Virus record (IMG/VR): IMGVR_UViG_3300048549_001676
DNA length: 64,000 nt
From: an uncultured virus (IMG/VR IMGVR_UViG_3300048549_001676)
Lineage: Duplodnaviria; Heunggongvirae; Uroviricota; Caudoviricetes
Reading direction: 5' to 3' (one strand)
Part shown: positions 1-64,000 of the stretch, piece after piece
How positions within the stretch are numbered: position 1 is the first letter of the stretch
Layout of the letters: the number at the start of each line of letters is the position of its first letter
Program-made: the position numbers and the translations under genes
The notes under the pieces: generated by a model
Database searches by the model: none
What the model saw: only the letters and a program-made list of their open reading frames with translations
What the model was told of the DNA's origin: nothing

Positions 1-331
1 GTACTTGTTTGCCTAGTTTTTCAAGGTCTGATGTAATCTGTGTATGATTATGCAGTTTCTCGTATGTTAAATCAAGTGTAGGGTCTGTAATAAGAGGAAA
101 TCCTGCACAAGTAAGACGATAATGTGATATACCTTTTGATTCACAATGATCAATTACAATTCCTGTAACATCTATGTTTGTAAGAATTCTTTCCGACAAT
201 TCTTTAATAGCATGATCACGACCATGAAGTTTTGTTAAATCATTAAATCGTTTGCGTGTCATGGTACGAAACGCAATTTCTTTATTGATGCTTTTTAGTT
301 GCTCGGAGATACATACAAGTCCTAGTTTCAT
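1..331 (-). CDS. uvsE: UV DNA damage endonuclease UvsE/UvdE (5' part; runs off window)
   Basis: Manual translation from ATG at 331: MKLGLVCISEQLKSINKEIAFRTMTRKRFN...ELSERILTNIDVTGIVIDHCESKGISHYRLTCAGFPLITDP, matching the UvsE N-terminal pattern; not in ORF track (no stop in window). Confidence 0.8.
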   Translation of the reverse strand, partial: MKLGLVCISEQLKSINKEIAFRTMTRKRFNDLTKLHGRDHAIKELSERILTNIDVTGIVIDHCESKGISHYRLTCAGFPLITDPTLDLTYEKLHNHTQITSDLEKLGKQV

Positions 332-338
332 ATAATAC

Positions 339-367
339 AATATAATTCAATTATTATAAAAAGTCAA
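339..367 (-). promoter_or_regulatory. sigma70-like promoter (TTGACT-N17-TATATT), probably leaderless uvsE transcript
   Basis: Hexamers read directly; ATG 7 nt after the -10 box. Confidence 0.6.
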
Positions 368-369
368 AT

Positions 370-618
370 CTATTTTTTGAATGCAGAATAAAATCTTACA
401 CTCATATAATCGTCTGTTTGATCAAGTGCTTCTATTTCTGATATTACCCACCCCATATCTGCGAGTCGTGGATATATCATAGGAAAGAATTTTTTGCGAC
501 AACGATATAAAATACAATTATCTATATCAATAATATCAAATTCGGTTTCCGCAAATTCTTCTAACAATGCAATTGCTTTTGGTTTCAAGACAATAAAAAG
601 ATTGCAACACAACCACAA
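370..618 (-). CDS. hypothetical protein
   Basis: 82-aa ORF in the minus-strand gene run; start uncertain. Confidence 0.5.
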   Translation of the reverse strand: MWLCCNLFIVLKPKAIALLEEFAETEFDIIDIDNCILYRCRKKFFPMIYPRLADMGWVISEIEALDQTDDYMSVRFYSAFKK

Positions 619-950
619 AACATTCCAAGTGCAGGTAAATATCTCGCAAAATCATCACGCACACGAAAGTGCATATACAATGCACCCAACATAAAAAATG
701 CTAATGATAACGCAGCCGGTTTAGTTAAATAAGGAACAAAAATTGCAATTAGTAATGATATCGCAAGAAGTGGTTTTATGATACTTGTAATTGCATACAT
801 TTGTTTGCTCAATCCATACTTCTCAAATTCTTCTTGCAAATTTCTCGCAGAAGCACCACGGAATCTTGTTTGCTTTGAAGCACGAAAAAACCATACATTT
901 AAGACGGTAAGTGCAACAATTATTTGTAAACACAATGCTATTTCAATCAT
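585..950 (-). CDS. DoxX-family membrane protein
   Basis: Four hydrophobic segments; NVW..R...FRG.....L.EEF..YGL and MLGALYMHFRVRD motifs. Confidence 0.8.
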   Translation of the reverse strand: MIEIALCLQIIVALTVLNVWFFRASKQTRFRGASARNLQEEFEKYGLSKQMYAITSIIKPLLAISLLIAIFVPYLTKPAALSLAFFMLGALYMHFRVRDDFARYLPALGMFCGCVAIFLLS

Positions 951-951
951 A

Positions 952-1104
952 TTAACTAAATATTATACCGAGAACTATAAAAATGAGAATATAAGGAGTT
1001 AAATAAAAAATTGACTCTGTGATGCAACGACTCCAGAAATCAGTATACTCATCATGCATTTCTTTAATTTGCTTTTGAGTAGGTTTTTTAATTCGTTTTG
1101 CCAT
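952..1104 (-). CDS. small hypothetical membrane protein
   Basis: MAKRIKKPTQKQ... with C-terminal hydrophobic helix; ATG directly after upstream stop. Confidence 0.55.
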   Translation of the reverse strand: MAKRIKKPTQKQIKEMHDEYTDFWSRCITESIFYLTPYILIFIVLGIIFS

Positions 1105-1105
1105 T

Positions 1106-1447
1106 TTATTGTTTAAATGCAGTACGAACTTCATCCATAAGTTCATCAACGTTATGCTCTGGTAAAATCATTTTAGAATCATCATCATCTTCCATACAAC
1201 TACTCAAACTAACTAATGTTTCTACTACATCAATTTCATTTGGTATCTTGACTTCACATTTTGTGACGTCCGCAACTACACCAGAATTTACTTTCCCAAC
1301 TTCGCATATTACTTTCGTTCCAAACTTTTGTCTTTTCTCTAAATCCAAATTCTTAATAGCATTTCTAATAGTATCTTGTATTTCAGGTTCAGTAAAATAG
1401 TCTGAATTATATGTAACTTCCACTTCAAATTTACATTTTTTTGTCAT
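1106..1447 (-). CDS. hypothetical protein
   Basis: 113-aa ORF downstream of a consensus promoter. Confidence 0.65.
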   Translation of the reverse strand: MTKKCKFEVEVTYNSDYFTEPEIQDTIRNAIKNLDLEKRQKFGTKVICEVGKVNSGVVADVTKCEVKIPNEIDVVETLVSLSSCMEDDDDSKMILPEHNVDELMDEVRTAFKQ

Positions 1448-1457
1448 ATCATTTATT

Positions 1458-1486
1458 AATGTATATTATGATAAATTATTTGTCAA
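1458..1486 (-). promoter_or_regulatory. sigma70-like promoter (TTGACA-N17-TACATT)
   Basis: Hexamers and spacing read directly. Confidence 0.6.
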
Positions 1487-1794
1487 CTTCCTTCTTCGTA
1501 AATTTCTAGTCCTCTTGCTGAAATTTCGTTGCAAATGGACATTGGCAATCCATCACACACAATTATCTGACCATCTTCTTTTATTTCTATCTTGCCAAAA
1601 TCACGAACCATTGGATTTCCATCTTTGTCACTTCCAGCATAAACTAACGTTCTACCTTTGATACTACCATTCTCTAATGTTTCATCAATTTCATAGCACA
1701 TTTTTGAGAAACCACTATAAAAATCATCATCTGAATCATATTGAGGAAAATGATTAGAAAATGCCTCAAGAGTTGCTTTTACCTGTGGACTCAT
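1483..1794 (-). CDS. hypothetical protein
   Basis: 103-aa ORF, ATGA overlap with upstream gene. Confidence 0.65.
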   Translation of the reverse strand: MSPQVKATLEAFSNHFPQYDSDDDFYSGFSKMCYEIDETLENGSIKGRTLVYAGSDKDGNPMVRDFGKIEIKEDGQIIVCDGLPMSICNEISARGLEIYEEGS

Positions 1795-2165
1795 GACGCA
1801 TTAGTAGGAACGCAATCAACATAATCCTTTTCGTCCAAGAAAAATCCTTGGTCACGTGCAGAATCATTTTGACCTTGAAATCCAGGTTGATTATTTTCTT
1901 CGTAACAAGCAGTATGATAAAAAGTTGCTTGGTGTTCGTTGTCTAAACAAATGCTTTCGGCATTTTCATCTATGTCCCAATTACTACCATATGCGTGTTC
2001 ATCGGTACGATTATAGATATTTCCATATCCATCATATTCTCCTTGAATCACTTCTCCTGTGTCCATAACCATCGTAATCTTGTTCATCCAATCAATTTCC
2101 TTGGGTGAATAAGGTGACACGATGCTCTTTCCACAACACTTACAATTCCAACTAAAAAATCCCAT
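1791..2165 (-). CDS. phage hypothetical protein (MGFFSWNCKCCGKSI... / GEYDGYG)
   Basis: Start re-assigned to the ATG after AAGGAG; CxxC and YDGYG motif typical of small phage proteins. Confidence 0.65.
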   Translation of the reverse strand: MGFFSWNCKCCGKSIVSPYSPKEIDWMNKITMVMDTGEVIQGEYDGYGNIYNRTDEHAYGSNWDIDENAESICLDNEHQATFYHTACYEENNQPGFQGQNDSARDQGFFLDEKDYVDCVPTNAS

Positions 2166-2181
2166 TTTATTTATCTCCTTT

Positions 2182-2622
2182 TTATATTTGTGTTTCGTAA
2201 TACAATTCTTCGTCAATTCTATTAATCTCGGAAGTTGCGTTTGGTTCATAAACCGTGTAATAATCAAACTCCCTACGAAGTTCCTTAAAATAATTTGCAA
2301 CAACATTACTAAAAATCAACATTGGATCATCAAGAACTTCGGCACGAAACTTCATTTGCTTGCTGATGTACTTTGCCATTGCAATAAATGCTTCATCAGA
2401 AGAATCACGAACATGACTCCAATCCCAAACCAAATCACGGATTGTATCCATGTCGTAATCTCCGTCTTGTAAATTACCGAATCCATCGGCATGAAGATAA
2501 CGAGTATTAGAATCAATAGTCGCATTTATGTGTTCTCTATTTTCACCGGTATGATGAAGAAACGACATAACATAATCGTTTGCTAATCGTGAAACAACAG
2601 GGTTAGATAATTCGGTAATCAT
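2182..2622 (-). CDS. hypothetical protein
   Basis: Start re-assigned to MITELSN (the longer ORF start lies within the promoter). Confidence 0.6.
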   Translation of the reverse strand: MITELSNPVVSRLANDYVMSFLHHTGENREHINATIDSNTRYLHADGFGNLQDGDYDMDTIRDLVWDWSHVRDSSDEAFIAMAKYISKQMKFRAEVLDDPMLIFSNVVANYFKELRREFDYYTVYEPNATSEINRIDEELYYETQI

Positions 2623-2677
2623 TTTCTCTCTTTCGTTTGAATTTTTAATTTGGTTCTTTCTCACTCTCAATACAAGT

Positions 2678-2706
2678 ATACTACCAAATTTATTATAAAA
2701 AGTCAA
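2678..2706 (-). promoter_or_regulatory. sigma70-like promoter (TTGACT-N17-TAGTAT, TGn extension)
   Basis: Shares TTGACTTTTTATAATAA with the uvsE promoter. Confidence 0.55.
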
Positions 2707-3425
2707 GCCTTCTTTTTTCTAATTGCGTTGTTTTCTCGGATTTCTTTGCTTTTTTGAATAGTTCTTTTCCAAAGCATTGCAATTACCAAACCACCAATTG
2801 CTCCACCGAGATGTGCATAATGTGCAACATTTTGCATTGGACTATAAACTATAAAGTAAATCTCGTTAATTACATAAATTAGTATAATCAATCTTGCTGA
2901 AATGGATAATTTTGGAAAAAACGGAAACGACAATCTAGCAGTTGGAAACAAGCAAGTAAATGCAATCATACAGCCAAACACTCCTGCGGAAGCACCTATT
3001 ACAAGTTTATTCAATTCAGAAAGATAGTTCGTTCCATATTCCATTGATATTGCAACTTGGTCAAAAAATGTTTCAGGATAAATTGGAAATAAAGTACCTG
3101 AAATTTGATATATGTTGTATCCAGTGGAGCAAGTTTCTACTATTCCACCAAGTATTGTGGAAAACATAAATAATAATATCAAATTTCTTGCTCCAAACAT
3201 TATCTCAATACGGGACCCGAATATAATCAACATAATCATATTAACTAATATATGATACACATCACCATGAAGAAATCCATAAGTCAAAAATTGTATCGTA
3301 TCAAAATTTGAACTTCCTATATAAGACAATCCAAATGTATAATCTAAACTTGGATGATAAATGTGCTGAAATAAATAAGTTAAAGCACATACCCATATCA
3401 AGCATCTAATGCCAGATAAATACAT
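2703..3425 (-). CDS. rhomboid-family intramembrane serine protease
   Basis: FLHGD.YHILVNM, GASAGVFG (catalytic Ser) and AHYAHLGGAIGG (catalytic His) motifs. Confidence 0.92.
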   Translation of the reverse strand: MYLSGIRCLIWVCALTYLFQHIYHPSLDYTFGLSYIGSSNFDTIQFLTYGFLHGDVYHILVNMIMLIIFGSRIEIMFGARNLILLFMFSTILGGIVETCSTGYNIYQISGTLFPIYPETFFDQVAISMEYGTNYLSELNKLVIGASAGVFGCMIAFTCLFPTARLSFPFFPKLSISARLIILIYVINEIYFIVYSPMQNVAHYAHLGGAIGGLVIAMLWKRTIQKSKEIRENNAIRKKKA

Positions 3426-3625
3426 CAGCAGGAATAGTACATATTAGGACCAGTGATCACATAACTGAAGTTATCTTTTTTACCGAGACGAGTTTTACTT
3501 TCGTTTAAATAATTTAATGCTTCTTTTTCTGTATCAAATGTTTTCACAAACACAAGATTTCCACTTTTTTTACTTGAAACTTTGAGTGTATGTGGTTGAT
3601 TAGATAAATTAGTATAATTGTTCAT
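3425..3625 (-). CDS. hypothetical protein
   Basis: 66-aa ORF, stop abuts rhomboid start. Confidence 0.6.
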   Translation of the reverse strand: MNNYTNLSNQPHTLKVSSKKSGNLVFVKTFDTEKEALNYLNESKTRLGKKDNFSYVITGPNMYYSC

Positions 3626-3699
3626 GATTTTAAGATTCCCACATTATAATCATCATTACGAGTAAAATCAATAATATTAATCCCCAGTTAGCACTTTTT

Positions 3700-4068
3700 T
3701 CATTCATATCTTAGTTTATTTATTAGTTTTAGTAGTTTATGTAAAATTGCTCCACAGATTAGTCCTGACCACCCTGCAAGCAAATCATTAAATCCAAAAT
3801 AACGATTTGGTAAAAATATCTGAATTGTTTCTTCTATTGATATTATTACCATCAATACAGCAAGAATTTTCCACCAAGAAAATCTGCATGAAAATGACAT
3901 CATTGATAGCAATGACAATATAGAAGCAAGTACAAGGTGTAATATTTTGTCACCACCAATCCAAACTTCCAGTTGATTTGTAAAGTCACCCCCACATATT
4001 TTTGAAATCACAAGATAACCTATGAAGATAATAAAACCGGTCAACAATGTTAGTGATATTTTCTGCAT
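3700..4068 (-). CDS. VanZ-like membrane protein
   Basis: GGDKILH, EETIQIFLPNRYFGFNDLLAG motifs. Confidence 0.8.
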   Translation of the reverse strand: MQKISLTLLTGFIIFIGYLVISKICGGDFTNQLEVWIGGDKILHLVLASILSLLSMMSFSCRFSWWKILAVLMVIISIEETIQIFLPNRYFGFNDLLAGWSGLICGAILHKLLKLINKLRYE

Positions 4069-4071
4069 TAC

Positions 4072-4242
4072 TTATTTTAAAATTGATTTGAGTTTGAATG
4101 CAAGATTCTCAATTAAAGTTTTATGAGGTCTTTTAATTGTCATTATCACGGAATTAAATTTCACAGTACCACCCTTCCGCAATAATGCTTTGTACAATTT
4201 CGGATTTTTTGCTCTCGTTATTAAAATTATTCTCTCCATCAT
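4072..4242 (-). CDS. small basic hypothetical protein (56 aa)
   Basis: Manual translation MMERIILITRAKNPKLYKALLRKGG...; fills the gap and follows an ATATTTAT motif. Confidence 0.4.
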   Translation of the reverse strand: MMERIILITRAKNPKLYKALLRKGGTVKFNSVIMTIKRPHKTLIENLAFKLKSILK

Positions 4243-4279
4243 TCATAAATATATAATATAATTAAATTAAATATAATTC

Positions 4280-4315
4280 AAAAAAGAACCACCCCAAAAC
4301 AAAAGGGTGGTTCTT
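4280..4315 (-). terminator. intrinsic terminator
   Basis: AAGAACCACCC/GGGTGGTTCTT inverted repeat followed by a T-run on the minus strand. Confidence 0.75.
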
Positions 4316-4347
4316 AATCAACTTACTAACATAGACTACCTTTATTC

Positions 4348-4641
4348 CTACTCATCGTAATCTTCATCTTCTTCATCTTCTTCATCAAATTCTCCAAATG
4401 CATCTCGCATATAAGGTGAAACCGCACTCATATCATAAGTATTTTCATCATACTCATCATAGTCTATTTCATCTTCCTCTTCCAAAACTGAATCTAATCT
4501 TTCATATTCATCTTGAACATCTTCTTTCGTTGGTTGAACAACATAATCTGCTGATGAACCTTCCTCTGCATCTTTTTCTGCTTTCATTTCAACGAATAAT
4601 TTTTGAAGTGAAAGAGGTAAATCTTTAATTTGCTTGTGCAT
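4348..4641 (-). CDS. highly acidic hypothetical protein
   Basis: 97 aa, D/E-dominated C-terminal half. Confidence 0.7.
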   Translation of the reverse strand: MHKQIKDLPLSLQKLFVEMKAEKDAEEGSSADYVVQPTKEDVQDEYERLDSVLEEEDEIDYDEYDENTYDMSAVSPYMRDAFGEFDEEDEEDEDYDE

Positions 4642-4691
4642 TATTTTATACTTTTGTTAATTAATAAACAGGATAATTAGAAACATTATGA

Positions 4692-5243
4692 TTAACTTGC
4701 TCCCCCGTTACGAATTCGTTGAAGTTGTTCTTGTGCACGTCGTTCTCTTTCTTGAAATTCAAGCAATGCTCTGCGACGTTCTTCTTGAATTCTGCGAATT
4801 TCTAGTTCACGGTGCAGTTCTGCTTCCCGTTGTTCTGCACGATGTCTTGCTTGAGTAATTTCATCTGTACTATTATTTCCACCATAATTAGAATTCGTGT
4901 TACGCATTTGTTGATAACGATATTGACGTTGACGTTCTTGTTCTCGTCTACGCAGTTCTTCACGATGTGCCATTTCTCTTTTTTGTTGCTCCCATCTTTG
5001 TTGCTCGGCACGGTGATCCGCTCCCTTTCCACTTTTGTTTCCGATAATCATTCCAAGAACCGAACCAATAATGATTCCTTCTTTCTGCTTACCATGCTGA
5101 TGTCCGATAATTCCACCGATTGTTGCACCACTCAAACCACCACCTACGGTACGTTGAGTTTGCTTTTGACCCCATCCATCTGCCATCAAACTATTTCCGA
5201 TAAAAGTAGATGCGATTGCGATTAATAGTAATTTATTTCTCAT
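4692..5243 (-). CDS. secreted glycine-zipper protein with Q/R/E-rich coiled tail
   Basis: Signal peptide; GGGLSGATIGGIIGHQ...GIIIGSVLGMIIGN glycine zipper. Confidence 0.75.
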   Translation of the reverse strand: MRNKLLLIAIASTFIGNSLMADGWGQKQTQRTVGGGLSGATIGGIIGHQHGKQKEGIIIGSVLGMIIGNKSGKGADHRAEQQRWEQQKREMAHREELRRREQERQRQYRYQQMRNTNSNYGGNNSTDEITQARHRAEQREAELHRELEIRRIQEERRRALLEFQERERRAQEQLQRIRNGGAS

Positions 5244-5287
5244 TTTTTTCTCTTTCTTATGTTGTTAATAATTGATTTAATAATAAG

Positions 5288-5316
5288 ACATTACCACAGA
5301 TATTCTTAAAAGTCAA
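5288..5316 (-). promoter_or_regulatory. sigma70-like promoter (TTGACT-N17-TAATGT, TGn extension)
   Basis: Hexamers read directly. Confidence 0.5.
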
Positions 5317-5339
5317 GCATTTTATTATAAAAACTCAAT

Positions 5340-6215
5340 TTATTTTAAGGATTTTTCAATTAACTCGGTTATTTCATTGGTATTCAAAACTTTATGCGTC
5401 TTGGCAACGAAACCATTTTTGTGGGCAAATAATACTTTTTCATCGTTTTCAATTGCAGAATAATCAATCAAAGGTGAATCATTGACACGATATAAACACA
5501 ATCCATCTCCTCTGTCATCGTGAGTTACCGTTGCAATTGCAGTTGGATATTTTTCATCAACAAAAGCACTAAGTGCAAATATTGGATCATTTACTCCGTC
5601 TATTTTCAAAGAAAGCACAATTTGATTTCCATTTACATCAATGGTGGATACGGATTCATCAAGTTGTTTCCATCGTTGAGTGAATAATTCAAGTGTTTTG
5701 AGCAACTCAATTCCAAGTGTTGCTAATATTCCCAAGTAAATTGGATTTTGTGCGTTTTCAAAAGACTTTCCAAACAAATGTAGCATTGTTTCCTCTATTG
5801 GTGAGAATGTATAATCTGATATAGCAGACCACTCTACTCCAACATCCTTTGCAACCTCGTATGGACCTTTACTATCAAACTTTTCGGTTGGTTTTAACCA
5901 TCTAAAAGCACGAACTGCTTCATTGTAAATTGTCATATCTTTTAAAATCAATGATAATGCACAACACGGTTCATGGTTTCTATCAAACTGGTGATGATCA
6001 AAATTACTTAAATGTGATTCGTGTCGTTCTCCTATATCTATAACTACCACATTTGGATCATTGAGTTCTGACTCGGTTGGGTCTCGGCGGTAAACTGACG
6101 GCATATTTTGATGTTCTGAACACATTGCCAAAACAAAACACACCGACAAAAAGTCATCTCTATGAGCATGACCCGAATGAGTGACTATCTTGGTAACATT
6201 TTTAAAGTCTATCAT
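5340..6215 (-). CDS. MYG1-family (DHH-type) hydrolase/exonuclease
   Basis: IVTHSGHAHRDD, VVIDIG, NFDHHQ and FAHKNGFVAK motifs. Confidence 0.8.
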   Translation of the reverse strand: MIDFKNVTKIVTHSGHAHRDDFLSVCFVLAMCSEHQNMPSVYRRDPTESELNDPNVVVIDIGERHESHLSNFDHHQFDRNHEPCCALSLILKDMTIYNEAVRAFRWLKPTEKFDSKGPYEVAKDVGVEWSAISDYTFSPIEETMLHLFGKSFENAQNPIYLGILATLGIELLKTLELFTQRWKQLDESVSTIDVNGNQIVLSLKIDGVNDPIFALSAFVDEKYPTAIATVTHDDRGDGLCLYRVNDSPLIDYSAIENDEKVLFAHKNGFVAKTHKVLNTNEITELIEKSLK

Positions 6216-6454
6216 AATACAGTAGTAATGGTGGACCCGGCAGGATTTGAACCTGCGACCAAAGGATTATGAGTCCCCTGCTCTGACCACTGAGCTACGG
6301 GTCCGTTGAATGCAGATTGTATTTTATTTCGCATATTAGTGTAAAATAATATTCTACGTTGTGCGTTATTGTCAATAGCAATTTGCAAGTTTTCTTCTAC
6401 GGACTGAGCAATGGTGATCAATTCCTCGGATGTAACGTTTAGTTTGTGAATCAT
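6212..6454 (-). CDS. hypothetical protein reading through the tRNA
   Basis: 80 aa from MIHKLN; ATG 7 nt after a -10 box; TGA overlaps the MYG1 ATG (ATGA). Confidence 0.4.
   Translation of the reverse strand: MIHKLNVTSEELITIAQSVEENLQIAIDNNAQRRILFYTNMRNKIQSAFNGPVAQWSEQGTHNPLVAGSNPAGSTITTVL
6229..6304 (-). tRNA. tRNA-Ile2 (anticodon CAT, lysidine type), CCA encoded
   Basis: GGACCCGTAGCTCAGTGGTCAGAGCAGGGGACTCATAATCCTTTGGTCGCAGGTTCAAATCCTGCCGGGTCCACCA folds as a cloverleaf; C4:G69 and C5:G68 pairs and overall ileX-like sequence; no C1:A72 mismatch. Confidence 0.88.
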
Positions 6455-6461
6455 GGTTATC

Positions 6462-6489
6462 ATAGTAAACTAATCTTATAATAAGTCAA
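6462..6489 (-). promoter_or_regulatory. sigma70-like promoter (TTGACT-N16-TACTAT)
   Basis: Hexamers read directly, just after the galE terminator. Confidence 0.5.
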
Positions 6490-6514
6490 GAAAAAAGATT
6501 TACTTATAAAAGAC

Positions 6515-6547
6515 GAGTGGACGGAAATACCCCATTTCCGTCCACTC
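6515..6547 (-). terminator. strong hairpin / terminator after galE
   Basis: Perfect 14-bp stem GAGTGGACGGAAAT/ATTTCCGTCCACTC, followed by GTCTTTT on the minus strand. Confidence 0.7.
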
Positions 6548-6578
6548 TATGTGACCAATTAGTTTGGTAGCGAACCAA

Positions 6579-7640
6579 CTAAAGTTTTTTATTTTTATGA
6601 TTGCAACATCCACCACCACAACATTTTCTTGAAATATTGTTCTGCCATTTCCAAACTGATGTTACCATTTCTTTTAATCCAAGTTCTGCTTCCCAATTTA
6701 ATAATTCTTTTGCATAACTCGGATCAGCATATATTGCCTCAACATCACCTTTTCTGCGATTTCCGTAGTGTGTATTTACTTTAATGTTGTTTTCTTTTTC
6801 AAATGCTTCTAATACTTCTTTTACAGAATATCCTGTACCAGTTCCTAAATTTACAGGTTCTGCTTTTAAATTCTTTTTTGACGAAATCTTTAATGCCTTG
6901 ACGTGTGCTTTTGCCAAATCCACTACATGAATATAATCACGAACACAAGTTCCATCTTTTGTATTATAGTCTGTTCCAAATACAGTTAATAATTCTCGCT
7001 GTCCACTTGCAGTTTGAGCAACATAAGGTAACAAGTTATCAGGAGTACCATTTGGAAGTTCTCCGATATAAGCAGTTTCATGTGCTCCTATTGGATTAAA
7101 ATAACGAAGCAATATACTATTAAAGTCGTGTTCATTATGAAAATCTTTTATCATTTGTTCACATATTTGCTTTGTTCTTCCGTAAACACTTTCCGCAGGT
7201 TTTTGTAAAGTTTGCTCTGTGACTGGTAAATCATCTGCTTGACCATAAACTGTACAACTACTACTAAAAACAAGATTATCTGCTTTATAGTATTTCATTG
7301 CTTTAAGCAAATTATTTGTACCAGTTACATTGTTATCATAATATTTGCTTGGTTCTTTCATACTTTCACCGACACTTTTACAAGCAGCGAAATGAATTAC
7401 ACCAACAGTATCTAATTGATAATATCCAAGCAACGATTCTAATTTAAAATAATCACGAATATCAAGATTTATAAATTCTATCTTTTTGCCAGTTATTTTT
7501 TCAATTCCATCAATTACTTTTTCCGAAGAATTTGACAAATTATCAACAACCACAACATTATAGTTTGCATTTAATAATTCTACAACGGTATGACTACCGA
7601 TGTATCCAAGACCACCCGTTACAATTACCGAATTTTTCAC
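6579..7640 (-). CDS. galE: UDP-glucose 4-epimerase
   Basis: TGGLGYIGSHT, HFAACKSVGES, YGRTK, LRYFNPIGAH, DGTCVRDYIHVVDLA. Confidence 0.95.
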   Translation of the reverse strand: MKNSVIVTGGLGYIGSHTVVELLNANYNVVVVDNLSNSSEKVIDGIEKITGKKIEFINLDIRDYFKLESLLGYYQLDTVGVIHFAACKSVGESMKEPSKYYDNNVTGTNNLLKAMKYYKADNLVFSSSCTVYGQADDLPVTEQTLQKPAESVYGRTKQICEQMIKDFHNEHDFNSILLRYFNPIGAHETAYIGELPNGTPDNLLPYVAQTASGQRELLTVFGTDYNTKDGTCVRDYIHVVDLAKAHVKALKISSKKNLKAEPVNLGTGTGYSVKEVLEAFEKENNIKVNTHYGNRRKGDVEAIYADPSYAKELLNWEAELGLKEMVTSVWKWQNNISRKCCGGGCCNHKNKKL

Positions 7641-8971
7641 TTTATCATCCCGGCTGCAAGAGTTTCGTTTGTTTGTGTATCAATTAAAACGAAACTACCA
7701 TTTGCACGATTGCTTTCAAAATCATCAAAGTTGATTGGTTTACTTGTTTTTATGCTGATTCTAGCAATATCATTTAAACCAATTTTTAATGTTTGATCTT
7801 CTGCTTTACTAAAAGTATTAACATCTAAAGTATAAACTTTTTTTGTAATCATTGCAGTTACCTCGTTGCTTCCATGCTTTAAAATGTATTTTTTTCGTGG
7901 AAGCATTTGATCTTCAGACGTCCAACAAATCATTGCATCAAAGTTCTGAGATACTTTTGGAAGATTATCCACACGTGCAATCATATCTCCTCTACCTGCA
8001 TCTATATCATCTTCAAGTGTCATTATTACACTTGCAGGTGTGCAGGCCTCGGTAAGTTCGTCTTTGTATAAACGCATATCTTTTATTCGTGTTTCAAATC
8101 CACTCGGAAGAATACTTACTTTTTGTCCTACCTCAAAACGACCACTTACTATTTTACCAGCATAACCACGAAAGTCATGCCACTCATCAGAATGAGGACG
8201 AATAACAGTTTGAATATCAAATCGTGCGTCCACCAAATTGTTGTCTGAGAAAATCTCAATGTTCTCAAGCATACCAAGCAAATGACCACCTTTGTACCAT
8301 TTGGTTTTTTGACTTTTGGTTGTAACATTGTCTCCTTTTAATGCTGATATAGGAATAAAACGAATATCATTACAACGAAGTTTTGCACTAAATTGCTTTA
8401 ATTGCTGACGAATTTTGTTAAACTTTGCTTCATCATAATCAATCAAGTCCATTTTATTTACCGCATAAATAACATGAGGTATCTTTAAAAGACTTGCAAT
8501 AAAAGAGTGTCTACGTGTTTGCTCTGAAATTCCTTTTCGTGCATCCACTAAAATAATTGCGACATTGCTTTTGCTTGCACCTGTAATCATGTTACGAGTA
8601 TATTGTACATGACCAGGTGTATCTGAAATAATAAACTTGCGATTCGCAGTGTTGAAATAACGATATGCTACATCAATTGTAATTCCTTGTTCACGTTCAC
8701 TTTTAAGACCATCTGTAAGATACGCAAGATTTACATCTTCTTCACCTTTCTTTTTACTTGTAACACGAACTGCTTCGTATTGATCTTTCATTACACTTTT
8801 TGTATCATAAAGCAAACGTCCAATTAATGTACTTTTACCATCATCTACACTACCCGCAGTTGAAAGACGAAGAAGTTCATTGTTCTGTAACTTATCAACA
8901 TTCTTTTTTGGTTCTTCTTTTGTGTTGTCCACAGGTTTCTTGTTTTGATTTTTTTTGTTGTTCTTGTCCAT
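7637..8971 (-). CDS. cysN: sulfate adenylyltransferase subunit 1 (GTPase)
   Basis: GSVDDGKSTLIGRLLYD, EREQGITIDVAYRYF, DTPGH, NKMD; start set at MDKNN just after cysD stop; no fused APS kinase. Confidence 0.95.
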   Translation of the reverse strand: MDKNNKKNQNKKPVDNTKEEPKKNVDKLQNNELLRLSTAGSVDDGKSTLIGRLLYDTKSVMKDQYEAVRVTSKKKGEEDVNLAYLTDGLKSEREQGITIDVAYRYFNTANRKFIISDTPGHVQYTRNMITGASKSNVAIILVDARKGISEQTRRHSFIASLLKIPHVIYAVNKMDLIDYDEAKFNKIRQQLKQFSAKLRCNDIRFIPISALKGDNVTTKSQKTKWYKGGHLLGMLENIEIFSDNNLVDARFDIQTVIRPHSDEWHDFRGYAGKIVSGRFEVGQKVSILPSGFETRIKDMRLYKDELTEACTPASVIMTLEDDIDAGRGDMIARVDNLPKVSQNFDAMICWTSEDQMLPRKKYILKHGSNEVTAMITKKVYTLDVNTFSKAEDQTLKIGLNDIARISIKTSKPINFDDFESNRANGSFVLIDTQTNETLAAGMIK

Positions 8972-8972
8972 C

Positions 8973-9878
8973 TTAGAAATATCCTTGTTGCTTACGATCT
9001 TCCATACTTGTTTCGGATTTTTTATCGTCACCACGGGTTCCTCGTTCAGTTGTGGTTGCACTTGCTACTTCTGCGATAATATCATCAATTGTTTCTGCTT
9101 TACTTTCACACGCACCTGTACAAGTTACATCTCCGACTGAACGAAAACGAACCACTTTATCTACAAGTTTTTCTCCGTCTTTTAATTTAACATAATCAGC
9201 ATGACCATATAAAACTCCGTCACGTTCATAACATTTTCTTTTATGTGAAAAGTATAATGAAGGTAAAGGAATATTTTCTTGTTTAATGTAAGTCCAAACA
9301 TCAAGTTCTGTCCAATTGCTTATTGGAAATACTCTAAAGTGTTCACCTTGATTTTTTCTTCCGTTAAATGCGTCCCAAATTTCTGGTCGTTGATTTTTTG
9401 GGTCCCATTGACCAAAATCATCACGATGAGAAAAAAATCGTTCTTTTGCTCTTGCTTTTTCTTCATCTCGTCTTGCACCACCAATACAAGCATCAAACTT
9501 ATGATGTTCTATTGCATCAAGAAGAACAGGTATTTGAAGTTCATTTCGTGTTGCACCAATTCCAGTTTCATCGTGAACCAATCCTTCTTTGATCGCATCT
9601 TCAACTTTGCGATCAAACAATGTGACATTATATTGCTTTAATATTTCGTCACGGAATTTCATGACTTCTGGAAAGTTGTGACCTGTGTCAACGTGCAACG
9701 CAACAAAAGGTGAGTTTGCAGGATAAAATGCTTTTGCGATGAGGTGAAGGCAAACTAAACTATCTTTACCACCACTGAAAAGCAATCCAGTAGTTGAAAA
9801 TTGAGCACTTGCTTCTCGTAATACATGAATGCTTTCTGCTTCAAGTTCTTCTAAGTGTGTTAAATTACATTTTTTCAT
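8973..9878 (-). CDS. cysD: sulfate adenylyltransferase subunit 2
   Basis: LEELEAESIH, FSGGKDS, GGARRDEEKARAKER, WDPKNQRPE, SMEDRKQQGYF. Confidence 0.96.
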   Translation of the reverse strand: MKKCNLTHLEELEAESIHVLREASAQFSTTGLLFSGGKDSLVCLHLIAKAFYPANSPFVALHVDTGHNFPEVMKFRDEILKQYNVTLFDRKVEDAIKEGLVHDETGIGATRNELQIPVLLDAIEHHKFDACIGGARRDEEKARAKERFFSHRDDFGQWDPKNQRPEIWDAFNGRKNQGEHFRVFPISNWTELDVWTYIKQENIPLPSLYFSHKRKCYERDGVLYGHADYVKLKDGEKLVDKVVRFRSVGDVTCTGACESKAETIDDIIAEVASATTTERGTRGDDKKSETSMEDRKQQGYF

Positions 9879-9893
9879 CTCTTCATATAAATA

Positions 9894-10475
9894 TTAAATT
9901 GGTTGATTTATTATAAAATTAAATAATATATTCGCACAATATTTTATAGTATTATTTGTAGTATCTATAATCAAATCAGGATCACTTGGTTGCTCAAACA
10001 TATTCAATGATTTATTCATGTTTTTCAAATTATTTTTGTATAATCCTTTGACATCACGTTTTTTAACTTCATCATGTGATGCTTTAATATAAATTAAACG
10101 AAAACGTTCTCCAATTATTTTTTGTGCTTGAATACGACTTTCTTCAGTTGGTGATATAAAACAATTAATTGTACTTGTTCCATTTTCGACAAACATTTTT
10201 GAAATCTCAGCACTTCTACGAATATTTTCTATACGAGATTTCACACTTAAATCCAAATCTGAATTTATGGTGCTACGCATATTATCTCCATCTAAACATT
10301 TTACCCAATATTGTTCTTCAAGTAACATTTTTTCTACGACCTTTGCAAGTGTGCTTTTACCACTTCCACTATTACCAACCAACCAAAACGCATATGCTTT
10401 TCTGCCACTTGCATTTTCAAAGTAATCAGCCGACAAATAGTCTGTCGGAAAAAATTGGTCACCATCATTTCCCAT
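9894..10475 (-). CDS. cysC: adenylyl-sulfate (APS) kinase
   Basis: WLVGNSGSGKSTLA, LDGDNMR, RIENIRR, FISP, RDVKGLYK. Confidence 0.9.
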   Translation of the reverse strand: MGNDGDQFFPTDYLSADYFENASGRKAYAFWLVGNSGSGKSTLAKVVEKMLLEEQYWVKCLDGDNMRSTINSDLDLSVKSRIENIRRSAEISKMFVENGTSTINCFISPTEESRIQAQKIIGERFRLIYIKASHDEVKKRDVKGLYKNNLKNMNKSLNMFEQPSDPDLIIDTTNNTIKYCANILFNFIINQPI

Positions 10476-10498
10476 ATTATAATAAGTATATAAATTTG

Positions 10499-10615
10499 CT
10501 ATTTTTTAAATATCTTCGTATAAATTCTATATAGAAATTTTCGGAATATTACACATACTCCTGTTGTTGTCAAAGCGAATTTAATCAACAACACTTTTAT
10601 ACAAATCGGACACAT
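10499..10615 (-). CDS. small MCPIC-start hydrophobic/basic peptide (38 aa)
   Basis: Manual translation MCPICIKVLLIKFALTTTGVCVIFRKFLYRIYTKIFKK fills the intergenic gap. Confidence 0.4.
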   Translation of the reverse strand: MCPICIKVLLIKFALTTTGVCVIFRKFLYRIYTKIFKK

Positions 10616-10625
10616 AATAAATTAA

Positions 10626-11225
10626 TTATGAATCAAGTTTCTTCATTTTCTTTTCTAACTCAGAAACTCTCTTTTTAATATTACTTTGTGATTTTTCTAA
10701 CTTCTTTTCAAGATGCAATAATCTTTCTTTGCGATATGCATCTTTTTTCATCAAACTATCAACATTGTCTTGTTGTTCTGCAATTTTAATACTTTCAGCA
10801 ACTGCTCTTGCATACTTTAAATTTTTGATGTCGTTTCGCATTTTTCTTAAAGTTTCTGCAAACTCTTTTGTAAATCCGGAATCTCTTTCAATGTATTCTG
10901 CAAGTTTGTTTTTTTGAAATTCAAAATGGTCGTTTAATAAATTAGTTGTTTTAGAAACTTCCTCTATGCTTTTTATTATACTCACATCATTTGCACTATT
11001 TTTTTGATTTGCATCTGTATATAATTTTGCTTGTGTTTTGATTTGCTCTTGAAGTAACGTAAGTGTCGTGTTGATATCAGCAATTTTTAAATGTGCTTCC
11101 ATATCATTCTCGTTATCACGTCTCATATAATCTTGAAGTTTATCAAGTTGCCATGTCAACTCTGATTCAATAATTCTTAAATTCTTGTTCAAGTCATCAA
11201 GTTCTCTTTTTACATCATCTTCCAT
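10626..11225 (-). CDS. coiled-coil hypothetical protein
   Basis: 199 aa, heptad-rich. Confidence 0.75.
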   Translation of the reverse strand: MEDDVKRELDDLNKNLRIIESELTWQLDKLQDYMRRDNENDMEAHLKIADINTTLTLLQEQIKTQAKLYTDANQKNSANDVSIIKSIEEVSKTTNLLNDHFEFQKNKLAEYIERDSGFTKEFAETLRKMRNDIKNLKYARAVAESIKIAEQQDNVDSLMKKDAYRKERLLHLEKKLEKSQSNIKKRVSELEKKMKKLDS

Positions 11226-11227
11226 TT

Positions 11228-12478
11228 TTATTTCCCCATTTTTTCATTTTCAAATTTTTTATCCCAATCAATATTTCCGTTTTCATCAATATAAGGTGGA
11301 GTCGGAATATCAACATCATTCTTATTAAACGCATAAATTACTCCCACAATAGATGCAATCAAAACAACTCCCAATACAATAAACATTGTCTTGTTATTTT
11401 TCTTTGGTTTATTTTTTGGAGGTTTTGGTGTTGGTGTAGGAGTTTTGGTTGGCGTTGGTGTAGGAGTCTCCGTTGGTGTAGGAGTCGGTGTCGGTGTCGG
11501 TGTTAGTGAAGGTGTTGGTGTAGGTGTCGGAGTAGGTGTTGGAACTGGTTGTTCTTCCCCACCACCACCGATAAGTTTCTCTACATCAATAACTCCATAA
11601 CCCCACGAATTGTCACGGCCGACTTCACCTTTGTCTTTGGTGTATTTAAGAAGATGCTCACGAATTTGTTCAACTGTTTTACAGTCGTTTTTACCTGTGT
11701 CTGCTTCTTGTTTTTTGTGCTTTGCGAGCATCAGTGCAACGACACCAGCAATAAACGGACACGCCATTGAAGTTCCACTTAAACTAGCATATCCATTGTT
11801 AAGATATGTACTATAAATGTTTACACCAGGAGCAGCCCATTCTACTTTTTCTCCTTTAGAAGAAAATCTTGCTACATTTCCGTATTTGTCGTAGGCTGCA
11901 ATTGCGATTGTTTCATCAAAAGCAGCCGGATAATTTACTCCTCCGTCCCCTGAGTTACCCGCCGCACATACCACTGGAATATTCATGTCATATAATTTCT
12001 TTATACGTGAATGCATTGCAGATGACGGTGCAGAACCACCTAAACTCATACTTACCAAGTCAGGTTTCATTTCAATCGCATAATCCAATGCCTCTGTTAA
12101 TCCTTGATAACTTCCACTTCCATTTTTGTTTAATGCTTTCACAGAAATGCATTTTGCATTCGGAGCAACTCCAACCATTCCAGTTTCATTGTCTTTCGCA
12201 CAAATAATACCTGTACAATGTAACTGATGACCATTTTCATCTATAATTGGTTCGTTTGGTATGCAATTTTTTCCTTCAATCGCATTATCACCTATATCAG
12301 GATGTACAGGATGTCCTGTATCAATTACCATAACAGTAATTCCGTCACCTTTTGTAATGCTCCATGTTTTTGGTACATTCAATTGTCGCAATCCCCAATC
12401 TATTCTTTGACTGAGTGTACCAAGTTCCTCGTTTACCTCTACTGGAGGTAATTTTATTTCAGTATCATCCATCTTCAT
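11228..12478 (-). CDS. subtilisin-like S8 serine protease with PT linker and C-terminal TM anchor
   Basis: VIDTG (Asp), NGHQLHCTG (His), [14 protein letters not shown] (Ser); (PT)n; [19 protein letters not shown]. Confidence 0.92.
11420..11548 (-). repeat. (Pro-Thr)n coding low-complexity repeat
   Basis: [44 protein letters not shown]. Confidence 0.9.
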
Positions 12479-12489
12479 TTCTCGTTGAA

Positions 12490-14916
12490 TTATTTAATTC
12501 CAACAAACCTAGTGATTGAGAATCCAGTTTCATCATCTGCTATCTCTAAGGTTGGATTTACCATAAATTTTGTAGGCATAGTAAGTTTATCATCATACTC
12601 TACTTCTAATGAATATGGCATACTTTTAATATTCTCCATAATATAATCAAATAATTCATCAATGGTATGATATTTTTCTAAATCTACTTGGTAATTCATT
12701 TCATCTGTCGGATCGACATACTTCACGGATTTTATTTCATTTTCCGCAACATGAACTTCCACTAAACTTGTGTATTCTTCTACACAATAACATTCCCATT
12801 TAAAGTTAAATTTGTATTCTGTTATACCAAGTTTTTTCCATGATTCTTGTACTTTTTGAACTTCTTTAAGTTTTGCTTCATCATATTGCTTCTCAGAATC
12901 CTGTGGTTTTTCATAAAAGTTGCCAGTCGTTGGAGTTGGTGTTCTTTCATAAAAGTTGCCAGTCGTTGGAGTTGGTGTTCTTTCATAAAAGTTGCCAGTC
13001 GTTGGAGTTGGTGTTCTTTCATAAAAGTTACCAGTCGTTGGAGTTGGTGTTCTTTCATAAAAGTTGCCAGTCGTTGGAGTTGGTGTTGGAGTTTCGCATG
13101 GTCTACCTGTGTATTTGATATTGTCTCCACTAAGATTTCCAAGAACTCCATTACTCGGAGAAACTGTTCCTTCTCTTCGTGTCATAGCAAGTGGATAAAA
13201 CGATACAAGTTTTTCAAAATCTTCAACCTCAGTCCATCCGTATGACCAGTGTGTTCTATTATATGGCATAACAATATACAATGTTCTTTCGGATTTTTTG
13301 TATTCTATTCTTGGTGTTCCATTTTGCTGACCGGAACTTGCAACAAAACCATAATGTGTGTAGTTACCTCCGGATGTATAAACATAATGTACTTTGCAAG
13401 CACCTGCCCATTCTCCTAACAACGTAAGTATAACTTTTCCAGTTTTGCCAGCTGCAACTCTTACACTAAACGGAACATCTAAAGGTTCATTAGTTGGAGT
13501 TGGTGTAGGAGTAGGTGTTGGACTTGGAATACTTGTTTTTACGATTGCACCCTTTGGATGATCGTTCAACAATGGTGTTTCCAAAATCAAAGGAAAGAAT
13601 CGTGCAACAATTCCCACTTCTTCAATTTCTGTATCAGGACTTATTATTACTCTTGATCCAACTGGAAATGATTCTAACATCATTTCAAGACTCATATCAA
13701 GAACCAAAGCAACATATCCTTTTGGAGCTTCAACTGCAAGTGTTGAAGAATAAATCTGAGTTGTTGGTGTTGGTGTTGTTTGATATATACACTCTCCGTA
13801 GGTTACGTTTGGTAAGTCAATTATTTCTCCGTTCTCATTTTCTTGCATCCATGCACCTAACCAAGGCCAGTTTCCGTTTGCATTGCTTGGAGTCATAGTT
13901 GCTAAAATTGTGTGCGAATCTTCATCAGATGGAGATGTAATAACCCATGTATCACGTTCACCGGAATAATGAATATAAGTTAAATCCTTTTTCCAATATG
14001 CAATTCCTTGATGTGTATTTTTTGCAATTGTATAGGTTCCTGAAAATTCGTTTCCGTCTCCAAAATCAATACACAACTCATTTGGTATCTCTACATCAGG
14101 ACTTTCTATTTCAAGACCCTCCAATACCTTTGCGTGTCTGAGTTCAAGACTCAAATTTGTTGTATCAGGACGACCATCGATATGTCTAAATACATTTTTG
14201 CCTCCGTCATCTACCATAAATCCTACCAAAATAAAATCTTTGTCGGTAAGATATACATTTTTAATGTTAAGGTCTAATGTTGGTGCAACTGAACCACGAA
14301 TTGCAGAAGTATTGGAAGTAGTACCAAGAACCTCTAAAATCTGATCCGTTTCTGCACTCACTTTATATACTCTCATTGACTGAGATAAAATATCAACATT
14401 GGTATCAGATGGTTCGATTGCAACATTTACATCAACATCATAAAATCCTGTTACATTGGGTTTTAATCCACGGTGGCCACTTGTGCTTGTGAAGGTCCAA
14501 TCCTCCATTTCCATAGCATAATTTCCGTCAAACGAAAGACGTCTCCATGTATTGTTAACACGGTTTATTGTACCTGAATTTAAATAAACTTTTGATTGAA
14601 CAACCAAGTCCTCATGTGATAAATCTTCAGCATGATCTTCAACTACTCCTTCCAATGCTTTAACACGTTCTACCATACGACCTTGCTTGGTATCAAGTTT
14701 TTTCTCTAAACCTGCAATTCTTTCTTTTTTGTTGTCGTTGGCTGCGTCTAAGTTAGCAATTTGGTTTTTGTATTGTTTAACTTTTTGTTCTAATTCAGAA
14801 ACACGACTCGTCACACGACCTTGTTTGTTATCAAGTTTTTTTGATAATGTGTCGATTTCGTTCTTGAGTTTGTTTATCTCTTTTAATAATTCTTCGTTTG
14901 TCATAATATGCTCCAA
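12490..14916 (-). CDS. multidomain putative virion/surface protein (coiled coil, C1q/TNF-like beta domain, PT linkers, C-terminal DUF6174-like)
   Basis: N-terminal heptads; LKPNVTGFYDVDVNV; TPTPT linkers; C-terminal W..LGITEY...CYC...TIDELFD...V.YD...DDE pattern. Confidence 0.7.
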   Translation of the reverse strand: MEHIMTNEELLKEINKLKNEIDTLSKKLDNKQGRVTSRVSELEQKVKQYKNQIANLDAANDNKKERIAGLEKKLDTKQGRMVERVKALEGVVEDHAEDLSHEDLVVQSKVYLNSGTINRVNNTWRRLSFDGNYAMEMEDWTFTSTSGHRGLKPNVTGFYDVDVNVAIEPSDTNVDILSQSMRVYKVSAETDQILEVLGTTSNTSAIRGSVAPTLDLNIKNVYLTDKDFILVGFMVDDGGKNVFRHIDGRPDTTNLSLELRHAKVLEGLEIESPDVEIPNELCIDFGDGNEFSGTYTIAKNTHQGIAYWKKDLTYIHYSGERDTWVITSPSDEDSHTILATMTPSNANGNWPWLGAWMQENENGEIIDLPNVTYGECIYQTTPTPTTQIYSSTLAVEAPKGYVALVLDMSLEMMLESFPVGSRVIISPDTEIEEVGIVARFFPLILETPLLNDHPKGAIVKTSIPSPTPTPTPTPTNEPLDVPFSVRVAAGKTGKVILTLLGEWAGACKVHYVYTSGGNYTHYGFVASSGQQNGTPRIEYKKSERTLYIVMPYNRTHWSYGWTEVEDFEKLVSFYPLAMTRREGTVSPSNGVLGNLSGDNIKYTGRPCETPTPTPTTGNFYERTPTPTTGNFYERTPTPTTGNFYERTPTPTTGNFYERTPTPTTGNFYEKPQDSEKQYDEAKLKEVQKVQESWKKLGITEYKFNFKWECYCVEEYTSLVEVHVAENEIKSVKYVDPTDEMNYQVDLEKYHTIDELFDYIMENIKSMPYSLEVEYDDKLTMPTKFMVNPTLEIADDETGFSITRFVGIK
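12908..13087 (-). repeat. 5 x 36-bp in-frame tandem repeat (TPTPTTGNFYER)
   Basis: Near-identical units TTCATAAAAGTTGCCAGTCGTTGGAGTTGGTGTTCT with no spacers. Confidence 0.92.
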
Positions 14917-14930
14917 TTTAAAATAATAGT

Positions 14931-14959
14931 GGGAGGGTGCGATGCACCCTCCCTTTTTT
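14931..14959. terminator. GC-rich hairpin / terminator between fibre genes
   Basis: GGGAGGGTGC-GAT-GCACCCTCCC, with a T-run on the plus side and an AT-rich tail on the minus side. Confidence 0.6.
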
Positions 14960-14961
14960 AA

Positions 14962-17900
14962 TTATAATTCTTGTGTATCTGGATTATTTTTTCCCTCAAG
15001 TTTACTTAATCTTTCATTAATTGTTTTAATTGCATCGAGAATTCTAATGTGAACTGATTTAATTTCAGTCATTTCATTTCTATCAGATTTCATGTTTGCT
15101 TCAATCCAACCTTTGAGTGTAGAACTACCCCATCCGTAATTTCCTGGAAGTTTAACCATATCTTTTGTTTCAACCACAGGAGGTTCACCCCAATGAACTG
15201 GGAACTCTTTTGCTAAATCTTCACGTGTTTTTTCTATTTTCTCATCCATTTCACGAAGTTTAACATCTCGTTCTTCTTCCAGTTTACTGATTTTTGAACT
15301 TAGTTCAGCAGTAATCTCGGAATTATCTACATTACTCTCAGAGTCAACAACTTTGTTACTTTCAAGTTGCTTCATTTTTTGCATCTGAGTTTTATGTTTC
15401 TTTTCAAGTTTTTGCTCAAGATGACCCATTCTCTTTTTCTTGTTAGAATCAGCAACTTCAAGTTTTTCAATTTTGTTATTCAATTGCTTGATTGACATAA
15501 TCATTGGAGAAACAAACTCAGAGTAACGAAGACTCAACATATTATTATCTGAATTTGTTTCGTCATCCATTGACGGATCAACATATCCACTGAAGTCTTT
15601 TCCGTCCAACACGTCTGCAACATCTTGTGCAATCAAACCATAGTGTACACGATTATGCTTTAATGTGAATTCTTTACCAGTTTCTGGATCAACCTGAGTT
15701 TCATCTTTGTATTTGTATTTTACAGGTTTTAATTTTGTAATAAACTCAAGACCCAAATCAGATTTTTCTATTTGATGTTTTAATCGTCTATCAGAACCAG
15801 TATCAATATGATTTCGTGCATATATTTTATCAAAACGGTACATATAATTTGGAGTTCCCAAATCAACGTGTCCAAACTCAGGGAACATTGCTCCACCCAT
15901 TATTCTGATTATGGTTTTTCCGTCAGGATTTAATGATTTAGGATAAGCATTAAAATATTTATCTGAACCCTTTTCAATTGGCATTGTTGACACATATCCC
16001 TGTGCTCTGAGCATAATTGTACCCCAATCACGACTTCCGTCACCTGCTCTGATATTAATATCCCCCTTCGGTGCTTCTATGTGCAATGTTCTCGGACCAT
16101 CTTTAGAAGTATCAGGATCACGACTAGGATTTGTATGAGCAGTGATGTATGTATTTGCTTTATTGGATGTATCAATTCTCAAACGATCATTAAAAGAAAC
16201 TCTTGCAAGTTTGTCATTTTTACCATTACGTTCTCTTGGGTGTATATGAAATACACCATCGTTTGTTGTGAATAGGTGATTCCCGGCACCATTATTTTCA
16301 GACATTGAAATAACTTGTGCTCCACCGAATAATTGATGTCCGGATTTGTTGATGATTACATTATGAACCGTCAACGAACCTAGAATATTTGTGGTTGTTC
16401 CGTCAATTTTTAACGCATTACTTTCAAGTTTAGATAATTTAATATTATTAACATCAATTGTTCCATGACCACCACCGTTTGCTCGGAAATTATGATCTCC
16501 ATTACTTGAATTATATGTCATTGAACCACTTGATTCCATCAACTGACTATTTCCACTTCCAAACTTGATTTTATGAGACTTCATTGTTAAGTCACCTTGC
16601 AACTCAAGTTTTTCAGTTTTAAGTTGAGGCAATGTCATATTTGCAAGTTCAGCAACATCACCAGGAGGACCTTGTTCTCCTTGTGGTCCCATAGGACCTG
16701 TTTGTCCACTTGCACTGCCAGTTCCACCACCACCTCCGATTCTGAGAAGGTCTTGAATTGTTGGTGCATCACTATCAAGTTCATAAAAACCAGGCAATGT
16801 CCAGTCGATTGAATCTGTGCCTTTTCTTGAATAAAACAAATAAGTTCTGTGAGATTGTACACCAGTTGTTCCCATCTTGAAATCTGTATATTGAATCAAC
16901 TGCTTTCCGGTTGCCACGTCATACAATCCACCTAATCCAGAATTTGTTGTATTTGTATCATTGTTCGCACGAATAAATCCTACTGACAACAACCATTTGT
17001 CTTGTGGTAAATTGTTAATAATTCCATGATAAAAGTATGGATTTTTTGAAGTATCCGTGGTGGACCCATTCAAATTAAGAGTATCACCTGATTGTTTACA
17101 TCCGTGGTAAAATCTACCACTTACACTCGTTCCGTTTCTACGAACATAAACAACGGACATATAACCCGCATTTTTATTAAGTCCCTTGATTTGCTTGTTC
17201 CAACCACCATCTGCATTAGAAGCAGTATCATTGTTTCTTGCTTTCCAAATTTTAACTCTTCGCCCAAATGGATCAGTACCCCATGCTACGGAGTTCTCCG
17301 CAGGTGTTCCATTAACACCAAATGGAAGTTCATCTTGAGATGAGTAAGAACTTTTGCTAGTTGCAATTTCCCAATTTGCATTTGATGCGTAATTGATTAA
17401 TGTGGCATCTCCCTTTTCACCAGGATCACCCTTTTCACCATCTGCACCGTCTGCTCCAGGAGCACCTGGATCACCTTGAACTCCGTCTTGGCCTCTTTCA
17501 CCTTGTTCACCAGGAGGGCCGGGATCACCTTTGTCACCCTTTTCACCCTTTTCACCTTGTTCACCGGCAGGACCTTGTGGACCTACAAGTCCACCACCAC
17601 CGATTCCATTAAATGCGAAATATACTTCTCCTTCATCAAGTGCTACATCGTAAAACTTAACATCGTCAATACGACCATTAAATTGATAATGACCACGTGT
17701 TCCGATAGCACCCACACGCATACGTTCTGAACTATTTTTGAATGTATGCTTTGTGTGTTGTGGATATCCACGTGCAGAATTCGGTTGAGATTTGGTTGGA
17801 ATAACTTTTCCGTTTGCATATAAAGTACAAACACCATCGTTTAATACCCATGTTAAGTGAGTCCATTTATTTAATTCAGGTTTCCAATTATCAAGAGGAG

Positions 17901-20034
17901 TTGTTGCATAAGAATAACTTGATACAAATGATCCGTTATTATAACAAATAAACGAGTTATTTCCACCGTTTGAACTTGAGGAATACCACTTTGATACAAC
18001 ACATCCCCATCCTTTTGTATCATCGGTTGTGGCATAATGAGAAGTTGGTTTAATCCAAGCAGACCATGAAAATGTTCCATCCATGATTTGATCATCCCAA
18101 ATATCAGGTGACCACAATTGAAATTTATTTTTTCCACCAGGACTTGCTGGGAAATCAAATATTTTTCCTCGTTCATCGTCAGTTTTTATTACATCACCAA
18201 CAACATTTAATTGAGCACTTCCTTTTATCGGGTACAATAACGCACCGGATGTATAATTAGAAGCATCCCAACGATTAAATGGTTCTGCTACTGAAATTGG
18301 ATTTCCTGCTTGACCAGGTTCACCTTTATCACCTTTATCTCCTTTATCACCTTGAATACCTTGAGGTCCTTCTTCACCCACTTCACCCACTTCACCCTGT
18401 GGTCCTGCTGGTCCAATTGAACTCATAGGTGCAAAGTGCATATTCCTGAGAATATTATCTACAACATGATAAACAGATGAATCTAAATAAAACGTAATAT
18501 TTGGTCCAATTAATCTTGTTAATTTCAATGATCCATTCAAAAAGTAACGCACAATATTATTATCGTATGTTATTGTAAATACATCACCTGCTTTATATGC
18601 ACCAAACGCACCTTGGTTTGTTCCATTTTCATAGATATTTGCTACACCATTATTAGGATACCAAGCATGATCAATTCCATGATACGAGTCACCTGAACTT
18701 GGGCCTTTGTTTACATCTTGTGATAATCCAAGCATAAAATACTTGTTGTTATATGAAGGTGAAAATGTTACATAGCATCCACCTGTATAACCAGTTTTAG
18801 AATAAACCGAAGCATTCCATAAATTGTTTCCTTCTTTCTTTGAAAAACTATGACCCAACGGAACAGCATCTCCAATGTGTACAGGACCATCTGATACTAA
18901 ATTCAAATGAAGATTTGCTTGAGCAGGTGCTCCATCTTCACCATCAACACCATCTGCTCCTTTTTCACCAGGAATACCTTGTTCACCGGCAGGACCTTTT
19001 AAATCGGCTGCACCTACTGATGTACCATCAATTAAAAATGAACTTGCTTCTACACTTCCTTTAAATTTTGCGTTTCCGTCTGTTGTGATTGTTAATCCGT
19101 TTGGTCCATCAACAATGTTTCCACCAGTTACATTGTAATCTCCTACTCCAATGTGAAGTCCAGATGCGTCTGCTCCCATCCATGCAGTTCCAATATTTGT
19201 TTTGGCACGACCAATTCTTAATTGGACGGATGAGTTATCATTAATTACATCGAGTTTTGCTTTTGGATCATTTGTTCCGATACCAACGGTACCAGTTGAA
19301 GTGATACGCATTGCTTCCACTTTGTTTGGATTAAAACGAATTGTTCCTGAATTATCATCTACAGTTTGTCCATCATTGATGTATGTACCAATATTAAGCA
19401 TATTTCCTGTATGTATTATTTCATTGTTATCAATACCTATACCTAGATTTTCTCCACCTACAAGCACTGCTCCTTTGGTGACATCATTCCCACCTATTGT
19501 AGTTGATGGTTGTGGTATTTGTAATTTTGCTTTAGGATCATCTGTTGAAATTCCAACGTCACCAGAAGCAGTAATTGTTAAAATGTTATCACCAGGGTGA
19601 TTAAAAAATCCCAATTTGTCATTATCGTTTGCTATTTCAAAATTTGCAGTTCCAGGTTGTTCTGTATCTGTAAATCTAATTGCAGGTCTTGCTCCTGATA
19701 TATGCAAAGGAACTTGAGCATCGTCTGTTCCGATTCCTACATTTATATTACCGAAAGATACTTTTCCATCACTTACTTCTAAAGCAGAATCTCCTGCAGG
19801 ACCTGCAGGACCAGAAATACCAGGTTCTCCCTTGTCTCCTTTTTCTCCTGTCTCCCCTTTCTCTCCTTGCGATCCAACTGCGGTTTTAAGATCACCAAAA
19901 GTAACAATACTTGTTTGACCTCCTACACCTGCGTCTTCACCTGTAGTAACGTCCTTGTTTACTACGAGCAATTCATCGTTATCAGAAAGTTCTGTTATTT
20001 TACTTAACTCACTAATTTTCTTTCCATCTGCCAT
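14962..20034 (-). CDS. long tail fibre protein: collagen Gly-X-Y segments, VGIGT repeats, LamG-like lectin domain, peptidase S74 intramolecular chaperone
   Basis: [11 protein letters not shown]-terminus; five G-X-Y runs; VGIGT..PKAKL repeats; FSWSAWIKP...[20 protein letters not shown]...YGLIAQDV...LRYSEF. Confidence 0.9.
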
Positions 20035-20056
20035 TTTTAATCTCCAGTTATTATAA

Positions 20057-20500
20057 TTAAATTTTTTCTATATATTCCAAGTTTGGTAGTTCTGTTAATG
20101 TTCTTTTAAACAAAGAACCTTTTATTTGATTTATATCAAAAGTGTTTTCAATAATTCTGACCGACTTGTTTCGATTTTGAAAAAGTATTTTCACAGAATC
20201 ATTTTGTAATTTAGTTTCAAATAATATTTCTCGTTGACCTTGCTTTCCTATATATTCAATTTTAAAATAAGGTCTATTATATGTTGTATTAATATTATCT
20301 CCGGCGATATCTTTTAATTGAAAGTTATTCATATTTAAAAAACATCCTTCTTCTAAACAAGAAATATAAAACGAATCTACCAAACTACGACTATCCTCAT
20401 CTGTTGATTTACTGACAGAAGTATAATTTAAAACTACTCTTCTATCATGAGAAAAGTTGTCGTATGCACGAATATGCTTAATTGTTTGATTGATCACCAT
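20057..20500 (-). CDS. hypothetical protein
   Basis: 147-aa ORF with upstream ATATTTAT motif. Confidence 0.65.
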
Positions 20501-20517
20501 CTATTATAAATATGTTT

Positions 20518-21000
20518 TTACTTTTTTTTGGTTATGTTCTCGTATAATTCTTTTACATTATTTTTAATTTTTTTTGCAATTTTGTTTTTAACCTTTGTAT
20601 CACCTCTTACTTCCTTAATATTCCAAAATTGCATTTTATCAGCATATTTTTCATAATGTTCCATTAAAAAGTCTTTTTGTTCTTTTTCACTTATCACTAC
20701 AATGTGATCACAATGTGCGAAATCTTCGTCTGAAATTTTAGTATGCTCTTTTGTGTAACAATCACTTCCAAGCATCAAATAACTATCACAAACCTGCTTA
20801 GAAAACTCATTTAGGTTCTGAGATTCATTTAAGTCCACATTCGTACTATATGCGGCTGGATACCTTGAACTGGGATAACGTCCCAATCCGTGAGTGTTCA
20901 ACATAAAAAGACACTCTAGTTTACCCAAGTTGTTAAAATATGCTTCCGCAAATTTACTGCGATACATATCTCCGTTTCCAATAAATAATACTTTCTTCAT
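20518..21000 (-). CDS. LMW protein-tyrosine phosphatase/ArsC-like protein lacking the catalytic Cys
   Basis: KKVLFIGNGDMYRSKFAEAYFN versus canonical VLFLCTGNxxRS. Confidence 0.75.
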   Translation of the reverse strand: MKKVLFIGNGDMYRSKFAEAYFNNLGKLECLFMLNTHGLGRYPSSRYPAAYSTNVDLNESQNLNEFSKQVCDSYLMLGSDCYTKEHTKISDEDFAHCDHIVVISEKEQKDFLMEHYEKYADKMQFWNIKEVRGDTKVKNKIAKKIKNNVKELYENITKKK

Positions 21001-21041
21001 ATTATAATAACTATGATATATACGAGTTTTTATAATTTTTA

Positions 21042-21173
21042 TTAAGAAATTAAATCAAATAAAAAACCTAAAATATTTTGCAAAACTACAATCAAACTTG
21101 CAAAATACCAAAAAGAAAATATCAATGCCCCAACACCTAATACGCAAATTATATATAAAAGTATTTTTTTCAC
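21042..21173 (-). CDS. small membrane peptide (43 aa)
   Basis: GTG start overlapping resolvase stop (GTGA); MKKILLYIICVLGVGALIFSFWYFASLIVVLQNILGFLFDLIS. Confidence 0.45.
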   Translation of the reverse strand: MKKILLYIICVLGVGALIFSFWYFASLIVVLQNILGFLFDLIS

Positions 21174-21706
21174 AGATTTTTTAATTTAAGTCTAGCAAAA
21201 TCAACTATTACATTTTTGACATTTTTGAATTCATCAAACGAAATCATCATATATTTTCGTTTGTATATTAAGTGATTTTCAAAATATGTTGTCGGACAAA
21301 TTCCATTGTCTGTTTTTACAATTCTATAATCAAATACCACATAAGAACCAATATAACTAAACTTTGCCATTATCATCGGTAAACGTTTAGCAAGTTTTGC
21401 GTCTGCTTCTGCTGATTCAATCCATCCATCTAACAACTTATTCTCTCCTTGTAGTAAATGAGAGAATTTAAAATCATCATAATGCTTTGCCTCGATAGTA
21501 AATGGAAAATCCTTTGGTGTGATAATATCACCTGTCAAAATTTCCACAACATCTTGTCGTTCACCGTTTGCGTTTTCTGCATTTTCCCCACCAAACATTG
21601 CACCTGATCGTGGAACACGACTAAACTTGCCCTCAAAGTTGTCTTCTAAAAACTTTGCAACCTCAAGTTCCCATGCGTTTCCTTTATCTTTTGACGATGC
21701 TCCCAT
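21170..21706 (-). CDS. phage Holliday junction resolvase (PD-(D/E)xK)
   Basis: SKDKGNAWELEVAK, RVPRSGA, GDII...FTIEAKH; start set at MGASS. Confidence 0.82.
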   Translation of the reverse strand: MGASSKDKGNAWELEVAKFLEDNFEGKFSRVPRSGAMFGGENAENANGERQDVVEILTGDIITPKDFPFTIEAKHYDDFKFSHLLQGENKLLDGWIESAEADAKLAKRLPMIMAKFSYIGSYVVFDYRIVKTDNGICPTTYFENHLIYKRKYMMISFDEFKNVKNVIVDFARLKLKNL

Positions 21707-21735
21707 TATTATAATAAATATCAAAAAAATAGTTT

Positions 21736-22473
21736 TTATAATAACCCCCACTCTCTATTTTTGTTTGCTATGTAATTATTGTTACTTATATTTTTTTGAC
21801 TATTTTTAAAATTAATATAGTTTGACTTTATTTGCATTTCACTACAAACATGACCACTGGGTAAATTCTCAATCAAAGTCTTTGGATAATTTCTGAATCT
21901 CTCTTCATCCGTATGTTCTATTTTGCCGATAAAAGATTTTGGCAATTCTATAAGTTTTATTCCAATGTGTTTTAATCGTTCACAAAAATCTAATTCTTCG
22001 TATCCCCAACCGGCCATTTCTTCATTGTAGCCATTTATTTTAAGAAAATCATTTTTTCTACATACCACACGACCACACATTCCTTTTGTTTGCTTAGTGT
22101 ATCCTACTTTAAATGCAATTTTTGATTCCAATGAAAATATATTGTAAATATATTCTACAAACCCTGCGTAAGACAGATTGTCTGCATCTAACCAACACAA
22201 AATATCACCGGTTGCGTGTTTTCCCAAAATATTTTTAGTTTTAGACATATGAAAGTATTTTGGTTTGTTGGTTTCAATATACTTAAATTCAATCTTACAA
22301 TCACTTAAATTTTCATTTACCCATTTACTCACACCATCCTTTGAATTATAATTCAATAATACAAATTCAACCTGACAATTTGGTGTAGGCATATTTTGAT
22401 TAATATTTCTAAGATATGTCTTTTTAAGATGATGACATCTGTCCATGCAACTTGTCAAAAATGATATTTTCAT
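21736..22473 (-). CDS. GT-A glycosyltransferase (GT2/GT7-like)
   Basis: ISFLTSCMDR, WLDADN (DxD), NGYNEEMAGWGYEELDF. Confidence 0.85.
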   Translation of the reverse strand: MKISFLTSCMDRCHHLKKTYLRNINQNMPTPNCQVEFVLLNYNSKDGVSKWVNENLSDCKIEFKYIETNKPKYFHMSKTKNILGKHATGDILCWLDADNLSYAGFVEYIYNIFSLESKIAFKVGYTKQTKGMCGRVVCRKNDFLKINGYNEEMAGWGYEELDFCERLKHIGIKLIELPKSFIGKIEHTDEERFRNYPKTLIENLPSGHVCSEMQIKSNYINFKNSQKNISNNNYIANKNREWGLL

Positions 22474-24293
22474 TTTTTCTTGTTTATTTGATTATACAAA
22501 TCACTTGTAAAAAAAGAACTCACAAAATTCTCAGCAGTAAACTGATGCACATCAATCTCAGTTTTCATATATTCATGTGTTCTATTTATCAATTCCATGT
22601 CAGCTGACATTAAACTTGCTTGCTCAATATTATCAAAGAAGAATGGATAATTTTCACCAAGATATTCAATTGTAGCAGGATGCCTTCTTATCAAAATAGG
22701 AGTTTGTCTTACTATACATTCAACTAGCAAATTACTTGCGGAAATATCATAAAAGTCAAAAAATACAATGTTTTGAGATAGCAGGATATCATAAGAATAA
22801 TTTGACATACGAGGAAGCAGTTTAGTATTGTATTTTTCACATAATTTTTTGAACTTTGCGTTATTTTTTTCAAAGTCTGAATTATTAAATGTAAAATGAT
22901 ATTTTGGCTCATTCATTTCATTTTTAATACAAGCATTCAAAATTTTTGCAATATGCGGAATGTTTTTGTCAATCTCAGGTGTAATGATTGACTTGGAAAT
23001 ATCAGATTGTGTATTTAGTTTTAAAATTGATGTCATTTTTCGCAACCAATATCCAACTTGTATTATACTTCTATCCTGGTTCATTAGAAATTTATCCATT
23101 GAAAATCTTATATCAGTAAATTCAGTCGGATGTTTTAAAACGGAAACCTTTGCATTTGGAATTAATTTTCTCCATTCATCTGCAAGATACTCTGATAATG
23201 TGAATATTCCTTTACACTTTTTCCATATCATTCTTAATTTTTTATCGTTTACGTACTTGTTTGGATATTGATTTACTATGTCCGCAATAAATTTTGGATA
23301 ATTGTGCGGAGCATGAGCAATTCCAACCCAACCACGAAACATCATAATTCTCATCAATTCATTGCTAAAACCCCAACCAAAATCTCTTTCTATAAAAGAT
23401 GAGAATACAAGTCCATGCGGATTATTACCTCTTGGTTTTAAACTATTCATCACAAATGCCCATCCACTTCTGTGCTTTCCATAACTGCCTTTGAATTGAG
23501 TATTGAAATCAAAGATTGAATTTAGTTTTTGAGATTTTTCATAATATTTTTTTATGATTTTATTGGTAACATCCGAGTGAATTTGTTGTGATCTTCTATT
23601 ATGAGAATTTTCTACAATTCTATAAACGGCCAATGGTTTTGGTAAATGCTGAAAATAAAAACCATTTGTTGATGCTCTTAACCAAAATTCCCAATCAGAT
23701 GCGTGTTTATATTTTTCTTCATCAAAATATCCTATTTTATCGTGAATTGATTTTTTCCAAACAGGACTACTATGTGGTATATTTTTTGATTGTATATTTC
23801 CATCGTTGTTTACAAACATATCTTTTGCACAATAAAAATTTGGAACTCCTTTAACAAACCATTTTTTTATAGATTCATTATTTGTTTCGTCAAAAATATC
23901 ATTTTCGTTTATTGCATAAACTGCCGTAGAAACCAATGAAATACTTGTATTATATTCCATTGCATCTACACACTCTTCTATGTGTGTTGAAATTCTTGCA
24001 TCATCTAAATTTGCATTTGTAATATATTTCCCTTTTGCTTTCTTGATAGCATAATTCCACGTTCCGTAGATACCAGGGTCATAAGTTAGTCGTTCATATA
24101 AAATGTTTTCATAATTTTTCTGAAATGAACGAATTACTTCTACTTCGTTTCCAGGTGAATTTGCATCAATGATTATCAATTCACATTTTTGAAAAATACT
24201 TTGTTTAACAATGTTTTGTAGAAAGTCGTGGATATAATTATCACCATCATACAACGATGTTATTATCGATACAACCGGTTCACCTTCATCCAT
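22470..24293 (-). CDS. GT2 glycosyltransferase fused to a C-terminal uncharacterised (GT-B-like) domain
   Basis: VSIITSLY, IIDANS, ITNANLDD, GYFDE...SDWEFWLR; C-terminal HRSGW...QVGYWLRK...ASNLLVECIVRQTP. Confidence 0.85.
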   Translation of the reverse strand: MDEGEPVVSIITSLYDGDNYIHDFLQNIVKQSIFQKCELIIIDANSPGNEVEVIRSFQKNYENILYERLTYDPGIYGTWNYAIKKAKGKYITNANLDDARISTHIEECVDAMEYNTSISLVSTAVYAINENDIFDETNNESIKKWFVKGVPNFYCAKDMFVNNDGNIQSKNIPHSSPVWKKSIHDKIGYFDEEKYKHASDWEFWLRASTNGFYFQHLPKPLAVYRIVENSHNRRSQQIHSDVTNKIIKKYYEKSQKLNSIFDFNTQFKGSYGKHRSGWAFVMNSLKPRGNNPHGLVFSSFIERDFGWGFSNELMRIMMFRGWVGIAHAPHNYPKFIADIVNQYPNKYVNDKKLRMIWKKCKGIFTLSEYLADEWRKLIPNAKVSVLKHPTEFTDIRFSMDKFLMNQDRSIIQVGYWLRKMTSILKLNTQSDISKSIITPEIDKNIPHIAKILNACIKNEMNEPKYHFTFNNSDFEKNNAKFKKLCEKYNTKLLPRMSNYSYDILLSQNIVFFDFYDISASNLLVECIVRQTPILIRRHPATIEYLGENYPFFFDNIEQASLMSADMELINRTHEYMKTEIDVHQFTAENFVSSFFTSDLYNQINKKK

Positions 24294-24365
24294 AAAATAT
24301 AAATATTACAATATTCAATTTCATTTGCTATATGAAGTTAGTAAATCTAATTTAAACAAACCATA

Positions 24366-25634
24366 TTATTTTAAAAAACTTAATAACTTTTTGCTTGGAC
24401 TAATTCCAAAGTCTCTAAATTTATTACTTAAAATCGTTGCCTTATTTTTTCTGTTTTTATTAAATGCATCTACATCAAACTTTACAAAATCTGTCAAATT
24501 GTTGATTTTTTTCTGTTCCAATATCTCTTTAAATCTTGATTGTGGAATAGACGGAATGCACAGTTCTTCTCCGAGTTCTTTGGTTCTATCATCCCAATAT
24601 ACAAGCAGAGTTGGAACTTCTGACATTAGTGTGAGGACTGAGCCATGGATTCGTGTGCCATATGTAAAATGAATATTTTCATTCAAAAATTTTGCTTGCT
24701 CGTAAATATCCTCAATGTATATAATTTTATTAATATTTTTATCATTTATATACTCTTTGAATTTTAAATCATTTTCAGAAAAATCTAATTTACCAGAATT
24801 TCTGTATTTACCTACCAATGGGACTAAAAAACTACTTTGAGCAATTATGATATCTTCAGATTCACTCAATGAACTCAATTGATGCTTGTCCGAGAGCTCT
24901 CTATCGGAAAAATATGAAGGATAGCAAGCAGTATTTTTCTTTTTAATTGTTTTTAGTAAATCTATTTTTTTACTTATTTTTTCTGCTAATAATTTATCTG
25001 AATTTAGAAACATACTAGGACATCCGAATACCGTCATCTTATTTGTGTCGTAACCCATGCTTTTAATTATATTATATGTATTTTTTCCTCGCACCAACAC
25101 ATGGGATTGTTTACTCCATATTGTGTCCAAAAAAGATTTAGTTGCGCCTTCAACTGGTTCTTTTACAAGAGTACCTTCAAAAGACTGAGCACCAAGACCC
25201 ACAACCAAAACTGGTTTATTGAAATAATTAATTACATCTTCTACATGAGTTCCATTCCACTGCCCACCTACCCAATTAGCAGCCGGTATAACAAGAATGT
25301 CTATATCGTCTGGTTTAAATTTTGACAAACCGTTTCCTCCAGATATATTACGATTTCCGTTGTCAATGTAAATTACATCATTATCAAATAAATGTCTAAG
25401 TCCATAACGAAAGCAATTGTTTCCAATATTACCACCGTATTTTCTCATAAAAATGTCTTGTTCAGTTTCGTTTGCTATGAACTCAACATCTGCACTTGTC
25501 GAAACTCCATCCTCTGTTTTTGTAAAACGACTTTTTGCACGTTCAAGATTAAAATCTTCCTCAATTTCATTGTCCCATAAATCGTACCAATATCCAAAAA
25601 AACCTACTTTTAATTTATTATTAAATGAGTCCAT
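24366..25634 (-). CDS. polysaccharide pyruvyl transferase family protein
   Basis: GGNIGN, VVGLGAQ, LVRG..T, FGCPS, YGTRIHG motifs. Confidence 0.82.
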   Translation of the reverse strand: MDSFNNKLKVGFFGYWYDLWDNEIEEDFNLERAKSRFTKTEDGVSTSADVEFIANETEQDIFMRKYGGNIGNNCFRYGLRHLFDNDVIYIDNGNRNISGGNGLSKFKPDDIDILVIPAANWVGGQWNGTHVEDVINYFNKPVLVVGLGAQSFEGTLVKEPVEGATKSFLDTIWSKQSHVLVRGKNTYNIIKSMGYDTNKMTVFGCPSMFLNSDKLLAEKISKKIDLLKTIKKKNTACYPSYFSDRELSDKHQLSSLSESEDIIIAQSSFLVPLVGKYRNSGKLDFSENDLKFKEYINDKNINKIIYIEDIYEQAKFLNENIHFTYGTRIHGSVLTLMSEVPTLLVYWDDRTKELGEELCIPSIPQSRFKEILEQKKINNLTDFVKFDVDAFNKNRKNKATILSNKFRDFGISPSKKLLSFLK

Positions 25635-25635
25635 A

Positions 25636-27210
25636 TTATTTCCTGTTAAGTTTTACATAACTAAGTTGCTTTATCTTATTCTGTATTCCCTCTGTATAAT
25701 TTGCATGATGCATAACAATTCCGACTGGAATTTGTAATTCTTTCATAGAAGGATGAATATAATCATTGTCGTTTTCTGGTTTTTCATTTGGTATCCACCT
25801 CCACCCGTGATCAAACATATTTACTTTATCCATAAGATATGTACAATCTTCATTATACTCTTTGTCAATCTTGATAAAATTAGCTGCCTGATTTCCAGGT
25901 GAATAAAAAGATGTAGGTAGCAATCTCCACTTCAATCCATCAATTTTGTAGTTTTCATGCCTATCATGTAAAAGAAAATTCACAGCAACTTGATCGTCAA
26001 TTTTTAATTCAATACAAACCTTTTTTACAGATTCCCACAATTTCAAAGTTTTTTCGTTTCCTCTACAAGCAAAAAATCCTGCACACGCAACTGGTCGGGG
26101 ATACGGACAGTCGTTTTGAAAAACAATATCTCGTCCTTGTAATTCTGTTTCTAGTATTTTTTCTATTTTAGAAAAGTACTGAATATCAACGTCACTATGA
26201 ATAAACCACCCACCCCAATTTTCATGAATTGCTCTAATTATCAAATCTATTTTTTGGTGAACAATACTCTCCCAACCAGTTGAGTGATACTCACCTGTTT
26301 TGCATTCCTGTTTATGATGTTCTTCAACTATCTCAAAATCATCTTTTATAGATGGAAGAAAATAATTATATTTCATTTCGTCATGTGAAGGTGAACTGAA
26401 AATATACATTTTTGTTTTACTATTTAAGTGTTTTTTCATATCTACTCGTTTATCATCTGCATAAACTCGGCCGAGATAATATGCAAAACATCGTTCAAGG
26501 ACATGGCCAATTCCTCTTCTAAACTTTAAATCAAATTCTTTGTCTGAATTACTTTCGTAACTTTCTTTTGAGGTACCTGCACGATTCATATCTTCGGATT
26601 TAATCAGTTCTTCATGTGCGAAGCAATCCCACCCATATTTATTAAGAATATATTTTGTTACTCTTAATAACCACGACTGAAACTTCAGAAATTCATTTTT
26701 GCTTAAAATAGCTGTACCATTGAATGGTCCACTTTCATCGTTGCTTTTGTTTTCTATTTTAAAATCAGAATTTGCATTGATATCTATAATTATATCATTT
26801 GACGGATCGTCTTCAAATATATATGGACGAAAATATGCTCCGTAAATATTATTTGTTTCGAATTTTTTGTTCTCTAAATAATCAAATTTTATCGGTGGTA
26901 GCATCCATTTTCCTGAGTGTTCTGTCAGTGGATATCCCAATTCTTTAGCAAAATCATAATTATATTTGTGAGGAATTGAGTATGTAAAAAGACCTACCAT
27001 ATCCTTTGTTGGTTTTATTGTAAGAATACCAAGAAATTCTGAATATATTGCTTTATTTTGTTGTAGTGTTAAACCACTTACACGCAAATCATCTATAATT
27101 GAAATTTCATCAAGATTAACATAATTTATAGAACTTAGGTTTTTTGATGCTTTTACATCTTCTAAATTTGCGTTTGAGTGATAAAAAATAAAATGTTCTA
27201 TGTTGCCCAT
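25636..27210 (-). CDS. two-domain protein with C-terminal nucleotide-diphospho-sugar transferase (GT77-like)
   Basis: FIHSDVDIQYF, CAGFFACR, DDQVAVN, MHHANYTEG...K. Confidence 0.75.
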   Translation of the reverse strand: MGNIEHFIFYHSNANLEDVKASKNLSSINYVNLDEISIIDDLRVSGLTLQQNKAIYSEFLGILTIKPTKDMVGLFTYSIPHKYNYDFAKELGYPLTEHSGKWMLPPIKFDYLENKKFETNNIYGAYFRPYIFEDDPSNDIIIDINANSDFKIENKSNDESGPFNGTAILSKNEFLKFQSWLLRVTKYILNKYGWDCFAHEELIKSEDMNRAGTSKESYESNSDKEFDLKFRRGIGHVLERCFAYYLGRVYADDKRVDMKKHLNSKTKMYIFSSPSHDEMKYNYFLPSIKDDFEIVEEHHKQECKTGEYHSTGWESIVHQKIDLIIRAIHENWGGWFIHSDVDIQYFSKIEKILETELQGRDIVFQNDCPYPRPVACAGFFACRGNEKTLKLWESVKKVCIELKIDDQVAVNFLLHDRHENYKIDGLKWRLLPTSFYSPGNQAANFIKIDKEYNEDCTYLMDKVNMFDHGWRWIPNEKPENDNDYIHPSMKELQIPVGIVMHHANYTEGIQNKIKQLSYVKLNRK

Positions 27211-27998
27211 GTCAATAATTTTTTAAGGTGGTATTCAAATGAATCTAAACTTTTTAGTCCGTGTATTAAAATTTTAGTTGGACTGGGTTCTTTGAATTCA
27301 TCGTACGGTTTACACCAATAATCGATTCGGTGTTCCCATAAGTTAGAACAATTTACATATTTCCAATCATCGTTATTTTTAATAGATTGAGATAAAAAGA
27401 CATCAAACGAATAATCCGAAACCATAAAATTTGTATCTCTGACATATTTTAGAATAGCAGGAGAATAGCAAGCAACACCATTTATATGCTCTGGTATTTT
27501 AGGTCTATTATCTGCACCAAGTATTTCCGGCATATTATCTTTATTTACATAATGTCCCATTAAAACTATTCTATCTTTATTATCTCTAAATGAAAACCAA
27601 TGTTTATTTAGTAAGCTTAACCAGTTTACGTCCGTAAACATAACATCGTGTTCCATCCAAAAAACAAATCCTTTAAAATCGGCATACAATGTCTCTACAC
27701 AAGCAAATGCTTGTACAAACATATGCTTTACTATTCGGTGACGTGATGGTCTACCTCTTGAATTAAATTTAGGTTTTCTGCATCTGTGTAATTTAGTTTC
27801 TCCGTGGTTACCAAAAGTTTTTAATAAATATGTACCATCAGGTGCATCCCATCTTGCTAATAGCAAAAAGCAAACTTCTATATCAGAAACATTTTGCGTT
27901 AATTGACTCCAATTTTTAGCAATTTTTTCGTATCTATCCAATTCAGCCTGACACCAATAAGGTAATACAATTATATTTTTATGCGGTTTTGCCATCAT
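27198..27998 (-). CDS. putative GT-A-fold glycosyltransferase
   Basis: FWMEHDV (ExD), HINGVACY, FDV, LIHG; genomic context. Confidence 0.5.
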   Translation of the reverse strand: MMAKPHKNIIVLPYWCQAELDRYEKIAKNWSQLTQNVSDIEVCFLLLARWDAPDGTYLLKTFGNHGETKLHRCRKPKFNSRGRPSRHRIVKHMFVQAFACVETLYADFKGFVFWMEHDVMFTDVNWLSLLNKHWFSFRDNKDRIVLMGHYVNKDNMPEILGADNRPKIPEHINGVACYSPAILKYVRDTNFMVSDYSFDVFLSQSIKNNDDWKYVNCSNLWEHRIDYWCKPYDEFKEPSPTKILIHGLKSLDSFEYHLKKLLTWAT

Positions 27999-28013
27999 AT
28001 TATAAATATTAAA

Positions 28014-28928
28014 TTACCATTTTATTATATCATTATATTCAGTAAAATTATAAAAACTTTCATTGTTAAATTTTTTATACAAATCCCCACCGGCATCGGA
28101 TGCAAACTTTCCGAATGAACTCGGACTTGTGGGAAGCATATAATTTGTTTGTGACAATAAATACAAATCTACCATTGCATCAAATTGTCCATTCTTTTGT
28201 GCATTTAATTTACTTTGCACGAATTGCTTTTCTCTGAATAAAAGTTTATTGGGTAATTTGTTCTTAAACATATTCAATACTTCCGGATCGTCAGTTGATA
28301 CAAAAACTTTTCCGGTGTGGTTTTTGCAAGTATCTATGATTTTGTTTAAATTATTTTTAGTGTGCGCTTTATGCTTTGGATTTCGGAAATCCATTGCATC
28401 ACCAAATCTTAAATGCACCCCAAGCACAACATTATCAAATAACTTCATTGTTTGCTGAGATTCAGTTTTTACTTTATTTGAAACTGACAATGAACGAACC
28501 ATTTTCTTGTATAATTTTTTGTGGTTTGGTATTTTGCTCACAAGAGCATCATTAAAAGTCCAATTTGGTAAATTTGAAACTTCTGCGGTTATCTTGGTAA
28601 ATGTTCCATTCATTAATAAATTTGACATTAATTCACTTTTCGTTAGCCTCGTTGAATCAAGTTTAAATTCACTTGTTCCTGTTATTCGTTTGTCTATTTG
28701 AAATGACACAGGACGATGTTCACACCATTCACTTTCATTTACAAATTCAAAGTCGGAGACTGAAATCAAGTCTGCTAACTGCGAGTCATCAAATCCGTTT
28801 GATTTAGTCCAATAAACATAAAATGGAAGTTTTAAGTATTCTGCAATAATTTTATAGGAAAACAAAACTCGTAGACGATTAGCAAGTCCATTAACTGGTC
28901 TGCATATAAAATATTTACTACTTTTCAT
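28014..28928 (-). CDS. fucosyltransferase-like GT-B protein (O-FucT/NodZ-like)
   Basis: NGLANRLR, GVHLRFGD, VFVSTDD, DLYLLSQT...SSF. Confidence 0.78.
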   Translation of the reverse strand: MKSSKYFICRPVNGLANRLRVLFSYKIIAEYLKLPFYVYWTKSNGFDDSQLADLISVSDFEFVNESEWCEHRPVSFQIDKRITGTSEFKLDSTRLTKSELMSNLLMNGTFTKITAEVSNLPNWTFNDALVSKIPNHKKLYKKMVRSLSVSNKVKTESQQTMKLFDNVVLGVHLRFGDAMDFRNPKHKAHTKNNLNKIIDTCKNHTGKVFVSTDDPEVLNMFKNKLPNKLLFREKQFVQSKLNAQKNGQFDAMVDLYLLSQTNYMLPTSPSSFGKFASDAGGDLYKKFNNESFYNFTEYNDIIKW

Positions 28929-29580
28929 CGTTAAATGAATAATTAAATAAATTTATATCAGTTGAATAATAATCTGATATTAGGTCAGTTGTATATTGAT
29001 CGTAATATTGTATATAATTACCTCGGTTCGATTGATTCATTTGAGGTAATGTTAAATCATTTAAATTTATTTGTTTAAAAATGAAATCTATATCAGATTT
29101 AATATTCTCAATTTTTCCTATGAAATCTACAATTATATTATTGTTTTCATCTGTAACATATTTGTATTGATGTGTTACTATTTCTTTGTCATCGTTTACC
29201 AAGAATTTTTGAACCCAATCTTTAAAATTTTCAGAGTTTGCGAGTTCGTATGAAAATGAATCATTTACATCTTTATAGAACTTGTCTTTTGGTGGATTAG
29301 TTTTCCACTTATTTGCCATTTTCTTTCTGTAAAAATATGCCGACACAACACGATCCCACGGATTTCTTACTATTGCAAATTTAAAATATGAATTCCAATC
29401 GTATTGGCACATCATAAATTCATCTTTTACTGCATTTGCTTTTGCGTGATAAAAGTATGCAGATTTTTTATCGGAAGTTGCTTTTGTTTCACAATATTTA
29501 CTGAGTAATCTTCGCACAGATGTACTTCCAGTTTTATGAACTGCAATAAACAAAAACTTTTTATTATGCGAAAGTAACAT
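28918..29580 (-). CDS. sulfotransferase (Sulfotransfer_2/CHST-like)
   Basis: FIAVHKTGSTS (5'-PSB), VRNPWDRVVSAY (3'-PB), DFIGKIE. Confidence 0.9.
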   Translation of the reverse strand: MLLSHNKKFLFIAVHKTGSTSVRRLLSKYCETKATSDKKSAYFYHAKANAVKDEFMMCQYDWNSYFKFAIVRNPWDRVVSAYFYRKKMANKWKTNPPKDKFYKDVNDSFSYELANSENFKDWVQKFLVNDDKEIVTHQYKYVTDENNNIIVDFIGKIENIKSDIDFIFKQINLNDLTLPQMNQSNRGNYIQYYDQYTTDLISDYYSTDINLFNYSFNDEK

Positions 29581-29627
29581 ACAACATCTCCAAACTATAA
29601 ATATAGTTTAAGATGTGTTTTTATAAA

Positions 29628-30074
29628 TCACATTGTTACTTCCCAAGAATCATCGGTTGATCCCCAGTCACGATATTTTTCTTCACCACCTCTTGCTGAC
29701 CAATCACTATCAATAACCAAACGACTACTGATACCACCTCTTGGATTGCTTTTCAAAACCAAACGCAAACGATCAGGAGAATACACTTCCATTAAATGAT
29801 CATAGACAACATTAATAAGTCGTTCATACGATACAACGATGTTACGCAACTGATATGTGTATTGCTTTAAACTTTTAAGTTCAATTATTTTCTTGGTTGG
29901 ATAAATTGTGATGTAAAGTACACCAAAATCTGGTTGTTCGTTCACACCAAGAAATGTAAACTCAGGAACTTTTACTTTTATTTCGTAAGGTTCTTTGCTT
30001 GGATTTGGAATGCTTTTTAGAATGCTTGAATCAATTGCATCGTACAATAATATTTTTTCTTTTTCGTTTTCCAT
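29628..30074 (-). CDS. queF: QueF-like T-fold protein lacking the catalytic Cys
   Basis: PEFTFLGVNEQPDFG, IELKSLKQY, PRGGIS; canonical PEFTSLC Cys replaced by Gly; start set at MENEK. Confidence 0.75.
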   Translation of the reverse strand: MENEKEKILLYDAIDSSILKSIPNPSKEPYEIKVKVPEFTFLGVNEQPDFGVLYITIYPTKKIIELKSLKQYTYQLRNIVVSYERLINVVYDHLMEVYSPDRLRLVLKSNPRGGISSRLVIDSDWSARGGEEKYRDWGSTDDSWEVTM

Positions 30075-30075
30075 T

Positions 30076-31230
30076 TTATTTAAGTTCCACAAAAATTTGT
30101 TTTTTGTTATCATCAATGATTTCCCACGAAACATCGTTACGACCAAAGTGTCCGTGATAAGAAGTTTTGCGATAAATAGGTTTTCTTAATCCAAGAAACT
30201 CAATGATTCCATTTGGAGTCAAATCAAAATTCTGAGTTACTGCATTTTCAATGTTGGTCTCGGCGATCTTGCTTGTTTGGAATGTATCAACACGAACACT
30301 TACAGGTTCTGCAACTCCGATAGCATAAGCAAGTTGAACTTCGCATTTTTCTGCTATTCCACTTGCAACGATTGTTTTAGCAACGTGTCGTGCCATGTAA
30401 GCCGCACTTCTATCTACTTTTGTTGGGTCTTTGCCACTGAATGCTCCACCTCCGTGTCGTGCCATTCCTCCGTAAGTATCAACGATGATTTTACGACCAG
30501 TAAGACCTGTATCTCCGTGTGGTCCACCGATAATAAATTGACCCGTTGGATTGATATGAAATTTGGTGTCTATTAAATACTTTTCGTTTACAACTTCACG
30601 AATAAGTTCTTCAATATCTGCTTTGATTGTTTCTTGTGTAACATCTTCATCGTGCTGAGTTGATAACACAATTGTATCTACACGAATTGGTTTATCGTTT
30701 TCATCGTATTCCACCGTAACTTGTGATTTGGCATCAGGACGAAGATACGGAATGCTCTTGGAATGTCGTGCTTCTTCTACCTTCTTGATAATTTGATGCG
30801 ACAACATAATAGGTAATGGCATAAGTTCAGGTGTTTCGTTGCAAGCATATCCGAACATAAGTCCTTGGTCTCCTGCTCCTGCTTCTTTATGCTCACCTTC
30901 ACCTTCGTTGACTCCTAATGCAATATCTGCACTTTGACGATCAATAGTAAATAATACTGAACATCCTTTTGCACTTATTCCGTATTTTTCGTCTGTGTAT
31001 CCTATATCTGATAATACTTCACGTGCTATATCTTGAAAATTCACCCAACCTTCCGCAGTAATTTCTCCACCGATTACTACTAATCCAGTTGTTGCGAATG
31101 TTTCACACGCAACTCTTGCGTTAGGATCTTGCTTTAAAAAAGCATCAAGAACTGCATCACTTATTTGGTCACATACTTTATCAGGATGTCCACTTGATAC
31201 ACTCTCGGATGTAAATAGTTTTTTATTCAT
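30076..31230 (-). CDS. metK: S-adenosylmethionine synthetase
   Basis: [45 protein letters not shown]. Confidence 0.97.
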
Positions 31231-31233
31231 ATA

Positions 31234-31884
31234 TCACTTTCCAAATTCGTAATTAAAATGCTTAATATCATCTGCATAACGTTCTGCAACTTTGTCAACC
31301 ATCCATTGTTCATCATAAGCATCTGTGTACGGAACATGATTACTTTTATTTGTATGAACTATCTTTGGTTGTTGTAAACCAAGTTTATCAAATACAAATT
31401 TCATATCATGTGTAAGATTTTCCACTTTTGCTATATAATCTAACATATTATTTCCATTTCTGTCAAGCACCCAATCAATTTGACGATTTCTTTTTTTGTT
31501 AGGTTCGCAATATTTTTTCAAATACTCTTTAAAATTAGAACACTCAGAATCAATTCTTCTTACTTTCTGGACAAACCAATTACCATCACCCTTCGGAATT
31601 TTAGTTTTAAATTCATTTGCTTTTCTTTTTAAGTAAGAAAATGTAGACAACTTTCTATCCCACGGATTGCGAACAGTTGTGAACTTGAAATAATCATTCC
31701 AATTCCATGTTTCTTCGTCAAAGAATTCTTTCATTTTCTTTGCAGGAATGTGATGATAGCAAATTGTTTTACGAGGAGCACATGATTTTATATCAGAATA
31801 CGGATCAAGCATTTCTCGTACTGAAGAACTTGCAGTTTTGTGTATTGAAATATACACAAATTTGTGCTTATGAGATAATCTCAT
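31234..31884 (-). CDS. sulfotransferase (Sulfotransfer_2/CHST-like)
   Basis: SHKHKFVYISIHKTASSS, VRNPWDRKLS. Confidence 0.9.
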   Translation of the reverse strand: MRLSHKHKFVYISIHKTASSSVREMLDPYSDIKSCAPRKTICYHHIPAKKMKEFFDEETWNWNDYFKFTTVRNPWDRKLSTFSYLKRKANEFKTKIPKGDGNWFVQKVRRIDSECSNFKEYLKKYCEPNKKRNRQIDWVLDRNGNNMLDYIAKVENLTHDMKFVFDKLGLQQPKIVHTNKSNHVPYTDAYDEQWMVDKVAERYADDIKHFNYEFGK

Positions 31885-32648
31885 TAGAAATGTAATTTAT
31901 AGTATTTCGTTAAGTTTTCAATCAAAAAAGTTTTTGCAGTTTCTACATCATCTACAATTTTGAATAAATTCAAGTCTTTTTTGCTGATTGTTCCTGCTTC
32001 AATGAATTTGTCCCACCCAACAACATTTTCCCAAAAATCTTTTCCGTATAAAATCGTTGGCACAGGTTTCTCAATTTTCTGACATTGAATTAAAGTTAAT
32101 GCTTCAAATAATTCGTCCATTGTTCCGAATCCACCTGGAAACACAACCAATGCTTTTGCTTGATAAAGAAACCAATATTTGCGTGTAAAGAAATAATGAT
32201 AAACAAAATCCATTTCAGGTGTCACATACTCATTGTTGGTTTGTTCAAATGGCAACTTGATACCAAGACCAACTGATTTGCCTCCTGCATCATGTGCTCC
32301 TTTATTCGCAGCTTCCATTATTCCTGGTCCAGCACCACTGCTGATATAAAACTTGTTTTTGCGTTCTGTGAAGTTTTCTTCCGACCACTCGGTCAATTGC
32401 TTGCTGAGTTGATATGCTTCGGTATAATATCGGTCATACCCGTTCTTTTTAAATTGCTCAGATTCTTCATTGATTCTTGCACTTCCTTGAAAAACAATTG
32501 TATGTCTAATGCCAGTTTTTTTCATTCTGGCCTCTGTTTCCATCAATTCCGCAAGAACTCTCAACCATCGTGCTTCACGACTATTCATGAATGTCATGTT
32601 TTCGTGTGCTTCTTTGGTGCTTTTTCGTTTCTTTGGATTATACTTCAT
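31884..32648 (-). CDS. LOG-family nucleotide monophosphate phosphoribohydrolase (TIGR00730-like)
   Basis: GSAR, GAGPGIMEAANKGA, LPFEQ..N, FFTRK, FPGGFGTMDELFE. Confidence 0.9.
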   Translation of the reverse strand: MKYNPKKRKSTKEAHENMTFMNSREARWLRVLAELMETEARMKKTGIRHTIVFQGSARINEESEQFKKNGYDRYYTEAYQLSKQLTEWSEENFTERKNKFYISSGAGPGIMEAANKGAHDAGGKSVGLGIKLPFEQTNNEYVTPEMDFVYHYFFTRKYWFLYQAKALVVFPGGFGTMDELFEALTLIQCQKIEKPVPTILYGKDFWENVVGWDKFIEAGTISKKDLNLFKIVDDVETAKTFLIENLTKYYKLHF

Positions 32649-32690
32649 ATAATATAAATAGAAGCAATCAACGAAATTATAAAAACAAAG

Positions 32691-33257
32691 TTACTTGTTG
32701 ATGCACTCTTTAAATGCAGTTTCAACATGAGCAATGCATTTTTCTAAAGCATCATCTCCGTACCGTTCCCATTCAACATGGCAATTGGAATTCTTTCGTA
32801 ACAATGGATCGTTTTCTGCTTCATAATCGTTAGCAGGTTTATTGCCTGTCATGGTCAAATGAATTACACACCCACCCATTTTGTGAATATATTCAATTTC
32901 ATTTGGAAAACGAATATCTGTTACAATACTTACTATATTATTTTTTTGATTTTCAACAATGATTTCTTCCACTTTTTTTACCCAATGTAGATCATCTTTC
33001 TTACGCATTATTTCAGTTCCCCATGTTGTTAACATAGGACGAATAATTTCTTTTTCTGATGTTACTTCGGTAAATGCAGATATACCAAGTTTTTCAATTA
33101 AAAAAGCATCTACATCTTTTTTCAATTCATCGGCAAACGCAAGTCGTTGTGATTCGTAGTTCTTTGATTTTAAGTATTCTCTTGCATAATTACAAAAAGT
33201 ATCTTTTCCACAACGAGCAAGACCCGTTAAACCGATTATCATTGGAACATCCATCAC
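32691..33257 (-). CDS. deoxynucleoside monophosphate kinase (T4 gp1-like)
   Basis: IIGLTGLARCGKDT, LAFADELK, R..L..WGTE..R, VTDIRFPNE. Confidence 0.85.
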   Translation of the reverse strand: MMDVPMIIGLTGLARCGKDTFCNYAREYLKSKNYESQRLAFADELKKDVDAFLIEKLGISAFTEVTSEKEIIRPMLTTWGTEIMRKKDDLHWVKKVEEIIVENQKNNIVSIVTDIRFPNEIEYIHKMGGCVIHLTMTGNKPANDYEAENDPLLRKNSNCHVEWERYGDDALEKCIAHVETAFKECINK

Positions 33258-33289
33258 AAACTATAAGTATTATAATAACTCACTTATTT

Positions 33290-33709
33290 TCAAAAGAAAT
33301 CACGATACTTTGGAATTTCTACATTCAAATCATCAAATTCCTCTTCAACATCCACATCACCATCCGTAGTTACCGAATTTGGTTTTGGTAACGATTCTGC
33401 TTCATCAGGTGTCGCAAAGTTTGACCAGGTGGGTGGAACTTTCAATTTCTCTGTTGCAGATTTTCTGTAAATTCCAGGATCAAGATTAAATGCAGTAAGT
33501 TCATCAAATTTTCCTCCCCATATATCATCTGCTTGTGGAAACTCAGTTTGAGTATAACCTCCTGTACGATACCACTTGTCAGCATCACCACTCATTTCTG
33601 CTCCGAGTTTTCTTATTTTGCCAGCACCCAACCAATTTCCGAAATCTGGTTCACTATCTGTTGCAGTTGATACACCAGCAGTTGTCACTTCATTTATGTG
33701 TTTATCCAC
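33290..33709 (-). CDS. hypothetical protein
   Basis: 139-aa ORF with GTG start directly after an ATATTTAT motif. Confidence 0.6.
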   Translation of the reverse strand: MDKHINEVTTAGVSTATDSEPDFGNWLGAGKIRKLGAEMSGDADKWYRTGGYTQTEFPQADDIWGGKFDELTAFNLDPGIYRKSATEKLKVPPTWSNFATPDEAESLPKPNSVTTDGDVDVEEEFDDLNVEIPKYRDFF

Positions 33710-33720
33710 ATAAATATATA

Positions 33721-35394
33721 TTACTCTTCACCGTAAATTCTGCGTACATTTGAACGAATTCCGTAATAACCTTCATTTGCCTGATGTTTATTTTTGTATA
33801 AGTTATGATGACATTTCAATTTGTTGATACGATTCATTTCAACCCAACCCATTTTTTTATGTGCTTCGGTTTGATTTGCCATACTTAAATCTTTTCCACC
33901 TTCGTTTATAATAGCACGATTAAAATCCGAATCGGTTGGATTAACATACTTACATCCAGTTGCTTCCGCACGTTTTATGATGTCCCAATCTTGATATCCC
34001 ATAGGTAAAAGTGATTGATCGTAACCACCAATTTCGTTAAACTTTTTCTTGGTTAGTGCTATTCTTCCAAAGTTTCCGTTTTGAGGAATCCAATCAAATT
34101 GATGAACAACACAATTGTAATCGTTTTGCTCAAATTGAGTAATTACAAATTTACCTCCACGATAACCTGTATAATTATCACAATCTAATGTTACTACAAT
34201 TGTTCCTCTTGCTTGATGCGTTGCGGTATTTTTACCTATACTGGCGTGCCATTTATTTAGTATATCTGTTTCATAATATCTCAAATAACCACATTCAATG
34301 TATTTTTCTAAATTTTGTTCACGAATCCAATCACGGAATCCGTCTTTACTGTTAATATCCATTAATAAAAATTCAATATCATCTTTATCTTCCCAATTAT
34401 CTTCTAAATTTTTAAGCAATGTTTGTTCAATTTGATGAAAACGATTCATTAATGCCATAACAAATGTTAACTTTTTTTTACCACATGATACGTTTTCTAT
34501 ACCCTTTATTGGTTCTAAGAAATAATCATAGTCTTCTAATGGATCAAATACAGTATTTTCTTTACTCTTTATATTATCAAGAAAGTTCGGTAAATCTTTT
34601 TTAACTCGTTCATATAATCTTATCGTAATATTTGGATCATTCTTTTTGTCGGAATGTAAATGTGTATATTCAATATCACTTACTCTTACATTAAATGGTT
34701 CAATTTTCTGTGAATCGATTTTAGCACCACAATACCAAAGATCATAAACAAGATGTGTGTTTTTATAGGATTTTGCTTTTTCTTCATTTTGAAATACAGA
34801 TAAATTTTCTTCGTTTGTAACTAATCTCAAAATTTCAGATGCGTGGTCATTTATAAATTTAACGTTTGTTCCACCATAAATTCCTTTGCTTGGTATTTTA
34901 AATTCTCCTTTGTTTGCAAAACGATACCACCTTGGTCTTGTTACAAGACCATCTGATTTCATATTTGCTATTTCTTTATAGAAACCGTCAGGTGTTATGT
35001 GCATATCCTCTATAATCAATTCAGCATTTAAAATTTTGCTTTCTGACGGAATATCCCACAAATAAAAATCGTTTTCAATTAACACAAATGGTTCACGCAT
35101 TTTTTCGCATACAATTGCCTTGGGTAAAGAATAAAAATAATCAGGAATGTTTTTATTATTTAATTCTTCAATGTCATCGTATATTTCATCAAACTCAATG
35201 ATTTTACAAATCTGCGAAATTGCTTCGTGATCTCCGTAAAATATTATTTTATCAAAAAACTTTCTTGATTGTTCAACACTTAATTTCATTGATACAAGCA
35301 AATCGTTTTTACGTTGAAAGTTGCTATAAACGTTTTTTTCTACAAATGGTTTTGCCCAATACGCATAAACTGCCGTTTTAATTTCACCCATCAT
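33721..35394 (-). CDS. DUF6734-like N-terminal domain fused to a GT2/GT7-like glycosyltransferase
   Basis: N-terminal W.KP...SLPK...EPFVLIENDFYLW; C-terminal MNRFHQIEQTL, TLDCDN, GGYDQ...GYQDWD. Confidence 0.72.
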   Translation of the reverse strand: MMGEIKTAVYAYWAKPFVEKNVYSNFQRKNDLLVSMKLSVEQSRKFFDKIIFYGDHEAISQICKIIEFDEIYDDIEELNNKNIPDYFYSLPKAIVCEKMREPFVLIENDFYLWDIPSESKILNAELIIEDMHITPDGFYKEIANMKSDGLVTRPRWYRFANKGEFKIPSKGIYGGTNVKFINDHASEILRLVTNEENLSVFQNEEKAKSYKNTHLVYDLWYCGAKIDSQKIEPFNVRVSDIEYTHLHSDKKNDPNITIRLYERVKKDLPNFLDNIKSKENTVFDPLEDYDYFLEPIKGIENVSCGKKKLTFVMALMNRFHQIEQTLLKNLEDNWEDKDDIEFLLMDINSKDGFRDWIREQNLEKYIECGYLRYYETDILNKWHASIGKNTATHQARGTIVVTLDCDNYTGYRGGKFVITQFEQNDYNCVVHQFDWIPQNGNFGRIALTKKKFNEIGGYDQSLLPMGYQDWDIIKRAEATGCKYVNPTDSDFNRAIINEGGKDLSMANQTEAHKKMGWVEMNRINKLKCHHNLYKNKHQANEGYYGIRSNVRRIYGEE

Positions 35395-35412
35395 TATTAA
35401 ATATAATATATA

Positions 35413-36387
35413 TTAAAAATTAGATATACACCACTTTATAGTTTCTCGTAACTTTCCTTCGAAATCTTTTGTTGGATTCCAATTTAATTCAGTGTGAATT
35501 TTACTGAAATCAACTGCGTAACGAAAATCGTGTCCTTTGCGATCTTCAACGAAAGTAAGTTGTTCTGAGTATTTTGTTTTCTTGGGTTTTAGTTCATCAA
35601 GAATATCACAGATTTTATTTGCAAGTTCAAGATTGTTGAGTTCTTTATCACCACCTACATTATATATTTCACCAGTTTTTCCGTTGTGAAATACTTCATC
35701 AATTGCAACGCAATGATCTTCAACAAACAACCAATCACGAACATTATCTCCTTTTCCATAAATTGGAATGTCTTTACCAGCAAGTGCAGTGCGAACAATC
35801 GTAGGAATTAATTTCTCACGATGCTGATGAGGACCATAATTGTTTGAACAACTTGTTGTAATTACATTTAGTTTGTATGTTTCAGAATAAGCATTTACAA
35901 AAAAGTTACCACTTGCTTTACTTGCACTATAAGGACTATTAGGATCAAACGGAGTTGTTTCCGAAAATTTTCCAGTTGCTCCTAATGTTCCGTAAATTTC
36001 GTCTGTGGATACATAATGAAATCTTCCTTTGCCTTTATTACGAAATGCTTCAAGAAGCACACAAGTGCCTACTACATTCGTTGTAACGAAGTCTAATGGT
36101 CTTTTGATGCTATTGTCTACGTGTGATTCGGCGGCAAGATGAATTACTGAATCAATGTTGTGTTCATCAAACAATTTATTGACCAACTTTTCGTCACGAA
36201 TATCTCCTTTCACAAATACGTAATTTGGATTGTTTTTTAACGACTCAAGATAACTTGCATCCGAAGCATACGTCATTAAATCCAAGTTGACGAGTTTGTA
36301 ATTAGGATACTTCTTCGCAAGATGCAGAACAAGGTTTGAACCAATGAACCCGCAACCTCCGGTTATTAATATGTTTTTAGTTTTCAT
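35413..36387 (-). CDS. rfbB: dTDP-glucose 4,6-dehydratase
   Basis: TGGCGFIGSN, HLAAESHVDNSI, STDEIYG, PNSPYSASKA, CSNNYGP, RDWLFVEDH, DRKGHDFRYA. Confidence 0.95.
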   Translation of the reverse strand: MKTKNILITGGCGFIGSNLVLHLAKKYPNYKLVNLDLMTYASDASYLESLKNNPNYVFVKGDIRDEKLVNKLFDEHNIDSVIHLAAESHVDNSIKRPLDFVTTNVVGTCVLLEAFRNKGKGRFHYVSTDEIYGTLGATGKFSETTPFDPNSPYSASKASGNFFVNAYSETYKLNVITTSCSNNYGPHQHREKLIPTIVRTALAGKDIPIYGKGDNVRDWLFVEDHCVAIDEVFHNGKTGEIYNVGGDKELNNLELANKICDILDELKPKKTKYSEQLTFVEDRKGHDFRYAVDFSKIHTELNWNPTKDFEGKLRETIKWCISNF

Positions 36388-37016
36388 TTATCAAAAAGAA
36401 AAATATCATCAAACGTCAAATCTTTATTGGTTTTAAACATTCGTTGTAGTCTATCGAGTAATTTACGAGAGTGTCTATATTTGTTGTCAAAACGATACCA
36501 ATGATATACATAAACACCATTTAGAATACAGAATTTTATTTTATTTTCGTGTAATCTTTTTCGTAAATCATTATCAACTTCAGTAAATCCTTTCGTTTTA
36601 AATCCACCAATTTCCTTCCATGTTTTTTTACTTATTAATATAAAGACCCCACTATACCCAAATTGTTCTGTGCTATTTTTTTCCAAACATAGCAAATCAT
36701 CATAATATTTTGATTGAATATATTTTCCGACGTTTCTGTGATATTCTATGTCATTACTCATCAAGTTAATATTACCGACCAACTGAAATGTATTTGCTAC
36801 TCTATTCGTTCTTGCTCCAAATGCTCCTACATCAGGATTGTTTTTAATAATAGTCTCGAGTTGGTGATACCAGTTTGATGTTGTAAACATTGCATCGTGA
36901 TCAAGAAAACACGCCCAATCATCATCATTAGGTAAAAGTTCCATAAACTTATTATACGCATACCCTAAATTAGTTCCATATTCGTTTGGTGTGTATGGTA
37001 TGTTTGTGTAAATCAT
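36384..37016 (-). CDS. GT2-like glycosyltransferase
   Basis: LGYAYN, WACFLDHDAMF, WKEIGGF...VDND, YVYHWYR. Confidence 0.75.
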   Translation of the reverse strand: MIYTNIPYTPNEYGTNLGYAYNKFMELLPNDDDWACFLDHDAMFTTSNWYHQLETIIKNNPDVGAFGARTNRVANTFQLVGNINLMSNDIEYHRNVGKYIQSKYYDDLLCLEKNSTEQFGYSGVFILISKKTWKEIGGFKTKGFTEVDNDLRKRLHENKIKFCILNGVYVYHWYRFDNKYRHSRKLLDRLQRMFKTNKDLTFDDIFLFDK

Positions 37017-37037
37017 GTATTCTCCAAATTTATAATT

Positions 37038-37922
37038 TTACTCTTTCACCCATTTGTCAAAAGAATCTTCAATTGCATCCATACAATAACGCATTTTAAT
37101 TCCTGTGTTCAAAAGTTTTGTGTTGTCCATAACGCAGTTTGATCTTGGTGCAGTTGCTCCTTTGCTATAAAACTCTGAATCATCTTCCCAATATTCAAAT
37201 TCTTTTTTTAACTTAAATTTCTTTTTCATACATTCAACGACTTGCTTTGTTGTAACATATCCTCCGTTGGTTACATTATAGATTCCATAGTCGCATTTTT
37301 TTAATGGCAAATCAAGACAAGCATTAACAAATTCTTCACGATGTGAAATTGAGTTTACTGCATTATACACTTTGTCGTATCTTTGAATCTTGGATAAATA
37401 ATTACGATTTGAATCAAATTCGTCAAACGGAATTCTAAGTCTGCAAGTATACACTTTTTCAAACTTGCTTAAAACTTCTTCACCAAGTGCTTTGCTTCCA
37501 CTATAAAAACTACAAGGAGGTTGATCGTATGAAAAGTTTGGAACATCATCTTCTGTGAATCCGATTTTGTTTCCATTGGTATCTTCTCCTTTGTCACCTG
37601 CATAAATGCAACCACTGCTAACATGAACCAATGGAACATCGTTAAGTTCACATACTTGACCAAGAATCTGAGGAAGAAGAACATTTCCAATGATTGTTCC
37701 ACTTTTGTTGATTTCGCATTGATCAACATTTGGTTTTCCTGTGAAACCTCCTGCATTTAATACGAACTCAGGTTTTGTGTTGACAATTACATCATTCAAA
37801 GTCTTGAAGTCGTAGTAATCGACTTTGCTTCTTGAAAGATTCTTGAACTCTATGTTTCGTGAAGACAAAATCTCTTGAAATTTCAGTCCGACATATCCCG
37901 TACCACCGATTAATAATATCAT
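37038..37922 (-). CDS. RmlD-superfamily / NRS-ER-type NDP-4-keto-6-deoxyglucose 3,5-epimerase-4-reductase
   Basis: GGTGYVG, AGGFTGKPNVDQCE, SSGCIY, PNF...SFYSGSKA, RLRIP. Confidence 0.8.
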   Translation of the reverse strand: MILLIGGTGYVGLKFQEILSSRNIEFKNLSRSKVDYYDFKTLNDVIVNTKPEFVLNAGGFTGKPNVDQCEINKSGTIIGNVLLPQILGQVCELNDVPLVHVSSGCIYAGDKGEDTNGNKIGFTEDDVPNFSYDQPPCSFYSGSKALGEEVLSKFEKVYTCRLRIPFDEFDSNRNYLSKIQRYDKVYNAVNSISHREEFVNACLDLPLKKCDYGIYNVTNGGYVTTKQVVECMKKKFKLKKEFEYWEDDSEFYSKGATAPRSNCVMDNTKLLNTGIKMRYCMDAIEDSFDKWVKE

Positions 37923-37973
37923 AGTTATAAATATGAATTAATATAATATTTAAAGGGTATGTATCATTTTAAT

Positions 37974-38756
37974 TTACCAATTTAATAACATTTTATATTT
38001 GTTTGGAAGATAGTCATTTTCTCCAATTTTTATTTTTTTCCAATGTTCTATTCCTCTACCAAACAAATCTGCACCTGATTCGATTTTATGTTTTATATAT
38101 TCTACATCAGTGAATTCTTTTTTGTTAAATTCTTGATGACTAAAGTTTTTAATTTTATTTGCTATTTCCTCTGCATTCATAAAATAAGATAAATGCCATC
38201 CACCATTTGGTATATATTTTCTACGTCGTAACTTTGCAGATCTCATTCTATCACATTCATGGTTATATTTTTTACAATACTGGTGATAATTTACGACTTT
38301 TGCAAAATACCAAAATTTTTTGTTTCTGTTTGTAATGCAATAGTAATACATTACTTGTTCAAGATTATACAAGCCGTCTACTATTATTCTTTTATTTTTT
38401 ATTTTTTTAATTGTTTCTGTATCCGGTACTTCATCAACATCTGAAATAAAAATGATGTCATCGTCATTAAGTGTAAGTTGCTCTATACCTCTGTCAATAC
38501 AGTTTCTTTGATGCGTTTCGTTATCCCAAGCATTTTCAGTATTTGGCATATCGTCAACTATAATATGAATTATTTTGTGTAAATACTTTGAATATAAGTT
38601 TTTATTTTTGTCAAAAAATAAATCTTTTTTATTTCCGGCAAATGTAAATGTTGATTCCACTAATACAAAATAATCTACACCATCGTTCAACTCTGCTAAA
38701 CGAAATTCCAGCATTTTTAACTCATTATAAAATGTAAAGCAATCAATTATTTTCAT
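37974..38756 (-). CDS. GT17-family (beta-1,4-GlcNAc transferase-like)
   Basis: IIDCFTFYNEL..LEFRL.EL, ETHQRN, ISDVDEVP, GGWHLSYF...KIKNFSH. Confidence 0.88.
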   Translation of the reverse strand: MKIIDCFTFYNELKMLEFRLAELNDGVDYFVLVESTFTFAGNKKDLFFDKNKNLYSKYLHKIIHIIVDDMPNTENAWDNETHQRNCIDRGIEQLTLNDDDIIFISDVDEVPDTETIKKIKNKRIIVDGLYNLEQVMYYYCITNRNKKFWYFAKVVNYHQYCKKYNHECDRMRSAKLRRRKYIPNGGWHLSYFMNAEEIANKIKNFSHQEFNKKEFTDVEYIKHKIESGADLFGRGIEHWKKIKIGENDYLPNKYKMLLNW

Positions 38757-39724
38757 TTTAAAAACACCTCGTCAAATATCTTCATTACTTTCTCAGGAGT
38801 ATAATCAGAATATGCGTTCCAATCTTTTTTTGCCATTTCATCTTTGTCAAAATTTTGCAAAATAAATTCTAAGTTTTTCTGATTATCATACCATATTGCT
38901 TTATTACCCAACAAATAAACATGACATTTGTCAAAGGTACGTCGTGTCGTTTTTTTATCAGTTGCAATTACTGGTTTATTTTTTGATGAAAACTCAGCAA
39001 TAGCCTGTCCAAATGTCTCCCCATCATCCCTCCCCCATATCATTGCATCACACGTATTTATAAATTCAACTTTTTCGTTTAAGTCTACAATACATGGTAA
39101 ATGAATTATATTTGGCAGTTCCTTACAAAATTTGTTAAAGTTTGCAAATAAAAAATAAATGTCATTTCTTTTTTTTGCAGTATTGTAAACTGCCTGTTGT
39201 GCCATTTTTATACTAAATTGAGTAGGTCCTCCATATCCCCCAAATACTGTAGCATTATCTGGTATGCCGAGTTCACTCCTCATATCCATTTCGTGATAAG
39301 GTAACGATATTATTCTTGGAATTACAGGATACTTACCGTGATTTCCATCAACCCATTTAGCTATGGTACAATAAACATCTCCATGTGGTTCTTTTGCAGT
39401 AAATACACATTGAATACAATTCTTTGCGAAATTACATATCTCATTATCATTTTTTCCATATTTTATATTAAAAAAATATTTTATATTGCCATTAATTAGA
39501 AATTGATCAATTTGAGAAAAATTATCTACACCAATAACTTTGAATCGTGTTTTAAATTTTTCTATTACATCACTATTATTGAATTTACTTTTTTTAGGAT
39601 AAAAAATAATAGATTCGTTATTGAGAATTTTTTCATTATAGTGTGCGTAATTAAACATACCCACGTCCGTTCCTCTCTCTCCGAGATGTCCTGACCAAAA
39701 TCCAACTTTTTTTTGTTCTCCCAT
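38753..39724 (-). CDS. GT-B glycosyltransferase
   Basis: LGERGT...YAHYNEKIL, FGGYGG, FINTCDAMI.GR.DGETFG.AIAEF; start set at MGEQK. Confidence 0.78.
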   Translation of the reverse strand: MGEQKKVGFWSGHLGERGTDVGMFNYAHYNEKILNNESIIFYPKKSKFNNSDVIEKFKTRFKVIGVDNFSQIDQFLINGNIKYFFNIKYGKNDNEICNFAKNCIQCVFTAKEPHGDVYCTIAKWVDGNHGKYPVIPRIISLPYHEMDMRSELGIPDNATVFGGYGGPTQFSIKMAQQAVYNTAKKRNDIYFLFANFNKFCKELPNIIHLPCIVDLNEKVEFINTCDAMIWGRDDGETFGQAIAEFSSKNKPVIATDKKTTRRTFDKCHVYLLGNKAIWYDNQKNLEFILQNFDKDEMAKKDWNAYSDYTPEKVMKIFDEVFLK

Positions 39725-39743
39725 TCGTAATAAATATAAGTTA

Positions 39744-40598
39744 TTATAAGAACTTTCCACGCAAAGCATCTTTGTATGAGGACTTTGGTATTCTTCTCAA
39801 CAAACGATCATATTGCTGAACATCAATGAAGTTTTGTTCTAAGCAGATGCTTTCTAAGCACCCTATACACACCCCTTGCCTTCTTTGGATTGTTCTGATA
39901 TACGAAGATGTATCAAAGAAACTTTCGGCAGTTCCTGCGTCTAACCATGCACTTCCGTTGGGCATTACTTTTACTTTAAGATCACCTCGTTTCAAATACT
40001 CATTATTAACATCCGTAATCTCTAACTCACCTCGGTCAGATGGTTTTAAATTCTTTGAAATGTTTACCACATCATTATCGTAGAAATATAATCCAGTAAC
40101 TGCATAATTGCTTTTAGGTTTCTTTGGTTTTTCTTCTATGCTTAACGCAACGTTGTTTTTATCAAATTCAACAACTCCGTATCTTTCAGGGTCTTCCACA
40201 CGATAAGCAAACACTGTTCCTCCCGTTACTGGAGTTTCAATTTCAAAGAATTTATTCGAAGCATGAAAAAAGTTGTCACCCAAAATCAAACACACAGGAT
40301 CATTTTTAATAAAGTCTTCCGCAAGAATAAATGCTTCTGCAATTCCGTTGCTTTTTTCCTGATGAACATATTCAAATGAACATCCGAACTTTTTTCCATT
40401 ACCGAAAAGTTGTCGGAAAAACTTCAACCCGATGTCGTTAGAGATTATACATATTTCGTTGATACCGAATCTTAATAAACTCGATAACGAATAGTAAATC
40501 ATTGGTTTATCGTAAAGCATAAGCAATTGCTTGCTTGCTACACTCGTTGTTGGATACAAACGTGTACCACTTCCTCCTGCTAATATTATTCCTTTCAT
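39744..40598 (-). CDS. rfbA: glucose-1-phosphate thymidylyltransferase
   Basis: MKGIILAGGSGTRLYP, YDKPMIYY, LILGDN, EEKPKKPKSNYAVTGLYFYD, RGELEITD, AWLDAGT. Confidence 0.95.
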   Translation of the reverse strand: MKGIILAGGSGTRLYPTTSVASKQLLMLYDKPMIYYSLSSLLRFGINEICIISNDIGLKFFRQLFGNGKKFGCSFEYVHQEKSNGIAEAFILAEDFIKNDPVCLILGDNFFHASNKFFEIETPVTGGTVFAYRVEDPERYGVVEFDKNNVALSIEEKPKKPKSNYAVTGLYFYDNDVVNISKNLKPSDRGELEITDVNNEYLKRGDLKVKVMPNGSAWLDAGTAESFFDTSSYIRTIQRRQGVCIGCLESICLEQNFIDVQQYDRLLRRIPKSSYKDALRGKFL

Positions 40599-41395
40599 TT
40601 CAAAAACCAATGATTATATTTTTTCATTGTATCTACTTTATTTTCATATCCCTTCAGACAATTATAGTGTACGATATAAGGGTCTTTACGCAATCTTTGT
40701 TTCATCTTAAACCATTTGTTACCATTGGGGAACAAATCGGCAGAAAGACGATGCCACTTTAATGAATTACTAGGTTGCCAACCACTTTCAATGACTTTTT
40801 TTTGAACATCGTTTCTACTATATACTCTTGCCAAAGGTAGGTCTGATTCAACTGATAATCGTGCGTTGAGAAGTGGTTGGTCACAATTAAAATCTTTACA
40901 AAGTTCAGGTGTAAACTTAGTCAAATTTATTGTTTCTTCGCAAGATTTTGCATAATAAAAACCAGTACACCACATTAAATCTTTTGGACAATCAGTTTGA
41001 ATTACAAAATGATCATCTTTGGTTTCATTTATTAAATAATTTAACGGATTCTTTTGAAAAATTATATCGGTATCACTGAACAATACGTTGTGTCCCTGTC
41101 TAAGTGTATAATTTACACATTCAAATTTTTTAAATACGATGCCACCCCAACCTTCTCCAACCAATTCCACAAATTCCTTACTTGACTCTGAGAAGGAACT
41201 TTGAGTTGACCATAGAATGGATTTTATTTTAGGAAAGTCTTTGTTAAGTCTATCTTTAATATTTTGATCAAGTGCATAAACTATTATATGTTCATCTAAA
41301 TTATGACTTTTTAATGAAATTAACCAGTTTTTACAAAAGTCATAATATCCATCATTGCAAACTCCTACTATTACATTTTTTTTATCTATAATCAT
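40595..41395 (-). CDS. nucleotide-diphospho-sugar transferase (GT77-like)
   Basis: NWL.SL, VLFSDTDIIFQKNP, CTGFYY, CDQ, VHYNC.....K. Confidence 0.8.
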   Translation of the reverse strand: MIIDKKNVIVGVCNDGYYDFCKNWLISLKSHNLDEHIIVYALDQNIKDRLNKDFPKIKSILWSTQSSFSESSKEFVELVGEGWGGIVFKKFECVNYTLRQGHNVLFSDTDIIFQKNPLNYLINETKDDHFVIQTDCPKDLMWCTGFYYAKSCEETINLTKFTPELCKDFNCDQPLLNARLSVESDLPLARVYSRNDVQKKVIESGWQPSNSLKWHRLSADLFPNGNKWFKMKQRLRKDPYIVHYNCLKGYENKVDTMKKYNHWFLK

Positions 41396-41423
41396 TTTCA
41401 AAATTTCTCCTTTACGATAAGTA

Positions 41424-43037
41424 TCACTCATCATTATTATACAAATCATATAAATTAAAGTCTCGTATTATATCAGGATGTTTCAATATATTTTGATATT
41501 TCCTACCAATATTTGTATTTTTTTCCAACCAGAAACTATCATGTTGTTGATCATGTGAACAATTATATATGACCGCACGAAAATCAATTTCCTTTGATTT
41601 AGAACTTCTTCTGCTAAAATACCCAAATGTTTGTACGTGGTCACCGATAATTTCTTCCAAATATCTTGAATCGTTAATTATTTGAGAAATATCTTCTTGT
41701 TTGGTAAATTTAGTAATTTTTTTAAAATTAGGATTTTGATTTAAAAGATTTAGTTTAACAACATTTGATGTTCCACAACGAAAACTAAATTTCCACCCAT
41801 CACCTTTTGTACGTGTTTTTTTAATCATACCATTTTGTTTTAACTTAAAACCTTTTACAACTCTAAATACATCTGTATCGTTATTGTGATGTATATATTC
41901 GGCAATTCCACGATGAACAAAATCATCTGCATCAACAAACATTACATAATGATTCTCATCATCAGAGTGCTTCAATGCTTCACTAATTGCAACGGTATAT
42001 TTTGTTCCTTTATCAAAATTCGTTCTTTGTCTCTGTATTCCAGGAAAATGAAATGTTTCAAGTGATTCCCAATTCACTTCGATGAATTTTACATTTTTTA
42101 TTTTTTTGTTATCTGCAAATGTATTTAATGTTTTATTTGAAACAACAATAACATCAAAATTTTCATAGGTTTGGCCACAAACAGAAACTAACGTATTTTC
42201 AAGAAGTTTCCAATATTTTTCGTAATCCTTGCAGATGTAGTAAGGAACAACGGATAATATGAAAGTTATTTTGCATTGGTCATTTTCTTTTTTTTGAAAA
42301 TTATATTTACGCATTTGTCGTTCCAATGATTTCCACTTGAGTTTATATTTTCCATTCATATAAAACTCGAAATATTTTCGCATTTGCCTAGTTGCTCCTT
42401 TAAAATATTCAGTCCAACTCCATATTTTTGTTGCAGTTTGAGCACCAATATGTGTGACCAATTTTTTATCACTTACCCCTATTCTCCAATCATTCTCTTC
42501 ACATACAAACGCACATATAAAATGATGAGCATATCCAAATTTAATTTTGGAACTAAATCCTCCAATCTTTTCAATTAAATCTCTATGTATCAAGGGACAT
42601 TGAAAATCTACCCAAGGAACTAAACGAATTTCTTCTGATTTCCAGTTGCCCATTTGCGGATAAACAGTTTTAGTCTGTGTATTGACAAAATTTTCTATCA
42701 AACTAAATGATGCAATTTTTAAGTCATTTTTAAACATTTCATTTCTAAGAATTTTTACAAAATTTTCTCCTTCTATTATCAAATCACTATTCAAAAACAA
42801 CAAACTATCATATTCTGTATGTTCTATCATGTATTTAAATGCCCAATTCAGACCACCTCCGAAATATAAATTTTCGTTTGTATAAAGACTCGGATACTCA
42901 GAATCCTGATCTTTTTCTGCTCCGTTGTTTAATATAAACAAATCATAATCATCACTTTGAAATTGTTCAAGTGACTCATACAATGAATTTGTTAAATCCA
43001 ATGTGTTATAGTGTAATATTAAAACAAGAGTTTTCAT
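41424..43037 (-). CDS. tandem two-domain GT-A glycosyltransferase
   Basis: Domain 1 ILHYNT...FLNSDL; domain 2 SVCGQT...DKGTK...MFVDADDFVH. Confidence 0.78.
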   Translation of the reverse strand: MKTLVLILHYNTLDLTNSLYESLEQFQSDDYDLFILNNGAEKDQDSEYPSLYTNENLYFGGGLNWAFKYMIEHTEYDSLLFLNSDLIIEGENFVKILRNEMFKNDLKIASFSLIENFVNTQTKTVYPQMGNWKSEEIRLVPWVDFQCPLIHRDLIEKIGGFSSKIKFGYAHHFICAFVCEENDWRIGVSDKKLVTHIGAQTATKIWSWTEYFKGATRQMRKYFEFYMNGKYKLKWKSLERQMRKYNFQKKENDQCKITFILSVVPYYICKDYEKYWKLLENTLVSVCGQTYENFDVIVVSNKTLNTFADNKKIKNVKFIEVNWESLETFHFPGIQRQRTNFDKGTKYTVAISEALKHSDDENHYVMFVDADDFVHRGIAEYIHHNNDTDVFRVVKGFKLKQNGMIKKTRTKGDGWKFSFRCGTSNVVKLNLLNQNPNFKKITKFTKQEDISQIINDSRYLEEIIGDHVQTFGYFSRRSSKSKEIDFRAVIYNCSHDQQHDSFWLEKNTNIGRKYQNILKHPDIIRDFNLYDLYNNDE

Positions 43038-43963
43038 TTGTTTACCCCCAATCTTTGAAATGCAGTATTTTCACGGTTCCAATGACCACCCTTTTGAAAT
43101 TGACTTTCTAATGCAAAGTCATGAAGAACTTCAAGATTTTCATTAAACCATAAAGCAAACTCTCCTCCGGCAGCTGCACACTTGATAATTGAATTTGTTC
43201 TGCTTAAAAGTAATGTATCAATTAGCACGTCTTCTCCTTTTTTATAGGGACTTCCATTTTCAAGTTCAAATGCGGCTACATCATTATCACTTCGCAAACT
43301 ATCGTAAGTAAGCACTCGTTCATTGCCGTACTTATTTTTAAATAAATCAACATACTGTGTCTGATCCGTTGCAAGAAAAATGTGTACATCTTTTTGTGTA
43401 TCTAATATCTCGAAATACTTTTCAACGGAAGTTGCAGTTGCATAAGCAAAGTCAGTTCCACGAACATGACATCCTATAATATTCTTGTTATTAAAATTTT
43501 TATTTATGAAGTTGTCCACAATTTTTTGAATGTGTGGTTTAATCCGAACATACTTTTTCATCAGTTGCCGTGCAGTCTTGCGTTTACTTTCCAACCATTT
43601 TTTTGGATCACCTTTATGTTCGTCCCCTCCAATTTTTCTGTCACTTTTCCAGAATGTATCCACTCGGTCAGGATTCGGATGTGAGTTCTGATTGCGGAAC
43701 TGCCTATCCTTCAATGTACACTCAGATAGATCATTGCCAATCACATCTGCATATGAAATCTTCGCAACAGGTTCAAAATAATACTCCCACATATTTTCTC
43801 CGTAAGATTCTTCATAAAAAAAATTGCGGATGGAGTTATCAAAGTTGACAACAGGAATATAATCGTGTTGCTCTGCATAAAGAATGCCATTTAAAGCAAA
43901 CTTTATATATGCGGTGAAACCTGCGTTTTCATCACCAGATTTGATTATGAAGTGTTTATTCAT
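43034..43963 (-). CDS. NodZ/GT23-like fucosyltransferase
   Basis: NMWEYYFEP, IGCHVRGTD, IFLATD, GEDVLIDTLLLS. Confidence 0.8.
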   Translation of the reverse strand: MNKHFIIKSGDENAGFTAYIKFALNGILYAEQHDYIPVVNFDNSIRNFFYEESYGENMWEYYFEPVAKISYADVIGNDLSECTLKDRQFRNQNSHPNPDRVDTFWKSDRKIGGDEHKGDPKKWLESKRKTARQLMKKYVRIKPHIQKIVDNFINKNFNNKNIIGCHVRGTDFAYATATSVEKYFEILDTQKDVHIFLATDQTQYVDLFKNKYGNERVLTYDSLRSDNDVAAFELENGSPYKKGEDVLIDTLLLSRTNSIIKCAAAGGEFALWFNENLEVLHDFALESQFQKGGHWNRENTAFQRLGVNK

Positions 43964-44023
43964 TTATAAAAAAAATGTCCGTTTCATATTCCGTTGAATA
44001 ATCTAAATAATATGTTTTCACCT

Positions 44024-44869
44024 TTACTTTACCTCCACACGAATCCAATCTTCGCAAATTATATCCTCATCACTAAACTTTCTTTTTTTGTGCAAAGGAT
44101 GCCATTCTGTTGGAGCAATCACAATTTTCTCCTCGTTATTATTCAACCACGCACCCCACCAACTGAATGTGGAGTTTGCGATTACATTGTGTTCGCACAT
44201 ACTCATTAAATGAATATCCATATAATCTTTCTCTCCACGAACAAAAGTTACATTGGCATCAAACTCAGACAAATCTAGATTCTCTTCAACCCAGTCAACT
44301 GCATCTGAGAATATTACAATGTTGTTGATCGTCTTATCCATTTCCAAAATTTTGCGAATCGCATTTGGATAGTAAGTGTTCAAATCCTCAAACAAACAAT
44401 AATAAGCAGAACTATATGTGTCGGCATTATCACGACCTTTGCGGATATGAAGTGAGACACTATTTTTTAAAACATCGGCATATTTGCTTTCAAGATATTG
44501 TTTCTCGTCAGGAAGTGGTTCAAACATTTTTTGAATTTCTTTTTTGTATTCCGCAAAATATTTTTCACTTTGACGAAATCCACGCATCTGAACATTTTTG
44601 TTTGGATAAAATGGTATTTCCTGATAACGGAATCCCAATGACTTCGGTTCTTCCAAAAACTCTTCAATTTCAAAATCTACTTCATCATTAAATGGGATAT
44701 TTGGAAACACCTTCAACAAAGACTCTCTTCCTTTGTCGTGATTTCTTGATATTTGATTGCTTTTGACAATAGGTGTTAGATTGTGTTTCCACGCATAAGC
44801 AAACAATGCAGAAACGCAAAACATTTGATTTGCAAGTAGTCCTTTTAAATGTATGTTAATGTAGTTCAT
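44024..44869 (-). CDS. GT11 alpha-1,2-fucosyltransferase-like
   Basis: GLLANQMF, GFRQSEKYF, SLHIRKG, IFSD, LMSMCEHNVIANSTFSWWGAWL. Confidence 0.9.
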   Translation of the reverse strand: MNYINIHLKGLLANQMFCVSALFAYAWKHNLTPIVKSNQISRNHDKGRESLLKVFPNIPFNDEVDFEIEEFLEEPKSLGFRYQEIPFYPNKNVQMRGFRQSEKYFAEYKKEIQKMFEPLPDEKQYLESKYADVLKNSVSLHIRKGRDNADTYSSAYYCLFEDLNTYYPNAIRKILEMDKTINNIVIFSDAVDWVEENLDLSEFDANVTFVRGEKDYMDIHLMSMCEHNVIANSTFSWWGAWLNNNEEKIVIAPTEWHPLHKKRKFSDEDIICEDWIRVEVK

Positions 44870-44881
44870 TTCCTATTTTCA

Positions 44882-44965
44882 TTAATTGCATTTGTGTGAT
44901 CTATCGGGACGAGAATCAAGATTGATGCAAAATATTTTATCAAAATAATTAAATGGATTTTTCAT
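44882..44965 (-). pseudogene. 27-codon remnant of a GT25 gene N-terminus
   Basis: MKNPFNYFDKIFCINLDSRPDRSHKCN*; same start as the four GT25 genes at 52-56 kb; ATGA-coupled to upstream gene. Confidence 0.75.
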
Positions 44966-45732
44966 CTATAATGGTTCTCCCCAATTTCGGTGTAATGGCC
45001 GATAAGTTCTTGTTTGTTCATTTGCTTGAAAACGGCAATCTTTTCCACCATTTCTTTCCATTGTTTTTTGTCGTTAATTCGTGCAAGTCTTCTATGTGCT
45101 TTGGTGTCGTGATCAAGATGATACATATCGTAAGGTGACCTTCCAATCTTTAAATCAAACTTATCCACCTTGCTTCGCATTAATTCATCTTCAGGACACC
45201 AAGAACCAATTGACGGTTCCCACCCATACACTTGATAAAAACCTTTTCTAGACATGATACAAACTCCTCCAGCACCATTGTCAGCAACTCTTGGACGATT
45301 TCTTCCTAACCAAGATTCGTCAAGGTTGTCACCTGCAATCACCTTCTTTGTTCCGTCACGTGAAATGTTAAGAAATTTTTGTGAAGGAACAAAGAAATCA
45401 TATCCATTTACAAGTTTCTCAAAGTTCTTTAGCAAATCTTCATGCAACATAATATCATTATCTGAGAATATAAGGTAATCTCCATTAGTTACTTTTGCTC
45501 CTTCGTTGAATCCATAACCACGACTATAATCAAATGGTTCAGGTGTTTTTCTAAGTATATGTCGTATTGATACATCTCCGCCGATGTCCGACAAATCTGA
45601 CTCGGTATTCTGTTCAACAATAGTTATTTTTGCACTTGGAAGCAATTTCTGATATCGTGCTATAATAAACTTAAGATTCCTATCACGTGAATCATGTGTA
45701 TTTGAATGTCCTATGATTACGTCAATTTTCAT
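44962..45732 (-). CDS. GT2/GT7-like glycosyltransferase
   Basis: R.RNL, IVEQ, FNEGA, IFSDND, GGV...F....G...WCPEDE, YHLDH. Confidence 0.8.
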   Translation of the reverse strand: MKIDVIIGHSNTHDSRDRNLKFIIARYQKLLPSAKITIVEQNTESDLSDIGGDVSIRHILRKTPEPFDYSRGYGFNEGAKVTNGDYLIFSDNDIMLHEDLLKNFEKLVNGYDFFVPSQKFLNISRDGTKKVIAGDNLDESWLGRNRPRVADNGAGGVCIMSRKGFYQVYGWEPSIGSWCPEDELMRSKVDKFDLKIGRSPYDMYHLDHDTKAHRRLARINDKKQWKEMVEKIAVFKQMNKQELIGHYTEIGENHYR

Positions 45733-46574
45733 AAATTGCTTTTCTTTTCAATGTTAGTATCCAACGAGTCTTGCAATAACTCTACTTCATCTGTTAACCC
45801 AAGTGTAGTTTGAAAAATCTTACAATCAAAGTCTATTTGAATATTGCCATAGTTTTTACCAAATAATATTTGGAAATGCTTTTGGTCGGCTTGTGGTATT
45901 TTTAGTTTTGATGTACAATACTTTTTCATAAGATTTGAATTAATATTATGATAGTCTTTCATAAGATTTAAGTAAAAGTCTACCTCTGCAATAAATAATC
46001 CACTGTTTAAAAAACAAAATTTACTTTTATTTACATTAAAATCACTTCTCAAAATTAATTTATCATATATACTTCCTAAATCAGAAGGATATAATAATTG
46101 CTCGGCGTTAAATAACAATTTACAATCAAAATCTTTTTCAAAAGTCTCAACTATTCTGTTTGGATGTTTTACCAAAAAAACATCACTGCAATCCCACCCG
46201 ATTACATATTTCAAAGATGGATTGTTTAGCAAAAAGTTTTCCATAGCAAACGGTTTAAAATTAAGCAACATCCTTCGGTATTCTTGACTCTTCTTTGGTG
46301 ATACTCGTTCAATATCATGGTTTTGGTAATAGATATTATTTACACTTATTCCAAAAAATTCGGCCGATTCCTCAATCATCGTTTTTGTTTGGTAACCGTG
46401 CATAAAAAATGCTAATGCCACGTCACTTCTTAAGTCTTCTTTTGGAGGTTTAGTTAATTTAAAATTGTTTTTTACCTCGGCCCATAGGTTATATCCAACT
46501 TTGTTTTGTTCCGATCCCCCATTTAAATGGAACACACATGGTTCTGTGTTTGTGTGTTTGTTTATAATTTTCAT
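45729..46574 (-). CDS. PLOD/LH3-type GT-A glycosyltransferase, circularly permuted
   Basis: DCSDV, LLFNAE..YP, FLNSGLFI, DQ, IDFDCKIFQT; HLNG motif at the N-terminus. Confidence 0.7.
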   Translation of the reverse strand: MKIINKHTNTEPCVFHLNGGSEQNKVGYNLWAEVKNNFKLTKPPKEDLRSDVALAFFMHGYQTKTMIEESAEFFGISVNNIYYQNHDIERVSPKKSQEYRRMLLNFKPFAMENFLLNNPSLKYVIGWDCSDVFLVKHPNRIVETFEKDFDCKLLFNAEQLLYPSDLGSIYDKLILRSDFNVNKSKFCFLNSGLFIAEVDFYLNLMKDYHNINSNLMKKYCTSKLKIPQADQKHFQILFGKNYGNIQIDFDCKIFQTTLGLTDEVELLQDSLDTNIEKKSNL

Positions 46575-47542
46575 AATGGTAAAAATTTATTTATTTTATG
46601 TTGTTTATATGCATTAATAAAGTCTTCTGTATTTTCTTCAAATCTTTTATATTGTCTTTCTAGAAATTCATCACCCCACTTCATCCCCCAATTTTCAAAA
46701 TTAGGATTTCTACTTCCTTCAAATGTAGTCATTGTTTCTGGCCAGCTGATATTTGGGCAAGTTTCTCTAACATAATTGAATATCATGTCATCATTTTGCC
46801 AGTGAAAATTTTTTGTTTTCCAATTCCAAGTTTCATCATCATCTACCTCAACTTCAAGAGATTTTAATAATCTTCTGCATAAAATCCAATAATAGTGCAT
46901 CGTAGGATGATTATTGCAAATACCAAGTTGAGTTTCTTGCCAAGTTTCTATTACATCAGACATTCCAATAATTTCGTTTCCAAGATTTACTTGCTCAGTT
47001 TGTCTTCTTTTTAATTCAGCAATATCATCTTTTGCTACTTTTAATGTAAAGTCAGTTGTTTCTTGTGAATGCTCGGTTTCTAACCAATGCTTTGCTTCTT
47101 CTGGTGATTTATTGTTTGCAAATAAATAAAATAACATTGCTCTGAAATTATATGATCGTTTTGTACCTTTTTCATTTTTAAGATTTGCAATTGGTTCACT
47201 TGTAAGGTAACAAGGTGCATATCCTCTAAAAAAATAATTAAACAACCAAATACTTCTTCCATTTGTATGTTGCTTCAAATAGTCACTTGAAAAATGTTTA
47301 CCACGAAAATTTTCTGAAATTTTTTGGTGAATAAAAATGTCCACATCTTTTAAATTGGTTATCATTCTACGCAAATCTCGTTTAATTTGCATATTTGGAG
47401 CATACCAAGTAGGACATTTTCTTCCTCCTGATTTAAACCCAACGAGTTTATATTTTTCAGTGAATTTTGGATTTGCCCACAACATCCACCCAAGAACCTT
47501 GGTATGACAATTTCCGTATAAATATACAAGTTTTTTGCTCAT
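46571..47542 (-). CDS. WcbI-family polysaccharide biosynthesis protein
   Basis: LYGNCH, DIFIHQ, FFRGY.P, EL.RR, NHPT motifs. Confidence 0.72.
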   Translation of the reverse strand: MSKKLVYLYGNCHTKVLGWMLWANPKFTEKYKLVGFKSGGRKCPTWYAPNMQIKRDLRRMITNLKDVDIFIHQKISENFRGKHFSSDYLKQHTNGRSIWLFNYFFRGYAPCYLTSEPIANLKNEKGTKRSYNFRAMLFYLFANNKSPEEAKHWLETEHSQETTDFTLKVAKDDIAELKRRQTEQVNLGNEIIGMSDVIETWQETQLGICNNHPTMHYYWILCRRLLKSLEVEVDDDETWNWKTKNFHWQNDDMIFNYVRETCPNISWPETMTTFEGSRNPNFENWGMKWGDEFLERQYKRFEENTEDFINAYKQHKINKFLPL

Positions 47543-48456
47543 GAATAAAATCCTTTCACCTTTTCAAGTTTAATTCCACCCCACAAAGCAGCCAAAAAAC
47601 TGAACGACGATGTATCGGTTTGAATGATTTTTTTAGTTTTCATTAAAGTCAAAATTTCGATTAACGCATCAATCACTCCTTGTTCAGAACTGGTAGACTG
47701 ATAATCTTCTTTGTATCCGAAGTCGTAGGTAAATAAGTCCTGACCATATTTTTCCATATAAGTTTTTTTAACCTCTGCTTCGTCACTACACAAATAAACT
47801 AAATTTTTCTTGGATATCTCTCTCTCAATGATTTCATCAAATTTACTCAAGTCAACCTGTGGTCGTGTGGAGTAAGAACCATACATTTTCAAATGAGTTT
47901 CATTATCGAAATCAGAACGTCTGATGTGAACTCCCACAACATCTCTAGAAAATGATTGAACTCTATTCATTATGCTTGACTTCACTTCCAGTGAATTCAA
48001 TGCCCTTCTTAGTTGTTCACAATATTTAGAAATTATTTTATTTTCGGCAATCATGTCAAACGAAATGTCTTCACATTCAGAACAAGGTGGGTATACATTT
48101 TTTGTGCATCTGACATTAAAAAACTCAACATCATGTTCATTTCCAATATACTCAATGTTCTTTCCACGAAATCTTCGTTTCCACATATTACCTGTACAAA
48201 ACTTTTCGTAACTAACTTCGTTTTCTTTTATATAAAATCTATAATCCTCTATATCTTTCAAAAAGAAATCATTATCAAAAAGTTTTTCAAATTTACACTC
48301 ACAATGACTTAACTTACGTATAGCTGCAGTTCCCCCTGTATGCCAGATCATCTCAAACTTTCTATTGGTGTTTTTTGCATAGACAAGGGCCGAAGCAATA
48401 GTCAACAACCGATTTCCAAGACCACACCCAACTCCGTATATTACAAGTTTTTTCAC
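47539..48456 (-). CDS. fucosyltransferase-like GT-B protein
   Basis: GLGNRL, GVHIRRSD, YLCSD, ALIE...L...SSFS. Confidence 0.78.
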   Translation of the reverse strand: MKKLVIYGVGCGLGNRLLTIASALVYAKNTNRKFEMIWHTGGTAAIRKLSHCECKFEKLFDNDFFLKDIEDYRFYIKENEVSYEKFCTGNMWKRRFRGKNIEYIGNEHDVEFFNVRCTKNVYPPCSECEDISFDMIAENKIISKYCEQLRRALNSLEVKSSIMNRVQSFSRDVVGVHIRRSDFDNETHLKMYGSYSTRPQVDLSKFDEIIEREISKKNLVYLCSDEAEVKKTYMEKYGQDLFTYDFGYKEDYQSTSSEQGVIDALIEILTLMKTKKIIQTDTSSFSFLAALWGGIKLEKVKGFYS

Positions 48457-49113
48457 TTATATGATGTCTCCGTATTTACTTTTATTTATTGCAAGTGTAT
48501 CATTATCTCCACTACCACCAATACAATAGTATCCATTTTTTTCCAAAAATTTATATGTAATTTTTTTATCAATTTTGTCACTCTCAAAATGAATAACATC
48601 AGGAGATATATCATTAAAATCAATACCTTTAATTATTTCAAAATCATGCCCCTCTGCATCTATCTGAAGTAAATCTACGTGTGATAGTTTGTATTTCTTT
48701 ACCAAATCGGCAAACGTAATTAGTTTGACCGATTGTGTTTTTATATGTTCACAAATTTTACCACGTTTTTTGTTATAACAAAAATCCATACCCGCACTTC
48801 CCATTGCTTCGGGTGAAATCTTACTTTTTACATACTTGGAAGCATACTTCTTTGGAAAGTATTTAAAATCTGACACACCGGTTTTGGATGAAACTCCCAA
48901 ATTCTCAAAAATTAGATTATCACAACCTTTGTAATTTTCTACAAGTAACTCAAAATAATCGGTAATCGGTTCTATCAAAATTCCTTTCCAATTATATTTT
49001 AATACAAACTCATTTATAGGGTCAAATGATACTCCATCGTGTGCTCCGACTTGAATAAAAAAGAAATCTTCACGATTACCAAATTTTTGTATTATTTTTT
49101 TAAGATTATTCAT
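48457..49113 (-). CDS. FkbM-family SAM-dependent methyltransferase
   Basis: FIQVGAHDG...DPI, GILIEP, DLLQIDAEGHDFEII. Confidence 0.9.
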   Translation of the reverse strand: MNNLKKIIQKFGNREDFFFIQVGAHDGVSFDPINEFVLKYNWKGILIEPITDYFELLVENYKGCDNLIFENLGVSSKTGVSDFKYFPKKYASKYVKSKISPEAMGSAGMDFCYNKKRGKICEHIKTQSVKLITFADLVKKYKLSHVDLLQIDAEGHDFEIIKGIDFNDISPDVIHFESDKIDKKITYKFLEKNGYYCIGGSGDNDTLAINKSKYGDII

Positions 49114-50114
49114 TAAATCACATCCTTCATTTTATCCAAAGTTTCGTTGCCACCGGGTCTCTGACTATCCACGTGCTTCATTTCTGAATTCAATAACAAA
49201 GCAACATGAGCAAATCCACTTGCGTTATGTAACAAATAATCGCACTTGCTCAACAAATACATTTCAGCAATTGCATCTTCTCCGTTTTGAGCTGCTTTTG
49301 CTCCATCGTCACAAAGATAAGTCGGCATCATAGCATCACCCTTTGTATTATCACCACTTTTGCCAACATCCTGCTCTTCCTGACGAAACGTATCATACTC
49401 AACGATAGCATCATTAAATTCGTTTTTAACGATATTAAACAACTTCGCATCATCACTTGCAACAAACACTTTTCCTTCATCTCCACACTTGTTAATAAAT
49501 ATTCGTATGCAGTTAATATAATTCTGTATATCGAACCTCTTTCTCCATCTTTCCGCATTATTCACAAGTGCATCTGTTCCACGAATGTGAACACCAAGAA
49601 CTTTGTTTGCGTCTGCTAGATTTTCTGTGAAAAAGTCGTTGATTTTATCATTGAGATACATTCTGAGTTTGAAGTATTTGTTGATGATTACATTTGCTTT
49701 TTCACGATGACCATCTTCATAAACCTCAGGAATCAAATGTGGAGGAACAATCATAGTGTGTCCCATTTTTCTATCTCCGTAATGACAACACATTTTGTTA
49801 CGATTACTCAACTTAACGAACCTACTATTATTAAGTTTCTTGGGTTCTGTGTTTTCGTATGCGTTTGCTATTTCCAATTTATTTTGTTCTGATATGCACG
49901 AAGTATCCACAGTTTCTACAACAGGACGAAAATAATATTCCCAAACATTGTCTTTGTTTTGATGACCTTCTGGATTATAATAAACGCATTGATTCTTGAA
50001 GTAAACGATTGGTGTTCCAAGTTCTTCTTTTTCACAACGATTTAGTGCGTTGATTACCTGAAAGAATAAACTTGCAAGTCCAACATCACGTTCTGTTATT
50101 ATGTATTGTTTCAT
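49113..50114 (-). CDS. NodZ/GT23-like fucosyltransferase
   Basis: NVWEYYFRP, LGVHIRGTD, VFVASD, GEDAIAEMYLLSKCD. Confidence 0.8.
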   Translation of the reverse strand: MKQYIITERDVGLASLFFQVINALNRCEKEELGTPIVYFKNQCVYYNPEGHQNKDNVWEYYFRPVVETVDTSCISEQNKLEIANAYENTEPKKLNNSRFVKLSNRNKMCCHYGDRKMGHTMIVPPHLIPEVYEDGHREKANVIINKYFKLRMYLNDKINDFFTENLADANKVLGVHIRGTDALVNNAERWRKRFDIQNYINCIRIFINKCGDEGKVFVASDDAKLFNIVKNEFNDAIVEYDTFRQEEQDVGKSGDNTKGDAMMPTYLCDDGAKAAQNGEDAIAEMYLLSKCDYLLHNASGFAHVALLLNSEMKHVDSQRPGGNETLDKMKDVI

Positions 50115-51562
50115 TCTTTACTCTCCAAAAATGCTTCATGCATTCTTCCTATCATTACATCCTCAACTGCGAACGGATGAAATCCTTTCTCGTTTTTTAC
50201 ATCATGTTGTTGCACAATAGTTTTACACATTTCCGATGTTGCAATAAACTTTGCAAATTCATAATTTATACGGTAGCACTTTCCACAATAATACCATGTT
50301 CCGTCTTTCAACCAATATGGAATATCAAGCATTGTTTCAATTCCCTTTTGCTTTGACCATGCATTAAAGTCTCTAATTAAAAACTCTCTACCGTTAGAAC
50401 CAACATAAGGAACAAACTTTCTTTTATATATTGATCGTTCTACTCTATCAATACCACAAATCTTTTTACGAGTTCTCTCTCCTACATGATTATATGTTAA
50501 AAAGTTACAATCAAGTTTTACCAATCTATTAAAACGAAGATTTTGTATGCACCACTGAATCATTTCGTAAGTTTTTATATGAAGTTTATCGTATCGTTCG
50601 TCTCCATATAAATGTAGTTGTGCGTCATGAAACTTTGTTTCATCAGAACCTCTATAATATTCAAGAATTCCTATACTATTATTTTCTTTTAATTTTTTAT
50701 AGAAATCAGAGTTTTTAAGATGTTCAAGATGTTCTTTATCCTTTTCACAGGTATTAATACAAATCAATGTATCACAATCTGTTGTCGATCCTGTGGTTTT
50801 TATATCTGTTACAATTTCAATTTCACTTTCTTCCCGTTCATCTTTTAACACAACTTCAATATCATCTTCGTTGACCAAATCGTCTACGATATTTTTACAT
50901 TCCAATACATCAAGAATTGGTGTTCTTGGTGTTGATATTGTTTTTCGTTCTCCAAATTTGTAATCGTATCTATCAATATCCTTTTTATGCAAATCACGTA
51001 CCTGTTCAATTACTTTATCGGAATATAAATGAGCATAATCTCTAAATGGTTTTTCTTTAATGTTAGTTTCAATTCCAATTACATCTAAAATATATTTAAA
51101 ATCTTCCGCAAGATTTTCAAACTTGCCAACAAAATCAAGTTCTTCATCAATCATATTTTCATATATCGCATTTTTTGTATGAGTTGGTTTTATCAAGTTA
51201 TCAGCATCTTCAAATCTGTAATCAAATTCAAGTGTTACTTCGCCTTTTTGAAATCTTTCAATGTATCCTGAAATGTCAAGTTCTCCGTTTTTAATTTTTA
51301 CATCCATCATTCCGTGCTTCGCAAGTGAAACCATCCTAGACCAAGGATTTCTAACAAATGAAAACTTAAAATAGTCATCCCAATACTCTGCATATTCTTT
51401 TTTTGCCTGACTTGCAATTAAATGCTTTCTTTTTCTAAACCATGTACGTGGTTTACTATCTTGTAGTTTCCACCAATCTCTACCAGTAATTACACGTTCT
51501 ACCCACGTACCCGCAGTACTTGGTAAGTGAACGAAGATACATTTATATTCGTGACTAATCAT
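50111..51562 (-). CDS. sulfotransferase-like domain fused to a GT31-like galactosyltransferase domain
   Basis: MISHEYKCIFVHLPSTAGT, VRNPWSRMVS, DFVGKFENL; C-terminal YDKLHIKT, LVKLDC, GKCY, EDVMIG. Confidence 0.78.
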   Translation of the reverse strand: MISHEYKCIFVHLPSTAGTWVERVITGRDWWKLQDSKPRTWFRKRKHLIASQAKKEYAEYWDDYFKFSFVRNPWSRMVSLAKHGMMDVKIKNGELDISGYIERFQKGEVTLEFDYRFEDADNLIKPTHTKNAIYENMIDEELDFVGKFENLAEDFKYILDVIGIETNIKEKPFRDYAHLYSDKVIEQVRDLHKKDIDRYDYKFGERKTISTPRTPILDVLECKNIVDDLVNEDDIEVVLKDEREESEIEIVTDIKTTGSTTDCDTLICINTCEKDKEHLEHLKNSDFYKKLKENNSIGILEYYRGSDETKFHDAQLHLYGDERYDKLHIKTYEMIQWCIQNLRFNRLVKLDCNFLTYNHVGERTRKKICGIDRVERSIYKRKFVPYVGSNGREFLIRDFNAWSKQKGIETMLDIPYWLKDGTWYYCGKCYRINYEFAKFIATSEMCKTIVQQHDVKNEKGFHPFAVEDVMIGRMHEAFLESKE

Positions 51563-52298
51563 AAATCCAAAATCCTTTCTTCTTAAGTTGAGTTTCGCAA
51601 TCAGCATTTTTTCTCATATGAGGATGATACACATAACAATAATCAGTTACATAACCATATCTTTCTATGATACTATTTCCTAATACTTTTGCGTTAAATG
51701 AATTTGAACGAAGTTCTGAACTTTCATCAATTAGTTCCACAATATTTTCTTTTGAAATACGTGAACACATATACCGATTGATTTGATCTTGATCATCAAA
51801 CTCTTTATTTTCATCCAGTATGCTGATAAACATTGCTTGTATTGATGCAGTTGGTGTTAAATACATCCATCCCGGACAAACACAAAATCCCCATTTTTCG
51901 TGTACTTCTTTTGGATATCCTCCCAAATCTCTTGAAAATACCGCATCGTAATTTTTGGAAATCAAATGAAATGGATTTTTCAACCAAGCAGTATCCAAGT
52001 CAGAATGAATAATTCTGCAACCACAATTTAAAAATCTTGATAATTGCTCGGTTCTCCACCTCCATCCTTTTTTTGATTGTCGTGGTAAAGTTCCACGAAT
52101 ATAAATTGTGTTGATGTTGTTATCTAATAAAAATTTTTCGGTTTCACGATCTGCCGAAACAATTACATAATTTTCTATGTTTAATTTTTTTAGGTATGCT
52201 ACCCAATTTAATGCAATTCGTTTGTATAATTTGTTACAAAACGATACAACGAGCAATTCATTTTTTGCATATTTATTTACTTCTTCTTTTAACACCAT
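51555..52298 (-). CDS. nucleotide-diphospho-sugar transferase (GT77-like)
   Basis: LNWV, IHSDLDTAWLKNP, VCPGW, DDQDQIN. Confidence 0.8.
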   Translation of the reverse strand: MVLKEEVNKYAKNELLVVSFCNKLYKRIALNWVAYLKKLNIENYVIVSADRETEKFLLDNNINTIYIRGTLPRQSKKGWRWRTEQLSRFLNCGCRIIHSDLDTAWLKNPFHLISKNYDAVFSRDLGGYPKEVHEKWGFCVCPGWMYLTPTASIQAMFISILDENKEFDDQDQINRYMCSRISKENIVELIDESSELRSNSFNAKVLGNSIIERYGYVTDYCYVYHPHMRKNADCETQLKKKGFWIYD

Positions 52299-52358
52299 AT
52301 TTTCTCCTTATAATAAATATACAAATAGAAAGAATATGATTAACAAACTTTACATATA

Positions 52359-53633
52359 TTACTTAATGAACCAGTGGTCATTTTTTTGCATTTCTTCTAC
52401 TTTATCCCAACCATTACCAATTCCGTTGTAGTGAATCATAGTTGGACTGAAATTTTCTTTTTTTCTAAAATATTCGTAACTACAAAACTCTTTTTCAGAC
52501 AATTCTTTTACTTTAATTGTTAAATCTTGAGATAGTTTTTCGTTCAGATATTCGTTCTCGGTTTTTTTGCTAGAACCAAAGTTAAATAATTCCAACATTT
52601 TCTTGGTTGGATTTACGCAATAAAATCCTGTATCAAATGAACCATCTGATTTACGTGGAATAATTATATCATAATCTATATAATCAGAAACTATCAAGTC
52701 CCAAGGATTCTTTAAATAAACCACATCCAAATCAGAAATTATACAAGTTTTTCCATTTGAAATAAAATCAAATACTTTTGAAAGTTTTTCACGTGTTACC
52801 TTTTTAAATAAATTTGGATTTGAATTTCTATCAATTGGTTTTTGACCCAAATCAATGATATTCATAAATCCCTCGGATGCAATCATTCCTGTTTTATCCA
52901 ACGATGCAACAATATTTCTTGATAAAACTCTTTGCGAACGGTCTCGTCTGTTTGCAACTGCCACAAATTCTATTTTCATTTTAAATTTGTCTACAATCGG
53001 TTCAACTAATTTTCTCCACATAATTGCGGAATATTGTTTGCGTGTTTGTATATTTTCGTCTTCTTGAATAACGAATCTTGGATGAGTTGCATACGCATCA
53101 AATGCAAGACCAAACTTTCTTCCTCGTTTATATACTTGATCAATTGCTATTTTATTTTCCATCAATTTATCAGCAACTTCTTTACAATGCTTTCCATTGA
53201 TTGCATATGCGTGTGCCTGGCACATAGAAGCATTAACAAGATGCTCATTTTTTACACCAAATACATTATGGGGAATTCCTCCCATATAAAACAACTTCCA
53301 ATCTAAATCGTTTAAAGATTTAATGGACCTTGACATTTTTTCCAAGTCAGTATCAATAAAATGTATATCACTTTCAAAAATAAAAACATTTTTAAGATTT
53401 TGTTTGTGTGCATCTGAAATTATTTTCCAATGACAATAATCAGTTTTGCTCCATTCTGATATATCACCGAATGTCTCTTTTAACCAACCAGAATCAATGA
53501 CCTCGTCAAATCTTTCAACTCTATCAAGAATTCCAATGCGTTCAAATTCTTTTTGAACTTTAATCCATCTTTCTGGTTCGTGTTGACCACAAATACAAAT
53601 AATCTTTTCAAAATAATCAAATGGATTTTTCAT
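52359..53633 (-). CDS. GT25-like domain fused to a GT77-like domain
   Basis: NPFDYFEKIICI, FIFESD, AHAYAIN; C-terminal ISDLDVVYLKNP, DTGFY, IHYN. Confidence 0.78.
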   Translation of the reverse strand: MKNPFDYFEKIICICGQHEPERWIKVQKEFERIGILDRVERFDEVIDSGWLKETFGDISEWSKTDYCHWKIISDAHKQNLKNVFIFESDIHFIDTDLEKMSRSIKSLNDLDWKLFYMGGIPHNVFGVKNEHLVNASMCQAHAYAINGKHCKEVADKLMENKIAIDQVYKRGRKFGLAFDAYATHPRFVIQEDENIQTRKQYSAIMWRKLVEPIVDKFKMKIEFVAVANRRDRSQRVLSRNIVASLDKTGMIASEGFMNIIDLGQKPIDRNSNPNLFKKVTREKLSKVFDFISNGKTCIISDLDVVYLKNPWDLIVSDYIDYDIIIPRKSDGSFDTGFYCVNPTKKMLELFNFGSSKKTENEYLNEKLSQDLTIKVKELSEKEFCSYEYFRKKENFSPTMIHYNGIGNGWDKVEEMQKNDHWFIK

Positions 53634-54298
53634 TGAATATCAGTTCCAAGAGTATCATTCTGAGTTACTATCTCTGGTTTTACAAAATACTTCATAATCT
53701 TCCTGTTGCTTGCGTAGTATTTGTCCACATGACCTTCACGACCACACACTCTGTGGTTAAATGGGTCAATATTTTTAATTAGATAATCAAATATAGTTGA
53801 GTTGTATGCAAGTGCAGTTGTAAGTTGTATACCACGATGTTTTTTTGCAACAACCCGAGATAAGTGGTCACCGTGCTTTATTTCCATTCTGCTTGCCACT
53901 CGGTGTAAATGATATCCTAAATAAAAGTTGTGCCATCTGTGATTTTGAAGTTCTGATATTGAGTTTGATAAGTTTTCTCTCCAGTTTTCAAGTACCACAA
54001 AGTCATCTTCAAAAACCATAACATTTTTTAGATTTTGTTCTTTTGCTAGTGATATAATTGCCTTATGACTTTCTGCACAACCCACCGCACCTCTTAAGGG
54101 ATATGCATATTTACCTTTTCCCCACGGAACAGAACGGTTCCATCTTTCATCGTGTGTTGGTTTAATCGCAGAAAATCTTTTTACTCTATCATAAATTCCA
54201 AGAATCTTAAACTGCTCACGGGAATGTTCCCAACGATCAGTTCGTTCGTCCAAATTGATACAATAAATTTCATCAAAAAAATCAAATGGATTATTCAT
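53630..54298 (-). CDS. GT25 glycosyltransferase
   Basis: YCINLDERTDRW, GAVGCAESH, VFEDD, FYLG. Confidence 0.88.
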   Translation of the reverse strand: MNNPFDFFDEIYCINLDERTDRWEHSREQFKILGIYDRVKRFSAIKPTHDERWNRSVPWGKGKYAYPLRGAVGCAESHKAIISLAKEQNLKNVMVFEDDFVVLENWRENLSNSISELQNHRWHNFYLGYHLHRVASRMEIKHGDHLSRVVAKKHRGIQLTTALAYNSTIFDYLIKNIDPFNHRVCGREGHVDKYYASNRKIMKYFVKPEIVTQNDTLGTDIQ

Positions 54299-54990
54299 TT
54301 CGTTCCTTGTATATCACTAAAAAATTGTCTATCCTGTTGAAAGCAACTTGGGTTTGTGAGATATTTATTTATTTTTGCATTTCGTCTGTAATAAAAATCT
54401 GCAAAACCTCTAGCACCGAATTTGTGGCGGTGAAATGGATTCATATCACTTATTATATAATCAAAAATGTTGGAATTAACAGCATATGCGTGTGCGTGGC
54501 ATACTCCCCTCTGTGGAGAATGACCAAAATGATCCAATAAGCAATCACCACAATCTCGTATCAATCGTTTTTTTCCATACACGAAATCCCAACCAAGAAA
54601 AAATATGTTCCAATCAAAATTTTTCAATTCATTAATTGCACAGATAAGATTTTCTTTCCAGTTATTCACTATATAAAAATCATCTTCAAACACCATGACA
54701 TTACTTAGATTTTGTTTTTTTGCCAACTTAATAACTTCACGATGACTTAACGAACCACCAACTGCACCCGGAACTGGAAATCTATAATTTGGTTTTCGGT
54801 ATCCACCAAAATGCAAATCTGCTAATTTATTTCTAGTTTCAATATCGGCACATTTTACAGCAGAAAATCTTTTTACTCTATTTGCAATTCCTAAGATCTC
54901 AAATTGCTCCACGCAATGATTCCACCTATCTGTTCTTTCATCAAGGTTTATGCAGTAAATTTCATCAAAAAAATCAAATGGATTATTCAT
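54295..54990 (-). CDS. GT25 glycosyltransferase
   Basis: YCINLDERTDRW, GAVGGSLSH, VFEDD, AHAYAVN. Confidence 0.88.
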   Translation of the reverse strand: MNNPFDFFDEIYCINLDERTDRWNHCVEQFEILGIANRVKRFSAVKCADIETRNKLADLHFGGYRKPNYRFPVPGAVGGSLSHREVIKLAKKQNLSNVMVFEDDFYIVNNWKENLICAINELKNFDWNIFFLGWDFVYGKKRLIRDCGDCLLDHFGHSPQRGVCHAHAYAVNSNIFDYIISDMNPFHRHKFGARGFADFYYRRNAKINKYLTNPSCFQQDRQFFSDIQGTK

Positions 54991-55609
54991 CGTTCATGTT
55001 ATCTAAAATAAATTTTGCAACATTTTTACCTAAAAGTTCACGACCTACTTCATTAAAGTGGCAATTATTTTCAGACCTTGGATGCATATATAACCGAGGG
55101 TAATCTTCCTGTGCTTTTACGAATGAATATAAATCATTTGAAGGAACTTCCATTTCATCTGTTATTTTTTTTGCAATTTCATTAAGAATTACTACATCAA
55201 GATCATTTCTCATTCCAGCATTTTTTGGATTTGGGGTTGTATTAGAAAATATTGGTTTTACTTGAAGTTTTCGTATAAATTCAATTTCTTCACGAAGTTC
55301 TTTTTCGTATACCTCAAAGTCTTCATCAGTTGCTCTTTGGTGATCAGGGTCATGGCCTTTATTTGGTAGTTTAATACTATGCAATCCAAAATTGAAATGA
55401 ACCATTTCTGCCTTAATTTTGCGACCTCCATATCTGCGTTTCTTTTCAAGTGCTTTGTCAAGGAATCTAAGTTGCTTCCATTGACAAGAAACCCACTTAT
55501 CCGATTCAACTGCTTCTATTTCATGCTTTGCAAGTTCTTCCTTTGTGTAAGGAAAATAATGTCTTGCTATTGAATCACCAATTACTATTACTTTATTATC
55601 AAATTCCAT
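54983..55609 (-). CDS. SGNH/GDSL hydrolase (O-acetyl esterase/transferase-like)
   Basis: VIGDSI, HFNFGLH, NTTP, N...NDLY, NCHF. Confidence 0.8.
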   Translation of the reverse strand: MEFDNKVIVIGDSIARHYFPYTKEELAKHEIEAVESDKWVSCQWKQLRFLDKALEKKRRYGGRKIKAEMVHFNFGLHSIKLPNKGHDPDHQRATDEDFEVYEKELREEIEFIRKLQVKPIFSNTTPNPKNAGMRNDLDVVILNEIAKKITDEMEVPSNDLYSFVKAQEDYPRLYMHPRSENNCHFNEVGRELLGKNVAKFILDNMNDE

Positions 55610-55653
55610 TTTTTATCTCCATATTTGTTGTTATATTATAAATATAATATAAA

Positions 55654-56340
55654 TTATTTATTATCATTTGGATTTAATCTTAAAGCACGATTTGTACGTG
55701 TTCTCGATAAATCACTTACTGAATTATATTGTGTTGTAAATGTTGGCACACACGCATAAGTTTTTGGTTTCAAAACATCCTGATAATATCTGTCAAGATG
55801 ACTATCGTGTTTTTCCACCAATAAATCCCAAATGTTATTGTCATAGTCTGTTGCCACTCTTTCAAAAATAGTGGAGTTAACCGCAAACGATTGAGCCCAT
55901 CCAACTTTTCTACATTCCATTATATAATCAAATTCAGAATTATAGTCACCACTCCATTTGTTTCTTAAATGATTATATTTTGGTCGTGGGTTCATTCTTC
56001 GTTCAAGGCCACCAAGGTAAAAGAATTCCCAATCGGTTTTATTTAAATTTTCAATTGCTTTATTTAACTTTTTATCATCGTATCTTTTCAGAAATGCTAC
56101 ATCATCTTCAAATATCAATACATTTTTAAGTTTTCGTTCATACGCAAGTTTAATGACACTTAAATGACTATCATAGCAACCCTTCTTGGGATTTTCTTTG
56201 TTATCAAACGCATTGAATTTAATTACTCTGTTCGATATTCCAATTTTATCAAATTCAGATTGACACTGTTTCCATCTATCTGCTCTTCTTTCAAGATTGA
56301 TGCAATATATTTCATCAAAAAAATCAAATGGTGATTTCAT
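55654..56340 (-). CDS. GT25 glycosyltransferase
   Basis: YCINLERRADRW, GCYDSH, IFEDD, FFYLG. Confidence 0.88.
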   Translation of the reverse strand: MKSPFDFFDEIYCINLERRADRWKQCQSEFDKIGISNRVIKFNAFDNKENPKKGCYDSHLSVIKLAYERKLKNVLIFEDDVAFLKRYDDKKLNKAIENLNKTDWEFFYLGGLERRMNPRPKYNHLRNKWSGDYNSEFDYIMECRKVGWAQSFAVNSTIFERVATDYDNNIWDLLVEKHDSHLDRYYQDVLKPKTYACVPTFTTQYNSVSDLSRTRTNRALRLNPNDNK

Positions 56341-57074
56341 TACCAATTCCTACCACCTTCTATTTTTAGATCACTAATTGCTCCATAATCAGTACCAGTA
56401 TTCACTATGTATCTTTTTTCTTTACGATTTTGCCTCGCAAGTTCTCTGTTTCTAAGATTTGAACGTTTTGGACGATGAAATGAACTTTCATGTTCAATAA
56501 AGTTTGAATCGTGTTTTTCAAATTTAACATCTTTTAAATTGAGATGTAACTGAATTCTTTGTTTAAAATCTCGTTCTTCCCAACCCCAACCTTGAAATGT
56601 TTCGTCATAACCACGCACTTCCAAGAAATATTTTTTCATAATTGCAATTCTACCCCAATTAGAAGACGCAGGATTCCCTTTGTTTACTCGTCTAATATTA
56701 TTCAATATTATGTTTTCATTTTCATTGAACTTTTCATTTAGATATTCAGCATAATTTTCTGATATAAAATTATCTCCATCAACCCAACAAACAATTTCAC
56801 CGGATGCATTTTTTGCAGTAACATTTTTTGTTCTTGCCATTTCAAAGTGTGGTGCTTGTTTCGTGTGAAGATATTTTACTACACCGTCATCAATATACCC
56901 TTTTAAATTCTGCTGAACCCACTCGTTCATTCCGTCTTGTGAATTCCAATTCAATAATACAAATTCAATGTCTCCATAATCAATATTATTTTCTAAGTTT
57001 GAAATAAATGTCTCTTTAATGTGGTGAAGTCGTTTGGTACACGACGTGCAAAATGATATTTTATATTTTTTCAT
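56340..57074 (-). CDS. GT2/GT7-like glycosyltransferase (paralog of 21736-22473)
   Basis: ISFCTSC, EFVLLNWNSQDG, KN, WVDGDN, GYDE.FQGWGWEE.DF. Confidence 0.85.
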   Translation of the reverse strand: MKKYKISFCTSCTKRLHHIKETFISNLENNIDYGDIEFVLLNWNSQDGMNEWVQQNLKGYIDDGVVKYLHTKQAPHFEMARTKNVTAKNASGEIVCWVDGDNFISENYAEYLNEKFNENENIILNNIRRVNKGNPASSNWGRIAIMKKYFLEVRGYDETFQGWGWEERDFKQRIQLHLNLKDVKFEKHDSNFIEHESSFHRPKRSNLRNRELARQNRKEKRYIVNTGTDYGAISDLKIEGGRNW

Positions 57075-57075
57075 A

Positions 57076-57786
57076 TCAACTCCACTCGGCTCCCCAATAT
57101 GTACCAGCAAATGCTTCTGGAAATTCTTTTCTTCTATCTTCTAAATTCATTTTTTTTACTATGTTGTGTTTATACACAACGCCACGACGTTTTCTCCAGT
57201 TCATTGGATATAAATATTTAGAAGGTACGCAAGAAATTTCACTTTGAAATTTATATGTGTCAAATGCTTCTTTAAGTGCAACGGGTCCAGTGATATGTTC
57301 AACTGCCATTCTACCTATTTTTTTCGGAATGTCTTTTTCTACAATCATATTTAGCATATGAATCCAAAAGTTTGCTTTTGGTTTTGAAATCAACATTGAA
57401 TTTGGAAATGAATGCTTCCAATCCATTTTATTACCCAAACGACCAAGTATCACATCATTTTCATATTCCAACAATAACGGATCAATTGACTTATAGCATT
57501 CAAAATCCATATCAACATAGATGCCACCAAATTCATACATCAAAAGACAACGATAAAAGTCTGAACGAAGTGCGAATTTTATGTTTCGTTTTCCCCACAA
57601 CTTTTCAAATATTTCTAAATACTCAGGATACTTTTGAAATACCTCATCTGCATCTTTTTCCGTGTGAACTTTGTACTCGTACTCGGGATTCAGTTCAGAC
57701 CAAGAATCTATCCACTCCGGATTATACAAAGTTCTATAATCTCTGCCACCGAACCATATTTGGTGTATTTTTTTTGGTATTTTCAT
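57076..57786 (-). CDS. GT32 / Och1-like DxD glycosyltransferase
   Basis: IPKKIHQIWFG, SW..LNP, SDFYR...YEFGGIYVDMD, TGP. Confidence 0.9.
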   Translation of the reverse strand: MKIPKKIHQIWFGGRDYRTLYNPEWIDSWSELNPEYEYKVHTEKDADEVFQKYPEYLEIFEKLWGKRNIKFALRSDFYRCLLMYEFGGIYVDMDFECYKSIDPLLLEYENDVILGRLGNKMDWKHSFPNSMLISKPKANFWIHMLNMIVEKDIPKKIGRMAVEHITGPVALKEAFDTYKFQSEISCVPSKYLYPMNWRKRRGVVYKHNIVKKMNLEDRRKEFPEAFAGTYWGAEWS

Positions 57787-58484
57787 CTATATGTATAATC
57801 CATTATGTGTACATCATCATTCATGCACTTTTCTATTATATATGAAAAGTTACTACAACCTTTTACAAAATATTTGCTATTTGCCATATAACACAAATCA
57901 AGGTCAGTTTCTTCATTAGAAATTAAATTCAATTCAAATCCTCTTTGGTTTATTCTTTCTTCAAAATTTTTTAAAAAAGACAGATTTTGATTATATGATA
58001 ATTTGTTAAAAAAATGCTTTCCATTTGTTTCATTTGCTCCATAATGAAGTGCAGTTACAATCGTTATTTTGTTAAGTGTATCAGGATTTGAATTTAGAAT
58101 ATTATCGTTTTCAAAAAGTCTGTCCACACTTTTTTTTAATCTTTTGACTCTAAGTTTTTCGTATTTACTTTTCTGAAAAATATCTCCAAGTCGGAGATGG
58201 ATTACCAATTCATTCTCTTCAGGAATTTCGCATTTGTATTCTTGTGTGTGTTCTTGTACAATTTTTTTTAGCAACTCAAAATCTGGTTCCGAATCGCCAT
58301 GTAGTTGTGTAAGATACTTGCACAATATTGTGTTCTTAAACTCTTCATTATTTTTGACAACTTCTCTATCCGATTCCCAACGACCACCACCGTCCTTGAA
58401 AATCAAATCACCAAAACGATAAAATTTATTTTCCTTCAAAACCTTTAGTTGACTTTCAAAATCAAGTTTTTCCATAAAACGCAT
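57783..58484 (-). CDS. GT11/fucosyltransferase-like fold protein
   Basis: VIHLRLGD, D.DLCYM..S..FV...SNFS. Confidence 0.6.
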   Translation of the reverse strand: MRFMEKLDFESQLKVLKENKFYRFGDLIFKDGGGRWESDREVVKNNEEFKNTILCKYLTQLHGDSEPDFELLKKIVQEHTQEYKCEIPEENELVIHLRLGDIFQKSKYEKLRVKRLKKSVDRLFENDNILNSNPDTLNKITIVTALHYGANETNGKHFFNKLSYNQNLSFLKNFEERINQRGFELNLISNEETDLDLCYMANSKYFVKGCSNFSYIIEKCMNDDVHIMDYTYR

Positions 58485-59121
58485 CCCTTAAATCTAAACC
58501 CTTACTTTTTGTAAAATACTCAAACATTAATGCTGGCATTAAATCTTCCATTGCTTGTGTAAAAAAATCATTCGGTAGTTTTTCTTTGGCATTCTCTGAT
58601 ATGTATTTTGAAAATTCTTTTGATACACCATATAATTTACCATGATAAAATCTTAATGTATGCCTTCTTTTAATAATGTTGGTATTAACCTTGATTCCCT
58701 TGACCCTCGCCCATTCATTTAATTGCCATCTTTTCACGTGTTTGTTGCGAAGTCCAACATAATACCCTTCGTGTGGCAAATCAAAGTAGTCCGATACTTT
58801 ATCAAGTGGATGTTCCTTCGCGTGTATTGTATCTGCCGTTATAGTTGAATCTATTTTAAACAGATATGAAAAATCAAAGTTATCGTTAATAAATTTAAAC
58901 ATTTCAAGCATTTTAGTCGGCAAGTTCATATAAGATTCGTCACCTCTTATTTGTAATACATCTCCAATCAGTTCCGTATCTTCAAACCCACCATGTACCT
59001 CAATAACTTTGTATGCTTCGTTTGATTTCAATTTTGCATATAAATCTGTTTGTTTTAGTTTCTCCAAATAAACACTATCTCGTTTACAGGTATTAATGCA
59101 GATTATTTTTTCGTACTTCAT
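58462..59121 (-). CDS. GT31-like galactosyltransferase
   Basis: ESYMNLPTK, YLFKIDS, G..Y.VS, MEDL; paralog of the C-terminal domain of 50111-51562. Confidence 0.7.
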   Translation of the reverse strand: MKYEKIICINTCKRDSVYLEKLKQTDLYAKLKSNEAYKVIEVHGGFEDTELIGDVLQIRGDESYMNLPTKMLEMFKFINDNFDFSYLFKIDSTITADTIHAKEHPLDKVSDYFDLPHEGYYVGLRNKHVKRWQLNEWARVKGIKVNTNIIKRRHTLRFYHGKLYGVSKEFSKYISENAKEKLPNDFFTQAMEDLMPALMFEYFTKSKGLDLRDAFYGKT

Positions 59122-59122
59122 T

Positions 59123-59884
59123 TTATTTTTCAATTTTTAAATTATCTTTTTGTAAACCATTCAATGACTGAAAAATTTTACAATAATTATCAATTTGCAT
59201 TCTTGGATAATATTTTCTATATATTTGCTGAAATTGACCCTGATCAGTCTTATCTTTTAATAAACGTGTTGATATAATATCTGAAAAAATTTCTTTAAAA
59301 AAATCAACTTTGCAAATAAACAAACCAGAATTTAAATACATAAACGGAGTTTGATTTCTTATAATATTTTGGTGTTCTGGCCAACGCCAGTATATTGGAT
59401 TAGCCGATCCAGTGAGATGTCTTCCGGCCGGAAACACCTTATTCTCTGCATTAAATAACCAATCACACTCAAACTCATTTTCAAACCTTTCAACGATACG
59501 ATTTGGGTGTTCTGTAAAAAACACATCAACATCCCAACCAACGACATATTTTGTTGTAATTTGATTTAAATTTTCATGCAACAAATGTGGTTTTATCGTC
59601 CTGATTTCACCGTGCGAAGGTGGATCGAAGTTTTTTCCGATATTCAAATAACGCAAGTTAAATCTTTGAAGATTTTCGTCTAATGTACATATAAACTTGG
59701 ATTCGTCACCCCATTTTGCAAAACACAAAGTTACATCTTCTCTTAATTTTTCCGATGAATCCCAATTCCATGTGTTCATTGTTTCACCAGCAAACAAATT
59801 GTAACCGATCTTACATTTTTTAAACCCACCATTTAAGTGAAATGCAATTGGATATGAATTCGTTATATTGTTTTTTATTCTCAT
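59123..59884 (-). CDS. PLOD/LH3-type GT-A glycosyltransferase, circularly permuted
   Basis: WDVDV, LFNAE..FP, YLNSGLFI, TDQ, IDNYCKIFQSLNG; HLNG at the N-terminus; start set at MRIKNN. Confidence 0.7.
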   Translation of the reverse strand: MRIKNNITNSYPIAFHLNGGFKKCKIGYNLFAGETMNTWNWDSSEKLREDVTLCFAKWGDESKFICTLDENLQRFNLRYLNIGKNFDPPSHGEIRTIKPHLLHENLNQITTKYVVGWDVDVFFTEHPNRIVERFENEFECDWLFNAENKVFPAGRHLTGSANPIYWRWPEHQNIIRNQTPFMYLNSGLFICKVDFFKEIFSDIISTRLLKDKTDQGQFQQIYRKYYPRMQIDNYCKIFQSLNGLQKDNLKIEK

Positions 59885-59894
59885 GTTTCTTTCT

Positions 59895-60764
59895 TTATAA
59901 AATTGCCGAATATACAAAATGGTTTTCTAGTTTACTATTATTACACAAAACGAAATTCGTTACATTGCTTGATCCATGTATTAAATAATCAGTTTTACTA
60001 AGTAGGTATGCTTCTATCAAGATGTCCTCTCCAAGTTTATACTTCATATTCTGTAAACTATTATCATGATGCATTTCTCCAACATTAGTTCGTGTAGAAT
60101 CATATGTTATTATTTTATCTTCGTATTTGTTTTTACATTGTTGTATCACATCTTCAGAGTCTGAGCAAAGAAATATTGAGGCATCTTTGTTATCATTCAG
60201 ATATTTGTCAATTTCCTCAAAAAACAATTCATACGGCACTCCATTTTGTAAAGCAATTTTTTGTTTTTTCTTTTCATCCACATTATCTGAATTAAGTGGG
60301 TGGTATGTTCCTGTCAGTATACCACCTCCACGTAAATGCACTCCAAGAATTTTATTGTCTTTGAAATTATTTTTTTCAAAATCATTTATTTTTTCTATAA
60401 TATGTTTTTTTAACTTAATATATTTTTCTATTATCTTTTGCACGACTTCACGACTTTTTGGTTGGTCTAAATAACCAGTCTCAGTAGGTGTGATTAAATT
60501 TCCTTTACGACGTGCGTGTTTTTTTACACGACCGATTTCTTTATCATTTGCATTTGGTGTATACAATGGTTCAAAATAGTATGAGAATACATCGTCTCCG
60601 TGTTTAACACTTTTATATGGTGATTTCTTCCATCTAGGTTTAATTTTATATCCATTTAAATCACCTACATAGAAATGATCAATCAATTCATTTACTACTG
60701 AAAACATACCACGATCTGCTGATATTTTGTCGTTTATGCTAAATCTATACACTTCGTTTTTCAC
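59895..60764 (-). CDS. NodZ/GT23-like fucosyltransferase
   Basis: GMFS, YYFEP, LGVHLRG, IFLCSD, GEDILIEAYLLSKTD...SNV. Confidence 0.78.
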   Translation of the reverse strand: MKNEVYRFSINDKISADRGMFSVVNELIDHFYVGDLNGYKIKPRWKKSPYKSVKHGDDVFSYYFEPLYTPNANDKEIGRVKKHARRKGNLITPTETGYLDQPKSREVVQKIIEKYIKLKKHIIEKINDFEKNNFKDNKILGVHLRGGGILTGTYHPLNSDNVDEKKKQKIALQNGVPYELFFEEIDKYLNDNKDASIFLCSDSEDVIQQCKNKYEDKIITYDSTRTNVGEMHHDNSLQNMKYKLGEDILIEAYLLSKTDYLIHGSSNVTNFVLCNNSKLENHFVYSAIL

Positions 60765-61450
60765 GATGGATCTGCCTCTCGATATTTTGTAAATTCACCA
60801 CGGTTAATCTCATTTTTAATTAGTCCCATTTGTTCCTTCCACGCAGTTCCTATATCAATGACCTTCACCCCACGACACGAAACCACGTTATAGTTAACTA
60901 ATTTCATTGACCTCTTTAGTTGAATTAACCACCACTCCGGATCTTGGTCCCCTGGAATTGGGTGTTTATCAAGAATATTTGCAAGAACCGAAGTTTGAAA
61001 TAAACTTGGTGGTAGATATGCTCTATTCTTAATTTTTCGTTTTCCTAGTTTATATGGATGTGCGACACACTGAAGAATATTATCTCTTGTATCGTGTTTT
61101 ATTTTTTTAATATATTCTGCAATGCAGATTTCTCCAGTTTCAAACAACCAATCATCTTCAACATTGAAAAAATACTCTCCAGTTGGTTTGCTTAAAACCC
61201 AAGAATATGCGGTTGGAAAATTACCACCACTCGGTCCGATGTTATAGTGAACCTCACCGAAGTGGTCTCGGGCAATCTCAAGTTCTTCGTTTATCTTATT
61301 GTCCGACTCGGTTGGAACAGGATCAATGTTTATATACAAAATTCCCTCGGTTTTCAAATCAACATCAACTAAAACCTTATTCAACGAAGTATATGTTTCG
61401 TTAAGCAATTCGGGTCTCACACACGCAGTCGTTGTAAATTCAAGTTTCAT
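60761..61450 (-). CDS. putative GT-A glycosyltransferase
   Basis: TTTACVRPELL..T, INIDP, YFFNVEDDWLF, DIG. Confidence 0.6.
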   Translation of the reverse strand: MKLEFTTTACVRPELLNETYTSLNKVLVDVDLKTEGILYINIDPVPTESDNKINEELEIARDHFGEVHYNIGPSGGNFPTAYSWVLSKPTGEYFFNVEDDWLFETGEICIAEYIKKIKHDTRDNILQCVAHPYKLGKRKIKNRAYLPPSLFQTSVLANILDKHPIPGDQDPEWWLIQLKRSMKLVNYNVVSCRGVKVIDIGTAWKEQMGLIKNEINRGEFTKYREADPS

Positions 61451-61456
61451 AATTTC

Positions 61457-62035
61457 TTATTCTCCGAATTTGTATCCGAAATACTCAATGTCTTTTGCGT
61501 ATTTTTCCGCAACGATTTGACGAGTTTCATCGTCATAGTATTCGGTGTAGTGTTTGTGCTTGGTTTTGTTTTTATGTGGAAGTTCTATTTGAGAAATTCC
61601 TATTTTATCACAGATTGTATTAAAATCCTCTTGCAGGTTTTCAAATCTTCCGATGAAACTCAATTCATCAACTCTACCAAGACAATGCTCCATGACATCT
61701 ACTTGAGTCCACAAGTGCACCCGTTCCCTCCTTCGGTACATGGATGCTAAATTTTGTTTCTTACAATACTCCACAAATGTCATAGGTTCTTGGTGTTTTA
61801 TCCACGGCCGTGGGCTATGTCCTGGGCGGGGACGGGACCATTTATATTCTGATACCCATCGATCCCACGGATTTCTTACAAATGTAAACTTATAATAATC
61901 CGCATACAAATTTACATCATGCGTTTCCGTATGAACTTGGGGTCCTGTATATCCAGATTGGAAAAATTGGCCAATACTTGAACCTGCACTTTTTGGAATA
62001 TGAACAAAAATAAATTTATGTTTATGACTTATCAT
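61457..62035 (-). CDS. sulfotransferase (Sulfotransfer_2/CHST-like)
   Basis: [41 protein letters not shown]. Confidence 0.9.
   Translation of the reverse strand: MISHKHKFIFVHIPKSAGSSIGQFFQSGYTGPQVHTETHDVNLYADYYKFTFVRNPWDRWVSEYKWSRPRPGHSPRPWIKHQEPMTFVEYCKKQNLASMYRRRERVHLWTQVDVMEHCLGRVDELSFIGRFENLQEDFNTICDKIGISQIELPHKNKTKHKHYTEYYDDETRQIVAEKYAKDIEYFGYKFGE
61479..61584. repeat. 106-bp direct repeat, copy 1 (sulfotransferase 3' end)
   Basis: Identical to 62717-62822 by eye. Confidence 0.85.
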
Positions 62036-62037
62036 TC

Positions 62038-62691
62038 TTATTCTCCAAATTCATAATTAAAATACTCAATATCTTTTGCATATTTTTCCGCAACGATTTG
62101 TGGTGTTTTGGTTATAGAGTCCATGATAATTGGATAAAGTATTCCCTTACTTTTTAATATAGCGCCAACAAGATGATCACCCTTAGTAATAAACTTATGA
62201 ACATTTCGTTGATGCGGAATCATATCTGTGTGATACATTTCCACCTTATCGTCACCACTAAAAATATAATACTCAGTTGTGTCGTTAAGCATTAAGTGCT
62301 CATATTTCCATTGCTTAATTTTCTTTGCCTCTGTTTCCCACCTCTTTTCATCGGGAACTATATCTCGGTGAATGGAATATTGTGGTGCAAATGCAATTGC
62401 CTTTATTACATTAACATCATTAGCAAATTGTATGGCAGTATATGCCCCCATGCTATTGCCTATTGTTATGACCTCTTGATTGATAAGTTTTGATTTTATT
62501 TTATCAACATCGATAGTATTATACCAACTCACTTCTCTGTCCGCAACGAACATTACATTGAAATCAGATTGTTTTAAAAGTCCTATAAATTCCTTTTTGA
62601 AACCATGTACACCAAACCCATGCAATATGCCAGTAAAAGAAACAATTGTTTTACTCACTCCGTTGTCAATAAATTCTATATCAGTATTCAT
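62038..62691 (-). CDS. alpha/beta-hydrolase-fold protein with a sulfotransferase-derived C-terminal tail
   Basis: VSFTG, SWY, IGNSMGAY (nucleophile elbow), FAPQ; ends [20 protein letters not shown]. Confidence 0.75.
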   Translation of the reverse strand: MNTDIEFIDNGVSKTIVSFTGILHGFGVHGFKKEFIGLLKQSDFNVMFVADREVSWYNTIDVDKIKSKLINQEVITIGNSMGAYTAIQFANDVNVIKAIAFAPQYSIHRDIVPDEKRWETEAKKIKQWKYEHLMLNDTTEYYIFSGDDKVEMYHTDMIPHQRNVHKFITKGDHLVGAILKSKGILYPIIMDSITKTPQIVAEKYAKDIEYFNYEFGE

Positions 62692-62694
62692 TTC

Positions 62695-63297
62695 TCACTC
62701 TCCAAATTCATACCCAAAATACTCAATGTCTTTTGCGTATTTTTCCGCAACGATTTGACGAGTTTCATCGTCATAGTATTCGGTGTAGTGTTTGTGCTTG
62801 GTTTTGTTTTTATGTGGAAGTTTCTGTTGAGGGATTCCAAGTTTGTCACAGATTATATTGAAGTCTTCTTGAAGGTTCTCGAATCTTCCGATGAAATCTA
62901 AAAGTAAATCTCCATCTTCATTTATTAAATGAGCATACTGAGAACAACAATGCCAACTTCTCTCATTCCATTTTTTTGGATTTTCCAAATCCCACGAACT
63001 GATTCTTTTAACAAATTCAGCAAAACTACATTTCCAAGCATATCTTGGTTTCCAACCCCCAAACTTCCACGAAGAAACTGCTCTATCAAAGGGATTTCTT
63101 ACAAATGTAAATTTATATGATTCTAACCATGTATTTTCTTGAATTTTATTTTTCAATTTTTGACCTGAAAAACTTTCATATCCTTGATTAAGTATTGGTT
63201 TAATTTCTAAATTAGAATTATGCAACAAAAAATTCTTTATTGTATGTCCAGCAGTTTTTGGTATTCTTACAAAAATTGAATTTTGATTAGTTTCCAT
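62695..63297 (-). CDS. sulfotransferase (Sulfotransfer_2/CHST-like)
   Basis: [35 protein letters not shown]; start set at METNQ. Confidence 0.9.
62717..62822. repeat. 106-bp direct repeat, copy 2
   Basis: Identical to 61479-61584 by eye. Confidence 0.85.
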
Positions 63298-63823
63298 GAC
63301 ACAACTCCCGTTTCCAATAATCATAACACTTGTTTGGTTGCATACCAGCATACCTATGCTTCAAGTAAAACTTGCAAGCAGGATACACCCACTTAAGTGT
63401 ATCCGACAACTCAATCGTATCATTATCATTGTCATCCATCATCTGACGTATAAATATTGCCGAGGATGTATTTTGAATTGTTTTAGTGAAGTCCCAAGCA
63501 AGTCGTTCGTACTTGGTTTTTGATCCGTTGTATATTGTGCTTAGTTTCTTTCCAAGTGGTAACACATCATAAAACAATGTTCCGTTTCTTTCATCTTTTA
63601 CAATCGTATACGGAGTTCCGTTTATCACATTCACTACTCCACCATAAACTTTTATTTGATTTTCGGGTGGAAAAAAATTCTTAAAATTACTTTTTAGATC
63701 CCCCATCAGTGTTTCAAACGAATATTCACCCACATTATCAAGTAACATTGAATTTATATTTAAGGTACAATCTTTTAATACGGAAGATACGACTGGCTGT
63801 GATCCTAAAGTAACATAAATCAC
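63287..63823 (-). CDS. DUF1796-like protein (divergent)
   Basis: YVTLGS...YSFE...KYERL..DF...IFIR pattern; GTG start with AAGGAG and GTGA overlap. Confidence 0.5.
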
Positions 63824-64000
63824 AATTCTTCTCCTTTGATAAATTTTATCAGACCACATTTTAAATTATGGTAGTAAAAGTAGTTATCGGGATTATACAA
63901 AATATCATCTGATTGAATTGTTATTTCACGGTCACCAATATCAAATTGCGAGTTTTTGAATACATCCCTATATGATTTATCTATAACTAATTTAAAATCA
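63820..64000 (-). CDS. hypothetical protein, 3' end (starts beyond window)
   Basis: Open frame ...DFKLVIDKSYRDVFKN...IKGEEL* ending at TGA 63820-63822. Confidence 0.55.
   Translation of the reverse strand, partial: DFKLVIDKSYRDVFKNSQFDIGDREITIQSDDILYNPDNYFYYHNLKCGLIKFIKGEEL

Follow-up and report, generated by a model that had tools for sequence, protein, structure and literature searches.

Single phage sulfotransferases, islands of glycosyltransferase (GT) genes in jumbo cyanophages and the pair of a sulfate kinase and a sulfotransferase in Moumouvirus are already known. The jumbo cyanophage GT clusters are read, in the accessible part of the published account, as modifying surface polysaccharides of the host (PMC7824862), and the accessible part of the work on Moumouvirus and Mimivirus describes that pair and fibril clusters which share SAT/APS kinase, sulfotransferase, a papain-like protein, pyruvyltransferase and 4,6-dehydratase with the island reported here (PMC10117803). 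The island also contains an NRS/ER-type enzyme with a solved relative, 7jid, named "UDP-L-Rhamnose Synthase". As far as that accessible part goes, the island's palette of enzymes resembles that of the Megavirinae fibril clusters. For the combination and scale of the island we found no match in the published literature or among deposited phages.

The window, by which we mean the whole stretch of 64,000 nucleotides that was analysed, contains 90 open reading frames (ORFs) of at least 100 aa. The family scans were run on 69 minus-strand ORFs, leaving out 19 plus-strand ORFs lying antisense inside scanned ones and two nested minus-strand ones (12822-13151 and 17871-18176). All 69 main ORFs, and every feature located below, are on the minus strand. 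Coding sequence makes up 95% of the window and 98% of the island; neighbouring genes overlap at 34 of the 68 junctions, in 15 cases by four bases, and a Shine-Dalgarno core is found upstream of 16 of the 69 starts, compared with 5.3 +/- 2.2 for randomly chosen positions. The glycan genes form a co-oriented island of about 57 kb that starts at 6579 and reaches at least 63859; it may extend past the window since a partial ORF (63820-63999) runs off its high end.

No terminase, capsid or portal gene occurs within the 64-kb window, so that the identity of the phage rests on gene content and relatives. The former includes a collagen/S74 fibre gene, a T5-D14-like nuclease and a dNMP kinase, together with the coding density and the Shine-Dalgarno sites. 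As to the latter, it is on IMG/VR contigs that the closest relatives are found for the subtilase (68% and 59% identical, in phage contigs G002 and G003), the PDDEXK_15 nuclease (68%, in G003) and UvdE (52-53%). Both G002 and G003 carry a terminase large subunit and PhoH, with five and eight sulfotransferase genes respectively; G002 also has rIIA/rIIB, DNA ligase, clamp loader and a tail fibre, and a further contig, G001, has a T4-type Gp23 capsid gene. MetK and CysN have close relatives at 73-97% and 75-96% identity respectively; these are metagenomic, with two CysN clusters listing an NCBI source as well, and their contigs reach 403 kb. The GTDB species genomes yielded none of them, the best match there being 63%. 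In a tree, CysN and 11 metagenomic relatives make one clade (support 100/100, stem 0.79) separate from Bacteroidota and PVC bacteria. Near-identical DNA was found in 10 seawater or marine sequencing runs other than the source, and for bases 1-20000 all 30 bins were covered by an independent run. It is thus very probable that the window belongs to the genome of an uncultured tailed phage from the sea, a large one with a self-supplied sulfated-glycan gene set; this genome is probably over 200 kb. The phage-like segment with genes both for making donors and for consuming them, as proposed in the initial annotation, is borne out by family scans and relatives.

Donor genes were assigned by Pfam and NCBIfam profile scans with curated cut-offs, and all those previously named (cysC, cysD, cysN, metK, galE, rmlA, rmlB and an NRS/ER-like gene) are supported by these profiles or by solved relatives. 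The first unit comprises galE, UDP-glucose 4-epimerase (6579-7640; TIGR01179, 401.7 bits, cut-off 262.3), cysN, sulfate adenylyltransferase large subunit (7637-9061; TIGR02034, 535.6 bits, cut-off 336.1), cysD, the small subunit (8973-9878; NF003587, 431.6 bits, cut-off 195), and cysC, APS kinase (9894-10475; PF01583, 126 bits, cut-off 21.1; with TIGR00455, 138.3 bits, slightly below the cut-off of 138.7). The true start of cysN is probably downstream of the called one, as its relatives are 441-449 aa long. A terminator-like hairpin 3' of galE (6515-6547), a 15-pair stem followed by a T-run, probably marks the end of this cysC-cysD-cysN-galE unit. By family membership, CysD/CysN and CysC would turn sulfate into PAPS. 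There is no cysH alongside the PAPS genes in the window, and these genes share one operon-like unit with galE; PAPS would hence be a donor and not an intermediate of cysteine synthesis, and the supply of sulfotransferases fits these genes better. Judged in the same way, MetK, SAM synthetase (30076-31230; TIGR01034, 572.6 bits), would provide SAM and GalE UDP-galactose, while RmlA, glucose-1-phosphate thymidylyltransferase (39744-40610; TIGR01207, 368.8 bits, cut-off 360.65), RmlB, dTDP-glucose 4,6-dehydratase (35413-36387; TIGR01181, 432.3 bits), and a bifunctional NRS/ER-type 3,5-epimerase/4-reductase (37038-37922) would make NDP-L-rhamnose without RmlC, which is not among the family matches of the 69 scanned ORFs. 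The NRS/ER label is supported by the best solved relatives of the last enzyme, 4qqr, a "3,5-epimerase/4-reductase" (E 7.8e-39), and 7jid. As an RmlD the same ORF was rejected, scoring 63.4 bits with the RmlD model against a cut-off of 224.

The figure of about 30 GT-like genes given earlier was a slight overcount: 25 of the 69 ORFs have a GT family match at E <= 0.01, and 21 of these reach the curated Pfam cut-off. From low to high coordinates, we found a GT-A enzyme with GT2 and Glyco_transf_7C matches (21736-22473; 47.3 bits, cut-off 23), a 607-aa protein with an N-terminal GT2 domain and no assignment for the remainder (22470-24293; 59 bits), a 524-aa protein whose C-terminal domain is Nucleotid_trans (GT77-type) (25636-27210; 34.7 bits), a NodZ/FUT8-like (GT23-type) transferase (28014-28928; 36.3 bits, cut-off 28.3), a DUF6734 plus GT2/7C protein (33721-35394), a 210-aa ORF with a weak GT2 match under the cut-off (36384-37016) and a GT17 transferase (37974-38756; 127.5 bits). 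The 338-aa ORF that follows (38753-39769) gives weak GT hints only (phrog_2170, E 2.6e-4). Further on come a GT77-type (40595-41449) and a GT2 protein (41424-43037), a FUT8-like one just below its cut-off (43034-43963; 27.5 bits against 27.6), a GT11 family, fucosyltransferase-type enzyme (44024-44869; 75.2 bits), a remnant of about 27 codons of a GT25-type N-terminus (44899-44965), a weak GT2 match below the cut-off (44962-45732), a PLOD-type GT (45729-46574), a NodZ-like ORF below the cut-off, assigned by Pfam and paralogy (47539-48456), a FUT8/NodZ-like transferase exactly at the cut-off of 27.6 bits (49113-50114) and a GT77-type one (51555-52298; 59 bits). Two fusions contain GT domains, one of a sulfotransferase with a GT31-like C-terminal half (50111-51607) and one of a GT25-type N-terminal with a GT77-type C-terminal half (52359-53633). 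Three GT25 paralogues (53630-54298, 54295-54990 and 55654-56346) are followed by Pfam-assigned GT2/7C (56340-57110), GT32-type DXD (57076-57786), GT31-type (58462-59133), PLOD-type (59123-59917) and NodZ-like (59895-60764) transferases. The family scans of the 69 ORFs gave no lysyl hydroxylase partner for the PLOD-type GTs, and sequence searches gave no clear candidate for a polypeptide-initiating GT.

The five sulfotransferase domains, the FkbM methyltransferase, the pyruvyl transferase and WcbI reported before all score above their cut-offs. Sulfotransfer_2 is matched by sulfotransferases 1 (28918-29580; 71 bits), 2 (31234-31884; 45.3 bits), 3 (the N-terminal half of the fusion at 50111-51607), 4 (61457-62035; 77.1 bits) and 5 (62695-63351; 79.4 bits). 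The 3'-PB motif RNPxxRxxS is present in all five domains and the 5'-PSB lysine in four, a serine replacing it in sulfotransferase 3. The predicted structure of sulfotransferase 5 (pLDDT 62.5, pTM 0.64) resembles viral sulfotransferase-family proteins, with E <= 0.001 for 19 of these. The other decorating enzymes are the FkbM-family methyltransferase (48457-49113), the polysaccharide pyruvyl transferase (PS_pyruv_trans, 24366-25634; 69 bits, cut-off 25.3) and a WcbI-like polysaccharide-modifying enzyme (46571-47542; 50.7 bits). The SGNH and alpha/beta hydrolases of the initial annotation can be seen as matches (54983-55609, weak, and 62038-62691), both below the Pfam cut-offs. The final 23 residues of the second of these match sulfotransferase C-termini.

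The island also holds genes of other kinds: a phage PDDEXK_15 (T5 D14-like) nuclease (21170-21751), with relatives in 363 phage records, a QueF-like preQ1 synthase (29628-30146; 82.8 bits against a cut-off of 86.9), probably belonging to nucleotide or DNA metabolism and not to glycans, a LOG-like Rossmann protein (31884-32648) and a dNMP kinase (32691-33257; relatives in 162 phage records), both of nucleotide metabolism. Modification of DNA is an unlikely purpose for most of the genes. ORFs of 266 aa (27198-27998), 233 aa (57783-58484) and 229 aa (60761-61450; a 58% identical homologue is in another IMG/VR locus) have no family match, and one of 190 aa (63287-63859) has a weak DUF1796 (papain-like) match below the cut-off.

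Genes for a fibre, for a protein with Thr-Pro repeats and for a subtilase with a Thr-Pro linker are among those that separate the PAPS operon from the GT block. The 1690-aa tail-fibre-like protein (14962-20034) has collagen repeats, Laminin_G_3, a Peptidase_S74 intramolecular chaperone and a C-terminal coiled coil, and matches 39 PHROG families (tail category for 14 of 25 among the matches listed); directly 3' of its gene is a terminator-like hairpin (14931-14953) of 10 pairs, eight being G-C. The 808-aa protein (12490-14916), with a fibre-like N-terminal coiled coil, an 11-letter protein stretch, five ERTPTPTTGNFY repeats and a C-terminal DUF6174, is a candidate glycan acceptor, and so is the S8 subtilase (11228-12478; phrog_3677, E 2.3e-72), in which a (Pro-Thr)n linker spans roughly residues 311-352 and a single membrane helix is found at the C-terminus. 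The coiled-coil segment common to the fibre and the 808-aa protein recurs in a 199-aa coiled-coil protein (10626-11225), the C-terminal part of which resembles the coiled coil at the C-terminus of the fibre (85 aa aligned at 29% identity, E 3e-6). The motif ATATTTATA stands at 20505-20513, ahead of ORF 20057-20500 and the fibre gene, and also ahead of seven other island genes, so that the fibre unit and glycan genes alike have it upstream; on the coding strand it occurs 10 times and on the opposite one not at all, with 3.0 expected.

These observations (fibre and Thr-Pro proteins inside the island, shared coiled coil, common upstream motif) speak for phage proteins as the acceptors of the glycans, which is our leading reading, held with middling confidence. 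Adjacency is a weak argument for the target, because the QueF-like, LOG-like, dNMP kinase and PDDEXK_15 genes are in the island too. Nor do ORFs rich in Thr, Ser and Pro show enrichment near viral sulfotransferases: at a distance of up to 10 kb they occur at 12 of 73 loci, compared with 13 of 80 for the metK controls. At the sulfotransferase loci, fourfold TP repeats occur in one of 73 and eightfold collagen repeats in none. This comparison counts against a protein target, for which the acceptor candidates and the Megavirinae-like palette speak. To our knowledge, 25 GTs exceed the need of any single known glycan, which we count against a phage-protein target. In its favour is the absence of any export protein in the island: as previously claimed, no Wzx flippase, Wzy, ABC-transporter or phosphoglycosyltransferase family matched any of the 69 ORFs, and the GTs look soluble, with no membrane segment (Kyte-Doolittle 1.6 over 19 residues) or signal-peptide-like N-terminus in any of the 48 ORFs between 21736 and 63859. 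These premises hold, but the step from them to glycosylated virions is weaker than was implied. The GTs of the lipid-linked O-antigen and capsule pathways usually have no membrane helices either, and solubility therefore cannot tell the targets apart. The main rival, remodelling of the host envelope, which we regard as possible but doubtful, could make use of the lipid carrier, flippase or ABC exporter of the host, and it agrees with the published reading of the jumbo cyanophage clusters, in the accessible part of that source (PMC7824862).

The island would be a cytoplasmic glycan factory in one co-oriented accessory block. About 25 soluble GTs, drawn from nine or more Pfam GT families, would assemble one or several complex glycans, which the five PAPS-type sulfotransferases, the FkbM methyltransferase, the pyruvyl transferase and the WcbI-like enzyme would then decorate. 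With phage proteins as acceptors, the glycans would be placed on the tail fibre with its collagen repeats and on the two Thr-Pro-repeat linker proteins, all from the same gene block, and the fibres of progeny virions would thereby bear deoxy-sugar glycans that are sulfated and methylated. We give this whole explanation, comprising the phage, the glycan gene set and the target, a probability of about 0.5. If glycosylation of phage proteins is indeed what the island does, it would be a parallel to the fibril glycosylation of the Megavirinae giant viruses.

We called 90 ORFs of at least 100 aa in the window and kept the 69 which tile the minus strand, leaving out 19 plus-strand ORFs that lie antisense inside kept ORFs and 2 nested minus-strand ORFs. 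All 69 were scanned with Pfam and 17 of them with NCBIfam. These scans confirmed the whole list of donor genes proposed by the initial annotation (cysC, cysD, cysN, galE, metK, rmlA, rmlB and an NRS/ER-like gene), every one of which is on the minus strand. The window encodes a complete enzyme set for PAPS, made of the CysD/CysN ATP sulfurylase (cysD, 8973-9878, 431.6 bits for a cut-off of 195; cysN, 7637-9061, 535.6 bits with TIGR02034 for a cut-off of 336.1) and of the CysC APS kinase (9894-10475, 126 bits with Pfam and 0.4 bits below the TIGR00455 cut-off). Together with galE (6579-7640, above its curated cut-off), these genes form one unit which extends from a promoter-containing gap at 10476-10625 to a strong terminator-like hairpin at 6547-6515. 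The CysH, CysI and CysJ families matched none of the 69 ORFs (Pfam, NCBIfam), and the PAPS_reduct domain occurs only in CysD. Since there is no cysH, sulfate activation appears to be wired to sugar metabolism and not to cysteine synthesis; this lack, the five sulfotransferases of the island and the presence of galE in the cysC-cysD-cysN unit together point to PAPS as a sulfation donor.

The other donors are supplied from within the block of glycosyltransferase (GT) genes. The metK gene (30076-31230) scores above its curated cut-off, while rmlB (35413-36387) and rmlA (39744-40610) score above their equivalog cut-offs. The RmlD-like, NRS/ER-type gene at 37038-37922 fails the RmlD equivalog (63.4 for a cut-off of 224), and the best solved relatives of its product are 4qqr, a "3,5-epimerase/4-reductase" (E 7.8e-39) which we take to be Arabidopsis NRS/ER, and 7jid, a "UDP-L-Rhamnose Synthase" which is presumably Mimivirus L780. 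As no RmlC was found in the window, the simplest reading of 37038-37922 is a bifunctional 3,5-epimerase/4-reductase. Judged by family membership, the island should be able to make PAPS, SAM, UDP-galactose and an NDP-L-rhamnose (dTDP or UDP).

The enzymes which would consume these donors are numerous. The five sulfotransferase domains, the FkbM methyltransferase, the pyruvyl transferase and the WcbI protein, all claimed from the sequence alone by the initial annotation, were recovered by Pfam in the island, the five Sulfotransfer_2 domains (PF03567) all scoring above the 22-bit cut-off. Every one of the five has the motif RNPxxRxxS and four have the lysine of PK(T/S)xG, which is a Ser in the protein of 50111-51607; we take these motifs to be the PAPS-binding 3'-PB and 5'-PSB, respectively. 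The predicted model of the sulfotransferase at 62695-63351 is of moderate quality (pLDDT 62.5, pTM 0.64). In a fold search it matches viral proteins of the sulfotransferase family, 19 of them at E <= 0.001, including those of Ralstonia phage RSL1, Roseobacter phage SIO1 (gp5.1), Synechococcus phage S-T4 and Prochlorococcus phage P-SSM7, and also pithovirus-like and Megaviridae environmental sequences and Moumouvirus australiensis. The same model found nothing at E <= 0.001 in a fold search of the PDB, where the 40 weaker rows listed are all sulfotransferases.

As for the glycosyltransferases, the multi-family set announced by the initial annotation stands, while its figure of about 30 GT-like genes comes down to 25 ORFs matched by Pfam at E <= 0.01 among the 69, with 21 at or above the cut-off and 4 below. 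The families are GT2/Glyco_transf_7C, Nucleotid_trans, NodZ/FUT8, GT11, GT17, GT25, Galactosyl_T, Gly_transf_sug and GT_PLOD, four of which we assume to map to the CAZy families GT77, GT23, GT31 and GT32. The SGNH and alpha/beta hydrolases it had also named are seen as matches, yet below the Pfam cut-offs. Four ORFs of the GT block have no family match, and the PLOD-type GTs have no lysyl hydroxylase alongside. All-against-all BLAST revealed two fusions, one of a sulfotransferase with a GT31-like half (50111-51607) and one of a GT25-type half with a GT77-type half (52359-53633), as well as paralogue groups comprising four GT25, five NodZ-like, five sulfotransferase and two PLOD-type members.

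Two observations concern the way in which this gene set changes. At 44899-44965, between two other GT genes, about 27 codons are left of an N-terminus of GT25 type, a remnant ending in a stop, whose start NPF.(Y/F)F(D/E) is that of the four GT25 paralogues; here a cassette of the island has been replaced and left its trace. Further on, two sulfotransferase genes and a hydrolase-like ORF which follow one another (ends at 61457, 62038 and 62695) have nearly identical last 23 residues and the same downstream ribosome-binding region, which suggests recombination between gene ends. A 207-base repeat, 89% identical, links 61452-61658 to 62690-62896.

With these genes, some 25 soluble GTs and the decorating enzymes would assemble, in the cytoplasm, complex glycans which are sulfated, methylated and pyruvylated. 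One question is whether such glycans could be destined for a lipid-linked or secreted polysaccharide of the host cell (O-antigen, capsule or exopolysaccharide), made by the same phage with the same enzymes, assembled on the undecaprenyl carrier of the host and exported by host machinery, with the effect of blocking superinfection or of sparing progeny from loss on debris. We regard this as a strong rival, though less likely than the reading preferred below. The paralogue expansion, the GT25 remnant and the mosaic gene ends do fit a fast-diversifying surface-antigen locus, and the GT2, GT11 and GT25 types, the pyruvyl transferase, WcbI and FkbM are named after bacterial polysaccharide or LPS pathways in their Pfam descriptions. 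However, no family of flippases, polymerases, ABC exporters, initiating phosphoglycosyltransferases or chain-length regulators was matched by Pfam in the 69 ORFs, so that 57 kb of island go without any of them; the initial annotation had already seen neither flippase, Wzy, ABC exporter nor initiating phosphoglycosyltransferase. Its statement that the GTs look soluble likewise holds: in none of the 48 ORFs of 21736-63859 does a hydrophobic segment reach the 1.6 threshold, nor does any of them begin like a signal peptide, and a locus for host polysaccharide would have no membrane protein from 21736 onward. Glycos_transf_1, the commonest family in bacterial polysaccharide loci, is represented by one Pfam match only, at E 0.025. 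Besides, host Wzx and Wzy are specific for their own repeat units, which also argues against export by the host. Virus-encoded donor synthesis and soluble GTs, which characterise the autonomous virion glycosylation machinery of Megavirinae or chloroviruses, are both present here.

The reading we prefer, with a probability of about 0.5, is that the acceptors are proteins of the phage itself. Between the PAPS operon and the GT block lie the genes of a 199-aa coiled-coil protein (10626-11225), of a subtilase (11228-12478), of an 808-aa protein (12490-14916) and of a 1690-aa fibre (14962-20034), and a coiled-coil segment of the fibre C-terminus is common to the 808-aa and 199-aa proteins. In the subtilase, a (Pro-Thr)n linker of 40 residues precedes one membrane helix, and the 808-aa protein has an 11-residue stretch and five ERTPTPTTGNFY repeats. 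Linkers of the Thr-Pro type are typical O-glycosylation sites, and the TP repeats and the collagen repeats are candidate acceptors. The location of the fibre and TP-repeat genes within the island counts against a host polysaccharide, and the enzyme palette, by analogy with the fibril clusters of Megavirinae, would favour a protein target. On the other side, GT solubility does not discriminate between targets, the missing lysyl hydroxylase speaks against the protein reading, and unrelated genes are interspersed in the island. Moreover, the surroundings of viral sulfotransferases show no enrichment in acceptor-like ORFs, Thr/Ser/Pro-rich or with collagen (12 of 73 loci versus 13 of 80 controls), a negative outcome that speaks for the host-polysaccharide explanation; large Thr-rich proteins do exist elsewhere in the genomes of three of the five sulfotransferase-bearing IMG/VR records compared whole (G001, G002 and G005).

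One sequence motif stands before both the fibre unit and several glycan genes. ATATTTATA occurs in 10 copies on the coding strand and in none on the other, for 3.0 expected, and none of 100 shuffles reached 10. Seven copies lie in gaps on the coding strand (9886-9894, 20505-20513, 24298-24306, 28001-28009, 29596-29604, 37926-37934 and 55637-55645) and end 3-12 bases upstream of a start codon, while three are inside genes (47517, 57209 and 63449, coding strand). The unit ending with the fibre gene and several glycan genes are preceded by it, which hints at common regulation, and ATATTTATA is a candidate for a phage-specific promoter with very short leaders. No strand bias of ATATTTATA was found in the related IMG/VR records G001-G005, and the motif therefore does not link the window to them.

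We also considered whether the GT2+7C enzymes could be initiators resembling polypeptide GalNAc-transferases. This is unsupported, as their PDB sequence matches are only weak (a beta-1,4-galactosyltransferase at E 1.7e-4 for one query, streptococcal GalT1 at E 0.0026 for another, none for the third), and no initiating polypeptide GT could be named from the PDB sequence searches, which weighs against a protein target. The ESM Atlas gave no usable feature match for the 808-aa protein, its model there being poor (pLDDT 0.53). This protein ends in a DUF6174 domain, and its gene adjoins that of the subtilase (11228-14916 for the pair). Because clusters of the ESM Atlas join DUF6174 to domains of protease inhibitors (TIMP or Kazal), this domain may partner or inhibit a protease.

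Scattered among the glycan genes are a QueF-like preQ1 synthase (29628-30146), a LOG-like Rossmann protein (31884-32648) and a dNMP kinase (32691-33257), which hint at a 7-deazaguanine or another nucleotide or DNA modification in the phage. Their position inside the island could mean that part of the GTs modify phage DNA, through glycosylated hydroxymethyl-pyrimidines or similar bases. DNA-glycosylation systems are not known to need more than a few enzymes, and 25 GTs with 5 sulfotransferases go far beyond such needs. Phage GTs which put multi-sugar glycans on DNA have been described, as the available portions of 10.1101/2023.12.21.572611 and PMC13326640 relate, but the literature searched offered no example of sulfated, pyruvylated or methylated DNA glycans, and the 69 ORFs include no cytosine/uracil hydroxymethylase, TET/JBP-type dioxygenase or DNA methyltransferase family. 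We consider this explanation very unlikely, and at most a few enzymes of the island would be involved.

All these readings suppose that the window belongs to a phage, of which we are highly confident on account of phage-type genes, relatives, distribution and habitat. The window, at about 32% G+C, shows a GC skew that is steadily negative, and its genes are packed in a prokaryote-type, operon-like manner: coding sequence of the 69 ORFs takes up 95% of the window and 98% of 6579-63859, 34 of the 68 junctions overlap (15 of them by four bases), and a GGAG/GAGG/AGGA core is found 4-17 bases upstream of 16 of the 69 starts, as against a mean of 5.3 (sd 2.2, maximum 12) for random positions in 1000 draws. 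This packing bears on the idea of a giant virus of eukaryotes (Nucleocytoviricota), a minor rival which we find scarcely credible. The eukaryote-like palette (GT11, 17, 23, 25, 31, 32, 77-type and PLOD-type), the collagen repeats and the NRS/ER-type enzyme would fit it, and the sulfotransferase model also matches giant-virus proteins. Enrichment in Shine-Dalgarno cores and four-base overlaps on a single strand over 64 kb argue against it, as do a T5-D14-like nuclease and relatives which carry rIIA/rIIB and phage terminase.

At the low end of the window (2-6304), we noted genes for a UvdE-like endonuclease, cut by the window edge, for DoxX, rhomboid and VanZ membrane proteins, for a MYG1-like protein and for a glycine-zipper protein with a lipoprotein-like start, along with the single tRNA gene of the window (tRNA-Met, 6229-6304). 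The genes of this end are an accessory set directed to the host membrane. UvdE and DoxX also adjoin each other in the phage contig G002.

No terminase, portal or capsid gene was found in the 64-kb window with Pfam and PHROG, and the label "phage-like" of the initial annotation is upheld by other genes. The fibre protein combines several collagen runs, a Laminin_G_3 domain and a Peptidase_S74 intramolecular chaperone, and matches 39 PHROG families, with the tail category in 14 of the 25 listed. Relatives of the PDDEXK_15 nuclease (T5-D14-like), of the dNMP kinase and of the subtilase (phrog_3677) occur in 363, 162 and 86 deposited phage records, respectively. With an alignment of the five window sulfotransferases as query, we found at least 525 encoding stretches in IMG/VR and kept 73 loci, at 31-56% identity; five source records (G001-G005) were compared whole. 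The subtilase is 68% identical in G002 and 59% in G003, PDDEXK_15 is 68% identical in G003, UvdE is 52-53% identical in G002, G004 and G005, and the dNMP kinase is 42% identical in G004 and G005, while G001 shares the QueF-like protein (66%), RmlB (60%) and the product of the ORF at 38753-39769 (52%). Going by this 52-68% identity of shared genes, G001-G003 are family-level relatives and not the same phage. G001 (222 kb, CheckV 100%) has a T4-type Gp23 gene (E 1.6e-89). Scanning of 121 of the 214 ORFs of G002 and G003, those of at least about 130 aa, revealed a terminase large subunit and PhoH in both, and in G002 also rIIA/rIIB, a DNA ligase, a clamp loader, a sigma factor and a tail fibre; the cultured relatives of the G002 terminase are distant (at most 27% identity). 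Sulfotransferase genes of phrog_3347, 5 in G002 and 8 in G003, are clustered beside the subtilase.

In G003, a sulfotransferase-rich phage contig without cysD and cysN, the locus L257 encodes at 3130-3957 a 275-aa P-loop kinase (phrog_10255, E 8e-50) beside the subtilase; phrog_10255 also weakly matches the CysC of the window. Another IMG/VR contig of 45,612 bases, L205, has a 19.5-kb locus with 13 protein types in common with the window at 23-43% identity, including GT77-type, GT11, FkbM, three GT25 and sulfotransferases. To judge from these shared types, this viral contig bears another such island, of smaller size.

The minor rival that remains is a non-viral origin, in which the stretch would be a glycan island from the chromosome of some uncultured bacterium of low GC, possibly accompanied by a prophage remnant; we consider this quite improbable. 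The absence of terminase, capsid and portal from the window agrees with it, and so does the lack of a close relative in IMG/VR, in protein-guided scans with CysN, MetK, the last ORF and the MYG1-like ORF. Against it stand three genes of phage type (fibre, PDDEXK_15 and dNMP kinase), the fact that several genes have their best relatives on terminase-bearing contigs (one also with rIIA/rIIB), and the absence from the 69 ORFs of any cellular housekeeping family beyond the donor-synthesis genes. There is also no close CysN in GTDB species genomes, where a scan gave 62 loci and nothing above 63%. In protein clusters, MetK has about 30 relative clusters at 73-97% identity, the next best being a Planctomycetes MAG at 68%, and several relatives at 95-97% (P0001-P0005) reach 464 aa, with a C-terminal extension of 80 residues to which nothing corresponds in the window. 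CysN has 30 relative clusters at 75-96%, two of which also list NCBI as a source; the next best relatives are at 57-62% and those with names are Bacteroidota. Members of the MetK and CysN clusters are on contigs of up to 403,125 bases, and members of CysN clusters with a representative at 87-95% identity to the window CysN are encoded on contigs of 190-403 kb, which would suggest a genome above 200 kb. Contigs of 200-400 kb could be bacterial too, but none above 403 kb is found among the cluster members listed.

A CysN tree of 39 rows groups the window with 11 relatives in a single clade (100/100), whose stem measures 0.79 changes per column, hence the gene family is old within this viral lineage; the nearest cellular relatives are Bacteroidota and Verrucomicrobiota/PVC bacteria, and this tree of 39 rows does not settle where the clade stands relative to them and designates no donor phylum. 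With a 10-kb probe (6579-16578), ten non-source runs contain at least half of the sampled words, all of them labelled seawater or marine. The contigs of an independent run cover each of the 30 bins of bases 1-20000, with 0-3 differences in most. Within 14793-18635, contigs of an independent marine run skip or back-join inside the fibre gene (for example 15736 to 17524, and 17551 to 18323), which probably reflects repeat-driven variants or assembly effects in the collagen region. Two metatranscriptome runs have short contigs, identical or nearly so, in the fibre and 808-aa genes, and one such run, X15, has contigs also in cysN and in the subtilase gene; since such libraries can contain DNA, these contigs are no proof of transcription. 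Other searches brought nothing close: bases 1-25000 matched no deposited phage in megablast, IMG/VR lacks the exact 40-mers of either window end and the metagenome collection that of the high end, a metagenome scan with MetK yielded nothing above 65% and was dominated by a universal motif, and two IMG/VR loci (L081 and L082) have only the MYG1-like gene in common with the window, at 35% identity.

A more specific version of the protein-acceptor reading can be imagined, which we judge unlikely. The fibres would be dressed in a rhamnose- and galactose-rich, methylated, pyruvylated and sulfated deoxy-sugar glycan which mimics algal polysaccharides of seawater (ulvan-, fucoidan- or carrageenan-like) and acts as an adsorption bait. 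Bacteria that harvest polysaccharides would then catch the virion by the glycan-binding proteins of their own surface, and the glycan, made from phage-encoded donors only, would be independent of the sulfur and sugar state of the host. This is compatible with the fitting donor set, the soluble enzymes, the fibre-associated acceptor-like proteins and the nearest cellular CysN in Bacteroidota and Verrucomicrobiota/PVC.

Mycobacteriophage virions are glycosylated by phage GTs. For phage Maravista, a putative capsid glycosylation is mentioned in the available part of PMC11256854. The fibril clusters of Megavirinae (Moumouvirus australiensis ma457-ma468, Mimivirus R135-L143, Tupanvirus and Cotonvirus), as the accessible portion of PMC10117803 presents them, resemble the island by virus-encoded NDP-sugar synthesis with many soluble GTs, by a sulfate-activating enzyme together with a sulfotransferase, by a pyruvyltransferase and by a 4,6-dehydratase, and the Moumouvirus sulfotransferase ranks 13 (E 1e-4) among the fold matches of the window enzyme. 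They differ in belonging to amoeba viruses, in comprising 12-21 genes and in having one fused SAT/APS kinase and at most one sulfotransferase (such a fused kinase and one sulfotransferase are found in the Moumouvirus and Cotonvirus fibril clusters), whereas the island belongs to a tailed phage and has separate CysD, CysN and CysC, five sulfotransferases and about 25 GTs. In Megavirinae, according to the same portion, a papain-like protein adjoins the sulfotransferase, where the island has only a weak DUF1796 match at 63287-63859. Glycosylated fibrils are a stated premise of that text, which writes of sulfation that "experimental validation is needed"; the glycans of the island are predicted ones.

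Phages themselves offer partial likenesses. P-SSM2 carries about two dozen LPS genes. The jumbo cyanophage clusters of PMC7824862 also have paralogous multi-family GTs with NDP-sugar enzymes and are sporadic and polymorphic between relatives; the part of that paper at hand terms them "capsular polysaccharide modification systems" and reads them as host-surface modification, which favours a host polysaccharide here too, yet the word "sulfotransferase" has 0 occurrences in the paper, and the part at hand describes no supply of PAPS. Ralstonia phage RSL1, Stenotrophomonas phage DLP_6, Roseobacter phage SIO1 (gp5.1), Synechococcus phage S-T4 and Prochlorococcus phage P-SSM7 have a sulfotransferase of the same family and fold (phrog_3347), found in cultured phages as single matches with no cysN on the same record. 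Only 6 of 50,697 deposited phage records match the window sulfotransferase, and no convincing one has cysN, the three full-length matches being two "Acinetobacter phage MD-2021a" contigs and a Salmonella WGS record. In IMG/VR, none of the 73 sulfotransferase loci has cysD or cysN within 10 kb (one has a cysC-like gene), none of 14 cysN loci has a sulfotransferase of this type, and cysD and cysN are absent from all five whole records G001-G005.

A PAPS supply of the CysD/CysN/CysC type wired to a sulfotransferase, as in the island, is known from NodP/NodQ with NodH and from sulfated capsule loci; such bacterial Nod-factor and sulfated-polysaccharide loci are cellular and include membrane export or lipid-carrier steps. 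Viral cysC, cysD and cysN have been filed under assimilatory sulfate reduction and cysteine synthesis in bioRxiv 10.1101/2021.01.05.425418, in the accessible text of which the same three genes are on viral contigs and "sulfotransferase" has 0 occurrences; the island differs by its lack of cysH, its five sulfotransferases and the galE of its cys unit. Single phage sulfotransferases, multi-family GT clusters of jumbo cyanophages, the sulfation gene pair of Moumouvirus and Cotonvirus and viral cysC/D/N were thus already known. No description of PAPS genes, sulfotransferases and GTs combined at this scale was found in the CC-licensed literature of PubMed Central and bioRxiv, and the combination of PAPS genes, sulfotransferases and multi-family GTs in a phage is new in our searches.

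The island is large and unusual. It is a compact source of soluble sulfotransferases and GTs, including sulfotransferase-GT and GT-GT fusions, and the phage population, present in ten non-source runs, is frequent enough in metagenomes of seawater for a search in viral fractions. If the phage particles carry self-made sulfated glycans, protein glycosylation by a virus's own machinery would reach from giant viruses of eukaryotes to tailed phages, on an enzymatic scale which would be larger than for any virus in the literature compared. The cysC, cysD and cysN genes of viruses in ocean surveys would then be read as a supply for sulfation and not as sulfur assimilation, and there would be a new variable for the adsorption of phages, for their sticking to marine gels and particles and for their recognition by grazers.

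Follow-up and report, generated by a model that had tools for sequence, protein, structure and literature searches.

A circularly permuted variant of the PLOD/LH3-type glycosyltransferase domain predicted in an uncultured virus

The open reading frame (ORF) considered here, copy 1, is found on the minus strand of a 64,000-nucleotide stretch of DNA from an uncultured virus (IMG/VR record IMGVR_UViG_3300048549_001676), referred to below as the window. It encodes a 281-residue protein from an ATG start codon, and both flanking ORFs overlap its start or stop by 4 nt. Residues 2 to 20 of the protein read KIINKHTNTEPCVFHLNGG and include an HLNG motif, which is followed by DCSD, NAE, LNSG, DQ, and IFQ, in that order (Table 1). 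After IFQ, the chain continues as TTLGLTDEVELL up to residue 267 and then contains its last 14 residues, QDSLDTNIEKKSNL. An earlier note had described this ORF as a circularly permuted PLOD/LH3-type glycosyltransferase, and the translation bears it out on the ORF position, the N-terminal HLNG segment, and the series of motifs; the motif order that it gave for LH3 is that of the LH3 chains in the profile alignments. At the C terminus, the chain ends near EVELL, not directly there, with 14 residues lying beyond residue 267.

Table 1. Features of the two permuted glycosyltransferase ORFs in the window
Feature	Coordinates	Strand	Residues and LH3 counterpart	Basis
Copy 1, circularly permuted PLOD/LH3-type GT-A glycosyltransferase	45729..46574	-	Whole ORF	Profile and structure comparisons
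Relocated strand-strand-helix unit	46452..46574	-	1-41; homologous to LH3 ~238-275	Profile/hhalign and model
HLNG	46518..46529	-	16-19; H16, LH3 His253; N18, LH3 Asn255	Alignment; conservation
Linker KPPKEDLRSD, from former C-terminal helix to former N-terminal strand beta1	46422..46451	-	42-51	Inferred from secondary structure and alignment ranges
GT-A core	45774..46421	-	52-267; co-linear with LH3 33-236	Profile and structure alignment
Low-confidence loop (pLDDT ~64-65)	46275..46340	-	79-100; position of LH3 "glycoloop" (correspondence inferred from alignment)	AlphaFold2
DCSD, DxxD metal motif	46182..46193	-	128-131; LH3 Asp112 and Asp115	Alignment; conservation
NAE	46101..46109	-	156-158; E158, LH3 Glu141	Alignment
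LNSG	45999..46010	-	189-192; N190, LH3 Asn165	Alignment
DQ	45882..45887	-	230-231; LH3 Asp191 and Gln192; Ala229 at the Asp190 position	Alignment
IFQ	45810..45818	-	253-255	Alignment
VELL, last strand, new C-terminal edge	45774..45785	-	264-267	Alignment and model
Copy 2, same permuted order	59123..59884	-	253 residues from ATG; listed ORF extends to TTG at 59917	39% identical paralogue of copy 1
HLNG of copy 2	59828-59839	-	Within N-terminal AFHLNGG, as in copy 1
DVD (DxD) of copy 2, replacing DxxD	59519-59539	-		Sequence

The label "copy 1" used in the earlier note is apt, given the 39% identical paralogue with the same N-terminal AFHLNGG. The likely start of this copy 2 is the ATG at 59884, where a 99% identical protein, P0007, also begins. 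Both copies lie inside a glycan-synthesis island of more than 40 kb, and the window further encodes GT25 genes, the neighbouring GT25-like ones lying at 53630-56346. The mimivirus early-promoter motif AAAATTGA is not enriched in the window (19 occurrences found versus 24.9 expected).

The permuted order is common to more than 100 related protein clusters from environmental DNA. All seven proteins examined that are 38 to 96% identical to copy 1 share its starting Met and the motif, and the permuted order is found in 29 of 47 ORFs from independent metagenome loci. Relatives also occur on contigs of 358 to 374 kb. An artefact of gene calling or assembly, such as two joined fragments or a wrong start, is contradicted by these relatives and independent loci, as well as by the 4-nt overlaps with the adjoining ORFs and by the second copy in the window; nothing was found in its favour, and it is almost certainly not the explanation.

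In Pfam searches, residues 124 to 275 of copy 1 match positions 74 to 207 of the 246-position GT_PLOD profile (PF25342) with an E value of 3.1e-8 and 33.6 bits (cut-off, 27); copy 2 scores 38.1 bits when translated from TTG and 34.9 bits when translated from ATG. The final ~40 positions of the profile have no match at the C terminus of copy 1. The canonical, LH3-like protein P0118 covers positions 6 to 242, whereas the matches of permuted members end at positions 188 to 207. Even at E values of up to 10, Pfam gives a single stretch for copy 1 and does not report the N-terminal unit, and a phmmer search of the PDB sequences with copy 1 as a single query gave no meaningful match (best E value, 0.28). 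Because of the permutation, the GT_PLOD profile covers only part of such proteins, so that automated annotation could mistake them for truncated ones.

Profile searches bring out the missing part. Profile A1, built from 104 proteins sharing the permuted order and searched against PDB sequences, matches human LH3 and the mimivirus protein R699 (E values, 1e-22 to 1e-25) as two separate stretches whose order is rotated: positions 42 to 237 of the profile correspond to residues 11 to 209 of the LH3 chain, and positions 3 to 25 correspond to residues 215 to 240. Counted along the alignment, the His in the latter stretch is His253, and the other aligned residues identified by counting (Asp112, Asp115, Glu141, Asn165, Asp191, and Gln192) agree with those named in PMC6082870 and PMC10342707. 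In the opposite direction, an HMM built from residues 1 to 45 alone scores 13.9 to 41.0 bits at the C-terminal end in 46 of the 47 canonical-order relatives; the top score among 111 decoys (64 other ORFs of the window and 47 reversed sequences) is 8.9 bits. Comparison of the N-terminal unit with the canonical profile by hhalign aligns residues 5 to 37 with positions 206 to 239 of 256 (probability, 98.3%; E value, 1.8e-14), and comparison of the permuted and canonical cores aligns residues 52 to 232 with positions 13 to 189 (probability, 99.95%; E value, 1.5e-37).

These results bear on the reading of copy 1 as a co-linear PLOD-type glycosyltransferase that lacks its C terminus and carries an unrelated N-terminal extension with a chance HxNG. 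The single stretch seen with Pfam would fit such a protein, as would the N-terminal matches to PDB chains, which taken alone are weak (i-Evalues of 2.9 to 11 in a database of 177,635 sequences). This reading is contradicted by the N-unit HMM, the hhalign comparison, and the matched conserved residues, with N5, T8, P12, H16, and G19 of the unit aligning with canonical N211, T214/T216, P218, H222, and G225, and is extremely unlikely. The resemblance of the N terminus to the C-terminal segment of PLOD, proposed in the earlier note, is far above chance. In the co-linear PLOD order, beta1 comes first and HxNG follows IFQ; in copy 1, the HxNG unit stands before beta1. A co-linear alignment of the homologues with PLOD, which the note had named as evidence against permutation, was not observed, the profile match being rotated. 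Copy 1 contains two segments that each have a homologous counterpart in the reference domain, their order being swapped and no duplicate remaining, which is the arrangement of a circular permutant, and all sequence-level tests support the permutation.

The AlphaFold2 model of copy 1 has a pLDDT of 90.1 and a pTM of 0.89. Its N-terminal unit consists of strands at residues 2 to 5 and 14 to 16 and helices within residues 20 to 41. The model has a GT-A fold, to which LH3 and R699 are the closest solved structures; its top Foldseek matches are the PDB entries 6wfv and 6fx*. The sequential aligner VIA-align pairs model residues 46 to 271 with LH3 residues 33 to 236 (Z score, 16.0 to 16.8; rmsd, 2.6 to 3.2; 181 to 193 residues; ~20% identity in the structure alignment) and leaves the N-terminal unit of copy 1 and LH3 residues 237 to 278 without partners, so that the match to the LH3/PLOD3 and R699 glycosyltransferase domains extends only as far as LH3 residue 236. 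The Z score with R699 is 16.8, and that with the next family, LARGE1, is 12.1. In a control, residues 1 to 245/250 of the model of canonical P0118 align with LH3 33/35 to 278/286 with a Z score of 26 to 27.5. The secondary-structure elements of the copy 1 and P0118 models form one series, rotated. In a BFVD fold search, no match spanned the full length of copy 1 (best TMq, 0.51 over ~210 columns).

In the proposed architecture, the linker of ~10 residues would join the relocated unit to the former first strand, and the chain would stop one strand past IFQ, where LH3 has a hairpin turn. The VELL strand of copy 1 corresponds to EVVLKF of LH3, which immediately precedes the strand that opens the permuted protein. 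New termini in a hairpin at the domain edge represent a geometry that can permit swapping, and the permutation might be real in sequence while, in a domain-swapped oligomer, each N-terminal unit serves the active site of an adjacent subunit rather than that of its own core. However, residues 1 to 50 have a pLDDT of 95 to 97 in the monomer model, with its high pTM, and the linker is short and confidently modelled, which makes this arrangement quite improbable. In the single-chain arrangement, the rotated chain order means that the two ends of the protein would both contribute to the active site: the 41-residue N-terminal unit would supply H16 and N18, and the core would supply D128, D131, E158, N190, D230, and Q231.

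According to the LH3 literature, His253 binds Mn2+ together with Asp112 and Asp115, and the Gly72-Gly87 loop ("glycoloop") is flexible (PMC6082870); Glu141 is essential for activity, and roles have been described for the cavity residues Glu141, Asn165, Asp191, Gln192, and Asn255 (PMC10342707). In the alignment, the positions of all three Mn2+ ligands and all five cavity residues are kept in copy 1 (Table 1). H16, aligned to His253, is invariant in all 104 permuted-order sequences, in accord with the proposal that the metal-binding His is retained through the permutation; D128 is also invariant, and D131 is present in at least 90% of these sequences. The invariant residues of the permuted alignments A1/A2 are N5, T8, P12, H16, D128, D131, N190, G192, D248, F254, and Q255, and those of the canonical alignment A4 are D69, D72, N126, G128, D180, F186, Q187, N211, T216, P218, H222, and G225. 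The residues invariant in the permuted order are the same as those invariant in the canonical one.

Some features of LH3 are not kept. The positions of Asp190, Tyr114, and Trp145 are occupied in copy 1 by Ala229, Ser130, and Tyr162, respectively. In LH3, Asp190 belongs to a poly-Asp helix, Tyr114 stacks the UDP, and Trp145 serves as a gate; the D190A and D190S substitutions abolish glucosyltransferase activity (PMC10342707). These differences, along with the DxD of copy 2 in place of DxxD, would fit a GT-A domain that is catalytically dead or re-purposed, e.g., for sugar-nucleotide or glycan binding only. Such a role is very unlikely, given that the metal-binding positions and those aligned with Glu141, Asn165, Asp191, and Gln192 are invariant or nearly so in the 104 sequences and that both of the diverged paralogues have 96 to 99% identical counterparts in other samples. 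By analogy with LH3 and R699, copy 1 is predicted to bind Mn2+ and a UDP-hexose and to transfer the sugar with retention. Copy 1 is very probably a PLOD/LH3-family GT-A glycosyltransferase that consists of one domain with a circularly permuted chain and would carry out such a retaining transfer as a step of the island glycan pathway.

Among the 156 proteins found with copy 1 as a query, the His-bearing unit is N-terminal in 115, C-terminal in 6, and absent in 34, with one 46-residue fragment; none of these, and none of 199 proteins overall, has the unit at both ends. In a core-only tree of 116 permuted versus 10 canonical rows, the two orders are split by one branch (SH-aLRT, 99); in a tree of 117 versus 42 rows, the order must change twice, and one of these changes is a join flagged for its long branch. 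The canonical order would be ancestral, and the permuted one would have arisen when a duplicated or fused domain lost its two ends. A search for longer relatives found no fused or tandem intermediates, which is weak evidence.

Matches in existing collections are few. Megablast of positions 44000 to 48000 against GenBank phages gave no match, and tblastn searches of phages with copy 1 and the permuted protein P0029 as queries found only multidomain cyanophage ORFs of the canonical type and a single ORF from a Roseobacter phage, none covering at least 80% of the query. Scans of prokaryote genome contigs with A2 and P0029 found no relative; these depend on short exact patterns and are therefore weak evidence that cultured or species-representative prokaryotes lack one. 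Copy 1, copy 2, P0029, and P0118 belong to no NCBIfam family, and PHROGs has none for copy 1; copy 2 weakly matches phrog_61 ("2OG-Fe(II) oxygenase") via its glycosyltransferase core. For copy 1, the ESM Atlas yielded leads only, in the form of Uroviricota and Pseudomonadota clusters with GT_PLOD. In a literature search that did not reach ~1.7 million PubMed Central articles or any subscription-only paper, no prior description of the permuted order was found, and the available portion of the R699 preprint does not mention permutation.

The closest known systems all have the canonical order. The N-terminal glycosyltransferase domain of human LH3/PLOD3 (PDB entries 6FXK, 6FXM, 6FXR, and 6WFV; PF25342) shares with copy 1 the GT-A fold, the DxxD, NAE, LNSG, DQ, and IFQ motifs, and the N..T.P..H.NG unit with the equivalents of His253 and Asn255. 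However, this unit comes last in LH3 and first in copy 1, and copy 1 lacks the accessory (AC) and lysyl-hydroxylase domains. R699 of Acanthamoeba polyphaga mimivirus (9DYT, 9DZS, and 9E92) is the best PDB sequence-profile match of A1 (E value, 1.1e-25; two rotated stretches). A preprint identifies it as a collagen galactosylhydroxylysyl glucosyltransferase with demonstrated activity on Gal-Hyl (bioRxiv 10.1101/2022.05.07.491030). It is a viral enzyme that keeps the canonical order and has AC as a second domain, whereas copy 1 is known from sequence and model. Canonical single-domain GT_PLOD proteins of microbes and viruses (P0118, P0104, and P0084; ~240 to 260 residues), found by the same searches, resemble copy 1 in size, invariant residues, and absence of added domains and differ in having the unit at the C terminus. 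The phage fusions of GT25 with GT_PLOD, in some cases with a 2OG-Fe(II) oxygenase (L005, L013, and L020; cyanophages S-8S55, S-PRM1, and S-CAM9), belong to the same GT_PLOD family and link it physically to GT25, members of which lie near the window copies. Unlike copy 1, they are canonical multidomain proteins of 580 to 660 residues, with 21 to 36% identity over the copy 1 core.

GT25-like ORFs are found no more than 6.6 kb away in all 11 loci of at least 5 kb that contain close relatives, 36 to 37 bp upstream in 4 of them; none of the 13 loci with more distant permuted relatives contains a GT25-like ORF. The GT25 neighbourhood is confined to the close relatives, which probably share one inherited island. 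Copy 1 would serve one step of the island glycan pathway, most likely by extending a sugar added by nearby GT25-type enzymes; it is most likely an active Mn2+- and UDP-sugar-dependent GT-A enzyme, predicted to act probably after its GT25 neighbours. GT25 recurs alongside these enzymes, as a neighbouring gene here and as a fusion partner in phages, which suggests that marine viruses and microbes make wide use of two-step glycosylation of the collagen type. At 14962-20034, 26 kb from copy 1, the window also encodes a 1690-residue collagen-repeat fibre protein with 12 G-x-K triplets. No lysyl-hydroxylase/2OG-oxygenase homologue was found in the 64-kb window with an HMM of 42 phage fusion C termini (best score, 3.4 bits). 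It is an unlikely proposal that the permuted PLOD-type enzymes and the adjacent GT25 enzymes put collagen-type Glc-Gal on the G-x-K triplets of this fibre or of a similar structural protein. If true, the carrier, whether an uncultured marine virus or a microbe with a small genome, would encode a collagen-glycosylation pathway of its own that relies on a rearranged enzyme, and the permuted clade would be a widespread, previously unrecognised branch of collagen-type glycosyltransferases.

As judged from sequence, the permuted order is a rearranged variant of the known PLOD/LH3 glycosyltransferase domain, a GT-A enzyme of medical relevance and unusual structure. In LH3, the third metal ligand and Asn255 reside on the terminal strand-strand-helix unit, and a large natural family with this unit at the opposite end of the chain indicates that the fold tolerates such rearrangement. 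The permuted family thereby marks a position at which the chain can be cut, which may be useful for engineering split or re-permuted enzymes.

The earlier note had assigned a circularly permuted glycosyltransferase of the PLOD/LH3 type (copy 1) to an ORF with an HLNG-type N terminus, and both ORF and N terminus (MKIINKHTNTEPCVFHLNGG) are confirmed. The ORF overlaps each flanking ORF by 4 nt. The chain, said to stop just after an EVELL-type segment, does end near it, but 14 residues follow TDEVELL. The Pfam domain GT_PLOD (PF25342) matches residues 124 to 275 (profile positions 74 to 207 of 246; 33.6 bits, cutoff 27), and the final ~40 profile positions remain unpaired at the C terminus. A paralogue with 39% identity (copy 2; 59123-59917, minus strand), read from the ATG at 59884, begins with MRIKNNITNSYPIAFHLNGG. 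At 59519-59539, copy 2 reads GWDVDVF, as do its relatives P0007 and P0013; this DxD motif lacks one residue relative to the DxxD of the family (GWDCSDVF in copy 1).

Coordinates of genes in the window and of motifs in the copy 1 protein
Feature	Position	Strand	Details
Copy 1 ORF	45729-46574	minus	281 aa, ATG start
DCSD in copy 1	residues 128-131
NAE in copy 1	residues 156-158
LNSG in copy 1	residues 189-192
DQ in copy 1	residues 230-231
IFQ in copy 1	residues 253-255
Sulfotransfer_2 ORF	28918-29580
Sulfotransfer_2 ORF	31234-31884
Sulfotransfer_2 ORF	50111-51607
Sulfotransfer_2 ORF	61457-62035
Sulfotransfer_2 ORF	62695-63351
Collagen-repeat protein	14962-20034	minus	1690 aa; collagen repeats, Laminin_G_3, Peptidase_S74 intramolecular-chaperone domain
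tRNA-Met (CAT)	6229-6304	minus	single tRNA gene of the window

Judged by its sequence, copy 1 is close to certainly a circular permutation, as had been proposed. A strand-strand-helix unit with the metal-binding His (residues 1 to 41) precedes the core, whereas in the canonical order it follows the core. A profile of 104 permuted proteins matches the solved structures of the mimivirus collagen glucosyltransferase R699 (E = 1.1e-25) and human LH3 (PLOD3) chains (E = 4.9e-24 to 2.9e-22). Each printed alignment consists of two stretches in rotated order; for LH3, profile positions 42/46 to 237 pair with chain positions 11/12 to 206/209, and positions 3 to 25/26 with 215/218 to 238/240. The LH3 residues, counted along the printed 8one alignment (offset of 22 from 8zgc), are D112, D115, E141, W145, N165, D190 (S), D191, Q192, and H253, coinciding exactly with those named in the LH3 papers (PMC6082870, PMC10342707). 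In these papers, D112, D115, and H253 form the Mn2+ site (PMC6082870), E141 is essential, and N165, D190, D191, Q192, W145, and N255 are important for function (PMC10342707).

The second stretches alone are weak (i-Evalue of 2.9 to 11 in the whole PDB sequence set), and the unit was therefore tested separately. Its 45-residue HMM matches 46 of the 47 canonical-order proteins, all except P0192, always near the C-terminal end (13.9 to 41.0 bits; E = 1e-12 to 3e-4). Among 111 decoys, made up of 64 other ORFs of the window and 47 reversed sequences, the highest score is 8.9 bits. With hhalign, the unit alignment pairs with an alignment of 36 canonical sequences (probability 98.3%, E = 1.8e-14; 5-37 with 206-239 of 256), as do the cores (99.95%, E = 1.5e-37; 52-232 with 13-189). 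By alignment, both orders keep the same invariant residues: N5, T8, P12, H16/D128, D131/N190, G192/D248, F254, Q255 in the permuted set and N211, T216, P218, H222, G225/D69, D72/N126, G128/D180, F186, Q187 in the canonical one. The relocated segment appears to retain the metal-ligand His, as the earlier note held, with H16 corresponding to canonical H222 and LH3 H253. The top decoy, a 338-aa ORF (38753-39769, minus strand; match at residues 212 to 231) without a Pfam or PHROG family, is possibly an unrecognized glycosyltransferase with a similar His strand.

The AlphaFold2 model of copy 1, built with the same 104-protein alignment, is confident (pLDDT 90.1, pTM 0.89; 95 to 97 for residues 1 to 50), and only residues ~81 to 100, ~221 to 230, and the tail are weak. 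In Foldseek, LH3 is the first hit (6wfv; E = 5.2e-5, TMq 0.46 over ~215 columns), followed by R699. VIA-align pairs model residues 46/47 to 271 with LH3 33/34 to 236 (Z of 16.0 to 16.8, rmsd of 2.6 to 3.2, 181 to 193 residues) and with R699 9 to 201 (Z of 16.8), the next family being LARGE1 (12.1); this sequential alignment leaves copy 1 residues 1 to 45 and LH3 237 to 278 unpaired. The canonical control, a model of the single-domain relative P0118 (pLDDT 91.0), pairs from 1 to 245/250 with LH3 33/35 to 278/286, across the His253 unit (Z of 26 to 27.5, 218 to 231 residues). As modeled, the secondary-structure strings of the two orders are one sequence, rotated: E186-188 (IFQ), E202-204, E209-211, E220-222 (IFH), and H231-237 end the P0118 string, and copy 1 has E2-5, E14-16 (VFH), H20-41, the core, and finally E254-256 (IFQ) and E264-267. 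The cut would therefore be the turn between the LH3 strands EVVLKF and RVRIRN, and we infer that residues 42 to 51 of copy 1 join the old termini. GT6 structures (e.g., 1g93 and 3sxe) align with the permuted model from residue 4 to 6 (chain 83-96 onward, Z of 10.5 to 11.0) and the match to the canonical model starts no earlier than chain 113-126, so the GT6 N-terminal segment may fill the position of the relocated unit.

A scan of 1.84 billion representative proteins yields 237 matches at E <= 0.001, 28 at E <= 1e-10, and 6 at E <= 1e-30. Domain order was classified with two HMMs cut from the permuted alignment, the unit (first 45 residues) and the core (the rest). Among 156 proteins retrieved with copy 1 as the query, 115 are unit-first, 6 are unit-last, 34 have no match to the unit HMM at E <= 0.01, and the remaining one is a fragment of 46 aa. 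Adding the two window copies and 41 proteins from a P0118-seeded search gives 117 proteins with an N-terminal unit, 46 with a C-terminal unit, 35 with none, and 1 without the core; the unit stands at both ends in none of them. The 35 comprise 19 N-truncated fragments, 11 proteins that start with a shortened His strand (e.g., MSSVAFHFNG, MIIHNNGPS), and 5 with no His strand by pattern, including P0125, which visibly opens with one. P0118 spans GT_PLOD positions 6 to 242; in permuted members the match ends at 188 to 207, at or near the C terminus. The permuted domain also exists as a module, since it is C-terminal (unit 866-907, core to 1096) in the 1,104-aa L098:3131-6445, after GT2 (two stretches), FkbM methyltransferase, and a second methyltransferase.

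Relatives of the permuted protein occur on metagenome contigs of up to 358 to 374 kb, and the leads from the ESM Atlas are tailed phages and Pseudomonadota. Megablast of window positions 44000-48000 against GenBank phages finds no match, and pattern scans of species-representative prokaryote genomes find no relative. Natural circular permutation is known from other protein families. Searches of full-text literature open without subscription found no account of a permuted PLOD-type or similar GT-A enzyme, and "permut" is absent from the R699 preprint.

In the core-only maximum-likelihood tree, a single branch (SH-aLRT 99) splits 116 permuted from 10 canonical rows. When the filter is relaxed to keep 117 permuted and 42 canonical rows, the tree needs two order changes; one is a suspect long-branch join of P0104 with P0122, and the well-supported branches force only one. 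A single origin of the permuted order is therefore possible but not proven by these trees, whose sampling carries a bias, since one seeded search contributed 41 proteins, of which 40 are canonical. The canonical model aligns co-linearly with the structures of LARGE1, UGGT, GT6, and PBCV-1 A64R, suggesting that the canonical order is ancestral. A search for longer proteins (fused or tandem intermediates) found none, which is weak evidence. Copies 1 and 2 are not sisters but fall in separate subclades, each with a 96 to 99% identical counterpart elsewhere (P0001 and P0007). Locus L104 encodes adjacent GT_PLOD paralogues of ~280 aa (3979-4818 and 4815-5663, 4-nt overlap), members of a subclass with the N-terminal part below the unit HMM threshold that recurs in L095, L100, and L101; such pairs lie 2 to 3 kb away from a complete permuted copy. 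A duplication-fusion route to permutation would start from tandem pairs of this type.

All 64 kb are coded on the minus strand, with a G+C content of 28 to 39% (2-kb windows). A glycan island, from ~21 kb to 64 kb, encodes glycosyltransferases (GT2, GT8/Nucleotid_trans, GT11, GT17, three GT25, NodZ/FUT8-like, and Gly_transf_sug), FkbM methyltransferase, pyruvyl transferase, a WcbI-like protein, and RmlA-, RmlB-, and RmlD-like enzymes, and it includes the five Sulfotransfer_2 ORFs. CysD/CysN/CysC-like genes of PAPS synthesis lie upstream (7637-10475) and, with the five Sulfotransfer_2 ORFs, imply a heavily sulfated glycan. Many of the glycosyltransferase and sulfotransferase genes are paralogous to one another. 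The first 6 kb, with small membrane-protein genes (DoxX, rhomboid, VanZ, and glycine zipper), are unlike the remainder. The collagen-repeat protein matches phage tail-fiber PHROGs and has five G-x-y tracts that total 59 triplets, with Lys occupying y in 12 of these; a short repeat in its C-terminal part recurs in ORFs 12490-14916 and 10626-11225. A collagen link of copy 1 is speculative, and no hydroxylase is encoded within the 64-kb window.

Loci of close relatives of copy 1 hold similar glycan islands (L083 and L092). All 11 such loci of at least 5 kb have 1 to 3 GT25-like ORFs within 6.6 kb, in 4 of them ending 36 to 37 bp upstream of the permuted gene; four shorter loci have none. Among 13 loci of more distantly related permuted proteins, none has a GT25-like ORF, so this neighborhood may have been inherited as one island and may not count as independent evidence. 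Gene content points to a bacterial origin for the two distant loci that were checked, L104 and L117 (ornithine cyclodeaminase and ExbB-like, with proline dehydrogenase in L117). A GT25/GT_PLOD partnership is independently supported by phage ORFs of 580 to 660 aa that fuse GT25 with a canonical GT_PLOD domain (L005:5293-7275, L013:5071-7038, and L020:5188-7044). The L005 and L013 fusions add a C-terminal 2OG-Fe(II) oxygenase, and thus hydroxylase-, GT25-, and PLOD-GT-type domains share one chain. The 1,591-aa fusion L108:7083-11858 has an extra OGFOD2-like domain, ~60 of 79 viral loci have an ORF of ~580 to 660 aa with a GT core in midchain, and homologues in the GenBank cyanophages S-8S55, S-8S53, S-PRM1, and S-CAM9 are annotated as "2OG-Fe(II) oxygenase" or hypothetical.

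From its conserved residues, copy 1 is likely to be catalytically competent. In copy 1, Ala, Ser, and Tyr stand in place of Asp190, Tyr114, and Trp145 of LH3, so its donor preference may differ from that of LH3. Together, the GT25 neighborhood and the phage fusions suggest that copy 1 most likely extends a sugar that a GT25-type enzyme has attached; it would transfer a hexose from a UDP-sugar onto that sugar in an Mn2+-dependent reaction, and the acceptor would be a protein or a polysaccharide.
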